Below, piece by piece: positions 1 through 64,000 of a DNA stretch of 64,000 nucleotides (position 1 is the stretch's first letter; each line of letters starts with the position of its first letter). The notes beneath the pieces are model-generated. The model was not told the DNA's origin and ran no database searches. It worked only from the letters and a program-made list of their open reading frames with translations. The translations under genes and the position numbers were made by a program. The DNA is from Mobula hypostoma. Taxonomy: Eukaryota. Location of the stretch: contig NC_086097.1 of assembly GCF_963921235.1 (NCBI RefSeq), positions 58,406,001-58,470,000 of the forward strand, written 5' to 3'.

Positions 1-2900
1 GAAAGTATGCTTGATCGTGGGCTTGCGCTGTGCACCCTTGACTTGGAGCCTTCTTTCACAAATGATATGCGGTGTTCTGTGCAGCATGGGGCATGAGACA
101 AGTTGTGCTGCAGTACTCTCTGCTGAACCGCTTCTGTTACAACTTTGAGACCATTGTTATGTCTTCACGTGTACATGCTGCTGGAAAGATTGACTCTGCA
201 TGGACTCAAAATCGGTTGAAGTGTTCCTTTCTCGCCACAAGCAGCACACTTGTCTGTCTTGGCTTCATACCAGGTACTGAGGTTGGCAGGTGTTGGGAGC
301 AGATCATACGCTGCTCTGCATAGAAAAGAAGTGTGGAGTGGTTCCATCTGCCACAGAACATTCCAAGATAGATGATGTTGTTCAACATTTTCCCACCAGG
401 TTCCACCCCCTTGTTTGGCCAGGCTAGCTGTTTTAGCTAACCTCTTCTCCTCTTCTTCCTCTCGTTTTCCTTGCATTACAAGCTCATGGCGCTCCTTACC
501 TATAGAAGATGACCACCACTTGTGGGTTGTCCATCCAAGTCCCTGGCGGCCTAGCTGGGTAGCCCCAACCATCTCTTTGTGCTTCAATCTAGACTTTGCC
601 TCATCAACTGCTACATGGGCTGACCATTTCCTGCCTGATCTGACATCCGCCTGGGTGTTCTTGATGACAGGGTCTTTTGAGCCTCAAAACATCAAGAATA
701 ATCTTACCTTGGCTACCTTGACCTCTTTAACAAGGGATTGCACTGGGGTGGTAAGCTTTGTCTGGCTACGGTGGATTGCAACATTGGTGAAGCTGCTCGG
801 TACTCCAAGCCACTTCTTCACATACTTGTTGATCTTCCGTTCCATTGCCTCAACATGGGACATTGCCACTTCATAGACAGTTAGTGGCCATAGTATCCAT
901 GGCATCAGTCCGTACTGCAAGCACCACAACTTCAACTTGCCAGGCAAGCCACACTTGTCGACAGACATCGGGCCTCTGCTGATCTGTTCTCCTGTCTCTT
1001 GAACCCTCCTGGTGTCTCTCAGCTCCTCTGTGTACCATCCCCCGAGGCTCATAACTGGTTGGTCCTGAATGGATGGAATCTCCTCTCCACAAAGGGTGAA
1101 ATGAAAGTCAACCTGCTTTCCTCTCCTAAGAACAAGGCTCCTTGACTTCTTGGTCTTGAACTTTATTCTTCCCCATCCATTAGCTCCTTGAGTCTAGATG
1201 GTACACTTTCCACCGCCTCCATGCTAGGACCCAAAAGGGTGAGATCATCCATGAACGCTCGTATTGGTGGTAACTCCCCTCTGCCATCAAGGGCAACACC
1301 TTGTCCCACTGATTCTGCAGCCCTCAAAATGACCTCCATGGCTAACACAAAAAGGATGCGTGAAACTGCACATCCCATTGGGATTCCAACATCCAAGCCC
1401 TGCCATCTAGTTGTAAACTGCTGAGTGGAAAACCTCATCCGGAAATCGTTGTAGTACTGCATAACAAAGTTCCTCACTTTAGCAGGAATCCATAAGAATT
1501 CTATTGCAAACTCAATCAGGGCATGGGAAACAGAACCATATGCATTTGCAAGATCAAGCCAAAATACAGCCAGATTTCTTCTCAACCTTTCCGACCTGGA
1601 TGGTATGCCATATCATCCTAGTATGTTCAAGGCATCCTGGGAAGCCTGGTACTCCTGCCTTCTGCACAGATGTATTTACCAGTCCATTCTCTATCACAAA
1701 TGAAGATATTCTTTCTGCCAGAATGCCAAACATAATCTTCCCCTCTACATTCAGGAGTGAAATTGGTCGGAACTGATTCAATGTAGTAGAATTCTCTTCC
1801 TTTGGGATGTATACTCCTTCAGCCTCACTCCATGACAAAGGAACAATACTTTGTCTCCACACCACCTTTAACAATCTCCACAAGTATTTTCTCAGCTCTT
1901 CACGCTTCTTGAACACATTATACGGCACTCCATTAGGTCCTGGCACTGAACCTGACCTTGCCTTTCTGATGAACCATTCGACTTCTGCCAGTTTGGGTTC
2001 TGACAGATCGAACTTCACTTCTGGCTTGGTAGGCTTCACAAGCCCTGAAATGTCAAGCAAAGGAGCCTCCCGCTGTTCGTCAGAGTAAGTGCTTGCCAGG
2101 TGATCCTCAAGTTCTTGTTGAGAGATGTTAAGCTGCCTGCTCTTACTTTGTTCAAACAATTTCTTTGTGAACTGGTGAGGGTTCTCAAAGAACGACTTTC
2201 TTGCTTTCTCTCTCTTCTTTCTCTTTTTACGTTGTGATTCTGAACGACAGAGTGATGCTAACTTTAATCGAAAATGCTCTCAGAGATCAGCAAGCCCTGG
2301 CTTGTCACCCTCACTTGCTACCTTCCACCTCTGTCTCAACGATCTAAGCTCGCTCTTCACCCTTCTAATCGCCTTCTGGTGCCTGCTTGGTGTCTGTGTA
2401 GGCTTTGCTTTCTTCAACTCAATCAAACCAAACTGGTACTTTCCGACATCGTAAATCATATTGCCCAGAACCTCCAATCTCTTTGATGTTCCCATGAAAG
2501 TGTTCTCCAACATCATACTGACATCCTTATCAAACACACGCCAAGCCTTCTCATCTGCCATTGCTGGCCACTTGACCTTCCTCTTCTTCTCTACCTCCTC
2601 ACCACCACCATCATGTGAAGGATCTACCTGGGTACTGTGGTCTGAAACCTGACCTGGAGTATGATGACTCTCTCCAGAGCGAATCGCTGTGGCTTGTGAA
2701 TCAGTGGTTGAAAAGACCACATCATCTGTGCGTGGATTAACAAATAAGAAACAGCCTCTCCTGACACCTTTGACATCTTTTCTGGGGACTGCGATCAGGC
2801 TAGTTTGATAAACTTTCTGCTGAACTACCATCAGCGCAACACCAGAAGACCCAATACACTCAATCATTCCTATACTACCGTCAAGAAAGGCTACTGTTCC
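1..2900 (-). mobile_element. Degenerate RLE-type non-LTR retrotransposon (HERO-like)
   Basis: Broken ORFs with RT motifs GPNGVPY, QFRPISLLNVEGK, QKAGVPGFPGCLEH, WLDLANAYGS, GIPMGC and AFMDD, plus a zinc-knuckle remnant CAACGEKGTL; contains stops and frameshifts. Confidence 0.85.
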
Positions 2901-2959
2901 ATCCCTTGACCTCGTTTTGGGAAATCTGATTATCTGGCTGTCCTCTTCCTCCCTCCAGG

Positions 2960-5060
2960 TAGGTAGAGGCTAAAGAACAAGGTACTAAAGGCAAGGACAA
3001 TGAAGACGTAGTCACAGGAGGCAGAAGAGTGGCTATGGGATTGCTTCAAGTCAGTTGGCTGGACCACATTCAAGGACACATCAAAGGACCTGAATGAATA
3101 CACTATGGTTGTTATGGAATTTATAAAGACACTCATGAATGAGTGTGTACCCACAAGATCATTTGGAGTGTTTCCCAGCCAGAAGCCTTGGATGAACCAA
3201 GAGATCCACAATCAGCTGAAGGCTAGATCAGTGGCATCCTGGATTGGATTCAGGAAAGTACAAGAGGTCCAGTTAAGGCCTGTGAAAAGCTATCACAAGC
3301 AGTGGTAATTCCGCACCAAACAAGCCACGGAAAGATGCAAATGGCTGTGGCAGGGCTTAAATGCCACTACCTGCTACGAAGCAAAAACAAGCAACATAAA
3401 CAACAGCAAGGTTTTACTCCCAGGTGAGCTCAATGCTCGCTTTGACAGACGGACCATGAAGGCACCTTTATGAACCCCAACACCCCCTGACGACCATGTG
3501 ATTTCAAGCTGATGTGAGAGCATCTTTCAGGAGGGTGGACCCATGGGAAGCATCTGGCCCAGATGGCGTACTAAAGACCTGTGCTGATCAATTGGCTGGA
3601 GAGTACTGAGATCTTTAACCTCTCCTTTCAGCAGTCTGACATACCCACCTGCTTTAAGCAGGCTTTAATCATATAGGTGCCCAAGAGGAACTTGGTAACC
3701 TGTCTCATTGACTATTGTCCAGTAGCACTCATGTCCACAGTGATAAAGTGCTTTGAGAGGTTGATCACAAAGCACTTTGACTCCTGCCTGAAGAGTGACT
3801 TGGAACCACTCCAATTTGCCTACCATCACAACAGGTCAACAGCAGGTGCCATTTCATTGATTCCTCACTCAACCCTGGAGTACCTGGGCAATGAAAATGC
3901 ATACATCAAGATGCTCTTCATTGACTACAGCTCAGCCTTCATCCCCTCGAAACTAATCACTGAGTTCCTTGACCTAGACCTCAATACTGAGCAACTAGAT
4001 CCTCAATTTCCTCACTTGCAGATCCCAGTCAGTTCAGATTGGCAGCATCTCCTCCACAATTGCCATCATCATAGCTATACCAGAAGACTGAGTGGTGAGC
4101 CCACTGCTCTCCTAATTTTATACTTATCATTGTGAGGCGAAGTGCAGCTTCAGTGCCATTTGCTGATGACACCGTGATGGGTGAATCAAAAGTGGTGACG
4201 CATCGGCGTATAGGAGTAAGATTGAAAATCTGTTTAAATAGTGCCAACAACAACCTCCCAACATCAGCAAAACCGAAAAGAAGAGCTGACCATCATCCGC
4301 AGGAGGAAGTAATCGGATGTCCACGAGCTAGTCCTCATTCGGGGACCGGAGATGGGGAGGGTCCGTAACTTTAAATTCTTTGTTGTTACCATATCAGAGG
4401 ATCTGTCCTGAGGCCAGCACATAAGTACCATAACAATGAAGGCATGACAACATCTCTACTTTCTTAGAAGCTTGCGTAGATTTAGCGTGCCATCCAAATC
4501 TTTGACAAACTTCTGTGTTGGAGAGTACCCTGACTGGTTACACCACGACCTGGTATGGAAATACCAATGCCCAGAAATAGAAAAGTGTACAAAAAGTGGT
4601 GGGTACAGCCCAGTCTGTCATACACAAAACCGTCTCCATCACTGAGCATATTTTCAAGGAGCGCTGCCACAGGAAAGCAGCATCCATTACGAAGGACCAA
4701 GCCGCGCTCTCGTCTCATTACTACCATCAGGTAGGAGGTACAAAAGCTTTAGGGCCCACACCACCATCTTCAGGAATAGTTATTATCTTACATCCATCAG
4801 GCTCCTAAACAAGTACGATAACATCTCTCGTCTCAACAATGAACTGACTCCGCAACCTATAGACTCATCCTCTACAGCATATGTTGTCAGTATTATTCAT
4901 TTACTATTTTCTTTGCACAATTTGTCTTTTGCACATTGGTTGTTTAGTTTTTCATTGATTATTGTATTTTTAAAAATTTTCCTGTGGATGCCTGCAAGAA
5001 AATGAATCGTGAGGTTGTATATAATGACATATATTTTGATAGTAAATTTACTTTGACATT
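2960..5060 (+). mobile_element. Degenerate Rex1/Babar-type LINE (RT and 3' UTR)
   Basis: PSQKPWMN, DYCPVALMSTVIKCFERL, LQFAY and MLFIDYSSAF motifs; 3' tail shared with copies at 10714-10790 and 39340-39430. Confidence 0.8.
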
Positions 5061-5234
5061 GAAAAAAATACTTTGAGTTAAAAAGCAGCATATAGATTAA
5101 TATTCTGCTTTGGACAGACATTTTATTACATAGCACGTGGAAGGAGCAAGGATGGTGGAAGCACCCATATCCTTCCACGTAGAGTACTGATTTGTCTATA
5201 GGTACCAACCAAATTATTACAGAAGATGATAGAT

Positions 5235-5590
5235 ATGAAGGTCTGTATTCTTTAGAATTTAGAGAATAAAACGTTATCTTATTTAAACATGTAAAATCTT
5301 GGTGGGACAAGACAGGGTAGATGTTGAGATGTTTTCACTGGTGGGAGTCTTGGTTGAAAGGCTGGTCATTTGAAACAGAAGTGTGTAAAAATTTCTTCTG
5401 ACAGAAAATGGTAAATCTTTGGAGTTTTCTGCTGTGAAGTTATCGAATTGAGCTCAGTAAATGTACTTAAAGTGGAGGTAGAGATTGAGAGCTATGAGGG
5501 TCTAGCACAGAGGAGGAGTTGAGGCCTGAGGTAGATCAGCGATGATCATATTGAATGGAGTAGCAGGCTCCATGACCCGGATGGCCTATC
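5235..5590 (+). mobile_element. Old CR1 LINE 3' fragment
   Basis: Diverged match to the 3' end of the CR1 at 25790-26220. Confidence 0.6.
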
Positions 5591-8189
5591 TTGTGAAGGG
5601 GGAGAAATCATGAATGTTTCAGCAGAGGGAGAAGATGCAACGAGCTGACTAGTTTGGAGAGGTAGGGAAGCAACAACCTCATGGTGTAATTTTCGTAGAC
5701 TTTACTAAGTTGTATCATATACGAGATTAAGCTTGGAGTATGTATTTAACAATATGAACAGACTCAGGACCAATTCAAAAGTCAAATTAGAGCAGGAAAA
5801 TATTTTGTTGCTAAATCATTTGGGTGGCTTTTCATGCAGAATCATGCAGTATTAATTACTTTTCTTTTTGCTTTGAAGTATGCAAGAGACAAATGCCCAG
5901 GAGCAAGCAGTAAAAATCTAATCATTTCGGTTAAGTTTGCTGGCGAGGATATAAGTGATGCATTTATTTGGTAGGTTTAGTGGTGAATTTAAATACATCC
6001 GTTGTGCATTATGTAATTCAGAACATGTGGAATCCATGGACTAACAAAATAATTGCTTAAATTGCATGGATTTGTGTATCTCAGTATCTGTTCTTTGGGG
6101 TGGGGCCAGATTTTGGAGTTGGGTATATGTTGTGAGGAGGATGCGAGTAACTTTCCTCTTTACTTCTGAATACCGTTGCATGTATATAATTGTTTATTGA
6201 AAAAGTGCCTACTTAATATTTTTTATCACAGCTATATGAAAAGGTCAAAAGAAAATCAGCATTCACTGTATTGATAATATTAAGGATACCACTGGACAGT
6301 CCTTTACAATAGCTGCAAAACCTATAGTCAATTTTAGGAAAATCTATGGAGGATTGCTTAACAATTTAAGACAATTAAGATCACTCCAGCAGATCCATCC
6401 ATAAGAGTTTATTGGCAATTATTGTCTCTGATATATTCCAATATGATCTTTTCATCGCATCAATTCCCTTCTTCAAAGTGATGAGTGTAATGATCATTGA
6501 AATCCTGGGTTTGAGAAAAGCAGTCTTTCTGAGAAAATATTTTAGCGTGAAATTAATGGAGCTAGTAATCTTTAGCAGTTTAACTAAATAAATGCATTTT
6601 TGTGTAATATTAAAAACTTAAATGTGATTCTTTAGATGTAATATCGAAACAATGAATATAAATGAAAACAAATGGTGCTAAACTTTAGCAGGCATTTGCT
6701 GACTGTGTTTGTGGTAAATAAACTTTTCCAGGTATTTCACTGTAGAATGGTTATTACAACCATGAAAAAAGTATTTTAAAACTTCTTTTCACCTCAGAAA
6801 TTGAAGAGATTTCTGCAGATCTACTGTGTTTTTTCAAAATTTAAAATTGAGAGGGTATGCACTGGAAGCAAATCTGTAACAATGAAGCATAAATTCAGGA
6901 ACTTTCTTGCCAGAAATGGTTGAAATAGAGTTCAACAATAATATTAAAAGAAAAATTTCTAAGCTGTACTATAAGTGGTTATTAGCGATATTGTCTCCAC
7001 TTGAGGATTTAGAATTTATATGGTGGGTTGTTTCTGCCTTTTATAATTTAGTATGTTTCTTGATCTACAAACCTGTGGCTTGAATAAAGATGGACCAGAT
7101 TATGTTTTTTTGTTTTGTTGGCATGGTTTCATTGGGAACTGGGGGATCCACTGTCTCACTGCATTTCAGTGCAGAAGTCAGAGACAGAACTCCCACACAC
7201 TATTGAGCCCAGTGGCAGAGCTGGGTTGGATAGAGCTGAGGGACTTGGAATCTGGGCCTTGAGCTTTACATCAGCTACATCTGATGGATGTAAAGATGTT
7301 AATGATTTGAATGAGCTTGGTGACCTTCATTTTAAAGGTTAGCAATGTTTTATGTATTCCCTTGTATATTTTTGTTTATAGTTAATTTTCAGTGGTGTGA
7401 TTATAGTTGAACTAAATTAACTTTTAATTTTGACTTTGGTTCATGCAATTTTATTTCAACAATTTGCAAATGTTTCTGAAGATCAGAGTGATTTCTGACA
7501 GCAGCACCCTGACTTTTTTTTGCCCGAAGTCTAATTGCAGTTAGCGGATGATTTTAAACACCATACTCCAATTCCCCGTGGGACCATGTTTTTCGAAAGC
7601 AAATTAATTTTCTTTGCTCAACCTACTGTTGTTACTAATGAACTACAATTATACAGCAGCTTTGAATTCGCTAATTGCAGTTTTAGTTCCAGATTGTGTT
7701 TATGTTCTCTGACTAGAACTACAGTTTCTAACACATCAGAAAATTCTGTGAATGATTGGTTATGCATTGCATAATTTGAGGGTATTTTAAACCCCAGATG
7801 CAGAGTGTTTCTCTTGTCTAGTTTGAGAGTCAACACCCTTCTGAGTTGGGCTGGAGGTCATAAGTTAGTGCATATGGTCTCCTGCTTTCTGATTGCATAG
7901 TGCTTTGGGTTTAGAGCATAAAATATTCTGAACAGAGGGCCCAGATGCACTTTAGATCTCTCAGCTCAGAATATCAAAATATGTCAGTGCTGGGCTCATT
8001 TAATTAGCCAATATAGCTGACATGAGCTAAAGCAAGTTAAATACATATACATCACATCTGAAATGTGATGTTGCAATTTTAAGAGAGCAAGTGTTAAAGT
8101 TTACTTCTATGATAATGTTTTTGCATAACTAAGTTTGGATAATAATGTTAATCTATGAAGTGTTCTGCTAAAGCACTCACTTTGGCAGA

Positions 8190-10792
8190 CTGAGGGTTCC
8201 CACCTGCTTCAAGCAGGCTTCAGTTATACTGGTGCCTAAACAGAACGTGCTGCTCATTTGAAATCTTTAACTCTTTTCCTCACAGTAACCTGCCTCACTG
8301 ACTATTGTCCACTGTGTTTGCATCCACAGTGATGAAGTGTTTTGAGAGGTTGGTAATATTAACATATTAACCGCCTGAGAAGCAGTTTGGATCCACTCCA
8401 ATTTGCTTAGCGTCACAACAGGTCAATAACAGATTCTATTTCATTGGCTCTTCACTCAATCTTGAAACATCTAGACAGCAAAGATGCATACATGAGGATG
8501 CTTTTCATTGACTACAACTCAGCATTCAGTGCTAGCATCCCCTCAAAACCTCAAGTCCTTGGCCTCAATACCTCCTTGTGAATCTGGATACTCAATTTCC
8601 TCACTTGCAGACACCAATCAGTTTGGATTGGCACAACATATCCTCCACAATCTCCCTCAGCATAGGCGCATCTCAAAGCTGTATGCTTAGCCCCCTGTTC
8701 TACTTGCTTTATACTCATGACTCTGAGGATAAGCACAGCTCCAATGCCATACTTAAATTTGCTGACGACACCACAGTCAGTGGCTGAATTAAATGTGGTC
8801 TTGAATCAGCATATAGGAGGGAGATTGAAAATCTGGCTGAGTGGTGCCACAACAACAACCTCTCACTCAATGTCAGCGAAGCCAGTAAACTGATTATTGA
8901 CCTTAGGAGGAGGAAATCAGAGGTCCATGATCCAGTCCTCATCTGGTGATCAGAGGTGGAGAAGGTCAGCAACTTTAAATTCCTCGGTGTTATCATTTTA
9001 GAAGTCCAGCACATAAGTGTCATTAAGAAAGGTGCTCAGCAGTGCCTCTACTTCCTTAGAGGTTTGCGAAGATTCAGCATGTCATCTAAAACTTTGACAT
9101 ACTTCCATACATGTGCGGTGCAGAGTATAATTGACTGATTGCATCATGTACTGGTATGGGAACACCAATGCCCTTGTGTGGAAGAGCCTGCAAAAATTAG
9201 TGGATATAGCGCAGTCCATCATGGGTAATGCCCTTCCCACCATTGAACACATCTATGCGAAGCATTGTTGCAGGAAAGCAGCATCTATCATCAAGGACCT
9301 GCACTATCTAGGGCATGTTCTCTTCTGCTGCTGCCATCAGGAAGAAGGTACTGGAGGCTCTGGATCCACACCACAGGTTCTGGAAAAGTTATTACCCCTC
9401 AACCTCAGACTCTTGAATCAGAAGGGATAACTTCGCTGCCCCATCACTGAACTTTTCCCACAACCTATAGATTCACTTTCAAGGACTCTTCATCTCATGT
9501 TCTCGATATTTATTATTCCTTTTCTCTTTTTGTATTTGCACGATGGTTGTTGTCCATCCTGTTGGGTGGGGTCTTTCAATGATTCTGTTACGTTTTTTGT
9601 ACAGGTTTCCCCCGCCATCCGAAGGTAGAACGTTCCTATGAAATGGTTTGTAAGCCGAAATGTCGTAAAGCGAAGAAGCAATTTCCATTTATTTATATGG
9701 GAAAATTTTGTGAGCGTTCGCAGACCCAAAAATAACCTACCAAATCATGCCAAATAACACAAAAAACCTAAAATAACAGTAAATAACAGTGCGGATTTCC
9801 GATTGCATCGTCTCTGACCTGGGCCGACAATTACGTGTCTGGCGGCACCTAATTAATTAGCATGTTTATTTCGGCTTTTTTCTTAAAGTTGTGCTGTGTG
9901 CTCCCGGCTACCGCTGCATTCTCCGCGAATCGGTATCTGTCCGCGGTCTGGGTGTTGGGGTGGTGGGACACTGGGGTGTCATCTCGTCGTCTGTTTCCAT
10001 TAGAGCAGGCAGCGCATCTTCTCCTGTGACTGCCTGCCTCGATGTCGAAGGTCGAGGTTCGTCGTCTGCATTTGGCTGATGTGGAAGGCTTGCTTGACTG
10101 CTGAGCCTCGTGCATTTTTCTGTCATACAGTTCTTTGTAAGGACTCAAACCATCTTGCAAATATCCCCTAAACCGACGTACCCTTTCAAACTTTATCATT
10201 GCAGCGAAAATCACATACAGTTAGTTGCTTCACGTTCGTTTCGCTACTGCATTCGGTTTTGATTGTTATCCTTTCTTCTTCCAATTGCATCAGGTCTTCC
10301 TCTATCAGTTCTTGGTCATGGGATGCCAAAGCCTCTTCAACATCATCTTCGTCAACTTCCGCAAGCCAAGCTCACGTTGTCCTTACTTCGTTCACCGCTA
10401 TCGAAATGCTTAATTATGTCTAGTTTTATGCTAAGTGTAACACTCTTACGAGCTCTTTTAGGCTTTTCTGACACCTTAGAACTCATCTTGCAAACGGCTG
10501 CTCACAGACCGGCGAGAATGCTGTTCTGAATCCGGGGGAGAGCGACTGCTCGGGGCGCGCGCTGATTTTTTTTTGCGCACTGCTTTTTTCACGCGCTGCC
10601 TTTCTTTGTAACAGTGAAAACACCTTCTGAAAGCGAAAAGAGGGAATTAATGTAGGTCTTTCGTAACAGTGAGGTTTCGTAAAGTGAATGTTGGAAAAGC
10701 GGGGGACACCTGTATTTACTGTAATTGCCTGCAAGAAAATGAATCTCATGGTTGTATATGGTGACCTTTACATACTTTACCTTAAACATTGA
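8190..10792 (+). mobile_element. Degenerate Rex1/Babar LINE, interrupted by a Tigger element in its 3' UTR
   Basis: GASQSCMLSPLFYLLYTHD, KFADDTT and VSNFKFLGV motifs; the tail resumes at 10713. Confidence 0.8.
9602..10712 (-). mobile_element. Internally deleted Tigger/pogo (Tc1-mariner) DNA transposon
   Basis: TA TSD (9600-01 and 10713-14); imperfect TIRs CAGGTTTCCCCCGC / GCGGGGGACACCTG; minus-strand CENP-B-type N-terminus from ATG 10486 (MSSKVSEKPKRARKSVTLSIKLDIIKHFDSGE) joined out of frame to an acidic C-terminus (EVDEDDVEEALASHDQELIEEDLMQLEEE). Confidence 0.88.
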
Positions 10793-12873
10793 ACAACTCT
10801 TGTGTTATTTTGCATACCACATGTAATATGATAGCCTTCATTACATCTGGACCACTTTTGATAGTAGCATTGCAGAAGTAAAAATTCTTTGAAGATTGGT
10901 TCTTGTGCTTTTGTCATTCCAGCTGTGAAATAAAACTGATGAGAAGTTGGCTATGAAATTTTCTTCCTTAATGTATCGCAAAATTTGTGCATCAATTTCA
11001 TGATAATGTAAATGCAAATATTCTCTCATGTACAGTGTGTGCTGTTTGCTCAGAGCATTACACAAAGACTGCCTGGCACTCCTAATAATCCTGGAATTAC
11101 TTATTGCCTATTGTGTGATAATTGGGGATGATGAGAGATTTGGGAGAGATGATGGGCATGTGTAAGAGATTAGGTTACAGGGAAATGGGTGGGGAAGTGG
11201 TTTCAATGGGAATACCTTGGTTGTCAGCCTAGCCTCAATGGGCCAAATGGCCTCCTTTTTGTATGAAAATTTGAGAAACATTTGGTGATTTTCTTAATTA
11301 GTTTCAATTATAGTTATCTGTGACAAAGCATGATCAAAGAGAATAACTCAAGTACAAAAGTCAGTAAACACAGCTAACATGCAAAGTACTCTCAGGATTT
11401 CATTCATCCTAGAAGCATCTACATAGACTAGGACTGCAGAATAGTTTGGAGTGATTTCATTTTGTAAATGACCTGTTTGAGAAATAGAATTTTAAAAATC
11501 TAATTATTCTCATATCTAAACTACTAACAACAAGTTATTAATAGATATCAAATTCATTGTGGATCATATTACAGGTATCTCCTTGACTGAAAGATCGCCT
11601 TTCATCATAATTTGTGATTTTTTTGATTAGATGAATTTTGACCCATGCCACATAGGTCCTTTTATCTGTGGTGTTCCGGTTGTGCTGTAAGATTATTATG
11701 TGGTACTTTATCTAAATACTTTTGTAAAATAAAATACACAACATCAATTACAATGCTTTCTCTATCATATCATCAAAAAACTCAATCAAATTGTTATGTA
11801 TGAGTTTGCTCTGACCAGACCAGAACAGGTTCTCATTTATTAGTTCACATTTGTTTAAGTTGTCATTCTGTTTCATATTTCTGATTCTTAAGACATCCCC
11901 ACTACCTACCTTCAACTGCTGGATGAGAAATTACCAGATTTTTCCATATTTCCTTCACATTAGTTAACATTTTCAGTCTTTCAGACTCCTCTTTCCAGAG
12001 AATTAGATGATGTGACTTATTAGTCTACATTTCCTACCCTTTTTCCCGCAGCTAACTTGGAATCCGCCTTTTCCAGACTCTGTAATTAATTGATTTATAA
12101 GTGTGGATAATCTTTCTTTCATTCCCCATTTTAATTACTTTTGTCTAATTGTGATCCAGTAGTCTGCTCATTTACCTTGGCTTTAGGGCAATTAATGTGT
12201 CTCATTATCACTCCCTATAGTTTATGGATCTCTCAGTAATTTTCCTACAAATTTGCCTCTCCATGTCATTATTTGGTGGCTTGTAAGCTGTACTAAGAGT
12301 GTAGTACCAGGTTTTATATCAACAATCTAATATTTGAAGGCATGGACACTGTGGACGTGTCCTCATTTTGTAGATCAAAAGTGCATTGGTTATAATTTTT
12401 TTTGTTATATTAAAGTGAACTTAGCTGCATTATTTTTAGAGAACCTTGCATCTGAACACTCTCCTCCCTGTATGTCTCCTTCACTTTCTCTTTGATCCCT
12501 AACCTAAATCAAACAAGATGCTTTGTATGGAGTGGGGGTGGGTGGGGGTGGGGGAGTGGTTGCGCGAGAACCATGTGTGATAGGTGTAACATTTTGTTGT
12601 GTTCTCTGTTTCTTACATTTTAAAATACTTAACCTTGCATTGTAGATATTTTCGATCTTTAGGTTCTGTACTACTGAGAGATACATCTTTGTGATTTATA
12701 TATGATATATTGCACTAATTTAATAATGTAATATTTAAAACTTCTAACTTGAAAGATATATTTAAACATTTTTAAATTTAAGCAATATTATTAATTTTGC
12801 CAAGAAAATTCTTATCATTCATAGGTTGGTTGTACTTTCATAACCTGATGTACTAAAAAGTTCTTTTGTTTCT

Positions 12874-12877
<4 letters not shown>

Positions 12878-12917
<40 letters not shown>
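12878..12917. repeat. (TG)n microsatellite, about 20 units
   Basis: Read directly from the sequence. Confidence 0.98.
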
Positions 12918-12919
<2 letters not shown>

Positions 12920-13139
12920 CTTAAGTTTTGGCTTTATTTCATTGCAAAAAATCTCACTTGCATATTGTCCACGTGTATTTATCAGCAATAACCTTCCTCC
13001 CAACATTCCTAGTTCTTCCTGTCATCTCTTGGAAATGACAAATCATGAAGTTTGCCATCCACTCTATAGATCTGGATTCATCTACTGTGCTTCCTGTTCT
13101 AGCAAGGCTCATTTACTCTGATGTACAGTCTGTGCCTTT

Positions 13140-14280
13140 GCCAAGTGGCAAGCCCTGACCACGCACCTGGCTGGTCCTGGAAAGCTATGTTGACTGGAGT
13201 GTTAAAGGACATCTTCAGCCTCTTACTGTTGAGATCCCACCTGCTTCAAAAGTTCAGCAATAATACCTGTGCCCAGATCTGCCTTAATTACTATTGCCCA
13301 GTAGCACTTGAATTCCACAGAATTAAGTGCTTCAAGAGGTTTGTTATGGATAGAATTATCTCCTGCCTGATCATGGACCTGGACCTGTTGAAATTTGCCT
13401 ACAACAGGTCTACAGTAGACACAATCTCACCTACTCTTCACTCTGCTTTGGGGCAATTAGACATCTGCAAATCGTGTATCTGGCTGCTGTTTATTAGTTA
13501 CAGCTTGGCGTCTAATGCCATGATCCCCTCCAGAATAAATCACCACAGTTCAAAGTCTGGGCCTCTCAACTCCCCATCTGCAACTGGATCCTGGAGTTCC
13601 TTATCAGGTGACTTCAGTCAGTGTGGATAGGTAATAACATCTTCTCGGAGATAATCACCACAGGTGCACCTCAAGGATGTGAACCTAGCCCACTGCTCTA
13701 CTCCTTCTACACTCATGACTTTTTAGTTAGGCACATCTCAAACACGATCTATAAGTTTGCAAATGATACCACTGTTACTAGCAGAATCTCAAGTGACAAT
13801 AAGGACTGAGATACTGTAGATTGGTGGCTCAGGTGATGTCAGCAACCTTCCACTTAATATCAGCAAGACCAAGGAAATGATTGTGGATTTCGGGAAGGGG
13901 AAGTTAGGAGAACATAAACCAGTTCTTATTGAGGCATCCATGATGGAAGTTTGAGTTCCTTTATGCAGATGTCTCAGAGGATCTATTCTGAGCCCAACAC
14001 GTTGATGCAATTGTGAAAAAGGCATAACAGCACTCTACTTGATGATGAGTTTGAGGAGATCTGGTATGTCACCAAAGACTCTTGCAAATTTCATTTCTAC
14101 AGATGTGCAGTGGAGAGCATTCTGACTGGCTGCACCACAGCTTGGAATGGAGGTTGCAGAAGTTGGTAGCCCCAGCCTCCAGCAGTTTTTATTTTGTAAT
14201 TTATAGTAATCATTATCCCTTTGCTGCTGTAAAACAATAAATTTCATGTCATGCAGGTCAGTGACAGTGAACCTGATTCT
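13140..14280 (+). mobile_element. Degenerate Rex1/Babar LINE fragment
   Basis: YYCPVAL...KCFKR, TGAPQGCEPSPLLYSFYTHD and KFANDTT motifs; ctgattct tail. Confidence 0.75.
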
Positions 14281-15079
14281 TTGGCCAAAAAGAAAATTAT
14301 GGAACTTGCATTGTTCAAATGGTGTGTTATATGTCAACAGAGAACATCCTTTTTTTGGGGCTTCATATTCCAGTACCATTTTGGGCATCTTGTTTGGTGA
14401 AAACTTTGACCTTTTGGGAATATGAGTGTTTGGTTTGAGATCTGGCCCCTATTAACTGCTTCAACTCCTTGGGTTGTTCTCTTTCTGTTATGGGATTGTG
14501 CCATCGTTTGGATGTTGTCTTGAATTTTCAGTGTTATCTCCTTTCCATCCTGGATAACTGAGGTTGGATGTAGTTCTTCACAACTTGGTCTGAGGTTAGT
14601 AGGTTATTCTGCTTCTGTGACATAGAACATACTGTTAACAACTTCCTTTATACAACCCTCTGATCCAGTGTATGGGATATGCCACCTGCTTTTCTTTCTT
14701 TCAAGACGTTTTTCTAGCTGTCTGTTTTTTTAAGTCTGTGATTATAACCTGAGTGGGATTATATTACTTTGCACTTCTGCATCTAATTTTAGTTTCAGGT
14801 TGATAGGTTTCTTCTTGCCTTTTTCTGATCTGGATATGTGTGCACTTAATTTCTCTCTGACCAGCCACGACTCCAATATCTCATAAGCCCTCAGACACTG
14901 TTATCTTCCATGACCTAGCTGTTCTATATTGTTTCTCTTTCATTGGGCCTCTTTCCTAATGTAGCATCTTGACCACAAATGTTGACAATTTCTTTACCCT
15001 CATGGATGCTACTCAACCCACTAAGTTCTGCCAGCAGTTTGTGTTTCGTTCTGGGTTCTAGCACCTGGGTTTCAGCACC

Positions 15080-15510
15080 CAAGTTACAGAGAAAGGTTGA
15101 ACAAGTTAGGTCTTTATTCTTTGGAGCATAGAAGGTTGAGGGAGGACTTGATAGAGGTATTTAAGATTATGAGGGGGATAGATAGAGTTGACGTGGATAG
15201 GCTTTTTCCATTGAGAGTAGGGGAAGATTCAAACAAGAGGTCATGAGTTGAGAGTTAAGGGGCAAAAGTTGAGAGGTAACATGAGGGGGAACTTCTTTAC
15301 TCAGAGAGTGGTAGCTGTGTGGAACGAGCTTCCAGTAGAAGCAGGTTCGATGTTGTCATTTAAAGTTAAATTGGATAGCTATATGGGAGGAAAGGAATGG
15401 AGGGTTATGGGCTGAGTGCAGGTAGATGGGACTAGGTGAGAGTAAGCGTTCGTACGGACTATAAGGGCCGAGATGGCCTGTTTCCGTGCTGTAATTGTTA
15501 TATGGTTATA
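15080..15510 (+). mobile_element. CR1 LINE 3' end
   Basis: LGLYSLE.RRLR.DLIEVFKIMRG-type terminal coding region and an aagggccgagatggcctgtttcc 3' end. Confidence 0.8.
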
Positions 15511-17234
15511 TCTTCTGTCTGCTGTGTCTCAAGCCCTGTTTTATTCTTCATTTGATATCTGGACTTTGTTTGCCCTTTGCTGCACGTCATGCTGCATAAT
15601 CTGCAGTTTAATCTGTATGCAATCTATCGTTCTTTTTTGTGAGCGCCCTTTCATTTGTTTAACTACAGCAACCAGCTTCCTTTTGCAGGACTAAAGGAGA
15701 GTTATCTTTCTCTGCCTGTTTGTCGCCTTGCGCTCTTTCTGTAAATATTACCTGTGGCATGATGAGCCACTGCTTTCTGATCAAAGCCGCCGTATGTCTG
15801 GGATGCAAACCCCAAATGAGTCTGTCCGCTAATCTTCAATCCACTTCCTTGAAGTGGCACATGTGAGCAATTGTAAAACAATCATCAACAGGTTTAGCAG
15901 GTTTCTGCCTCAGACTTTGGAGCTTGTTCTGTGGAACTACTGATTAAACTTTAGTTGGCTGCTTGTTGACTTTCATTTCAGATATCTTAGTAGGATTTTC
16001 ACTTTCACGTGATTGTTTCTCAGCTGATGAAAGGGAAGTATTTCTTTTTTCCAATCCATACTAGAATACAGCTATCCATCACTCATTCCTTTTAGATTAC
16101 GGTTGAATGCTGGTGTACATCTTTATAGCAAAATGTCCTGAGTGACCTGCAGTATTACTGTTCTCTTCTCCTCCCCCAGTGCATTGGGGGATTGAACTCT
16201 GAAGTCACTGCAACAATCTTTCATGCACTCAGTACACACAATCACCAGAGGCAACTTTTTTTTTAAAGGGTCAAATTCAGCATTGATATTGTCCATGTGG
16301 GATGAATTTAACTCATTAGATCAATGCCACATGTTACGGGTGCTGTTCCTACAGCTTTTTTTTCACTTTATAATTCTATGTAACATTTGTTTATTTGCAA
16401 ATTTTGAGGTGAGAAAAGATCTGTTAAATTTCTGAGTGAATCATTGCATTATGTACACATGGTAGAGATGTGACTACAATAATACTGTTCCCAACTTATT
16501 CTTGCAATAATGCAAGACTATTGGAATGATAGCATTGGAGTTATAAATCACTGCCTATATTTTCAGTTCTGTACTAAATGCAGCATGCAAGGAAATTGAT
16601 GTTTTCAAGGTCACTGTTGACATTTGAACACTATTCATTTGCACATGCTTTCATTACTTTTACTGATTTTTATTTTGTTATCATTACTGTTAAAGTTTCC
16701 ATCCATTGATCCTTGACCAGCAGCTACAAACAATACCCACATTACAGCCATGCAGCAGTTTACAGAAATTTGTCTTTACAGAGTTCACATCACTTTCCAA
16801 AAATTTGAGGTATGAAATAAAATTCACTCAGAGAACTTATGTGCAAAAAACTAAATGACCCAGCACAACTTGAGTTCCTTGATGCAATGCAGAGGATGTG
16901 GTTTCACATTATGGAAAATCTTCATATCACTTATTTGCTAGGAACACAAATCACTGTAGCACTGTCCGAGATCTGAAATTGCTGAGGTAGAGTAAGCAGA
17001 AATATGAAGTTGCAAATATTGCTGTAATGCATGCATACATTCACTTTGCAAAGAGTAGAAGTATAATGCTCTATGGTTTGATGCAGACTAATTTAGAGTG
17101 CCTGGGGAGAATTTGCACTGACCTTTGCCTGTATTGGATCATCTAACTGCTGCACATGGAGAAAAGTGATTCACTGTCATGATTTTATAAAATCTGCTGA
17201 GCTATTTATCTTTGTGGGTCATTTGTTCATTATG

Positions 17235-17590
17235 TGCCGTGTTGTGCAACGTAGGCAATCATGTTTCTTTTCCATAACCAAGATTGTTCTTGGCAAATGC
17301 TTCTACAGAAGTGGTTTGCCATTGACTTCTGGGCAGTGTCTTTACAACATGGATGACCCCAGCCATTATCAATACTTTTCAGAGATTGCCTGCCTGGCAT
17401 CAGTGGTTGCATAATCAGGACTTGTGATATGCACCAGCTGCTTATGCATCCATTCAGCAACTGCTGCTGTGGCTTCATGTGACCCTGATTGAGGAGCTAG
17501 GCATGTGCTACACCTTGCCCAAGGGTGGCCTGCAGGCTAGTGGAGGAAAGAAGCGCCTTACACCTCCTTTGGTAGAGACACATCTCCATC
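17235..17590 (-). mobile_element. Probable SINE with an RTE/BovB-like segment
   Basis: GC-balanced island containing tcttggcaaa...cagaagtggtttgccattg, which resembles recalled RTE/BovB and Sauria-SINE 3' regions. Confidence 0.4.
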
Positions 17591-18864
17591 CCATCACCCT
17601 ATCTTGTGAATGACGAATGAAAAACAATTACTTGAGCTGGAAAAAGTTTAGAAGTTACTTTGAAAAAATAATTGCTAGGAAGTTGCTGTTGGGATCCTTG
17701 CACTGGTTCCTTTTATATTTTTTTCTGGTGTTGAAAATCTGTTTATACAGCCTTCACCATCAGTATATTTGTCAATCTTGTAGAAATTGTAGGGCAAATG
17801 CCCCAAGTATTCCATGTTTATGTGATATAAAATCTACAATTTCATTTCTTCTGGCCCTAGGTAGTGTTCTGGTTACTAGACTTTTGTTAAAGAATCAAAA
17901 ATGAATTTCAGTTGTTTTCTATTCAGAGCTTGCAGTACTTAAACAATTGCCTCCAAAAGAGGACACAAGCGATGACAAAGAAGCTAGTTCGGAAGGAGAT
18001 ACACTCAGTTAATCCGAAAGCCTGGTCTGTATCTCATATCCATTTGGTATCATACCCATTAATATCCTTAACTCAATAACATTATTTTAATCTCATTCTT
18101 GAAAATTCCAATTTTTCCAGTTTTCATTTTGTTTGGGAATATCTGAAAGGAAGGAATTTGCAGGACCGTGGAGATAAATGACATTGAGTAAGGTTGATAG
18201 ATCTGGTTGATGTTCTCTAAGGACTTAATATCCAGTCCTTCGCTGAAAATGTATTGTGATTTCTTAATTTGAGGAACTATAATTTCCATTAAATTGACAC
18301 ACCTATTTTTTTGTCTGATTGCTGACAGAAAAACCTGTAGAAGCATATTTTCACCATTGGGGAAAAATTTGTTCAGGTGTTATCAATGGTAACAACGTGA
18401 AGGTCGCAACTATAACTTTCTCTGAAGTAAATTCTGTATTTTTATGAATTGAGATTTTGTTTCAGCTTATGTAGATTGGACAGAAGTGACGATAACTAGT
18501 TGGATAGAAGAGCTCTGGAAGTTTGGTGGCTGATGCTATTTATTTTCTTCCTAGAGCATCTATGTGTTAGCATGCAAGTTCTGATTTCAGCCAGCAAGCT
18601 TCCAACCTGTTCTCAGTGTAAATCATAACCCCAACACATTTTGCCATCTTTCTCACCACCAAGCTGCACTTTTCGTCATTCCAACTTCATGGTTTGCAGT
18701 TTGCCATTGAGGAATTTATCATTAGTGTTCAAACTATGTTACCATTCTGCAACTGCAACTAAAGCTGGCTCAATTTCTGTGTGTGGAGCTGCAGTATGCC
18801 TTCCGTGCTTACAAATGTTTGTTTATAGGTCTATTGCCAAATTGTCGAGAACTTTCACTGGAGC

Positions 18865-20160
18865 CATAGAGCAATATAGTATTGATACAGTCCCTTTGCC
18901 CAAAGTTCATGCCACCTGCATAGTTCAACTAGCTAGTCGAAATTTCCTGTGTCTAGCCTGTACCCTTCTTGGCCCCTTTCTTCCATGTACTTACCCAAAT
19001 TATGTAAAATGATAATGTTGTACCTGCCTCAACCATTTCTGGCAGCTCATTCCATGTACTCACCATTTACTGCATGAAAACATTTGCTTTTCAAAACCCT
19101 TTTAAATCTTCCTCCCCTCCAACCCCAAATCTATGCCCCCCTAGTTCTGATCTCCCCTATCATGGGGAAAGATTATTATCATCTAATCTATATCTCATAA
19201 TTTTAAACACATAGTGTCATAGTTATAAGACCCATCTGTGCTGAACTTCTCTTGTGTTCCAAAAATGATGACCTAGCCTTGCCAATATCTCCCTATAACT
19301 CAGGCCAACTAGTCCTGGCAATATCCTCAAATCTTTTCAGCACTCTTTGCAGTTTAACCACACCATTCCTACAGCAGGGTGGCAGAAACAGTACGCGGTG
19401 CTCCAAGTGCAGCCTCAGCAATGACTTACAAACTGTAACATAATGTCCCAATTCCAATACTCATTGCCCTGACTGACAAAGCTAGCATGACAAATGCTTT
19501 TCTCGCCACCCTGTCTACCTGTGACACCACTTTCAATGAACTCTGCACTTGTACTCCATTGCAATTAGACTCCTAGGTTCAGCATCTCGGCCTGAAATGC
19601 TGACTCTTAGTTCCTTCCCATAGATGCTGCGTGATCTGCTGAGTTCCTCCAACATTTTGTGTGTTACTCTGGATTTCCAGCTTCTGCAGAATCTCTATTT
19701 ACTCCAGGTGCTCCTGGTACTCCATAATGGTGTACCATTTATAATACGAATTTTGCAATGGTTTATCTTTCCAGAATGCATCACCTCATACTTGTATTGA
19801 AATCCATTTGCCACACCTTGATCCACTTCTAATCAAGATCCCCTTGTAATATGGGATAGCTTTCACTGTTGAGGACAAACCCTAATTTCATGTCATTTGC
19901 AAACATGCTGATCAAGCCTTGTGCATAAATAATGAACAAAAGGATCCCAAATCCATCCTGTGGCAAAGTACTAGTCACCAGCCTCTACTCCAAGAAACAG
20001 CCTTCACCCACCACCCTCTGCTTCCTGCCTCCAAGTCAATTTTGAATCTGTCTATTTTACTCTCCCTGGATTCCATGGGACCTAACATGCAGGACCCTGT
20101 TGAAGGCCTTGCTAAAGTCCAAACAGACAATATCAACTGCCCTATCCTTTTGGTTACCTT
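18865..20160 (-). mobile_element. Old CR1 LINE fragment with a degenerate PLE end inserted at about 19580-19700
   Basis: Antisense similarity to the CR1 RT and 3' end; the PLE segment matches 28750-28870. Confidence 0.65.
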
Positions 20161-21504
20161 TTTTCTGAAGTATATGAGGGAATGGACTTTGTGTCAACAA
20201 ATGCAAAACAGTGGTCTCAAACAATACAGTACATGTTCATGACAGGATTCCGGTAAAGGTGGATTGCTTTTCTCATCTCAGGAGCAATCTCTCAGCAGAG
20301 CTGAAATAGACGATGAAATTTACTATTCAAATACAGTGCCCCAGCATCACCTTTGGCTAGTAATAAAAGAATGTTTGCAGATCAAAAGCTTGAGTCTGGT
20401 CCAAGGCTCATGGTTTTCTGGTGAATGCTATACTGCAGTAAGTTCAGAGTGATCATGCTCGCTGGTGTTCTTCAGAGCTGTGGACTAAGTACAGGAGCTG
20501 TAACACCAACGTTGGTTCCACTAAATCCTCATCATCTGCTGGTAGGATAAGCAAGCCAACCTTTTTTGCTTTTCGAAAACCAATATTTGGAGCATTGAAA
20601 CCCGGATGGGCAGGCTACATTTCCAATACTAGACTTTGAAAACAGCAGACGTTTATCCAAACCTTGGCAAGGTAAAAGATTACCAGATGGACGGTGGAAA
20701 GAAGTTAATGATAAGTTTATAACCTCCTTGATAAAGTGTAACATTCTATTCAACTCTTGAGAATTCCTGGCCCTTGAATTTTCAGAATGGGAAAGGAGTA
20801 CTAAGAATGACATTAAGAGCTTTGAATCTACTAATAGACAGCACACAAGTGCATTATAAATGAAGAAGGAACACCCCACCTTATTCTGTAATCGTTCCAG
20901 TAGTCCCCCCTTTCAAGCATCCTGTGTGGCAGAGTCTACACTCTCCTACGTTCACCACATCAGCCTCTTCAACTCATGGACTCATGGAAATGGGAATGGA
21001 AGTCAGTTATCCTCATTCCTGACTAATTGCTTAAGAAAGGGATAAAATAGTAATTGGTTCTAGAAAAAAAACAAAATTCAGTTAATTGCTCAAAACTAGT
21101 CATTGCTTACAAATGGTAAACTAGAAACTAGTGTCAGGAGACTATTTCTTGTGCAGCATGATCAGCACATCGAATGGATTGCTAGGCAGGGGAGTGCAAC
21201 TAGCAAAACAACATTCAGATATAATGAGATGGACAAATAAATTAAGTTAAATTCCCTTCCTTGTCTTTAATTATCTTGTCACTGAGAAAGGCTGCTTAAA
21301 TATATAGATGAAAATAAAAGTAATAATTATTCAGAAGTAGGAAATAAGTCACAGACAATAGGAGTTAGTTGAGCTGTAATTGTTGAAAATTGCTGCCCTG
21401 TTATTGCATAGATGGAGCATATCTGGATGCCTCTTAAGAAAAAATTGTGAAGAAATCTTCATTTTAATCAGATTTCTGAGATTGAAGATTGAAAGAGAAA
21501 AGAA

Positions 21505-21820
21505 AATATTAGCTTTATTTGTCACTTGCACATCATAATATACAGTGAAATGAAGTTTTGCATCAACAACCAATGCGGTTGTGCTTGGGGCGGCCTGCAA
21601 GTGTTGCCATGCTTCTGGAGCCAACATAGTATGCCAACAACTCACTAACCTATTCCTGATTATTTGTCTTTGGAATGTGGGAGGGAAACAGGGCACCCAA
21701 AGGAAACCCAGGAGGTTGTGCGGAGATCGTGCAAACTCCTTACGGACAGCAGTGGGAATTGAACCCCAATTGGTTATCACTGGTGCTGTAAAGAGATGTG
21801 CTAAACTGTTACACTACCAC
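21505..21820 (-). mobile_element. V-SINE (HE1-like) with a Rex/L2-type tail
   Basis: tRNA-like head and V-domain on the minus strand; tail matches 50620-50760. Confidence 0.75.
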
Positions 21821-23207
21821 AGTGGGGGTTGTGGTAGACAAAATGATCACATGTAACTCTAATCCCACACCAATCTGGTTGACTCTGAGATTTCCTCAAA
21901 GATCCCTGAAAACCAGAGAAATTCTCAGGGAAACTATAAACACCAACATTTGTGGAGATTCTCACATCCAGAACAGAAAAGAATGCAAACGTTGCAATGT
22001 CAGTAAGTCTGATTAACATAGAACACCCTGCTAAGGTAAATGATCAGCTGAGCTTTGGATTGGTGATGGGAAGAACTCCTGACTTCTCTTTTGAAAACTA
22101 CAATGGATCAAAGTCCACAGGAATTAATAAAAGGTGACAGATGGGAACCTCTGTTCAACATCTCTTCTGATGATTTAATGCAGTGGCCTCACTAGAAGAA
22201 CCGCTACTTCGCCATGCCAGTGACCTGGATTCAGTCCTCCTCTCTGAGGCTGTTTCTATGGAGTTTGTACATTCTTCCAGTGACTTGTGGTGTTGACCAG
22301 AAATGTCCTCTGCTGATGTCATTTCCTATCAAAGATCTGGTGCTCTGATTTCCTCTGGCATCTCCAGAATGGGTCAGATGATAGATTAGTTGTCGACTCT
22401 AAATTATCTCCAGGCATAACTGAATGCCTGGAGATAATTTAGTACTATAGCACTTTTATATTGCTTTTATGTTTTTGTGCTGTAGCACTTTTTTTATTCG
22501 CAGTTATTTTGTAAATAACACTATTCTTTGCTTTTCTGGTCAGATGCTAACTGCATTTCATTGGCTTTGTACCTGTACTCGGCACAATGACAATAAAGTT
22601 GAATCTAATCTAATCTATAGAGAGGGGATGAATAAAATCTGATGAGTGTAAATCTGTGTTTGAAGGTGGTGTGAACTCTGTGGGTTGTTGGGCCTGTTTT
22701 TCTGCTATAGGACTCAGACTATATTTCTAGGATACATGCTGTCCCCAGGTTAAGCAAGGTTCTGTTCCTGTCAACAGTTTGCAGCATGTTGTGGCTATGA
22801 ACTGAGTTCTCAATTGTGGCCCTGCAGCAGCCAGTGCATTACTGCCCGTCTCCCGTGGGCTTTCTTGTTTATACGGGCTGTACGTAAGTCAGGTATGTGT
22901 AGGCTGAAGAGGACCTATAGTTATATTTTACTCTTATCAGCATAAGACTTTCAGTCTCCTTGCATAATTAAGCAGGAATAACACTGATACAGCTCAATTG
23001 CAAGTGATAGCGGAAAATCATTGTATCTAAATTGATTTGTACATATTTTTTATGATGATGCCAGGTACAATTGTTATTATAGCCCACATTTCACAATGTG
23101 TAGCATATTAACCACCCTTCTGCCTACTCAATTATATTACTAATGGGAAAAAAAAGGAAATTGCCTTTTAAACTTGCGAGAGAGCATAGGCCATCAACTT
23201 TTTGCTG

Positions 23208-23367
23208 TTGATGTTTCTGTAGCAGGCAATTTCTTTTTTATGCGGTCGAGTTGCTAGCTCGACACTCAACCCAGCACGGATGGAAAGCGTGCCTGGGGAG
23301 CCGGCTGGATTTGAATTTGGGAGCCTTCGCTCCGAAGTTCGCGCTGATGCCACTACGCCACCGGCCG
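23208..23367 (-). mobile_element. tRNA-derived SINE with an Arg-TCG-like head
   Basis: Minus strand reads GGCCGGTGGCGTAGTGG (A box), CTTCGGA (anticodon-like loop) and a decayed B box ATTCAAATCC, then a non-tRNA body and an A-rich end. Confidence 0.65.
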
Positions 23368-24517
23368 ATGTAGTGGCAGTCAACATTGAGATTGATGGAC
23401 AGCTGAAGAAGTATATTACTAATGAGACTAATTATTAGACTACCAAGTTAACATTTGGATTAATTTCTGTCATTAGAGAGGATTTTAGATCAATAGGTAC
23501 TTTTTTTTATTTATTTAACTTGCTCTCTTATCTGTTTACTTCTTTATTGTTTGCTCTATTTGTTTTGTTGCACGTTGGGTGTTTAATGGTTTTTGTTGTA
23601 TGGGTTCTTTTTAATGGGTTCTGTGGTGCTTCTGTGTTTTGTCTGCCTTTAAGAAGTTAAATCTCAAGGTTGTATATGGTATAGGTATACTTTGTACTTT
23701 GCTACATCAGTATTAATAACGTGCTATTATTATGTCTCAGTTGCATTTCAAAGGCAGTAGTTGCCTTGACTTGGGTAATGTGACAACAATGGTGTGCACA
23801 GTGTTGTGTAATTGTGTGTTCTATAATTTTGACCCAGAGATGATTAGTTGCTGTAAAGTGTAAACCTTTGGCTCTGGACAGCTGAAAATGGATTCTTGGT
23901 ATCAAAGGAAAATGTTACAATAAAGAAATTTCTCTAGCTAATAGTACTAAATCTATTTTTATTTGTCATCTGATAGCCTAATTTAAAAGCATTGCTATCC
24001 GTAAGGGACCATATTAACTTGCAGAGAGTTGAAGTGCCTGATGACCTTGGAAATAAATTATTAATTTTAATTTTCCCCACATGTATGATATTTACATGAT
24101 TTATTATGCATTGCCTCCAAAGTTGCTTCAATATTTAGATTATGGCAGTCACAAAACCTTGTGGAAAATTAGATCTTATGATACTATTTTTGAATTTTGA
24201 GTGTTATTATTTGCTCCCACTACTGTAATTATTATGGCTATTATTTATATGATACCAGTTTTGGATCCAGTTGTTTAATGATTTTTAATTATTGATTTGA
24301 GACAACTTCAAGTGAACAGAGGAGACAGAGGTTTTTGTCACTTTGGCAATTTCTAATGAAGACACATGATAGGATTGTGTTAATTCACTACAACAGATAC
24401 CAACATTTGAAAATTTATTAACTTTTAATATCACTTATTTGTTGGGAATAGTAACGAATGGTAACATTAGAACATGGTTATTTTCCGAGGTCATAACCTT
24501 GTACTTCCTCTTCCTAG

Positions 24518-24670
<153 letters not shown>

Positions 24671-24734
24671 TGAATTTGAAGCCAAACATCTCTTGCTTAC
24701 GATATGTATGAGTAGAATAAACTTATAATATTCT

Positions 24735-26242
24735 CGTTAGATTCTGGACTAGTTCCTGAGGATTGGAGGGTGGCTAATGTAACCCCACTTTTTAAAAAAG
24801 GAGGGAGAGAGAAACCGGGGAATTATAGACCGGTTAGCCTAACATCGGTGGTGGGGAAACTGCTGGAGTCAGTTATCAAGGATGTGATAACAGCACATTT
24901 GGAAAGCGGTGAAATGATCGGACAAAGTCAGCATGGATTTGTGAAAGGAAAATCATGTCTGATGAATCTCATAGAATTTTTTGAGGATGTAACTAGTAGA
25001 GTGGATAGGGGAGAACCAGTGGATGTGGTATATTTGGATTTTCAAAAGGCTTTTGACAAGGTCCCACACAGGAGATTAGTGTGCAAACTTAAAGCACACG
25101 GTATTGGGAGTAAGGTATTGGTGTGGGTGGAGAATTGGTTAGCAGACAGGAAGCAAAGAGTGGGAATAAACGGGACCTTTTCAGAATGGCAGGCGGTGAC
25201 TAGTGGGGTACCGCAAGGCTCAGTGCTGGGACCCCAGTTGTTTACAATATATATTAATGACTTGGATGAGGGAATTAAATGCAGCATCTCCAAGTTTGCG
25301 GATGACACGAAGCTGGGTGGCAATGTTAGCAGTGAGGAGGATGCTAAGAGGATGCAGGGTGACTTGGATAGGTTGGGTGAGTGGGCAAACTCATGGCAGA
25401 TGCAATTTAATGTGGATAAATGTGAAGTTATCCACTTTGGTGGCAAAAATAGGAAAACAGATTATTATCTGAATGGTGGCCGATTAGGAAAAGGGGAGGT
25501 GCAACGAGACCTGGGTGTCATTATACACCAGTCATTGAAAGTGGGCATGCAGGTACAGCAGGCGGTGAAAAAGGTGAATGGTATGCTGGCATTTATAGCG
25601 AGAGGATTCGAGTACAGGAGCAGGGAGGTACTACTGCAGTTGTACAAGGCCTTGGTGAGACCACACCTGGAGTATTGTGTGCAGTTTTGGTCCCCTAATC
25701 TGAGGAAAGACATCTTGGCCATAGAGGGAGTACAAAGAAGGTTCACCAGATTGATTCCTGGGATGGCAGGACTTTCAAGAAAGACTGGATGAACTGGGCT
25801 TGTACTCGTTGGAATTTAGAAGATTGAGGGGGGATCTGATTGAAACGTATAAGATCCTAAAGGGATTGGACAGGCTAGATGCAGGAAGATTGTTCCCGAT
25901 GTTGGGGAAGTCCAGAACGAGGGGTCACAGTTTGAGGATAAAGGGGAAGCCTTTTAGGACTGAGATTAGGAAAAACTTCTTCACACAGAGAGTGGTGAAT
26001 CTGTGGAATTCTCTGCCACAGCAAACTGTCGAGGCCAGTTCATTGGCTATGTTTAAGAGGGAGTTAGATATGGCCCTTGTGGCTACGGGGGTCAGGGGGT
26101 CAGGGGGTATGGAGGGAAGGCTGGGGCGGGGTTCTGAGTTGGATGATCAGCCATGATCATAATAAATGGCGGTGCAGGCTCGAAGGGTCGAAGGGCCGAA
26201 TGGCCTACTCCTGCACCTATTTTCTATGTTTCTATGTTTCTA
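24735..26242 (+). mobile_element. Young 5'-truncated CR1 (HER1-like) LINE
   Basis: 340-aa open RT frame (NYRPVSLTS, YLDFQKAFDKVPH, GVPQGSVLGP, KFADD), one frameshift near 25778, and a (TTTCTATG)n tail. Confidence 0.93.
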
Positions 26243-27414
26243 TAATGCACCATTGCCTCTCTGTATTTTCCCTTATTTAGACTTTACCTTCTGTCCTATA
26301 TTTCACTAATTTCTCTCATTCACAGCTTCAAATGGTACCATGAAATTTCACAAGAAAGCACTCAAAATGCTGTTGAATTGTGCAATATTCAAGCAGTGAA
26401 AGACCCTGCACATGGTGTCATGAATGCTGACAACCTTGCAACTGTAGGGAGTGGGAGAAAGGATGGTGACAGCAGAAGCAGTATAATAAATGGCTAGTGG
26501 TGGAAGGAATTAAACAACAATTATACAGTTAAACAATTAATTCAGTTAAAAATTCCTGGTGATAAAATCATTGAAGGTTACATTATCATTATAATGGAAG
26601 AAAGAAGTTCATGTAATTTGATAAATTATGTTTAAAGTAGCCAAGTGCAAACAGTTGTACATTTTCAGTGTCTTGAAGATTTCTTTGCATAAATGAGGAA
26701 AAGTGGTCTCATAACTTACCATGATCTGCTAATGACATTTTATGCAGAGGCTTTTCTCTTTGTAGATGAAGCTTTCTTAAGGACTTTAAGGAACAATATA
26801 CACCATGATTACAGAATAGACACAACGTGCTCTCTTTGTGTATTGCTTTTGATTTATTGGTGAACAGGTGAAGATCACAGGAATGACATACTGGTTTGGA
26901 GGTTCATTGATCATTGTAATTTGGGTAGGGCAGGGTTAAATAGGTGGATGGCAAGCAGGAAGGACCTGTATCTCTAAATAAGTTAATCAACTAAACTTAT
27001 TGCTAGCACGTTACAGTACTATGGTCTTACTTTTATGAGTTTATCTAAAAATAAACATTTGCTTTCATGCATACATAGAACATAGTATTTTGGATTTATT
27101 GCATGTGCTGATGATTAGCAACTATTATTACTGTTTTTTTAAACTGGGTGGCCCTTGTAGATTGAGGAAAGTGAAAAGTGATATTTGAATATGAGGATGG
27201 CTTTAAGGAATGTACCAGCCTGATATCTTTAAGTATGGACTTGTAATTCAGATCTGAGAAGAAATGCCAACTTTTGAACTTGGAATGTTAGGGAACACCA
27301 GACTTGGGTGATCCCTACAATGGAGATGGTTGAGATGAGCTGAGTACTTAAAGTGGGTATGATTTCATAATTTTTCAAAGTGGTAGGGTATGTTGAGCAT
27401 AGGTTAGTAATGTG

Positions 27415-27568
27415 CAACACACATAAAAGTTGCTGGTGAACGCAGCAGGCCAGGCAGCATCTCTAGGAAGAGGTGCAGTCGATGTTTCAGGCCGAGACCC
27501 TTCATCAGGGACTGACTTTTATGTGTGTTGCTTGAATTTCCAGCATCTGCAGAATTCCTGTTGTTTGC
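27415..27568. mobile_element. Short Penelope-like end with an internal inversion and a decayed hammerhead (minus, 27477-27513)
   Basis: TSD GGTTAGTAATGTG at 27402-27414 and 27569-27581. Confidence 0.8.
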
Positions 27569-27798
27569 GGTTAGTAATGTGAATGTGTTATGGGACTTCA
27601 TAAATACATAGCAGCAAATCATCAAGATCATGCTAAAATACTGTTGGACCACAAGTGAAGTACTGCTTAGACGTACATTTGTGAGAGTACGTGTAGACGA
27701 AATTTCAGCTACAAGGTTAGACAGCAGAAGCTGGCATTGCTTGCTTCCTTGGAGCAAAGAAGATTCTGGAGAAATTTGATAGAAATGAAGGAGATATT

Positions 27799-28873
27799 CA
27801 CACAAAATGCTGGTGAAACGCAGCAGGCCAGGCAGCATCTATAGGAAGAAGTACAGTCGATGTTTCGGGCCAAGATCCTTTGTCAGGACTAACTGAAGGA
27901 AGAGGATAGTAAGAGATTTGAGAGGGGGAGGGGGAGATCCGAAATGATAGGAGAGGACAGGAGGGAGAGGGATGAAGCTAAGAGCTGGAAAGTTGATTGG
28001 CAAAAGGGATACAAGGCTGGAGAAGGGAGAGGATCATGGGACAGGAGGCCCAGGGAGAAGGAAAAGGGGGAGGGGGGGAACCCAAGGATAGGCAAGGGGT
28101 ATAGTCAGAGGGACAGAGGGAGAAAAAGGAGAGAGAGAGAGATAAAGAATGTGTGTATATAAATAAATAACAGATGGGGTACGAGGGGGAGGTGGGGCAT
28201 TAGCGGAAGTTAGAGAAGTCAGTGTTCATGCCATCAGGTTGGAGGCTACCCAGACAGAATATAAGGTGTTGTTCCTCCAACCTGAGTGCTGCTTCATCTT
28301 GACAGTAGAGGAGGCCATGGATAGACATAAGATGAAACCACACTCAGGTTGGAGGAACAACACCTTATATTCCATCTGGGTAGCCTCCAACCTGATGGCA
28401 TGAACATTGACTTCTCTGACTTCCATTAATGCTCCTCCTCCCCTTCTTACCCCATCCCTTATTTATTTATTATTTTTTCCTTTTTTTTTCTCTCTCTCTC
28501 TGTCCTCACAGTAACTCCTTTCCTCCTCTCCATTTTCCTCTCGTGCTCACCTCCCCCTTTCTTTCTCCCCAGGCCTCTGTCCCATGGTCCTCTCCCTTCT
28601 TCAGCCTTGTATCCTTTTTGCCAATCAACTTTCCAGCTCTTAGCTTCATCCACCCCCACCCCCCCATTCTTCTATCATTTCGGATCTCCCCCTCCCCCTC
28701 TCACTTTCTAATCTCTTACTATCTCTTCTTTCAGTTAGTCCTGATGAAGGATCTTGGCCCGAAACGTCGACTGTACTTCTTCCTATAGATGCTGCCTGGC
28801 CTGCTGCGTTCCACCAGCATTTTGTGTGTATTGCTTGAATTTGCAGCATCTGCAGATTTCCTCGTGTTTGGGG
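27799..28873. mobile_element. Penelope-like element made of two inverted 3' ends (GIY-YIG C-terminus, pyrimidine tract, hammerhead)
   Basis: TSD AGGAGATATT at 27789-27798 and 28874-28883; arms of about 530 bp meet near 28329; LEEQHL.F.LGSLQPDGMN appears on both strands. Confidence 0.85.
28736..28773 (+). ncRNA. Minimal hammerhead ribozyme motif (PLE type)
   Basis: AGTC-CTGATGA-AGGATCTTGGCCC-GAAA-CGTC^GACT; core intact, one mismatch in stem II. Confidence 0.7.
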
Positions 28874-30805
28874 AGGAGATATTGACTGGTTCCAATCATT
28901 TAACTGTTCTCATTTGTTCATGGACTTTGGAATACAGATTTACTTTTATGCAGGAGGCATATAAGGAACAACATTCTCTCAGGGATGAATAGTAATGATT
29001 TGGGATTTGAAACTGCAAGGGAACTGGAAATGGAAGCACCCTTTTCAATTAGGGTTTATGGGAAAATTTTCTGCAGAGGCAAAAGGAAAGAGTGGGGTGA
29101 ATGGAAATGTTGGGTCACTAGACTACTGGTGTAATAACTATGGTATGATATTAACTTTTTTTCAAGGTATTTAGACATTTTAAAATGAACATTTAGATAT
29201 GTTAAAATAAATACAGGTAATTCAAAATCTATAAATTTTCTGTAACTTGTGATTTTCCTTTGCCTTTGTTCCTCTCTATTGTATTGAGTACAATTGCTGA
29301 CAGGGAAGTAGAAGTTTGTGCATTGTATTAAAAACTTCCAACCTCTCAATGATTATTTGATTTTAAATTGCCAGCAGAATACTGTGAAAGTGATTGTCCT
29401 ATGAGGAAAGATTGAGCAGGCTGGGTATTTTCCATTTAACTCTGGAAGAATCAGAGATGATCTTATTGAAAGTTAGAACATCTCAAGAGGAATGGAAAAA
29501 GTAGTTGTGAGAGTGGATGCTAGTATGATGACAGTAGAACTTGGGCTGTAATTGCTGGGGTGTCAGTTTAAGAAGTAAATGAGGATGAAGTTATTCTGAG
29601 GTCATCATGAATCTTTGGAATTTTGTCTCCATGAGTTATGGAGGATGCCTTTGAATATATTCAAGATGGAGGAAGATGAAATTTGAACTTTAGGAAGGCT
29701 GGGGGTTGTAGAGTGTAGAAAGGAATTGATGTCAAGTCCAGATCAATAATATTGAATGGCAGAGCTGCCTCAGAGGATCATATGCCCTCCTCAAATTCTG
29801 AAACCAACAAATTCTGAAACCAAGCTCCTTCTGAATTAACCAAAATGTGACATTATAGATAACATGTATTGTACCAAGCAGTATATTTAGGAGAGAAATT
29901 TGGATTTCATCTTGCATACCTGTGATTTTTGCATAATACATTCTTAAGTTCTGTGCAGTATCACAAAAAAGAAGTAAAAAAGGATACCATTTCCTCTTCA
30001 ACCTGATCTCTGTGTCCAGAGTATGATGAAAATGATAATATTTCTTCATCTTAAGTAGTTACCTACCTAAGCTTGAAAAGACAAGTGTCTTTTAAGAGAT
30101 TTCTTTCGTATTCATTTCAGTCAAAATTGACCTCCCTTCAAACTTTCATGTGTGGGCTGAAGGTATTTTGATTTGTTCTTGATAATGTTATAAACAGTCC
30201 CATTTTTAATTAGGTTAATTAATACAGTGGAAACAATCTTTTATAAAGGTGAAAATAAAATATAGGCATGGCAAAAATTTGACTGCAAAAATGTGAGTAC
30301 AATTATTTTTTCTCTGGGAAGCTTGTTTGAGATTTATGTTGCTAGGAGCTTGGGAAAATTGGGAACAGGGGTGGGGGAATAATTGCCATTATTTCTAAAG
30401 GAAATTCTAAGCAACAAATTCTGAAGCCAAGGGGCTTTTCAATTGAGCAAAATGAGGTGCAAATCAGCTCTGATCTAATTGTTTGAACTGTACCACAGAG
30501 TTGGTTAATTGTGGTTGATTTGCATCTCAGACTTGTTTGTCTAAAATTGTTTCAGAGCTTTGGATTTTTGTAATGTAAGGTTGTCAGATCCAGTCAAGAA
30601 AGCTCCAGTAATTTCTAAAGATCAATTTAATCTTAACATAAAAATCCTCTTGACTTGCTCAGAGTCCTCAGTAATTTATAAACTTTACTGAGGCTTTAGA
30701 GACTACTGGCAGAAAAGCTCTGCACAACGTTGGAAGGTTATTTTATGTTACAATTGTGCACAGGATTCTAGGCTACTTATTCTTGCCCGAAAATCTAATT
30801 TTGAG

Positions 30806-33340
30806 TCTGATATTTGTAGTACTGGGAAGTCGGGTGGCCATGAATTACACACATGAGAGATGGAGAGGTGAGGAACAATGTGCAGGTGTTCATTTTGCTT
30901 ACAAGTCATAATCCCAGAATGCCCTCACATTATGTTCAGTACATAACACATAGGGGAGCTTGACAGCAAGCTGTAAGGGTCAAAGTATAAGTGAATACAT
31001 AACATAACCCTCCCCTCCTTATTTTAAAGGGTTATTCCCCTTCCCATATACTATTAACTTTCAATGGTGTAATCAAATTCTAACCAACAACAACATTTTC
31101 AGAATCAGGTTTAATATCATCGGCATATGTCGTGAAATTTGTTAACTTGCGGCAGTAGTACAATGGAATACATGACAATAAAGAAAAAATAGTAAGTAAA
31201 GCAATTACAGCAAGTATATATATATATATAGTTAAATAAAAAGTAGTGCAAAACAGAAATAATATTTTTTTTAAAAAGTGAAATGGTGTTCATGGGGTCA
31301 ATGTCCATTTAGGGGAAGAAGCTGTTCCTGAATCACTGAGTGTGTGTCTTCAGGCTTCTGTTCAGGCTGGGTTAATGGTTGCCTTCAAATCTCCACAAGC
31401 CATGAAGACCCATCCCTTAGGACAGGGGCCACAGAAGTTGCCCATTTAGTTACACACAGTAAGGTTCTAATACCTTACTCTGGACCAGTCTTTCCAATTC
31501 AGCCTCTACCTTTGGTTTGGGAACATGTGTAACAGGTCTTTCCTTCCGACATTTGGGTGTTGTGTCAGGCTTACCAGACAGCTTAGCAGTGGTTCCTTTC
31601 ATGCTGCCCAGTTCACCTCTGAATACTTGTGTGTGTTTCTTCAGTAGCTCTTGTAGACCAGTGCTTCCACCAATCAAGTGCACTTTGTGCTAGTTGAGCT
31701 CGAGCTGATCCAAGCACAAACAGCCCAAAAGCACTGGATAACTACCTTTAACTATGTACCATTTGTTAGTCTCACTGTAAGATGTACTACGTCCCTCACT
31801 GGAACAACTTCACCAGTGCAAGTCTTTAAAGTCAACCTTGCCCATTCTGGTGTGAGATGTTGCAATTTTCCTTGTAAACTGTCTCTTGACACCAGCGAAA
31901 CAGCAGGACCTCTGTCCACCTGCATACTCACTGTGACTATATTCAACCGGGGGGGGGGGGGGGATGGAATCACCCAATAGCCATATCTGTGTCCTACTAT
32001 GTCCTAGAACAGATAAAACATGCAAAGCTACTTCAACCACAATGAGAGTCACTCAGTCCATCCTCATTATGCTCCATCTTGTTCACTTTTCGTTTTGTTT
32101 TTCCAAAAGTCATTATTCTTCATTACGTTGTTTTAGCTTGACAGTGTCTTTTACTTTTATGTGTCCCATTTTGCCACAGTTTCGGCGGTCTAAATCCTTA
32201 TACTGGCATTCTTTTGCTGAATGCCCAGTTTTGGACAATGGTAACATTGATTGCCAATAAGTGTCCTATTCTTAAAGTCAGTATAATCTTTATGAACTTG
32301 AGAAGATACACTTAATAGCTGTGCTTCTTTAGTTGCCACCTCCATAGATGTATTAATCCCATTTGCTTTGTGTAATAATAGTATGTCTTACGTAAGCAAA
32401 TGTTTCTGAATTGCCGCACTGTGCAGACCACGTACGTCTATCATAATACGTGTCATTCAGCAATTGCCCAAAGTCAGTGTTCAGCAGATCAAAAATTCAA
32501 AGCAGATTTATTATCGAAGTACATATATGTAACTATATACAATCCTGAGAATTATTTTCTTGCAGGCATACTCAATAAATCCATTAAAGAATGACAACCA
32601 GAATAGAATCAATGGATGACCGCACCAGCTTTGGTGTTCAACCATCGTGCAAAAGACAATAAACTATTCAATACAAGAAAGAAAAATAATAATTATAAAT
32701 AGATAAGGAATGAATATTGAGAACATGAGATGAGGAGTCCTTGAAAGTGAGTCCATAGGTTGTGGGAGCGCTTCCACAATGGGGCAAGTGAAGGTATCCT
32801 CTTTGGTTCCACAGCCTGATGGGTAAGGGATAATAACTGTTCCTGAACCTGATGGTGTGGGTCCTGAAGCTCCTGTACCTCCCTGATGGCAGCAGAGAAA
32901 AGAGCATGATCTGGGTGGTGGGAGGTCCCTGATGTTGCCTCCCCCCTCCCTTTCCCCTCTCTCATTTGTTTTATTTAACCATCCTGTTCCTGCTTCTCCC
33001 CTCGGATTCTTCACTCACCAGGCTTCCTGCGGCTGTTTTCTTTCTGCTTGCCCACGTGATACTGCATTACGTTGGCAGTGTTGCAAACCGACTTTTCTTG
33101 CTGAAGGGAACAAAACAATGAATAGTGAGGACTTGTCACCTCATTGCCATTTATTATGTTTGCGATTCTGGAAGGCCGGGTGGCCGTGAATAACACAGGG
33201 AGAGGAGAGGAGAAGAACAAATGTGCAGCTGTTTATTTTGCTTGTAATTCATCTACCCAGAATGCCCTCTCACATTATGTTCAGTGCATTACACACAGGG
33301 AACCTTGACAGTAACCCGCCAGGGTCAAAATACATTAACA
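30806..33340 (-). mobile_element. Internally deleted Gypsy LTR retrotransposon with short LTRs (30806-31004 and 33152-33340)
   Basis: TSD TTGAG on both sides; PBS-like TGGCAATGAGG (33139-33149, minus); polypurine tract at ~31005-31025; gag knuckle CYHCPKLGHSAKEC; protease remnant MQVDRGPAVS; pre-RT segment KVEAELERL; LINE tails nested at ~31100-31365 and ~32490-32935. Confidence 0.85.
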
Positions 33341-34459
33341 TTGAGCAATGCTTTTTATGTTGACATTACAATTGAAACTCTCTGCATGAACCCCAGTATC
33401 AGTGTACACACAGCTTCTAGAATCTGTTATTTGACGATTTGGAAATCTCAGTGGTTTGGTATTTGACTCACCCAGATGATTTTCCCCAGTCTTCCTTTTG
33501 ACAGTCTGGGCTTTGGTCCCTGTGAACTATTTCAAATCATTGTGTTCACTGGAAAATGTACTTCATTATTGTTTTACCTCTGAAACAATGAATTGAAAGT
33601 GCATTGGAAAGTTAATTATAATAATATACAAAGGTTCAGAAAAGTCTCCCAGCCTGGAACCATCAGAATCCCAAATCTGCCAGGTTATCAGAGTTTTGCC
33701 AATGAAGGCAATGCCCCAGCTGCAGGATTTGTTGTGCTTATAAAGTATGCCCGTCATCTGGCTTCTTACAGGTTTTTACATGAGTAAAGTTATCTTGCCA
33801 CTCTGTCTTGATCTTTGTTTCCTGTGCTATGGGTCATTCTCCCACCTCAGGCCTACGTCAGCCCTATTCAATATTTAACTATACAGCAAAATCAAATCTT
33901 ATCTCCTCCCTTGATAAATTAAATTTATATCTCTAATATACAAAATCTATTTTTATTCTGTGCTCTTTCCTGGCCTTCTGCTTAAATAGAAATTGCTGTT
34001 AATCCATTTAAAGTGAAGGCAAAGTTTTCTTTTTTACTTTTATTTGCAATTAGACTTCTAGTTTAAATTTTAACAGTACAAAACTTCTGCCTTCTCGATT
34101 CCCACCCAATTCAAAATAAATTATTAAGTGTTTCTTTCAGGTCACTGCATCAGTCTTGAAGTTAATAGGAACCACTAATTATTATAGCTCAGGGAATGAA
34201 TTGATTTAATGATGAGTTCACCCAGTGTAAAAAACCTGTTCCAAATTTTATTAATAAATCATTGAGTTCTTAAAATAATTAACTACATTCCCCTCTGCTG
34301 CTCTTTTATTAATAAATAGCACGTCTCCAAAGTAAATGTCTCTTGTACTAAACCTAAGCTTTGTTTTATACGAACTCCAACCCAAAGTTCTTTCAGTTGA
34401 ATTTTCTTCCTAATAAAACATATACTTGGAATATTGCAATTCACACTTAGAATATTTTG

Positions 34460-35410
34460 TTTAGTTCTAGATGCCACATTTATAGGAAGGTTGTGGAAAC
34501 TTTAGAGAACCTGCAGAGGAGATTTACCAGGATGATGCCTGAATTGAAAACCATGTTTTATGAGGATAGATTAAGCGAGCTAGGGCTTAGTAGAAGTGTT
34601 AAAGATAATAAGAGACATTGATGGAATGGTCAGCCAGGGTTGAAATTGCTAATTCAAGCCTCAGATGGTTGAGGAAGTTTGGTATGGGCCCCCAAATCCT
34701 AAGAACTTTCTACAGGGGCACAGTTGAGAGCATCCTGACTGGCTGCATCACTGCCTGGTATGGGAACTGTACCTCCCTTAATCACAGGACTCTGCAGAAA
34801 GTGGTGCGGATAGCCCAGCGCATCTGTAGTTGTGAAATCTACAAAGACAAGTGTGTAAAAAGGGCCCGTAGGATCATTGGGGACCCGAGTCACCCCAACC
34901 ATAATCTATTCCAACTGCTACCATCCAGGAAACGGTACCACAGCATAAAAGCCAGGACCAACAGGCTCTGGGACAGCTTCTTCCACCAGGCCATCAGACT
35001 AATTAACTCACGTTGGTTTGAGTGTATTCTGTGTTACATAGACTGTTTTATTTATTATAAATTACTATGATTGCACATTGCTCATTTAGACAGAGACGTA
35101 ATGTAAAGATTTTTACTCATGTATGTGAAGGATGTAAGAAATAAAGTCAATTCAATTCATAACTAACGTGTTGGGAGGAAAGTATAGGGGGAGATATCAG
35201 AAGCGGGTTTCTTACATAGTAATCGGCGCATGGAATGCACTGCCAAGGTTGGTCATAGAGGCAGATCCATTAATGATGCTTGAGAGATAATTAGATAAGC
35301 ACATAGATGAAAGAAAAATGGAAGGGAAGGGTAAGATTGATCTTGGAATAGGTTAAGGGGTTGGCACAACATTGTAGGCTGAAGAGCTTCTACTGTTCTG
35401 TGCTCTATTC
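34460..35410 (+). mobile_element. CR1 3' fragment interrupted by a Rex1/Babar 3' end (~34660-35160)
   Basis: The Rex segment reads ESILTGCITAWYG...RLWDSFF with a (TCAAT)n tail; CR1 similarity on both sides. Confidence 0.7.
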
Positions 35411-35992
35411 TTGTCTCAATTTCATGTAATATTATGAACAAATCTCAACAGAAGATCAATTTATTGTCAACAAATCTAGCTTGCCACAATTTTTGATGTT
35501 TTTTTGTTCCATTTCCCACATAGATTGATGTGCAAGCACTCCCTATTCCATTTGCCATGTAAGCTTTTCACCAAAGTAAGGATTTGCTGGTGGGTGGGGC
35601 TGCCGCTGACTTCTCTGCACTCCTTGTGTCATATTCAGTTTCCTGCCCCATCTACGTCACCACTGTCCATGTCTCCAGACCGTAACACTTCACGTTACAA
35701 AGATTTTCACCTCACATGAGCCAAACCCATATCAGACCTCCCTAGGGAAGCTAGTGTAGAAAAGCTTTTTATTCTTTCTTTTAAAAAAATTAGTAACTCT
35801 TTAGTATAAAGGTCAGAAGGTAGTCATGTTAAAATGTGAAGCATTTGCTCATTATTGTTGCCATGAGATTTCTGGTTGTTATCTTTTAAGTTTGAAATGT
35901 ATTACAAATTGGTCTACGGCTGAAAAGAACTTAAACTGGAATCCTTTACTGTCTTCTGTTTGATGACCTTCACATACCCTTATTCTTGAGAG

Positions 35993-36610
35993 CAGCCTTT
36001 CTCAACCTTTTTTGCCCTGGAGGAACCCTTGAAATAATTTTCATGTCTTGGGGAACCGCTGCATAAAAATTATTATATCTACAGCTCACTGTATGGTAGA
36101 GTAATCATAAGTTGTAGATATAATAATCCAAAAATAATTTTCAATGCTATTTTGAGTAGAGAATGAATCTTTAGCCAACCTTTCTTGAAAAAAACAGATA
36201 GCTGAGCCTAGCTTGCCTTTCTTGAAATTAATCTCTTTCTTTCCCTTACATAATTTTTAAAAACTCATAAGGCAAACATAAATGTTTTCTTCCTAAGTGA
36301 CATGATCAGGCTCAAATATAGTCCAAACGATAAATTTCTTTTAAATAACTGGCTTAAGCCAAAATGGGATTCCATTTTTCTGAAGGTAGGCTTGGTGGAT
36401 TTACTTTAAATAAAGGTTGTAAATTGATTTTAATTAATGCTGCGTACAACATGAAAACTTATTGACAATGTTGAGTAGTAAGGTTACTAAAAACCATAAG
36501 CTAGAGGAATATGAATAAAAATACAGCCTAAGACACATCTTTATACAAGGCTTTGAAAAAACATTTTCTTACTAAGTAACATAATCAGGCTCAAATATAG
36601 CTAACATGTG
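35993..36610. mobile_element. Possible truncated hAT (Charlie-like) DNA transposon end
   Basis: Starts with the TIR-like CAGCCTTTCTCAACC followed by GGAACC subterminal motifs; no partner TIR found. Confidence 0.4.
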
Positions 36611-36649
36611 AAACCTGTGCTTGTTTTTTGCTGCACAAATACTCAATTA

Positions 36650-37104
36650 TGGGGAGAAGCGGCAGAAGGTTGTAAATCTAGTCAGCTCCATCTTGGGTAC
36701 CAGCCTACAAAGTACCCAGAACATCTTCAGGGAGCGGTGTCTCAGAAGGGCAATTTAAGGACCTCCAGCACCCAGGGCATGCACTTTTCTCACTGTTACC
36801 ATCAGGTAGGAGGTCCAGAAGCCTGAAGGCACACACTCAGCGATTCAGGAACAGCTTCTTTCCCTCTGCCATCCGATTCCTAAATGGACATTGAACCCTT
36901 GGACACTACCTCACTTTGTTAATATACAGTATTTCTGTTTTTTCACGTTTTTAAAATTTATTCCATATACGTATACTGTAATTGATTTACTTATTATTTT
37001 TATTTTATTGTTTTCCTCTTCAATGTATTGCATTGAACTGCTGCTGCTAAGTTAACAAATTTCATGTCACAGGCCAGTGATAATAAACCTGATTCTGATT
37101 CTGA
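36650..37104 (+). mobile_element. Rex1/Babar LINE 3' end
   Basis: LPSGRR-type coding end and a (CTGATT)n tail. Confidence 0.75.
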
Positions 37105-37299
37105 AATTACTAAAGTTGATTGTTTCATTTCCAGCTCATTAACAATCTTTTTAACAATTAAAATGGCGCCAACTCTTATATGATGTAGAGAAATGTCTGA
37201 TAACTCTTAAAATTTTGAAGTGGATAACTACGATTAAATCTGATTTTCAGAGAGATGGTGGAGCTCTATGGCTAGTGAACGGTTGTTGCTAATCATAAA

Positions 37300-37615
37300 G
37301 ATTAAGATTTAAAACTAGTTTTATTTGTCACATGTACTATACATTGAAACATCAAGACGTACAGTGAAATACATCGTTTTGTGTCAGCAACCAACACAGT
37401 CTGAGGATTGTGCTGTAGCAGCCTGCAGGTGTCTCCACGTTTCCAATGCCAATGTGGCGTGCCCAGAACTCACCCTAACCATACATCCTTGAAGATGTGA
37501 GAGGAAACCCACGTGGTGACTGGGAGAACATACAAAGTCCTTTCAGCCGATGATCAGTTGGTGATCATAGGCACTGTAAAGCGATTGCACTAACCGCTTC
37601 ACTACTGTGTCGCCG
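37300..37615 (-). mobile_element. V-SINE with a Rex/L2-type tail
   Basis: Similar to 21505-21820. Confidence 0.65.
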
Positions 37616-38499
37616 CACATTGTTATAAAAATTTGAAAACTGCTGAGTTCAAAGTTTCAAAGAACATTTATTATCAAAGGATGTATAAATTATATTGAGA
37701 TTTGAGACAGAGATACAACTTTGAGATTAGTTTGTTTATAGACAGGCACAAAGCAAGAAACCCGAATGAACCCTATTTTGAAAAAAAGGAAAAAATAAAT
37801 AAAATAAAATATAAAATAATAAAAGATAAAATTAGTGATGAAATAAATCAAGAATCTAGCTGGTCCACTAATTGTTTTAACAGAAATGAGAGTTGGGTTA
37901 CTAATGTAGTCACAAGAAATGAATTCGCTAAACACAAGTTTGTAGGTCCTTCAAAAAATTAACCTTTCTATTTTAAATTGTTGGTTCCTGGACTTAAACC
38001 TTTGCAGGTTAAAACTGACAAAAAAGAAAGGAGCCATCTGTTAAACTCTTTCCAGCACAGATTATAGGCCAAGAGGAGTTTGTGTCAAAATCATCTGGTC
38101 CCTCATTCCTGATCTCTTACAACAATGATGACTCTTTTCACCCTGCCCTTATGCCCAGCTCTTTCCATGGGACAATCCCCTTCAGATAATTGCACTCTGC
38201 CAGCTAGCCCCAACTACAAAAATGCCCTTTTCTGAGATCTTGCCCACTTTCTTGGCAGCCAGACCTAATATTTACATAGGGTTCCAGGCAGGCAGTGTAT
38301 TTAAAATCACCGTGTCTGCTCCTCACATCTCTATGGCCCAGTCTGAATCAGAATTCATTGAAAATATGAAAGCTACAGCAAGGTAGAATAAAGTATGGAA
38401 ACTTAATTGTTACTGTCATTAGTGTTATTTCAAATAGCAAATATAATTTTGATCACAAGTACTTTTTGATAGAATATAACTTTGCATTTATATTTTATA

Positions 38500-39432
38500 A
38501 TGTATCCATGGTTGAATAAGTATGAGGGAGATTGAATATCTGGCTGAGTGGTGCCATAACAACCTCTCACGCAATGTCAGCAACATCAGGGAGATGATTA
38601 TTGACTTCAGTAGGACAAAACCAGAGGTCCATGAGCTAGTCTTCATCTGTGGATCAAACGCGGAGAGGGTCAGCAACTTTAAATTCCTTGGTGTTATCAT
38701 TTTGGAGGATTTGTCATAACATAAAAAGCATGGCAGTGCCTCTTCTTTCTTAAAAGTTTGCAAAGATTGAGAATGTCATCCAAAACTCGGACAAACTTCA
38801 AAAGATGTGTGGTGGAAAGTATATTGACTGGTTGTATCAGAGGCTGGTTTGGAAATACCAATTCCCTTGAATGGAAAAGCTACAAGAAGTAGTGGATACA
38901 GACCAGTCCATTACGGATAGAGTTCTCCCCACCAGTGAGCACATCTATGTGGGGTACTATCGCAGGAAAGTGGCATCCATGGTCGAGGACCTCCACCATT
39001 CAGGCCCGTGTTCTCTTCTTGCTGCTGCTGTCAGGAAGGAGGTACAGGAGCCTCAGGACCCTCACCACCAAATTCAGGAACAGTTATTACCCTGCAGCCA
39101 TCATATCTTGAATCAGAGGGGATAACTTCCTTCAACTACACTTGTTCTATCACTGAACTGATCCCACTGAACTGGACTCACTTTCAAGAACTCTTCATCT
39201 TCTCGATATTTCTTGCTTATTTATTGCTATTGTTTGCTGTCTCTTTTTGTATTTGCACAGTTTGTTGATTTTGGTTTTGCACACTAGTTGTTTGTTCATC
39301 CTGTTGTGTGTGGTCTTTCATTGATTCTGTTGTGTTTTTTGTATTTACTGTGATTGTCAGCAAGCAAATGAATCTTGGGGTTGTATATGGTGACATATAT
39401 GTACTTTGATAATATATTTACTTTGAACTTCT
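38500..39432 (+). mobile_element. Rex1/Babar LINE 3' fragment
   Basis: EIEYLAEWCHNN...VSNFKFLGV; uninterrupted 3' UTR and tail. Confidence 0.8.
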
Positions 39433-39643
39433 TTGAGTGACCTGTTTGTAATTTGGTATGTGTTGTGCAAATGAATGAAACTGAATGAACATCATTATCT
39501 GTGAGAAGCTAATGGATGGAGCTAGGTGTTTAGGTTAACTAAATGAGCCTTGACCTGTTAATGTGATTATGACAAGTTACACTCCATGTATTTGCTAAAG
39601 TTGACGTAGGATCCACTTAAGCAAATGATATTGCTTGCCTTTA

Positions 39644-40248
39644 CTACGCTCTGTCCGCCAGAGAAAGCAGGATCTCCTAGTGGCCACACATTTTAATTCC
39701 ACGTCCCATTCCCATTCTGATATGTCTATCCATGGCCTCCTCTACTGTAAAGATGAAGCCACACTCATGTTGGAGGAACAACACCTTGTATTCCATCTGG
39801 GTAGCCTCCAACCTGATGGCATGAACATTGACTTCTCAAACTTCCGCTAATGCCCCACCTCCCCCTCGTACCCCATCCATTATTTATTTATATACACACA
39901 TTCTTTTTTTCTCTCTCCTTTTTCTCCCTCTGTCCCTCTTACTATACCCCTTGCCCATCCTCTGGGTTTTTTCCCCCTCCCCCTTTTCTTTCTCCCTAGG
40001 CCTCCTGTCCTATGATCCTCTCATATCCCTTTTGCCAATCACCTGTCCAGCTCTTGGCTCCATCCCTCCCCCTCCTGTCTTCTCCTATCATTTTGGATCT
40101 CCCCCTCCCTCTCCCACTTTCAAATCTCTTACTAGCTGTTCTTTCAGTTAGTCCTGACGAAGGGTCTCGGCCCGAATTGCCGACTGTACCTCTTCCTAGA
40201 GATGCTGCCTGGCCTGATGCATTCACCAGCAACTTTTATGTGTGTTGC
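39644..40248 (+). mobile_element. 5'-truncated Penelope-like element 3' end
   Basis: TSD TTGCTTGCCTTTA (39631-43 and 40249-61); GIY-YIG C-terminal part VATHFNSTSHSHSDM...LEEQHLVFHLGSLQPDGMNIDF; hammerhead at ~40150-40186 with a broken GAAA (GAATTGCC). Confidence 0.85.
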
Positions 40249-41360
40249 TTGCTTGCCTTTATTTTTTTTACAATATAGACATCATAGCTTGAGGGAGAAG
40301 TGAATTCTAAAAGCTGGTCTTCCTGCAGTTTGCATTTATTAGTATATTATTTCAGCTACTGAAGAAACTGCAGTTTTTATTTCTAAATGGTGGAAGTTAA
40401 CTGATTCTGAATTGCCAACCCATCAGATGCTGTAGTGTTTTCATAAATAACCCAGCTTTTACAGTTGAAATGGAGTAACAGCAGCGAAAATCCATGAATC
40501 ATGAGTAGTAGTCAGTGCGATCTAGAGAATATGTAGTGGGTAATCAATAAATTGTTTAGATGATTGTCATTCTGATGGAATCTCCCTTGAGTTCATTTAA
40601 ACATTTATTGCCAACATCAATTGCCATTAATGTGGGCAAAGCGTACAGGGTGGCCAAAGCAATAGGTTGGAAAGATTAAGGGAAGAGGAACAATTTAACA
40701 TATTTTTAAACATCTCAAGTTTGCCCATGTGAAATGCATTAGTTCCTGTAGAGTGGCACATCTTTTTTTCTTAGCTGGATGTTTTGTTTTGTATTTCATT
40801 CTAGGTGGGTGTATGGGGTACTGGTGATGCACATTAGGTGATATGCTACTGTGATAACTTCTGTGGAAAGATTATCTGATAATGCCCTAATGTCAGGAAC
40901 ATTGTGCTTTAACAAGTTAAAGTGTGCGATGGTTTATGCTGTAAAGTTCCTACATGCAATAAATTTAATAGAGGTGGGAAAAAAGGTTTTGCTTTTATAA
41001 TTGTCCCTCTAATTTAGTCAGGTATACCCTCTGTTGATTGCCATTCTTGCCTTTTTGAAAGGCTGTTCAATGTTTTCTTTGTCAGTCTCCAGGTAAAGCT
41101 TATCAGTTATTTTTCATGAGCATTTTCCCTCCTGAATGAGGAGGTGCTTTAAGTCAGCTCGAGTTAAGTGTCATTGAATGCCATTAAGTGTCCATTTTCT
41201 CATTTAGATATGGTTTATTGATGGAGTACTATTGGATTTATTTGAATCTGAATACATATTTATCTATTTTTGATAAAGGAAGCATTTTTACCAAAGATTC
41301 ACAGGTTTCTACTTCAGTGAGTTTCATTATACACAATGTTTCATGAAATTTCTTTCACAG

Positions 41361-41432
41361 GAGCAAGAAGAAAATAAAGGAGCCACCAGTTGGCCAGAGT
41401 TTTACATTGATCAGCTGAATTCTATGGCAGTT
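41361..41432 (+). CDS. DAAM1: DAAM1 coding exon: EQEENKGATSWPEFYIDQLNSMAV
   Basis: tttcacag|...|gtgagt, 72 nt, in frame with its neighbours. Confidence 0.96.
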
Positions 41433-42379
41433 GTGAGTCCTTGTTTTACTTTGCTCTGTATCTATAAGCACACATAATCATTAAACTTTGTCATAATTCT
41501 GTCAGTACATTTCTGCAATAAACAGTTCAAATACTTTGGGGGAGAAATTCCTCTGTTTGCTACTGTTGAATGTGTGATCGATTATCCGTTGTCAGTTGTA
41601 TTCACCTGTGCATAATCAAATTCATTGGAGGCAATAAAATTATGACATATAACTGGGTTGATACTGAGGAGTTTAGTGCCAGTGTCCAATTACCAACATC
41701 CCTTACTTTCATTTAATAAACAAGGGATGTTTAATGAAGAAGCTAATGCTTTATACTAAAATCTATAGCTTTAAGTTTCCATCAAGGTTTCTATAAACCT
41801 TTCAATTGAAGTTTGTAACACTTTATTGAATGTGGAATTTGCACCTTCAGTTTAGACATGATTCATTTCACATATGGTTCTGAACCAATAATACTTTCCC
41901 ATGAGAATCCATGTCTTGCAAATAGTTTCTTAATGCATTCCCCGAATACCAGAGTTTCAAGACGTTTGTGCATGGGGACAAATATCTTCCGGTGTAATTT
42001 GACTACCAAAGTCTTTGGTTATAAGTTGCAGGATTTTTTTTTTGAAATGTGCAGTAATACAATGTACAGTTTTGTCATCAATATTTCAAATATGATTTCT
42101 TAGTAAGAAAATGCTTACCTCTGGGCTCCTTGGACCAAAATATGCTCATAATGCTTGAATATTTGGTGCTGTAAGCAGTAAAGGATGTTTGTTTCCATGT
42201 ATGCAAATAACTAAAATTTGATAATTAAACTAAAGCTAATAAAATGCTGGTCTTCATCTCGGATGGGATGATATACTACAAAACAATTACTTCAGTTATT
42301 TAGGATCTTGATTGGCACATTATGTACATTGACTTGTGAGTACAAATGGTGGATTAATGTTGGCATAATGCTGATTCAC

Positions 42380-43100
42380 TAGAGTCAGGAAAGTACAGCA
42401 CAGAAGCAGGCCCTTTGGCCCATCTATCCTGTGCCAAACTATTTAAACTGCCTATTCCCATCAACCTGCTCCAGGACCATAGCCCTCGGAACCTTATCAT
42501 CCATGTACCTATCCAAACTTCTCTTTTATCCAAATTTCACAGACATTGAAATTGAGCTTGCATGCACCACTTGCACTGGCAGCTCATTCCACACTCTCAC
42601 AACCCTCTGAGTGAAGCAGTTTCCCCTCATGTTCCCCTTAAACTTTTCACCTTTCACCTTTAACTCATGACCTCTAGTTATAGTCCCACCCAACCTCAGT
42701 GAAAAAGACCTGCTTGCATTTACCATAATCTATACCTCTATCAAATCTCCCCTCAAACTTCTACATTCCAAGGACTAACATCCTAACTTATTCAATCTTT
42801 CCTTAGAACTCAGGTCCACCAGTCCCAGCAACATCCTTATAGATTTTCCCTGTACTAATACAACCTTATTTACATCCTTCCTGTAGGTATGTGACCAAAA
42901 CTGCACACACTACTCCAAACTAGGCTTCATCAACATCTTGTATAACTCCAACATGGCATTCCGTCTCCTGAACTCAATACTCTGCTTTATGAAGGCCAAT
43001 GTGCCAAAAGCTTTCTTTACACCCTATCTGCCGGTGATGCAACTTCCAGTGAATTATGGACCTTTATTCCCAGATCCCTTTCTTCTGAAGTTCTCCTCAG
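42380..43100 (-). mobile_element. CR1 LINE 3' fragment
   Basis: ORF 42526..42726 reads TRGHELKVKGEKF...FTQRVVRVWNELP. Confidence 0.8.
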
Positions 43101-44025
43101 TGCTTACTATTCGCTGAGTTCACGAGAATAATGCCATTGTTCAATTATGACCAGTGTGAGGTAACCATGTTAGGAATTTGTGATGTTTTTAATGGAGGTG
43201 GTTAAAGTGAGGAAATGGTGTTTGATCGAGCAGGAACAGAGGAATTGTTTCCCATGGTGAATATAGAATGATGGTTGCATTTGCACATTTTAAAATTAAA
43301 GCTAGACATCAAGGAATAAATAGGGTAACAATCTGGACTTCAGTCAACACTTAAGGTTGGTGGAAATCCAAAATTCTGAATATTGGGAATATTGGATTTG
43401 TTGAAATTTTGAACAGAATATATAATCAACAGAACCTCATTTTAAGTCAGAATATTAACAGATGTTTCAAATAAAATCAGTAAGTTGAGTGGAATTGCAT
43501 TGAGCAGGATTGGTTAAGTAGTTATTTTTTGCCAAGAACAAATAATTAGCACATTAAATACATATGTGCAGTACTGACTCATTTGACTACCTTGCATGCA
43601 GAACTCTTTTTGGGGAGTGTCAACTACCATTCAATATGATTTTTTTCTTTCAACAGATGACAATCTAATTACATTGGTTTGTTTATCTTTCTTTTCCACA
43701 ACCCAGTCCATAAGCATTGTTAATTAAATAACAGAATAATTTTGATGTATGTCATTATGTCCTCCATATGTTAGGAATGGTTATTTTAATCCGATATCTA
43801 TTTTTCAACTCCTTGAGATATTCACATTGATGCATTACCATTATTTAGAAAGAAGTGGGTCCATTGTAGTAATTGTCTTCAATTGTAGCCCTTTAATGCC
43901 CATGTTAAATGTTGGAGAAAATGGTGTCTTTCTGCACAAGAAGCACTATATACCAGACATCTCATGTACTCTATTAGTAAAAGTAGTAATTGGTGAGCTG
44001 ATTTTTATTTTCCTTTTATTTTTAG

Positions 44026-44120
44026 AGAAAATCGCTCTTAGCCTTGGAAAAAGAAGATGAGGAAGAAAGGAATAAAACCATTGAGAGTTTGAAGACTGCA
44101 TTAAGAACACAACCCATGAG
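44026..44120 (+). CDS. DAAM1: DAAM1 coding exon: RKSLLALEKEDEEERNKTIESLKTALRTQPM(R)
   Basis: tttag acceptor. The sequence is DAAM1-like rather than DAAM2-like. The homology-predicted donor is AG|gcaaac (GC); an in-frame GT lies at 44148. Confidence 0.9.
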
Positions 44121-45106
44121 GCAAACTATTCTTGATCTTATCCCTTGGTATTAAAGCATTGATCTTGCTGAATGACAGAGTCATGGTGTCAGTCTTCTTG
44201 CAACAATTTCTTGTGTTCTTATAACCTTAGAACATCAAGATGTATGTTATCAATTATAATGGAAACTTATTGAAAACAATGTTTTAATTACATAAAATGA
44301 TATCCATAGGCATTGAACGTCAATTCTCTAAATTAACGTTTTGCTAATTTTTCCCTTTTAATGGATAATGTGTTTCTTAAAGTTCTAAAATGATGTAAGA
44401 ACAAAAGAACTATTAGAGATAATTTGGCCAGGTGACGCTTCAAGAATGCTCTGATATGCAGCAAGATCATTGCTGAATATGCTTTGGCCTTAACACCAGT
44501 TACCTTCTCTTTCTTTGTATTCATTGACTCCCTGTAGTTTAAATGTCTATTAGAGCTTCAGCACATTCTGAAGATGTCTATAAGATTTTCAGCACATTCT
44601 GAAGATCTTATTAGGTAGCTTGACTGAGATCAGTGACTGGATTTTATAAAAGCTTAAAGTAGATTGATTGTATTGTCCCTAAATTCCACTGAAATTTTCA
44701 GTTCTTTAATTATGAATGAATTTTTATTAGTTTCTTTGCTCCCATTCTTCCCACAAATTGTGAGCCTCCTGTGTCTCAGAATAGTGTTTCTGGAAAATGA
44801 GTCATATCTCAATTTTCCTCATTCAAAGCTGTGTCATCTGCACAGACGTCAAGAAATATGAATTTTAAAAAATCAAGTTTATTCCGTATCTCAAATTTTT
44901 GGGTAGTGATTTGTGAGTTCAGCAAAGGCGAATTAACATTACCCAAATATCAGTTGTGCCAGGGCCACCTGTATAAATATTTCCTAGGAGGCAAGTTTTG
45001 TCATCCTTCTGAACGGAGAGACAATTAAGTATTTATTTAAATTGTGTAGACTCAAAAGAGAATATTCTTTCATCTTTTTGAATTGCAATGTTCTTCCATT
45101 TGGCAG

Positions 45107-45440
45107 GTTTGTTACCAGATTCATTGACTTGGATGGGTTAACGTGTATTCTCAACTTTCTGAAAAGTATGGACTATGAAACTTCAGAATCTCGAATACAT
45201 ACTTCTCTAATAGGCTGTATTAAAGCACTAATGAATAACTCACAGGGCAGAGCTCATGTTTTGGCTCATGTAGAGAGTATTAACGTAATAGCCCAAAGTC
45301 TTACAACAGAAAATATAAAGACTAAAGTAGCAGTCTTGGAAATTTTGGGTGCTGTGTGTCTAGTGCCAGGCGGTCATAAGAAGGTACTGGAAGCAATGCT
45401 GCACTACCAGAAATATGCAAGTGAAAGAACACGTTTCCAG
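45107..45440 (+). CDS. DAAM1: DAAM1 coding exon (GBD/FH3): [11 protein letters not shown]...SERTRFQ
   Basis: tggcag|G...CAG|gtacag, 334 nt; lies inside ORF 45042..45458. Confidence 0.97.
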
Positions 45441-46836
45441 GTACAGTCTGCATGCTGATTGTGAACTGCAAAATGAAAGTATGTATTTTGTTCAATTAGT
45501 GAAAAGTTAATGCATGTAAAAATCTGAGGATATATCTCTGCTAAAGTAAGGATTTGAGGAGTAATAGATTAAAAGTATTTTTCATACTTTTCTGTCTAGC
45601 TAATTTTCAGTATGTTGGCAGCCAGATGTAGCATCGGTGTGTTATCTTTGTAGAATATAAACAGATGAAAATTTGCTAAGCCCTATCTTTATGCTAGTGA
45701 TTCTTTCTTTGAGGGAATAACCTTTTTATTACTGCCTCACTCATTCAGCGAGGCAAAATGACTTGTCAGCTTCTAATCATTATCTTCATTTATTTTAAAT
45801 GTAGTTCATGAGCACATAATTATGGGCAAGGGAAGGCCACCTGATAGCTTGCTGTGTTTTTGCTGCTGAATGTGGTGCAAATTATGTTACGTTAATCTAT
45901 CACTGATAACTTCAGATACACATTGACATAGAAAGCACCATCTTATATAACTGTATCCTCCCTGTTTATCATTAGTTTCAAAGTACTGAAATATTCTGTT
46001 TCCATTGTCTTTGAGGACGAGAGTTCAGAATATTTATAACCCTCAAGATTTAGGCTGGAATATCGTGCAATCTCAAACCAAATATTCAAAACTGGACAGA
46101 AATTGTTGTAGAATCATCCAGTATTTCACTGTAGAGCAATGATGCAAATCTAACCAGTCCAACATTCCCTCATAAGACAACCAGCCCATTCTAGATTTAT
46201 ACAGAAAAGGTTAACAAATCTGACACCGACACCCACTCACCCACCTCTCTTTCTAAATAATGAAACCAATGCCGAAGAGTTAGGATTGGTTTTGACAAGT
46301 TGAATGTGGGGTTTTGTTTCTGCTGTGCTTCATGAGGATCCTTGATTTGAATCATGAGTATTTTAAGACCACTGTGGATAGATGTATGTTAAGCAGAAGG
46401 TAATAGGTGACTGTGGATTCATGGGAAACCAGAACTGAGATTGCAGTCAGACCACAGTTAATTTTATGAAATAATAGAGCAGGTTCGAGGCTGTGTGGTC
46501 TGATTTAATGTTTGTGGTTAGCTTTATTCACTTGCTGTACCTGCATGTCTTTAAAATCCTGCACTAGAGCATTTAAATCCCTCTGCAATTTGACGCCGTT
46601 TAGTTAGTGTTCTTTTCTTACAAATTCATTCCCATCTATTAATACACTTAATTTCTGTGATATAACAGTATTTATAATATTCTGAGAATTACCTGTCATT
46701 TAGTAACTTGGGAGAATTTTCTTGGTAAAATGTTAATTCAATTTTTGCTTTCAGATAATTAAGGTAAATTCTTTAAGAAACAATAGATCCTTTATGATTA
46801 TACAAAATCAAAAATGGCACCTCTTCTTTCTTTCAG

Positions 46837-46947
46837 TCTCTCATCAACGATTTGGACAGAAATACAGGAAGATACAGGGATGAAGTGAACCTTAAAACTG
46901 CTGTCATGTCTTTCATTAATGCTGTCCTAAGTCAAGGTTCAGGAGAG
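46837..46947 (+). CDS. DAAM1: DAAM1 coding exon (FH3): [37 protein letters not shown]
   Basis: tttcag|...|gtagga, 111 nt. Confidence 0.96.
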
Positions 46948-47193
46948 GTAGGAAATTTCTACTCAGCTAACCAAGAGTGATGGGTTTTTGCTAGTGGTAC
47001 AAATCAACAGACCATTTTGCTATCCATGGTGAGGTGAGACAGTGTTTGGTGAACAACAACGTGTGATTTACCTGTACTGCTCTTCTGTGTTAGATCAGCC
47101 TCGTCCCTTTAGAATGTAGCTTTTTAAATGTTGAACTCCGAGAGAGGGAAAAAAAACAAACTTGAAATTGTATTCTTTATTTTGTTCCAATAG

Positions 47194-47297
47194 GAAAGTC
47201 TTGATTTTAGAGTACATCTCCGATATGAATTTTTGATGTTAGGTATTCAACCTGTTATTGACAAATTGCGTGAACATGAAAATGCAACTTTAGATAG
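47194..47297 (+). CDS. DAAM1: DAAM1 coding exon (FH3): [34 protein letters not shown](R)
   Basis: aatag|...AG|gtgagc, 104 nt. Confidence 0.96.
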
Positions 47298-47380
47298 GTG
47301 AGCATATTTTATATAATCAATTTAACTTACTGAAAATTTGCTGATGATGGTTTTAAAGCTAATTTTTAATGATTTGTTAG

Positions 47381-47447
47381 GCATTTAGATTTTTTTGAGA
47401 TGCTGCGAAATGAGGATGAAATGGAACTAGCAAAAAGATTTGATGTG
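47381..47447 (+). CDS. DAAM1: DAAM1 coding exon: [22 protein letters not shown]
   Basis: ttag|...|gtaagt, 67 nt. Confidence 0.96.
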
Positions 47448-47532
47448 GTAAGTAGATCAGTTTCTGCTGGTGTGTTGTTTCATGCTGAATATTGTACAAA
47501 ATATGTTTTATTAATCTGCTGGTATTCTTCAG

Positions 47533-47650
47533 GTGCACATCGACACGAAAAGTGCTACCCAGGTATTTGAACTGGTCAAGAAAAAGATCAGCTATACAGA
47601 TGCATACCCGCACTTTATGTCAATTCTTCACCATTGGCTACAGATGCCAT
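47533..47650 (+). CDS. DAAM1: DAAM1 coding exon: [39 protein letters not shown](Y)
   Basis: ttcag|...|gtgagt, 118 nt. Confidence 0.95.
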
Positions 47651-47729
47651 GTGAGTACCACTTAGAGCTTGGTGTGGCAGAATGTTATTGAATTTCCAAG
47701 TGACGAGTGAGTAAAATGAAGGAAAATAA

Positions 47730-48175
47730 AGATTAAAGATCAGCTTTATTTGTCATGTGTACATTGAAACACACCATGAAATCCGTAGTTTGCATCAATG
47801 ACCAACACACACCAGAGATGTGTAGAAGGCCTGCATGTGTTGTCAACATAACATGCCCACTACCTACTAACTCTTGACAATTCAAACTGCCTGTACATGT
47901 TCTAAATACAGGACCTCTGTTTCCAGCCAGCCCACATGTCTGTTTTAATGCCTCTTAAAACATTCTGTACTGTATCTGCTTCTGTCATTTCATGCTGCAG
48001 TCTGTTACAGACATCTTCCCTACTTTGTGTGTGTGCAGCGGTGGGGGGGGGGTGCAGGGGGTAGTGGTAAGTTATAAAACAACTCGAGTTGTAAATCTCC
48101 TTTAAACTTTCCCCTTCTTGCCTTAAAGCCATGCCCTCAAGTATTTGACACTTCCCCCTTATAAAGCTGCACCCA
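47730..48175 (-). mobile_element. SINE tail plus old CR1 3' fragment
   Basis: Similarity to other copies in the window. Confidence 0.55.
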
Positions 48176-48315
48176 CTATGGGGCTTATACTCATATTCCA
48201 GAGATCAAGATCCTTCAGCTCTACCAATGGAGCGAGCCAGACTGGGTTGTGTATTTGCTGCATTCAGCTGTTACTTGTTCCAACTTTAATAGTTCCCTCT
48301 GCTTTTTCCTCCCAG

Positions 48316-48454
48316 ATAAGCGAAGTGGAAACACTGTACAATATTGGCTACTGCTGGACCGAATATTGCAACAGATAGTTTTACAGAACGATAAAGGGCA
48401 CGATCCTGATGTTACCCCTCTGGAAAATTTTAACGTGAGGAATGTTGTTAGAAT
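48316..48454 (+). CDS. DAAM1: DAAM1 coding exon: [45 protein letters not shown](M)
   Basis: cccag|...|gtaggt, 139 nt. Confidence 0.96.
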
Positions 48455-48576
48455 GTAGGTCCACTTCTTCTGTGGAGTGATTGGTCATAAGAATTATACT
48501 AATAGATACTTTGAGCTCAGACATTGTTTGCTAATTATCACTTTTTTTCTTTGAATTTGATCTTCTACACTAACAG

Positions 48577-48635
48577 GTTGGTTAATGAAAATGAGGTCAA
48601 ACAGTGGAAGGAACAAGCAGAAAAAATGCGAAAAG
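48577..48635 (+). CDS. DAAM1: DAAM1 coding exon: LVNENEVKQWKEQAEKMRK(E)
   Basis: taacag|...|gtgtgg, 59 nt. Confidence 0.95.
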
Positions 48636-49072
48636 GTGTGGTCTGTCTCTTTGGCTCTGATATTGTGTATGTGAAATAGTTTCGTTGTTCTTCCTCTACC
48701 CCAGCTCTATCCCATTACCAGTATTTTTTGCCCTCTACTGTTGTACTAAATTTTGCTGTTACGAAGTTGTAAGTACTTCCCCCACCCCACCCCTCCAATA
48801 GCTCTTTGGTGCTGTAATGCATGGCTTAAATGTTGTATAATTCAAGACTTTGTATGGGTGGAGAGTGCACTGTAGAACCTGCATTTTGGATTTCTTTCTG
48901 CACAAGTTGGTGGAAAGCACCCAGAATCAGCATCCATGTGATGTTAACAGTCTTGAGTCACAAGACTAACAACAGGGGAGGGAATTGCCCTGATCCCCGC
49001 AAATTAATAACAGCCATTGTTTGAAGGAGAGGTTATGCTCTACTTTTGTTGCCTATGTATCTCCATTTGCAG

Positions 49073-49260
49073 AGCACAATGAGCTACAACAAAAGTTGGA
49101 GAAGAAAGAAAGGGAATGTGAAGCTAAGACACAGGAAAAGGAGGAAATGATGCAAACACTGAATAAAATGAAAGAAAAACTGGAAAAGGAATCTCAGGAG
49201 CACAAAGCTGCTAAGAAACAGGCAGCTGATCTTGCGGCCCAGATCCAGGATCTCAGCAAT
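49073..49260 (+). CDS. DAAM1: DAAM1 coding exon (coiled coil): [18 protein letters not shown]...QIQDLSN
   Basis: tttgcag acceptor, 188 nt; the phase-compatible donor is AAT|gcaagt (GC). Confidence 0.9.
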
Positions 49261-49484
49261 GCAAGTTCCCGTTTAGTTAAATATCCTTTGCAGCTTCTTG
49301 TAAAATTTAACAAAGATTTTGCATAAATACACTTCACTGAAAAATCACATTTCTCTGGACCATGGTGATCAAAAAAAATAAGAACATAAATATATTAATA
49401 CAGTCTGTTTTCTCTGTTGCAAATTCTATCAGAGTATCTGGAATAAATCTAATTACCATTTTCTTTGTTTTATTTTGATTATAG

Positions 49485-49799
49485 AGAGCAAGTTTTGCTG
49501 GTGTTCCGGGTGGCTCCCTTTCACCTCCTGGAGCCCCTGGTGGACCACTGTTTTCCTCCGCACTTGCTTCAGGCAGTGGTCCGTCTCTTCCTCCTGCTGC
49601 TCCTGCTCTTCCATCAATGGGTGGGGTGCGCCCGCCTGTTCCACCCCCACCTCCTGGTGCACCGCCTCCACCTCCAGGTTTGCCACCAATGGGTGGTGTT
49701 CTACCTCCTCCAGGAGCCCCTTTGGGTTCAAGACACAAGAAAAATATTCCACAACCAGCAAATGCTTTAAAATCCTTCAACTGGTCCAAGTTACCAGAG
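49485..49799 (+). CDS. DAAM1: DAAM1 coding exon (proline-rich FH1 and start of FH2): RASFAGVPGG...PQPANALKSFNWSKLPE
   Basis: ttatag|...GAG|gtgagt, 315 nt; polyproline tracts followed by the FH2 lasso motif KSFNWSKL. Confidence 0.94.
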
Positions 49800-50051
49800 G
49801 TGAGTTCAACAAGACCAATGGTACAAGACCATTTAAAAAAAAACCTCCAAGGGAGATTTTTCTGAATTGTTTTTGTAATTAAAGTTTCTTATTGCCCATA
49901 CTAATTAAGACTGAAATTGAGCTTGTAATGGATTTCCAGTTAATAATTTAAAAGAAATGGATTATCTTAACTTGTAAATATTGTTTAATATTAATCTGCA
50001 TTTTGAATGGGTTATCTCAGCTGAAAGATTTTCTTTTTGATTTACTAATAG

Positions 50052-50159
50052 AATAAAATTGAGGAAACTATCTGGAGGGAGATTGATGATTTGAAGGTTT
50101 TTAAAGTACTTGACTTAGAAGATCTTGAAAAGACGTTCTCTGCATACCAAAGGCAACAG
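50052..50159 (+). CDS. DAAM1: DAAM1 coding exon (FH2): [36 protein letters not shown]
   Basis: aatag|...|gtaatt, 108 nt. Confidence 0.96.
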
Positions 50160-50449
50160 GTAATTTAAGTGAAATCACTCTATAATTTATATATCTTAAC
50201 AAGAGAACAGAGTAATTCCTGTGAATTCAGTAATATTTAGTCATTTTCACAGTGAGGAAACCTGCACGAGTTACTGACTGTATTCCAAATAATTCTGTAG
50301 TATTCAGAACAGTGCAAAGCTTTCTGCGTGAACTTGGCTTGACAGTTTAAATTCAGCAAACCAATATGCAATTTATTACTGCGAATCTGGCACTATTTCC
50401 AGTGCAGTATAAAGGCAATCACAGGATTCGGCAGAGGGTTTTGTAAATA

Positions 50450-50762
50450 GAGCAGCATGGTAGTGAAATTGCTTTACGGCGCCGGTGGTCACCAATCAAG
50501 GTTTGATTCCTGCTGTTGTCTGTAAGGAGTTTGCACTTTCTCCATGTGGCCATGCGAGTTTCCTCCGGGTGCTCTGCTTTCCTGCCATGTTCCAAAGACG
50601 TACAGTTAGGGTTAGTAACTGATGAGCATGCTATGTTGGCACCAGAAGCATGACAACACTTGTAAGCTGAACCCAGCACTATCCTCTCTGATTTGATTAG
50701 TTGCAAACAACGCATTTTACTGAACGTTTCGACGCACACGTGACAAATGAAGCTAATCTTTG
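50450..50762 (+). mobile_element. V-SINE (HE1-like) with a Rex/L2-type tail
   Basis: A/B-box head; V-domain ggagtttgcac...tttcctccgggtgctctgctttcct; tail gtgacaaatgaagctaatctt. Confidence 0.78.
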
Positions 50763-51439
50763 GCTACATTATTTTGATTGGGTGCATTTAAGAGACTTTT
50801 GTGTATATAGAGGCACTGCTGAGTAATTAATAGCAGATCCTCACTGGTGAAGGAAACAGTGAATAACGCATTTGTAGCAGAAATTATTTGTTGTATTTAT
50901 GGGAAGAGTGAAGAAAGTTGCAGTGAAATCAGCCAACTTTTGACTGCTCCAGCAAAGAGAAAGCACTGAGACAATGGGCTAAACGCTGCTCTTCGTTCTA
51001 GCCTTTTTTTTCCTAATTTTGCTCACTTTGAATTTCAAGCAAATTATTTTCTTCTATTTTGAAGCTGCTTATGTGTATCACCTGTCAGCATTATACTGAC
51101 GTGTTAATATGGTTTGTTAAATTGATACTGATTTGCATGTCACAGCTTTTGCATTATAATGTGAAGCATTACAGATTGATCGCCTATGATGCTTGAACCC
51201 TTTCAGCTGCAGGGACCTGTGTTAAAACTCCAACTAAATCTTACTCCAGCAATCTCAGTGGAGTATTGACAGTTCAGTCTTTTCTCTAAGATCATTGCAT
51301 TTTGACATACTGCAAGCAGATTATTTTAAGGTTACTTGATAATTTTGATATTATTGTCATTATCAAGTTCCATATGAATCTGACATTTAGCCAAAATATT
51401 TTTCCTTGTTATGGTGAAAGGGTTAATTTTTGCAGACAG

Positions 51440-51615
51440 CATTCTTGCTTGATGCTGGTATGTCTCCAATCACTTCTAATTTTTAAAATTTACTTATGCA
51501 ATTGTGCTGTGTCTATTTCGTTTGCCTCTTTGCAACAATTTCTGTACTGCAATTTTTTCATTGCCATTAACTGATGCTACCTGTTGTCCTCCTTATGCCT
51601 TGGCCTGCACTTCAG
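51440..51615 (+). promoter_or_regulatory. Splicing-regulatory region upstream of the microexon (long AG-free zone, UGC-rich)
   Basis: No AG from 51440 to 51613; 11 TGC triplets; candidate branch points ttctaat (~51474) and ttaactgat (~51567). Confidence 0.6.
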
Positions 51616-51645
51616 GATTTCTGTCTGAGCAATCATTCTAAGCAG
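51616..51645 (+). CDS. DAAM1: DAAM1 30-nt microexon in the FH2 linker: DFCLSNHSKQ (probably alternatively spliced)
   Basis: ttcag|GAT...CAG|gtaagc, phase 0/0; aligns to recalled human DFFVNSNSKQ between ...YQRQQ and KE... Confidence 0.9.
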
Positions 51646-52628
51646 GTAAGCATGTGCTTTTAATAAAGTGCAAGCAGTCTGTTTGTATAAATTGCAGCAT
51701 GTTTGCAAAGATAAAAATGCATATTAAACTTAGTTTAGGTGATGAGCACTTAAACAGTTTTGTGTACAAACTTGTATCACATCAACATTATCGCATTTTT
51801 AAGAAAATGTGACTAATTGTATTGTTCTGAAGTTTGATTTTATAAGTAATTTGGGTATTACCACAATGCAGACAATAATTCAGATTAATTCTACTTTGTA
51901 ATAAAGCTATGAAGGGGCAATAAAGCCTTTTAATTAGACACGAGTTTGTAACATGAAATATAAAAGATGCACGATGGTCCAAAACGAAACTCGCAAGCAT
52001 TAGAAATACAAAACCAAACTGATTTTGGTGTGAATAAGTGAGAGGCAAAAAGTAAGATTTAAGAATGTGAAATGTAGTTCATGATCAGTTTTGTACAGCA
52101 CAAATTATGGTTAAAGAAGTAAAGCATTGACATTTTTGAATGATGTATATATTACAATGGGATGGATTGGCTTGTGTGAAAAGGCTAGTTTTAACCGTAG
52201 ACTTATTCCTACTTCCTGTAATTGAAAAGGAATTTTAAAATGAAAAAACTTATGTACGTTGTGCCAATCATGTGCATTAAAGATCTATGTGTGGATTTTA
52301 TTACATTACGCTTTACACCGTTTTCTTTATTTTGAGATTAAACTGAGGCTTAGGAGGGTTGTTTTACTTAAGTAAGAATACTTCGGTCTGTGGGTTCACC
52401 TTTATCATTGGAAGATTAAATTCACCTTTAGAATTATACGTAGAAAGGACATGTACCTTCAGAGTTTCGTAAGTCAATCCAAATATTAAGAAATAGTTAA
52501 CTGTATTTTGTCCTCATTCATTTAGAGATTGGGGTTCAGGTGCTAAATTAAGTAGAATTTTATTAGGTTATTGAGTATTTTCATTATAGCTTCAGGTTAT
52601 CTAATGTGCCCTTTTTTTTGGACTATAG

Positions 52629-52735
52629 AAAGAGACAGATTCTAATGAAGACACATTAAATTCTACCAAGAAAGTCAAAGAATTGTCTGTAATAGATGGG
52701 AGAAGAGCACAGAATTGCAATATTCTTCTATCCAG
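52629..52735 (+). CDS. DAAM1: DAAM1 coding exon (FH2): [35 protein letters not shown](R)
   Basis: ctatag|...AG|gtaatg, 107 nt; last exon found in the window. Confidence 0.96.
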
Positions 52736-53305
52736 GTAATGGTTTTATCATTTATTACAAGAAAGCTTGAAAATCCTGCACTTTATTTTATGATTTGTGC
52801 ATTTAAATGTTTGTAATGATTGTAATCTGTTCTTTACGTTCATTAGGTAATTGGTTCATTAGGTTCACTGCAGTAGATACAAAAACAACAGTGGTGTCAT
52901 AGGCAGAGCCATTGCCTACAGTGGTTAGTAATACATGTCCTGACCAATATTTGGAGCTGCTTGTATTAACAGGAGTGGCAGCATCTGGAGTTGCCTTTCA
53001 AGTTGATACAAAAGAGTTGATTTTCTCCTCATTTAGTTGGAAGGATTTAAGTTACCAAACACAGCAGGATCTGTACATTCCACATTTTTTCCTCTCCACA
53101 ATCTCATTGCCATTTATTGCTTTTTGGATCTGCTAGCTTGCAGAGAGGAAATCAATTGTTTGTGATCCTGCAGCTGATTGCTTTCAACAAGATTGTATCT
53201 TTTATGGAAACAACAGGAATTCTGCAGATGCTGGAAATTCAAGCAACACACATCAAAGTTGCTGGTGAACGCAGCAGGCCAAGCAGCATCTATAGGAAGA
53301 GGCGC

Positions 53306-53341
53306 AGTCGACGTTTCAGGCCGAGACCCTTCGTCAGGACT
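53306..53341 (-). ncRNA. Minimal hammerhead ribozyme motif (mirror copy)
   Basis: Exact reverse complement of 53356-53391. Confidence 0.75.
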
Positions 53342-53355
53342 AGACAGATTTGACT

Positions 53356-53391
53356 AGTCCTGACGAAGGGTCTCGGCCTGAAACGTCGACT
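53356..53391 (+). ncRNA. Minimal hammerhead ribozyme motif
   Basis: AGTC-CTGACGA-AGGGTCTCGGCCT-GAAA-CGTC^GACT; all core nucleotides present; predicted cut after 53387. Confidence 0.75.
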
Positions 53392-53949
53392 GCGCCTCTT
53401 CCTATAGATGCTGCTTGGCCTGCTGCGTTCACCAGCAACTTTGATCTTTTATGGACTTGTTTTGTCTTCATTGTTGGCTCTTTTTGTGTAACATGCAATG
53501 TGCTGGCAAGTGTATGCTTGTTTAACTTGCACGTTCAGCATATTCTTTATGATGATGATGAAATGTTGAGCATGTGGGTGTACAAATTGTAAAAGCTGGG
53601 GAAAAATTAATGGTTTCAATTGTGTGCTCTGATTTGGAAGGCATATTTTAAAATGATTTTTTAGTGTTTTGGGGCTTACAGTTCAAGTTAAGACTTTTAA
53701 ATGGTTGTGCAACTGACTGATCCTTTTGACTGATGAATAACGGTCATGAATTTGAGGATAATTTCTATTAAATGTTCCAAAATGAAGATATTGTTAAGGG
53801 TTTATCTTTGTTTAAAACGTGTGACAGTTTCTCTCTCTTCTGAGAGAACAGGGTTGAGTGTGTGCTGAAGTGCGTGTCAATCTTTTTAAGTCTGAATATG
53901 AATTATGTAGAAAAAATAGATGATAAGACAAAGATTGAATGACATAATT

Positions 53950-55175
53950 CTGCTCCTATCAAGTTGACCACACCATTTGATCATGGCTGAGTTATTTTCC
54001 ATTTTTAAAGCTATTTCTCCCAATAACCTGTAACACCCTTACTAATCAAGAACCTATCAATTTCTGCTTTAAATATGCCCAATGACTTGGTGCTACAGCC
54101 ATCTGTGGCAATAAATTCCACAGATTCACCAGCCTCTGGCTATAGAGATTCTTTCTATCCCTGTTTTAAAGGGACACTCGTGTATTCTGAGGGTTGATCT
54201 CTGGTCCTAGAGTCTCCTACTGTCGGAACCATCCTCTGCATGTCCACTCTAACTATGACTTTCAATATTTGGTAGATTTCAATGAGATCCCACCCCCTCA
54301 TTCTTATAATGAGGGAGTACATGCCTAGAGCCATCACACACTCCTCCTACATTAATCCTTACAGTCCTGGAATCATTCTCATAAGCGAGTTCTAGACCCT
54401 CCCCCATGCTCACACATCCTTTCTTAGATATGGAGCCTAAAGCTGCTCACAATGCTCTAAACGTGGTCTTACCAATGTCTTATGAGGCCTCAGCATTACA
54501 TCCTTGCCTTCATACTCTGATATGAATGCTAACATTGCACTTGCCGTACTTACTACTGACTCAACCTGCAAATTAACCTTTAGGAATCCTGCAGTATGGC
54601 ACCCTAGTCTCTTTGCTCAGATGATTTCTAAATTTGTTACAACTTTATTACTTTTACCAAGTGCATGACCTTACACTTCCCTATACTGTATTCCCTCTGC
54701 CACTTCTTTGTCCATTTTCCTACTCTGCCTAAGTCCTTCTGCAGACTCCCTGCTTCTTCAGCACTACCTGTCTCTCCACCTATCTCTGCATCATCTGCAA
54801 ACATGGCCACAAAGACATTAATTCCATCATGTAGAACGTTAACATATAATGTGGGTCGTAACAGATACAACACAGACCTCTGTGGAACACCACTGGTTAC
54901 CAGCAGCCAACCAGAAGAGGCTTCCTTTATTCACACTCTTTGCTTCTGCAGCCAGCCAATCTTCGATCCATGCTAGTATCTTTCCTGTATTACCATGGGC
55001 TCCTGTCTTGTTTAGCAGCCTCACGCATGGCACTTTGTGAAAGGCCTTCTGAAAATCCAAGTAAACAACATTCACGGACTCTCCTTTGTCCATCCTGTTT
55101 GTTATTTCCTCAAAGAATTCCAGCAGATTTGTCAGGCAAGATTTGCCCTTAAGCAAACTGTGCTAAATCTGGCCT
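53950..55175 (-). mobile_element. Degenerate CR1 LINE (RT to 3' end)
   Basis: KGKSCLTNLLEFFEE, YLDFQKAF and MFADD motifs in broken frames. Confidence 0.85.
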
Positions 55176-55203
55176 TTTTCCAAGTTCACGTTTAATTGTC
55201 ATT

Positions 55204-55487
55204 GGGGTGTCATGGTGGCGTAGTGGTTAGCACGGCACTGTTACAGTTAGGGGTGTCGGAGTTCGGCATTCAATTCCGACATCATCTGTAGGGAGTTCTT
55301 CCCATAGATTGTGTGGGTTTTCTCTGGGTGCTCTGGTTTCCACCCAGCTTCCGAAGACTTGCTGGTTATTAGGTAAGTTGTTCATTCTGAATTGTCCCAT
55401 GATTAGGCTAGGTTGAATCAGTGGTTGCTGGGGCAATGCAGCTTGAAGAGCCTATTCCACGCTGTATCTCTAAAATAAATAAAATTA
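55204..55487 (+). mobile_element. V-SINE (HE1-like) with a CR1-type tail
   Basis: A box TGGCGTAGTGG, V-domain, and tail gcctattccacgctgtatctctaaaataaataaaat. Confidence 0.78.
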
Positions 55488-55699
55488 TACACATGTATAA
55501 AGCTACACTAAACAGTGCTCCTCCAGGACCAAAGTGCAGAACACAGTATATATACAGCATATGTACAGTAGTTACGATAGTAATTACAGTCACAGTATAA
55601 TATTAGCCCTAGCCCCTGTGTGGCATGGCTTGAAGATCGATGACGCGTAGGATGTTGTCCTGGAGCCATGTTTCTGCAAGAACAAGCATGCAGCAGTTC

Positions 55700-55808
55700 C
55701 TCATCTCCCGCTGGTTCAGCCCCAGATGAAGAGAGTCCAGCTCGTCTCGCACTGGTTCAGCCCGAGGTGAAGAGAGTCCAGCTCATCTCGCGCTGGTTCA
55801 GCCCCAGG
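55700..55808. repeat. 41-bp tandem repeat, about 2.7 copies
   Basis: Units start at 55700, 55741 and 55782 (ctcatctcgcgctggttcagccccaggtgaagagagtccag-like). Confidence 0.9.
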
Positions 55809-55891
55809 TCTCAGCCCGAAACGTCGACTGTACCTCTTCCTATGGATGCTGCCTGGCCTGCTGCGTTCACCAGCATTTTTTGTGTGTGTTG
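55806..55891 (+). mobile_element. Penelope-like terminal fragment (3' half of the hammerhead)
   Basis: ggtctcagcccGAAACGTCgactg...accagcattttt; lacks CTGANGA. Confidence 0.75.
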
Positions 55892-56354
55892 TTTACAAGG
55901 ATGTTGCCTGGATTGGGAAGCATGACTTATGAGAATAGGTTGAGTGAACTCGGCCTTTTCTCCTTGGAGTGACAGAGGATGAGAGGTGACCTGATAGAGG
56001 TGTACAAGATAATGAGAGGCATTAATCCTGTGGATAGTCAGAGGCTTTTCCCCAGGGCTGAAATGGCTAGCGAGAGGGCATAGTTTTAAGGTGCTTGGAA
56101 GTAGGTACAGAGGAGCTGTCAGGGGTAAGTTTTTTACACAGAGATTGGTGAGTGCGTGGAATGGGCTGCTGGCAGCGGTGGTGGAGGCGGAAACGATAGG
56201 GTCTTTCAAGAGACTCCTGGATGGCTACATGGAGCTTAGAAAAATGGAGGGCTATGGGTAAAGCCTAGGTAGTTCTAAGGTAGGGACATGTTCGGCACAG
56301 CTTTGTGGGCCGAAGGGTCTGTATTGTGCTGTAGGTTTTCTATGTTTCTATGTC
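55892..56354 (+). mobile_element. CR1 LINE 3' end
   Basis: Terminal coding similarity and a (TTTCTATG)n tail. Confidence 0.82.
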
Positions 56355-57251
56355 TAATTTATTAAGGGAAAAAATTTACTATACAGATACTTCAACCTTA
56401 GGTCTCTATAATCTGAACTAAATCAAAATAATGTCACTGTAAAGGTTGACTGATTCAAGTTTTGCCTTAATTATGTATTTCTTTTACAAAATCTTCATTT
56501 TCTTTCCTGTAATTGCAAACACCCGTCTATCCCATGTTCTGCCTGTGCTGTAATGCTGCTGACCTTTTCCAACATGTGCATGCCACTGACCTGAGAAGCC
56601 CTGCAAAGAGCCGGAAGGGCCTATTCTGCGCTACAGATAGAGAGATGGAGAAATATATAAATGATTGAAAAAGGGATTGTTCCATAGTCTATGCGCACAA
56701 TTTGAAGTCATTCGTTGGTTCTGAAAGCAGACGGAAGGAAAATTTGCATTCAGCAAGGTTAATATTTACTTACACAATTTTTAGTTAGACTTGTAGGGAT
56801 TTTGCCTTTTGGTATTTAGGCAACAGAATTTACCGGGAAATAAGGATACTGATTTGTAATAATGCCAGGATGAATAATCGCTTTATGCTGATGCAGGAAG
56901 TCCTAAACAATATGGAAATATTTTGGCAGGAAATGGTATTGATTGGCATTAATTTTCCATTCATTAGTTTTTCATTCTAAGAGAAGTCTGGGCAATAGAG
57001 CTTCTAATCTGATCAAGCAAGTAAGTTTTAAATTATTATTGCCTGACTATATAGGTATTTAATAATTGGAGTTGCTGACATAAATCTATTCAAAACTATT
57101 TGGATTCTAATTGTACATCAGTGTACTATTTTGTGTGTTAACTTTGTTAATCTGAGATAGTTTTACATGAAATATAATGGTACTGAAAATACAGTTGCTT
57201 TGTCATTTGGCCATACTTTTTAAAAAATACACATGAAAGAGTTGATGCTAT

Positions 57252-58131
57252 TGTCACGTTCCCCGTGACGGGTTTAAGAGCCAGCAGAGATGGAAAACAC
57301 TTTGAAGTCCGGTATTGCTATTAACTAATAATATTTATTAGTATCTACGCAATACAGTCATATAAATGCAGACAAATCAAACAGATTAGCAATGATTGTA
57401 TATAAGTAAGTGTGGAATATATATATGAAAACAAAGCTTCTTCAAGTCTAGGGGTAAATAGATAGTCTTACGATAATGAGTAAAGTTCAGTTCAGTTCGT
57501 GGCATTGAGTTGAGAAGTGATGGAGAGAGAGAGGGGGAGAGATTTGAGTATTCAGGTGAGCTGACGCTGTCGATCTTCTTGTTGTCCTCCGAAATACTTT
57601 AAAAGTCACTGGCTGTGACTTCAACAAAGGGGACTGTTCCTCTGTGGTGGAATCATCGACCCAGGCAAGGGTTGGACACATGGACGACTTCCTACCGGTC
57701 AATCCCTTTTCTCACTGCAAGAGCCACTGACCAATCCGCCTGATTGATCCTCCAAAAACCCATTTTTTCTGTGGGCACAACAAAGTTCATTCTGTGTCCA
57801 AAAACATGTGTTGCAGGTCTATCATCTGACCTCCTATTTTATCTCACCATACTATTTATCTCAAGTAACTCCTCCTTTCTTTGTCTGTGTAAGAATGCAC
57901 TAGCAGGCCATGTCCTTGGGAAGTATAAACACACCTCAGAGAAACCATAACATTGATTGTCCATCAAATAACGCCGCCCTCGGTCACCAGAGCGACTTAC
58001 GAGCTGCTCGGTGCCCTCTCTCTCCGAACTCAGCAGAAATCCAAAAGTTAGTCTCAGTTCCTCCTCATGCCTTAAAGTGTCAGTTCACATCAAATATGAA
58101 CCTTAGAGGTTCATAACACCATCTCAAAGCA

Positions 58132-58202
<71 letters not shown>

Positions 58203-58264
58203 AAAACACAGTTCATAGGGGTAATTAAGCACAGTTTACAGGGGTAATTCAGGACCCCGTCACA
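57252..58264 (-). mobile_element. Solo LTR, about 1 kb (Gypsy-like)
   Basis: TGTCACG...CGTCACA termini; 4-bp flanks CTAT/CTAC; AATAAA on the minus strand near 57335; shares blocks with the element at 63209. Confidence 0.7.
58133..58202. repeat. Compound (CT)n-(TCC)n-polyC microsatellite
   Basis: Read directly from the sequence; lies inside the solo LTR. Confidence 0.95.
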
Positions 58265-58767
58265 CTACAAACTGAATGAGGTGTGCACTTCAACCCTAAA
58301 TTCTATTACTACCATTGCAAAAAGCAATTGATGTGAAATAGCAGATCCTTATTCACTGGTATTCATCAGTTAGCCTTTATGATCTTTACTGAATTATTTT
58401 TAATATACAAAAGTGGTAGATTCTAACACATTATTATTAATCTAGTACATTTGGAAGTTTGACAATAGACTAGCAAATTTTCCAGTCTATTGGATATTTC
58501 TTTTAATTCCAGCCCCCAAGCAACGCATTATATTTTTCTTAGATATTACACAGTTCGATAAAACTCCAATAATTTGCTCTCTATTCAGAAATCATGGTGG
58601 TTCAGTATCTTGTGATATTTGCCATGCTTCCTTTTAACTCACTGAGGCACTGGTTCCTGTGATCTTTTAAACTAAATTAGTTCTCTGGAAAATTTATTAC
58701 AATACGATATAATTCCCAAACATCGGGTTTTGGGAATCCTGCATGGCTGGATATTATTCCTTTAAAG

Positions 58768-59760
58768 AGAACATAGAAAAGTACAGCACAGTACAAGTCC
58801 TATGGCTCATAGTGTTGTGCTAACTCTTTAACCTGCATCAAGATCAATTGAACTCTTCTTTTCCACATAGCCCTCGAATTTTCTTTCATCCATGTGTCTT
58901 AAGGATCTCTTAAATGTCCGTAATGTATCTGCCGCTACCATCACTTCTGGCGGCACATTCCATGCACCTGCATTATCTGTGTTTCTTAAAAAAAAACTCT
59001 GACATCCTCCCCTTATGCTTTCCTTCAAAATCCTTAAAATTAAGCCCCCTCATGTTAGCCATTTACACCCTGGGAAAAAGTCTCTGGCTGCCTACTCAAT
59101 CTATGCTTCTTATCGTCTTGTACATCTTCATCAGTTCACCTCTCTAATCCAGGCAGCATCCTAGTTAATCTCCTATGTGCCCTCTCTAAAGTTTTCAAGT
59201 ATTTTCCTATAATGAGGTGATCTGAACACAGTACTCCAAGTGTGGTCTAACCAGAGTTTTATAGAGCTGCAATGGAACCTCATGGCTCTTGAACCTAATC
59301 TGCAACTAATGAAGGCCAACACACCATATTGCCTTCATAACCACCCTATCAACTGGCACAGCAACTTTGAGGTATCTATGGACCTGAACCACAAGGTCCC
59401 TCTTTTCCCCCACTCTTGCCATTAAGCCTGTATTCTGCCTTCAAGTTCGGCCTTCCAGTGTGAGTCACTTCACTTTTTTCTGGATTGAACTCCACTGCCA
59501 CTTCTCAGCCCATTTCTGCATCCTATGTCCCTTTGTAATCTACAACAACCTTCCACAGTAGCTATAACACCACCCACCTTCCTGTCATCTGCAAACTTAC
59601 TAACCCAACCTTCCATTTTCTCATCTAAGTCATTTGTAAAAATCTCAGAGTCAGTGACCCAGAACAGATTCCTGTAGAACACTACTGGCCACCAGCCTCC
59701 AGGCAAAATATGTTCCATCTACAACCATCCTTTGCCTTCTGTGGGCAAGCCAATTCTGAG
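58768..59760 (-). mobile_element. Degenerate CR1 LINE fragment
   Basis: NDLDEKMEGWVSKFADD and a 3'-end match. Confidence 0.8.
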
Positions 59761-60249
59761 ATTGAGACTCAAATTTATATTATCACATGTACACTGAAAC
59801 ACACAGTGAAGTGTGTCACTTGTCTTGACAACCAACAAGACATTGGGATGTGCTGGGGGCAGTCTGCAAGTGCTGCCACACATTCCGGTGCCTAGAGGTC
59901 TCCTATATCTCTCACATCTTGTGTGAGGAGCACACCATTGAACCTGGGGATCTATTCGCACCACTCCCAATATTTTATGAATTCGTCTTTTTCAGATGCC
60001 ACACAGTATTATATACTTTCTGGTGACCTGTTGAGTAGGAGAGGAGTGTGGGGATCAGGGAGCCAGTGGGTGGAAGAAAGAGTGCAGCAAATATCGCCTT
60101 GGAGTTTGACGACAAACCTTGAGGATTTCTGAATAGTCAGAATGGCTGTTTCTTTGAGTAAGCACTTGTGTGCAGCACTCGCAAGAGGGCACCATACAAG
60201 CTACCGATGAACTAAATGCGTAATACCCTCCAGAGTTTCCCGGGGGGGG

Positions 60250-62965
60250 GGGAATGAGGAGGTTGAGAGGACCTGTCTACAGGAAAAATCGACTCACTTG
60301 CAGCCATTGTGTTCAACTTGTTAAAGAGCAATTCAGCCCAATGGAGAAGAAAGGGAATCTTAAACCATCATGGCAACCAAACAGGAGGGAAAGGGAGATT
60401 CGCCACCTGAGAAGTGAGACAAAGACCCTGAACAAACAATTCACCTGACGAAGAAGAAGATGTCAAAGATCTAACCAGCAAAGTGCGGGAACAGCTGTGC
60501 AAGCTCAGGAGGTGGACAACTGCAGAAGAGAGAAGGAGAGCACAGTTTGTTAGAAACCCATTCAGGTTTGCCAGTGCTCTACTAAACCAGTGAAAATCTG
60601 GCACCCTAACCAGCTCAAAGCAGGAGGTTGAAGAATTCCTGCAGGAATTACACAACGATCTCCTTAGGAATTAGGTACTAGAATTCAATCCAAAAGTCCC
60701 CCAATCAAGAATCTCAGCTACTGAGCTGAACATGGCAGAGCCCACGTGGTAGGCGGTCCAGGATACCATCAAGAGAGCAAAGTCATCTGCCGCCTAGGAT
60801 CAAGTGGTATACCCTACAAGGTGTATAAGAAATGCCTAAGACTCCTCTGAAGGTTGCAGAAGATGATGAGGAAGATTAGGACTGAAGGCTGTATTGCACT
60901 CAGCTGGAAAATGGCTGAAGGATGCTTTGTTCTCAAGGGAGAAGATTCCTCCACAATCACCCAGTTTCGGACAATCTCCTCCTTAGCGTGGAGTGCAAAA
61001 TATCCTTCTTGGTGCTCGTGAGAAGGCTGACCTCTTACTTCATGGAGAACCACTATTTTAACACATCCATCCAGAGGGGTGACATCCCGGGTTTTTCTGG
61101 GTGCCTTGAACACATCTCAATAATCAGCCAATTGATCCGCGAGGCTAGATAGAAGAAAGGTGACCTAACAGTCATCTGGTTAGACCTAGCCAATGTCTAC
61201 AGATCAATTCCACATATCCTCATCCAGGTTGGCCTGGACCACTACTATATCCCGCCAGTAACGCAAGACGTGCTCACCAGCTACCTAGGAGGATTCAAGG
61301 TATGCTTCACTTCAGCCCACTTTACAACCAGGTGGCAAGACCTCCAAAAAGGGATTCCAATGGGCTGTACCATCTCCCTCATCTTGTTCGTCATGGGCGT
61401 GAACCTTCTCAGACCAGCAGCAGCAGACATAGCATGGCATCCGACAACCTGCAATACAGAGGTTCATGGATGACATCACAGTAACCACTGTAACCCATAT
61501 CCTAGCAAGATGGATACTGGAAACTCTGGACAATATAGCTACCTGGGTTGGGATGACCGTCAAGGCCAGGAAGTACAGATGCATGGTGATCAAAAAGGAC
61601 AAGGTTACTAGCTAATCTAGTCTTCAAGTACAGGGAGAAGCCATTCCACCCATAGAGGACAACCCAGTAAAGTGTCTTGGAAAGTGATTTAATGCAGCAA
61701 TGCCAGACAGCACCAACATCACCAATGCTATAAAGCAGACTGAAGAGTGGCTGAAGAAGATCAACAAAACTGGATTCCCTGGTAAATTTAAGATATGGCT
61801 GTACCAATATGGTCTTCTACCAAGGTTGTTCTGGCTTTTCACAGTGTACAAGTTCCCCATGACCATTGTAGAAGGCATCGAGAGGAAAGTCAAAAAACAC
61901 CTGCGGAGGTGGCTGGGGATTCCCCCAAAGTTTTTTTCAGTGGGTCTTTACATAAGATCAGGCCAGCTACAGCTCCCATTGTCATCGATAGTGGAGGTGT
62001 TCAAGGTGGCAAAGTGTAGAGTTGTGTTAACCCTGACGGGCTTGGATGACAAGCTAATAAACCAAGCAGGAACTGTGACAAGATTGAGCCGAAATTGGGC
62101 CATCAGCTCAGCCATAGACCAGGCAGTGAGCTCCCTGCAATTGAGAGACATTATTGGCAACCCATGCCTGTGCCAGTAAGGCTTTGGCTCTGCAATGATG
62201 GGAGAGTGCATGTGCAAGGGGTAGGCAGGATGTGGCTCAAGTAGAGGTATGAAACCGTGAGGATGAAAGGTGGTTATCAAAGTACTGGAATTGGAGTCAC
62301 AGGGTGCCTGGACGAAATGGGATCTTCTCAAACACAAGATCACTTGGGCAGAGCTTTGGGGAGTGGAGCCCTTCCAAGTTTCTTTCCTCCTGCGGTCCGT
62401 GTACGACTCTCTCCCGACACCATCACAGCTGCACACATGGGGGTTGAGAGAGGACCCTAACTGCAAGCTTTGTGGTCAGCAGGGTTCACTGGCACACAGA
62501 CTGTCAGGATGCAAAACAGCTTCAACACAGGGCAGTGTAGGTGGCGCCACAACAAGGTCCTGCTGTCCCTTGCTGACTCACTGGAGCAGAAGAGGTGTCA
62601 AAAGAGACCAGCTGGCAGAGAGGCAAACAGGGCAGTCATTTTCATCAAGGAGAGGGCCACACCAAATGTATCAAAGATACTTAAATCCAACCTGCTACAA
62701 ACTGCCAACTCATGGGAGATGAGGGTCGATGTGGGGAGGAAGCTGCAGATCCTGGAGGTTGCAGACCACACTTCGATCAGACATCGTACCGTGGCCCACC
62801 GGAGACAATAAAATCATCCTGGTGGAGCCCGCCGTACCATGGGAGGAAGGATGCAAGGATGCTCACGAGAAGAAGGCTCTGAAGTGCCTGTCCTTAGTTC
62901 AGGAGTGCAGAGACAATGGATGGCAGACGTGTCTTCCCTATGGAGATCGGCTGTAGAAGATTCCT
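60250..62965 (+). mobile_element. Degenerate RLE-type non-LTR retrotransposon (HERO-like), second subfamily
   Basis: IQRGDIPGFSGCLEH, GIPMGCTIS, FMDD, GKFKIWLYQYGLLPRL, a CKLC..H..C knuckle, WRHN, and an endonuclease-like RSDIV...IILVE segment. Confidence 0.85.
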
Positions 62966-63208
62966 GAGCAACTTCAGAAATAAGTAGCTCAAGTGATTTT
63001 AAGGCACATTGAAGATAGAATGTGTTAACTTATATTTTCTGAATTGCATAAAGACCTTGAAATTAGATTGTACTGCTTTCAATTTTAGTGAAATATTAAT
63101 GTGTACCTAAGTCTTGGGAATTTGTATGAAGCCCAGGATTTTTCCTTCAAAATGTTCAGTGCCCTTATCCCACAGAAGAATTGGACATGCATTTGAATGA
63201 AATGGCAT

Positions 63209-64000
63209 TGTTACGTACCCCGTAACTGGGTTGCCAAACCAGCAGAAATGGACCACTTAGTTGGAGTCTGGATTACTGGAACTAAGAGAATTTTATTAAA
63301 GAAATAAGCAACACAGTACTCTAATCAAAAGGATATAAATGCAACAGTTTAGCAACGATAAAACACACGTACACAGAACTAGGATAATAGGATCAATCAA
63401 GCTCTATCGCAGTCCAGGGGTAAATGATCAGTTTCAAGTGACGCAAAGTTCAGTTCAGTTCGCAGTAATCGCTGTTGTGCAGTTGGGGCGGGGAGAAGAG
63501 AGAGAGAGAACGAATGAATATGCAAATCGGATTCCAAACAGACCTTCGATATTCCTCGCAGTTAGCTTTCGGGCGAGCCCTTTGTAATGTCTTCTGAGGT
63601 CACTAACTGTGACCCCTCCGTTCCAGATACGATCGTTCTTCTGCGGTGAACCCGGCACCCAGGCAAGGGCGGACACACACACCAGGTTCCCACCCGACTG
63701 TATCTTTCCACCCTGTGCGTCTATGGCTGGTCCTGCGACCAGACCTCCAAAGACTCCCACCAACTTGTGGAGGGGGGGCACACCGCTTTCAGGGTCTCGT
63801 TACCTAGTGGAGTCGTGTGTCTGTTGCCTTAGCGAACCTGTCCCTTCTTATCCCCCTGCTGGGGTATCGCCTGTCCATCAAACTTCAAACAGTTCAGGGT
63901 TCAAAGCCACCGGTCTCTGACAATACTCGGAACAGTGTCTCCTTTCGGTAATCTCTCTCGTCTCTCTCTTATTAGCATCTTGCATGTACCCCCATCGTCC
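63209..64000 (-). mobile_element. LTR related to 57252-58264, running off the end of the window
   Basis: TGTTACG start; shared blocks cagcaga.atgga, tttatta, agttcagttc and cccaggcaaggg..ggacaca. Confidence 0.65.

Follow-up and report, generated by a model that had tools for sequence, protein, structure and literature searches.

Are the short hammerhead ribozyme-bearing sequences in the introns of the formin gene DAAM1 of Mobula hypostoma an independently mobile family, as an earlier note on this DNA proposed, or remnants of an autonomous Penelope-like element (PLE)? We conclude that they are very probably 5′-truncated 3′ ends of an abundant endonuclease-bearing PLE, likely inserted by its protein as dead ends. 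The window (the whole stretch analyzed, 64 000 nucleotides of contig NC_086097.1) contained six matches to the core pattern at ≤3 mismatches, compared with none in 100 shuffles, and BLAST brought in two further copies, at 55807 and a relic at 19585. Pattern search and BLAST thus placed all seven named copies and the 19585 relic where they had been reported. Their reported location inside DAAM1 introns also holds, since AG/GT-edged exons flank every copy. One such exon (24518–24607, +) lies upstream of the 27–40 kb copies, and an FH2-domain exon (52629–52736, +), matching DAAM1 chains 2z6e and 2j1d in the PDB (E 8e-12), lies upstream of the copies at 53 and 55.8 kb. Further AG/GT-edged exons occur at about 41361–41432 and, next, ~15 kb beyond the window; a PDB search with the 44026 exon returned unrelated weak matches only. 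Special enrichment in DAAM1 was rejected, as the eight arms observed against 3.6 expected (p = 0.03) lie in a window picked for these arms.

The seven named copies resolve into five insertions (element positions are numbered from the A of stem I AGTC). A 154-bp inverted insertion (27415–27568, 13-bp target site duplication (TSD)) joins a short-tail arm (−, −4 to +98) with a damaged hammerhead to a 51-bp long-tail arm (+, +82 to +132). A 1.07-kb inverted insertion (27799–28873, 10-bp TSD), its hammerheads mutated, consists of arms at 27808–28328 (−, −420 to +81) and 28329–28868 (+, −392 to +132), both reaching the 3′ end of the PLE ORF. The 235-bp inverted insertion (53209–53443, 12-bp TSD) pairs a long-tail arm (53209–53342, −, −1 to +132) with a short-tail arm (53355–53445, +, −1 to +89), the 95-bp arms being complementary at 99%. 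Two insertions are single arms: one (39644–40248, +, −498 to +101, 13-bp TSD) is 5′-truncated and carries the final GIY-YIG ORF codons (frame 39641–39847), the 3′ UTR and a broken hammerhead, and the other (55807–55894, +, +13 to +100) is a short-tail arm lacking the CUGANGA core. The old relic (19585–19692, +, +15 to +122) has 76% identity to the reference and no core; for it and the 55807 arm no TSD was found, as was the case in 8 of 66 inverted pairs and 66 of 120 single arms in our wider sample. The sizes and TSDs reported for the 154- and 235-bp units were therefore correct, but both are inverted two-arm insertions and not unit-length elements. Window copies end 3′ at one of two fixed positions ~34 nt apart (+98 or +132), extend backwards for variable lengths through 3′ UTR and ORF sequence, and carry TSDs of 10–15 bp.

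A full hammerhead core had been read in at least seven copies; the whole motif is present in only two of the seven (53306–53341, −, and 53356–53391, +, the latter with C17 at 53387 and a predicted cut after it). Both contain stem I AGUC/GACU, the extra A after A9, stem II and ACGU as described, and CUGANGA and GAAA boxes with an NUH triplet are likewise found in two of seven window copies. The other five are damaged: 27477 (−) has an additional C and ACAU in place of ACGU, 27855 (−) lacks G8 as well as the palindrome, 28736 (+) retains the core with one mismatch in stem II, both GAAA and GUC are gone from 40150 (+), and 55806 (+) begins 13 nt inside the motif, without CUGANGA. Most window copies are mutated and likely inactive. 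From sequence and predicted folds, helices I and II can form, with an extra base at 9/10.1 and a loopless palindromic 15.2–16.2, features that match PMC4209133 and bear out the reading as a minimal type I hammerhead of PLEs, in which a single copy is unable to close helix III. A hammerhead covariance search, which the note had recommended, gave no hammerhead family match in Rfam at E ≤ 1. Within the family there were no compensatory changes, the sole stem II variation being a C/U wobble at +23, and, in a comparison aimed at selection on the catalytic core, non-CpG changes among copies numbered 7/1161 compared with 94/8127 (p = 0.10). By analogy with PMC4209133, dimer cleavage is plausible; nearest-neighbour energies, which leave out tertiary contacts, are lower for inactive folds (−22.0 kcal/mol for two monomers and −30.3 for the best cofold, against −11.5 for the active dimer).

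Genome-wide, pattern matching supplied the copy count that had been called for: 45 139 exact hammerhead motifs. The full element (locus L071) carries two hammerheads 3512 nt apart, one in each of two 906-bp direct repeats (pLTRs, 99% identical) surrounding a 1043-codon open frame with reverse transcriptase (RT; E 3e-5) and GIY-YIG (E 0.0024) matches, both under Pfam's cut-offs. Its protein has DKG and CX4CxxC motifs and 1089 relatives at E ≤ 1e-20; among those with names, shark and ray proteins are the closest. The CX2-5CxxC linker between RT and C-terminal GIY-YIG, with CxxC inside the motif, would by sequence place the element in the Neptune (or Nematis) clade as defined in passages of PMC8557442; assignment to Poseidon was dropped on the same motif. 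Probe counts drop stepwise toward the element 5′ end, from 108 956 (+33 to +56) through 53 658 (−30 to −7) and 38 167 (ORF end) to 604 (ORF start).

To describe how copies are inserted, we used an arm sample covering ~1.8 Mb of the 3.5-Gb genome, about half of it picked for an exact hammerhead match; extrapolation puts the genome total at about 190 000 arms. The 3′ ends of 255 arms were bimodal. All but one of the 66 inverted pairs (65/66, p = 9e-19) combined one long-tail with one short-tail arm; arm lengths within pairs correlated (rho 0.66), and paired arms differed at 39 of 327 variable sites, compared with 47% when shuffled. The PAc element of Anolis provides a model for two-strand nicking and internal RT start sites (PMC11167929). 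By that analogy, the endonuclease would nick both target strands 13–15 nt apart, and from each nick RT would start at one of the two internal sites, with a single RNA probably serving both. Double priming at different start sites would therefore produce a head-to-head pair whose tails differ, one being long and the other short. About one third of cDNAs stop within ~25 nt of the hammerhead 5′ edge, giving 100–140-nt arms that resemble mini-elements.

The 5′ ends depart from plain random truncation: 19 of 70 arms end at −10 to +13, 11 times the rate of −350 to −11 (p = 5e-11), at the upstream edge of the hammerhead and not at its cut site. Long- and short-tail arms pile up at the same position (p = 0.35), so a fixed cDNA length was rejected as the cause. 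Many templates may instead begin near this edge, the RNA being primed at the 5′ repeat copy and copied by run-off, and we consider such a template start likelier than ribozyme cleavage as the cause of the 5′ stops. Since full-length copies mostly reach far upstream of the 5′ hammerhead, longer templates also exist. A stall of RT at the folded hammerhead, or at a protein on it, on templates that do not begin there, is somewhat less probable but deserves attention, and touches the cause of the pile-up only, leaving family status unchanged. It agrees with an end zone that is broad and lacks a sharp edge or cap-G, and self-complementary words by stem I provide fold-back junctions. The monomer is predicted to form a stable two-stem hairpin (−11.7 kcal/mol), yet this fold is no stabler than shuffles (z −0.94), and RT, which meets the 3′ side of the hairpin first, would be expected to stall there and not at the 5′ edge. 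Moreover, the identical upstream hammerhead of full-length copies stops cDNAs less often (ends at −34 to +13 in 3/21 full-length copies vs 26/70 terminal arms, p = 0.06). A single start site with a cap-G at −4 was not supported: of 1763 breaks there, the first 100 had G in 29 (by eye), compared with 24/100 among 884 breaks at −5, with no sharp start. Forward-spliced short copies sharing a first exon were absent from 85 junctions and, by eye, from the first 100 of 2139 genome matches breaking at −2. About half of the −2 breaks are point changes.

With template starts near the hammerhead edge as the favoured origin of the pile-up, there remains the proposal that the short copies form a SINE- or retrozyme-like family that moves independently and has master copies of its own. 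It is largely refuted, and we regard it as very improbable, because 5′ ends are ragged and no column separates short from long arms. In 900 kb of unselected DNA, 50 arms had 5′ ends spread between +102 and −3345, grading into long ORF-bearing copies, and 85 junctions range from −44 to +22 without a common 5′ end. Between 110 short and 119 long arms, the commonest letter differs in none of 90 columns (lowest p 0.05, uncorrected), and haplotypes are common to both; of 93 short arms, 9 have their closest match among the other short arms and 18 among the long arms, and 66 are ties. Variable breakpoints without diagnostic mutations are the combination by which the earlier note itself would recognize mere truncations. 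Short arms are, in keeping with a separate family, very common (about half of arms end in the 63 nt across the hammerhead), occur with TSDs and all hold the 3′ start sites needed in cis, and genuine ORF-less tandems exist elsewhere in the genome. However, no short head-to-tail tandem was seen among 195 hammerhead-spanning arms, which included only three same-strand hammerhead pairs <1.2 kb apart, none abutting; the single tandem junction counted genome-wide was found at two loci only. Short copies also lack the ORF-start sequence past the tail that the Anolis protein requires on its template (PMC11167929). In the window, all copies are solo or inverted, without two or more consecutive head-to-tail hammerhead units, a fixed monomer length or family-specific sequence.

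That the short copies were reverse-transcribed from RNA cut by the ribozyme, their ends recording self-cleavage in vivo, is extremely improbable, and cleavage-defined ends were rejected on probe counts and arm starts: 2 of 255 arms do start at +32 and +33, but this equals the expectation from 21 ends spread over +14 to +60, none of 50 unselected arms starts at +30 to +34, the cut-site probe (CpG-tolerant and more permissive) is not rarer than that just 3′ (134 891 vs 108 956), and most short copies retain the whole ribozyme. Cutting would require a dimer or the aid of a protein, and the ribozyme is likely without effect in this window because its copies there stand alone, lie antiparallel or are mutated.

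Outside the window, two independent insertions (L271 and L274) are ORF-less head-to-tail hammerhead tandems with a 310-nt unit, each inside a single TSD: L271 has 4.1 copies and a 13-bp TSD, L274 two junctions and a 9-bp TSD. Their joints are exact, from a GT (RTATCCTTT) donor to an AG acceptor, and +308 in the ORF is the sole RTATCCTT site in the 3.6-kb unit. The source haplotypes at the two loci differ, and the junction shows none of the amplification of a family. PLE RNA may be back-spliced from the minor-spliceosome-type donor at +308 to an acceptor lying 2 nt upstream of the hammerhead; the resulting 310-nt circle would hold the ribozyme and both RT start sites, and the element's RT could roll round it and insert ORF-less hammerhead tandems. 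The one-long-one-short rule would be the trace left in the genome by two RT active sites that primed on a single RNA. We advance this combined scheme tentatively, as having nearly an even chance of being right. A spliced-circle route to retrozymes is possible, but rare. Four contig sets aligned to the element showed no molecule ends and, among the joints listed (15 of 174), none at +308/−2, which is neutral.

As first noted, the observation has little significance: the hammerhead is a known PLE motif, and the window copies are decaying intron passengers. High copy number nevertheless makes this family a natural data set on PLE transposition. It shows that the two target nicks draw on different RT start sites, that insertions bear no visible trace of the ribozyme cut site, and that some templates were short and either circular or re-entered. 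If back-splicing is true, PLEs give birth to retrozymes by a splicing route independent of ribozyme cleavage, and the GT-AG circle, if real, would link the autonomous PLE to the retrozyme by a concrete step that can be tested.

Motif and insertion forms alike are already published for PLEs. In the main-text parts of PMC4209133 (Cervera and De la Pena 2014), which name no cartilaginous fish, minimal hammerheads in the pLTRs of metazoan PLEs lack loop 3, have a palindromic 15.2–16.2 and an extra base between 9 and 10.1, and occur as scattered single motifs with opposite-strand pairs 100–700 bp apart. The present motif agrees in being type I, with G10.1 at the stem II base and a 4–5-bp helix I, in two copies flanking the ORF and in mostly single motifs with some opposite-strand pairs. 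It differs from those accounts in helix II (4 bp with a 4-nt loop, vs 7–8 bp in Schistosoma), in number (45 139 exact motifs vs about 4000–9000 in coelacanth and Xenopus) and in its little sequence variety. Non-LTR retrozymes (PMC7229834; bioRxiv 10.64898/2026.07.22.740005) are similarly short, non-coding and PLE-related with a type I hammerhead; the latter source derives them from PLE pLTRs and reports them in one cartilaginous fish. Retrozymes repeat a fixed unit head to tail and count expression as linear and circular RNA among their marks, whereas window copies are solo or head-to-head without such a unit, and the tandem rule fits only the rare arrays L271, L274, L254 and L272 outside the window. 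Like PAc, an Anolis Poseidon element (PMC11167929), the present element has a tail defined by two internal RT start sites, a hammerhead of stems I and II alone and no sign of ends at the cut site; PAc, by clade, lacks the linker Zn finger, and its ORF begins inside the hammerhead, whereas the long frame here begins ~90 nt downstream of the motif start. A likeness in form is also found to canonical EN+ PLE insertion units of the Neptune/Nematis type, in passages of PMC8557442 and PMC3846280: a partial tandem pLTR-ORF-pLTR, heavy 5′ truncation and a CX2-5CxxC linker ahead of GIY-YIG. The 65/66 count of one long with one short tail and the 5′ pile-up at the hammerhead edge are figures absent from those passages. 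The same insertion architecture is described there and in PMC11167929, and all its marks are found here: 5′ truncation, an adjacent inverted partner, an optional one-ended tail of 30–40 nt and a TSD.

A hammerhead core pattern allowing up to three mismatches matched the window six times, against no match in 100 shuffles, and BLAST added two further copies, the truncated one at 55807 and a relic at 19585, confirming the positions reported in the earlier note. Five insertions account for the seven named copies: three inverted pairs of arms (27415-27568, 27799-28873 and 53209-53443), an arm being one element stretch in a single orientation, and two single arms (39644-40248 and 55807-55894). TSDs of 13, 10, 13 and 12 bp mark four of these; none was found at the 55807 copy. 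The full hammerhead core once ascribed to all seven is complete in two (53306-53341, minus strand, and 53356-53391, plus strand); each of the other five is missing a core base, the palindrome, one stem II pair or the entire CUGANGA box. An Rfam search did not detect the motif. The location within DAAM1 introns stands, as one exon matches DAAM1 in PDB and exons with proper edges flank every named copy on both sides. Other non-LTR retrotransposons are represented in these introns by long frames resembling reverse transcriptase (24716-26153, plus; 687-2969, minus; 60432-63304, plus), and a 41-bp tandem repeat (~2.6 copies, 55700-55806) abuts the truncated 55807 arm on its upstream side.

The 39.6-kb copy runs upstream into 69 codons with genome matches at at least 150 places, some of them in open frames of more than 900 codons. 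A complete element elsewhere in the genome (L071) carries a pair of identical hammerheads, at a spacing of 3,512 nt, in 906-bp direct repeats (99%) surrounding a 1,043-codon frame with reverse transcriptase and C-terminal GIY-YIG matches, both below Pfam cut-offs. Its DKG motif and CX4CxxC linker would, by motif only, group it with the Neptune/Nematis Penelope-like elements (PLEs) as defined in PMC8557442; the closest named relatives of its protein are from one stingray and two sharks (68-78% identity), which points to a cartilaginous fish as the likely host. The exact 34-nt motif occurs 45,139 times in 3.48 Gb (reversed control, 0), and the ORF-start motif only 604 times genome-wide. The motif is of a known kind, correctly spotted, in a new and very abundant PLE family. 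At one locus (L273), three or more element units, 99% identical to L071, lie in a natural tandem at a spacing of ~3.5 kb; a transcript of such a locus would bring hammerheads together. Hammerhead-like motifs with a longer stem II and different stem I sequences (L067:8974, L068 on the minus strand, L114:6958) probably stem from other PLE families.

We aligned 255 distinct arms drawn from three sources: the window, 900 kb of DNA taken without selection, and pattern-chosen loci. Inclusion required at least 84% identity across the terminal region, and at first pass 80 of 304 matches, which were weaker or could not be scored, were dropped. Positions take the A of stem I (AGTC) as 0, which puts the predicted cut after +31. 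Their 3' ends fall into two groups, near +98 (short tail) and near +132 (long tail), and the 5' ends of 50 unselected arms form a continuum between +102 and -3345. When 110 short arms were compared with 119 long ones, none of 90 columns differed in its commonest letter (lowest p 0.05, uncorrected), and variable-column haplotypes were common to both. The 85 placeable short-arm junctions scatter from -44 to +22 with no upstream sequence in common, and 195 hammerhead-spanning arms include three same-strand pairs less than 1.2 kb apart and none abutting. By the earlier note's own standard (random breakpoints, no shared diagnostic mutations), these ragged ends and common variants count against its proposal of an independently mobile short family, which is not supported.

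The 5' ends pile up at the upstream edge of the hammerhead: the stretch -10 to +13 takes the ends of 19 of 70 arms, 11 times the rate over -350 to -11 (p 5e-11), in a sample of 43 unselected arms and 30 picked solely by the +33 to +56 motif. Genome counts agree (108,956 for +33 to +56, 53,658 for -30 to -7 and 38,167 for the ORF end; these probes match 75%, 79% and 72% of 85 long arms, the first of them offset by one base). Ends were not enriched at the cut site itself, with 2 among all 255 arms and 0 among the 50 unselected ones, and neither a sharp start nor a cap-G was found at -4. Long-tail and short-tail arms share the pile-up position, so the template, and not a length limit, sets it. 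Fewer ends lie at the upstream hammerhead of full-length copies (3/21, p 0.06; hand tally omitting L261 and L265, two loci broken inside the ORF). A structural stall at the hammerhead is a quite possible cause; run-off from templates starting near the hammerhead would also produce the pile-up, and we lean modestly towards it.

Head-to-head pairs (5' ends at most 150 nt apart, n = 66) combine one long-tail with one short-tail arm in 65 cases (p 9e-19), including all three window pairs; the remaining pair has two long tails, and none has two short tails. Arm lengths correlate within pairs (rho 0.66), the two arms differ at 39/327 variable sites vs 47% in shuffled pairs, and most TSDs measure 13-15 bp, with none detected in 8/66. 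According to PMC8557442 and PMC3846280, PLE tails frequently occur on one end only, and an Anolis PLE protein is described in PMC11167929 as cutting and extending both strands in vitro, with two internal starts defining the tail. Each target nick therefore probably primes at its own start site, with a single RNA as the likely template. A literature search on twin priming gave no paper whose title concerns PLE insertions.

Among 47 distinct insertions outside the window, 17 by hand tally stop in the first 900 nt of the ORF and then rejoin the repeat or a partner arm. Microhomology leaves the cut ambiguous among 2-6 equally good positions in 15 of 18 ORF-to-repeat junctions. A further one is clean but not splice-like, and the last two, at L271 and L274, share an identical clean join from +307 to -2, between GT and AG. 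Both loci are hammerhead tandems, head-to-tail and lacking the ORF, built of a shared 310-nt unit (L271:3974-5236, G000:C2:157816473-157817735; L274:2782-3245, G000:C50). Their donor, GTATCCTTT (RTATCCTTT), the sole such site in the element unit, is the U12 consensus as given in PMC2846911; a pyrimidine tract precedes the acceptor, and the U12 branch site is matched only in part. The two insertions are independent: flanks, TSDs and tail types all differ, and for each unit the closest full-length copy is a different one, at one change, against five changes between the two units. The nearest full-length copies all have the GT donor. At L254, L272 and L271 one junction recurs within one TSD, the pattern expected from rolling round a small template. 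A back-spliced circle, copied by reverse transcription in rolling-circle mode, is a candidate source of L271 and L274. Against this, the +307/-2 junction is confined genome-wide to these two cases (6 matches), the donor reads AT in 21/36 matches examined, and the donor lies in coding sequence too. The same join could also arise if a multi-unit transcript were spliced forwards. A literature search found no paper linking a Penelope retrotransposon with a U12-type intron, and the supplements of PMC4209133 and bioRxiv 10.64898/2026.07.22.740005 may already list the motif or tandems from cartilaginous fish.

Other short tandems have microhomology junctions (units of ~435 nt in L254/L255, ~262 in L272, ~341 in L241/L242 and ~277 in L285), with one junction repeated within one TSD in L254/L255 and L272. 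Fourteen of the 18 junctions exit the ORF at +241 to +333, 12 of those at or before +307, a cluster that may reflect a short RNA whose end lies close to the donor site. Positions -26 to -3 (window 40124-40147) hold a branch-point-like word, a pyrimidine tract and CAG immediately before hammerhead stem I; in Drosophila Penelope, according to PMC4209133, an intron has its end at helix I. Forward-spliced copies of the element did not turn up.

A single copy is predicted to fold inactively, its core bases GACG pairing with the cleavage-strand CGUC. An energy model that ignores tertiary contacts gives inactive folds greater stability than the active dimer. These predictions fit the low or protein-dependent hammerhead activity reported for PLEs in PMC4209133 and PMC11167929. 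Cleavage of DAAM1 pre-mRNA is unlikely, because the predicted structure ties up the only intact sense-strand copy in a 95-bp duplex formed with its inverted counterpart. In its anatomy, the window ribozyme agrees in every respect with the published minimal type I hammerhead (PMC4209133).

Follow-up and report, generated by a model that had tools for sequence, protein, structure and literature searches.

What is the perfect fold-back that lies in an intron of DAAM1, how was it made, and does it matter to its host gene? These questions arise from a window of 64,000 nucleotides, the whole stretch of DNA analysed here, in which a preliminary description had reported a perfect 92-bp palindrome. We are confident, if short of certain, that a Penelope-like element (PLE) left this structure recently as a non-coding stub with two back-to-back ends inside a 12-bp TSD, that it likely arose in one event primed from two ends, and that it likely has no function in DAAM1.

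Structure of the insert

The sequences 53252-53343 and 53354-53445 are exact reverse complements (92 of 92 positions) separated by a 10-nt loop, with no further perfect pairing beyond these arms. A 12-mer found at 53197-53208 and again at 53444-53455 is the only direct repeat of at least 8 nt flanking the insert. The arms, loop and TSD of the preliminary description are thus confirmed by sequence comparison, as are its intact CpGs: the insert has 12, with an observed/expected ratio of 0.75 as against 0.29 for the window. The RNA-folding check that it had proposed also gave a strong hairpin (-218.7 kcal/mol, z = -25.8, none of 100 shuffled sequences being equally stable). The fold-back itself was correctly delimited; what had been overlooked is an unpaired 43-nt element tail at 53209-53251. 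From left to right, the complete insert begins with one TSD copy and the 43-nt tail, continues with a minus-strand pLTR end, the 12-nt filler and a plus-strand pLTR end that lacks the tail, and closes with the second TSD copy (Table 1). The filler (53343-53354) is not element sequence, so one of the 92 arm pairs is filler; no template for it was found in the element, and the best match within the 300 nt of flank searched, 8 of 12 positions, is taken as chance.

Table 1. Positions of the insert, its parts and its neighbours in the window
Feature	Position	Strand	Basis or remark
DAAM1 microexon, 30 nt, AG..GT-bounded	51616..51645	+	
DAAM1 FH2 exon	52629..52735	+	PDB 2Z6E/2J1D, E 8e-12
Left TSD copy, 12 bp, 75% A+T	53197..53208	.	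single at the empty site of organism B
PLE tail, 43 nt of the element 3' extension, on the left arm only	53209..53251	-	
Left arm: pLTR 3' end in minus-strand element orientation, truncated on its 5' side at hammerhead helix I	53252..53342	-	
Minimal type-I hammerhead motif, minus copy, core start 53337	53305..53342	-	read by eye against PMC4209133 (passages on the motif)
Junction filler, 12 nt: 10-nt loop and one chance G-C pair; no element template	53343..53354	.	
Right arm: pLTR 3' end in plus-strand element orientation, without the tail	53355..53445	+	
Minimal type-I hammerhead motif, plus copy, core start 53360	53355..53392	+	sequence
Right TSD copy; its first 2 nt are also the end of the right arm	53444..53455	.	
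Older PLE-end pieces	19585-19692, 27414-27566, 27808-28198, 28550-28869, 39852-40251, 55807-55894		

Identity of the element

Judged by its sequence, the insert is a pair of head-to-head pLTR ends of an endonuclease-bearing PLE. A search of its own genome returned many identical copies of the element end, and 53209-53342 recurs letter for letter in 19 of the 29 other loci fetched, these having been picked as best matches. Upstream of the element end, sister copies hold an ORF that encodes RT and GIY-YIG domains; in five of them (L003, L046, L047, L048 and L050) the DKG, YIDD-type and GIY-YIG motifs are present in frames located immediately 5' of identical or near-identical ends. The Pfam matches in the sister ORF stay below the curated cut-offs, both for RVT_1 (E 4e-5, 23.8 bits, cut-off 29.6) and for GIY-YIG (E 4e-4, 21.0-21.2 bits, cut-off 22.6). 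Between RT and EN the sister ORFs carry a C-x4-C-x2-C motif. The family may be of the Neptune type, a placement taken from this Cys motif, which in the relevant part of PMC8557442 marks both Neptune and Nematis.

The insert has the features of a PLE insertion, namely an inverted, 5'-truncated copy placed head-to-head, a tail on one end and a short TSD; its tail, at 43 nt, slightly exceeds the published 30-40 nt. This layout is already known as the published inverted-pLTR unit. The units described in passages of PMC3846280 (Pen2a_Av) and PMC8557442 have the same head-to-head pLTRs, a tail on one arm and a single short TSD around the whole unit, and they encode the same RT and C-terminal GIY-YIG as the longer sister copies found here. 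In contrast to these units, as they are described there, the present insert has no ORF between its arms and both arms are cut short at the hammerhead. The rotifer examples given have a tail of 31 nt and TSDs of 8-10 bp, slightly shorter than the 43 nt and 12 bp observed here. A literature search combining Penelope, chondrichthyan and hammerhead ribozyme found no report, and is too narrow to call the family undescribed.

Related sequences occur in other forms as well. L046 and L050 are kilobase-scale head-to-head PLE insertions with pieces of the ORF on one or both arms, i.e. a long form. Another 6-7 fragments of the PLE end seen in the insert, all of them older, are found in the DAAM1 region of the window (Table 1); the one at 27414-27566 combines a minus-strand element end with a tail fragment on the plus strand. 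At 55700-55822 three tandem 41-nt units are followed without a gap by a PLE end whose first bases lie within hammerhead helix II. Over its 88 nt this end is 88% complementary to the left arm, from which it is 2.5 kb away, and it is a second possible pairing partner of that arm within the same intron.

Age and integrity of the insertion

The insertion is young. In a related species (organism B, run X5) a single 739-nt contig joins 53196 straight to 53444 with one copy of the TSD, which is the empty site; a presence/absence test in related species had been among the checks proposed. In organism D (run X14) contigs cover both flanks, and none bridges the insertion site. The A-B divergence of the flanks is 32/2,398 (1.3%), and at this value, which corresponds to the oldest possible age, 92 bp would be free of mismatches with a probability of 0.29. 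Both arms have 0 mismatches to the sister copy L002, and no private change is common to the two arms of the insert. Youth is therefore sufficient to account for the perfect arms and homogenisation is not needed; of the two alternatives originally offered, very recent or homogenised, the first is supported and the second is not.

That the inversion should stem from a chimeric read or from misassembly is, in our view, next to impossible. It would fit such an origin that no contig among those listed spans the hairpin loop and that run X1, which supplies the junction contigs, may be the source sample itself. Against it, two unbroken X1 contigs show 0 differences across the junctions: 51400-53228 runs from the left flank 20 nt into the tail, and 53421-54000 leads out of the right arm into the flank beyond it. 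They support the inverted orientation of the two element ends. Moreover, a fold-back read cannot yield a TSD, a one-sided tail and a clean empty site, and most of the look-alikes sampled have a TSD of their own (see below).

Fold-backs of the same family in the genome

The DAAM1 hairpin is a typical member of its family and nothing special. The exact 35-nt hammerhead core has 33,195 copies genome-wide, and tight head-to-head fold-backs number 522 with spacers of 4-13 and 214 with spacers of 14-17 (the DAAM1 copy included), so that at least 736 hairpins as tight as this one exist in the genome; a control pattern gave 0 matches. Among the first 100 cores listed, pairs within 3.5 kb were head-to-head in 10 cases, tail-to-tail in 1 and direct in 2.

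A sample of 30 fold-backs, including the DAAM1 copy, was compared; it consists of the first matches to exact patterns along one contig and hence leans young. In 28 of the 30 the long arm terminates at element position 128-139, and in 27 the short arm does so at position 80-105; 25 have a TSD of 11-17 bp, and 26 have the tail on one arm only. Stems are perfect in 10 cases and have at most one mismatch in 21. After 4 fold-backs with decayed or short arms had been dropped, the tailed arm was found to reach further 5' in 11 of the remaining 26, the tail-less arm in 7, with 8 ties. The DAAM1 insert is one of the ties, both arms starting at the same base, and does not discriminate between mechanisms.

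Fold centres cluster just 5' of the hammerhead: 522 were counted there, as against 13 at a control position about 37 nt before the hammerhead front (a site with 26,290 exact 20-mers) and 24 at one about 30 nt past it, where the fair enrichment is nearer 9-fold, since the downstream control 11-mer is present on both arms in only 12 of the 30 sampled fold-backs. In the spacers of L031-L066, 20 of 60 arm starts have just one templated base upstream of the anchor, often common to both arms, and some spacers repeat hammerhead sequence. Such spacer patterns suggest microhomology joining and repeated template jumps.

The hammerhead motifs

The plus copy has a helix I formed by 53355-53359 with 53388-53392, a conserved core at 53360-53366, a helix II, GAAA at 53380-53383 and a palindromic stub in the place of helix III, i.e. 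the minimal form known from PLEs, and it lacks a loop III; the predicted cut would fall after 53387. The preliminary description spoke of a ribozyme on each strand. The core is indeed present on both strands (53360 on plus, 53337 on minus), whereas the word ribozyme overstates what is a minimal motif without helix III. Rfam found no hammerhead anywhere in the window at the gathering threshold, and at E values up to 10 on 351 nt it again found no hammerhead and returned two chance matches.

For a transcript of the plus strand, the fold predicts that all bases of 53355-53394 pair with the other arm (probability at least 0.997), in agreement with the proposal that a transcript of either strand would form a 92-bp duplex hiding its own hammerhead. 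Folded in isolation, a 41-mer of the motif is predicted to have a mispaired core. The stable helix III and free core of an active monomeric hammerhead are thus missing from the predicted fold, and since the motif is buried in the stem and has no loop III, it is unlikely that it would cut as a monomer. For minimal hammerheads in metazoan PLE pLTRs the cited part of PMC4209133 reports no cleavage by single motifs, low cleavage by dimers, and a need for a same-strand dimer. The anole PLE hammerhead, according to passages of PMC11167929, cuts only with protein and is dispensable for insertion.

In comparison with the motifs described in PMC4209133, those of the insert have the same 5-bp helix I, an intact core, an extra base before helix II and palindromic positions for helix III. 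Two differences can be named from the same passages. Opposite-strand pairs lie about 100-700 bp apart there, while here they are 16 nt apart and fully complementary, and the G10.1-C11.1 pair is highly conserved there, while position 11.1 is U here. The most recently active PLE lineage may accordingly be one with a weakened ribozyme. As a separate observation, U at 11.1 (53379 and its mirror position) marks a young subfamily; it is carried by the 33,195 exact cores, and the older copies in the window have C. A non-LTR retrozyme was considered and rejected, because it needs direct tandem hammerheads on one strand and the motifs here are on opposite strands; the direct tandem arrangement is that of the retrozymes in the part of a preprint (10.64898/2026.07.22.740005) used for comparison.

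Mechanism of insertion

Read along either strand, the flank passes into element sequence in antisense, the arrangement that priming of cDNA by both target 3' ends would leave. We infer from this anatomy that two-ended priming, plausibly with run-off at the 5' end, is the likely course of events. An element protein would cut the two target strands 12 nt apart. The left 3' end would prime copying of the RNA from an outer start site, tail included, and the right 3' end from an inner start site 43 nt further in. Both cDNAs would stop at the hammerhead front, probably near the RNA 5' end, and their ends would then be joined with the 12-nt filler. What we take to be an initiator-like motif is situated just before hammerhead helix I, and run-off at a 5' end of the element RNA at this place is plausible.

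In LINE-1 twin priming (5' inversion) both target ends prime and an inverted piece comes to lie inside one TSD, and these features are shared by the insert. The second LINE-1 primer lands far inside the RNA, so that the pieces do not overlap and there is no hairpin, whereas here the two starts are 43 nt apart and the same stretch was copied twice. It is also useful to compare the insert with the PLE system studied in vitro. Purified PLE protein is reported in PMC11167929 to cut and extend both strands, with two internal RNA start sites that bound the tail. The passages on this element, PAc/Poseidon of the green anole, thus describe the same two RT start sites and the same use of both strands, and we further liken its A+T-rich target and its dispensable hammerhead to the present case. 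The Cys motif between RT and EN sets the insert's family apart from PAc/Poseidon, and the main text of PMC11167929 shows no joined head-to-head product.

The same element and the same neutrality would also be compatible with a second arm made by self-priming, in which the first cDNA, or else an antisense template, folded back and was copied onto itself. Self-priming has been proposed for junction palindromes in a section of PMC3846280, it gives a direct account of the perfect arms, and 19 of the 26 usable fold-backs are compatible with it (tailed arm longer or tie), the DAAM1 copy included. In the other 7, however, the tail-less arm reaches 9-14 nt further 5', which excludes a simple fold-back from the tailed copy alone for these cases. 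In addition, the end points of the short arms fall repeatedly on a handful of positions (88-105), the pattern expected from a second RT start site, and the filler has no convincing template. We therefore regard self-priming as rather unlikely, and two-ended priming as the preferred mechanism.

It is extremely unlikely that the insert is a fold-back mini-element of a MITE-like or retrozyme-like kind that propagates itself, or that gene conversion has kept an old copy perfect. Some spacers do recur among the fold-backs, and a few older copies have perfect stems though both arms differ from the reference (e.g. L045 and L060). The recurring spacers nevertheless accompany differing short-arm ends and TSDs. 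The junction of the DAAM1 insert (53343-53354) occurs only once in the genome, so that the hairpin was made at the DAAM1 locus and did not spread as a unit, and its ends are asymmetric. Conversion is opposed by the lack of a shared private change in the arms, whose perfection is explained by youth alone. For the DAAM1 copy both variants are largely refuted. A MITE or fold-back DNA transposon in the strict sense is ruled out by the one-sided 43-nt tail together with the unique junction.

Relation to DAAM1

The reported exon about 470 nt upstream was correctly recognised: the TSD starts 461 nt past the FH2 exon. The host intron is about 26.4 kb long, the next exon lying about 15.2 kb beyond the end of the window. 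In run X9, which by guess is RNA, one contig covers exactly exon 52629-52735, as a spliced transcript would; the intron beside the insert is left uncovered in this run, which counts neither way. The 51616-51645 microexon fits the DAAM1 microexon in PMC12056172, as described in the part cited, in its position and in its length of 9-10 aa; its third residue is a cysteine, and contigs of organisms B and D cover the intron around it with few changes. The suggested link between hairpin and microexon is weak, as exon 52629-52735 separates the microexon from the intron that holds the insert. The statement that the antisense arm is transcribed first is true; it holds for both strands of any head-to-head pair and says nothing about DAAM1.

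By default, the insert is likely without function for DAAM1. In the pre-mRNA it would form a 92-bp hairpin that buries the hammerhead and would then leave with the intron. The contrary possibility, that the hairpin is edited by ADAR or cleaved by Dicer and alters how DAAM1 is spliced, also at the neural microexon, is very unlikely. It could draw on the perfect 92-bp duplex predicted for the pre-mRNA, on the spliced neighbouring exon in run X9, and on the small RNAs over inverted Penelope halves of a rotifer that are mentioned in a passage of PMC3846280. The insert is missing, though, in a close relative and hence not conserved, and it is one of hundreds of similar hairpins. Its nearest splice site is 461 nt off, in a 26-kb intron, with an exon between hairpin and microexon. 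No plus-strand donor or poly(A) motif was found in the insert, and the sole acceptor-like AG that it adds on this strand lies inside the stem. Long intronic duplexes are general ADAR substrates, and the ADAR, Dicer and cruciform ideas of the preliminary description are generic to any long inverted repeat. Incidental editing of the hairpin is plausible and would not amount to a function. The arms match tens of thousands of contigs from other element copies, so that editing or small RNAs of so abundant a repeat are not assignable to the DAAM1 locus.

Implications

Taken as a single locus, the insert is of minor importance, at most a presence/absence marker between close species. A conserved neural exon would have undergone a rare species-specific change if the insert had shifted the DAAM1 microexon; nothing here suggests so. 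The pattern of the family, with its two classes of arm ends, TSDs of 11-17 bp and centres at the hammerhead front, offers concrete predictions for the in-vitro PLE system, in which second-strand synthesis and joining are still unexplained. Tentatively, and leaning slightly against rather than for it, we consider that the stubs may be a genome-wide record of the last steps of PLE insertion: cuts of both strands by a protein dimer 12-15 nt apart, priming by each 3' end at one of two internal sites on the RNA, run-off of both copies at the transcript 5' end, where an initiator directly precedes the hammerhead, and a hairpin that silences itself. If this reading is true, hundreds of young, species-specific, long intronic duplexes would have arisen in this genome as a by-product.
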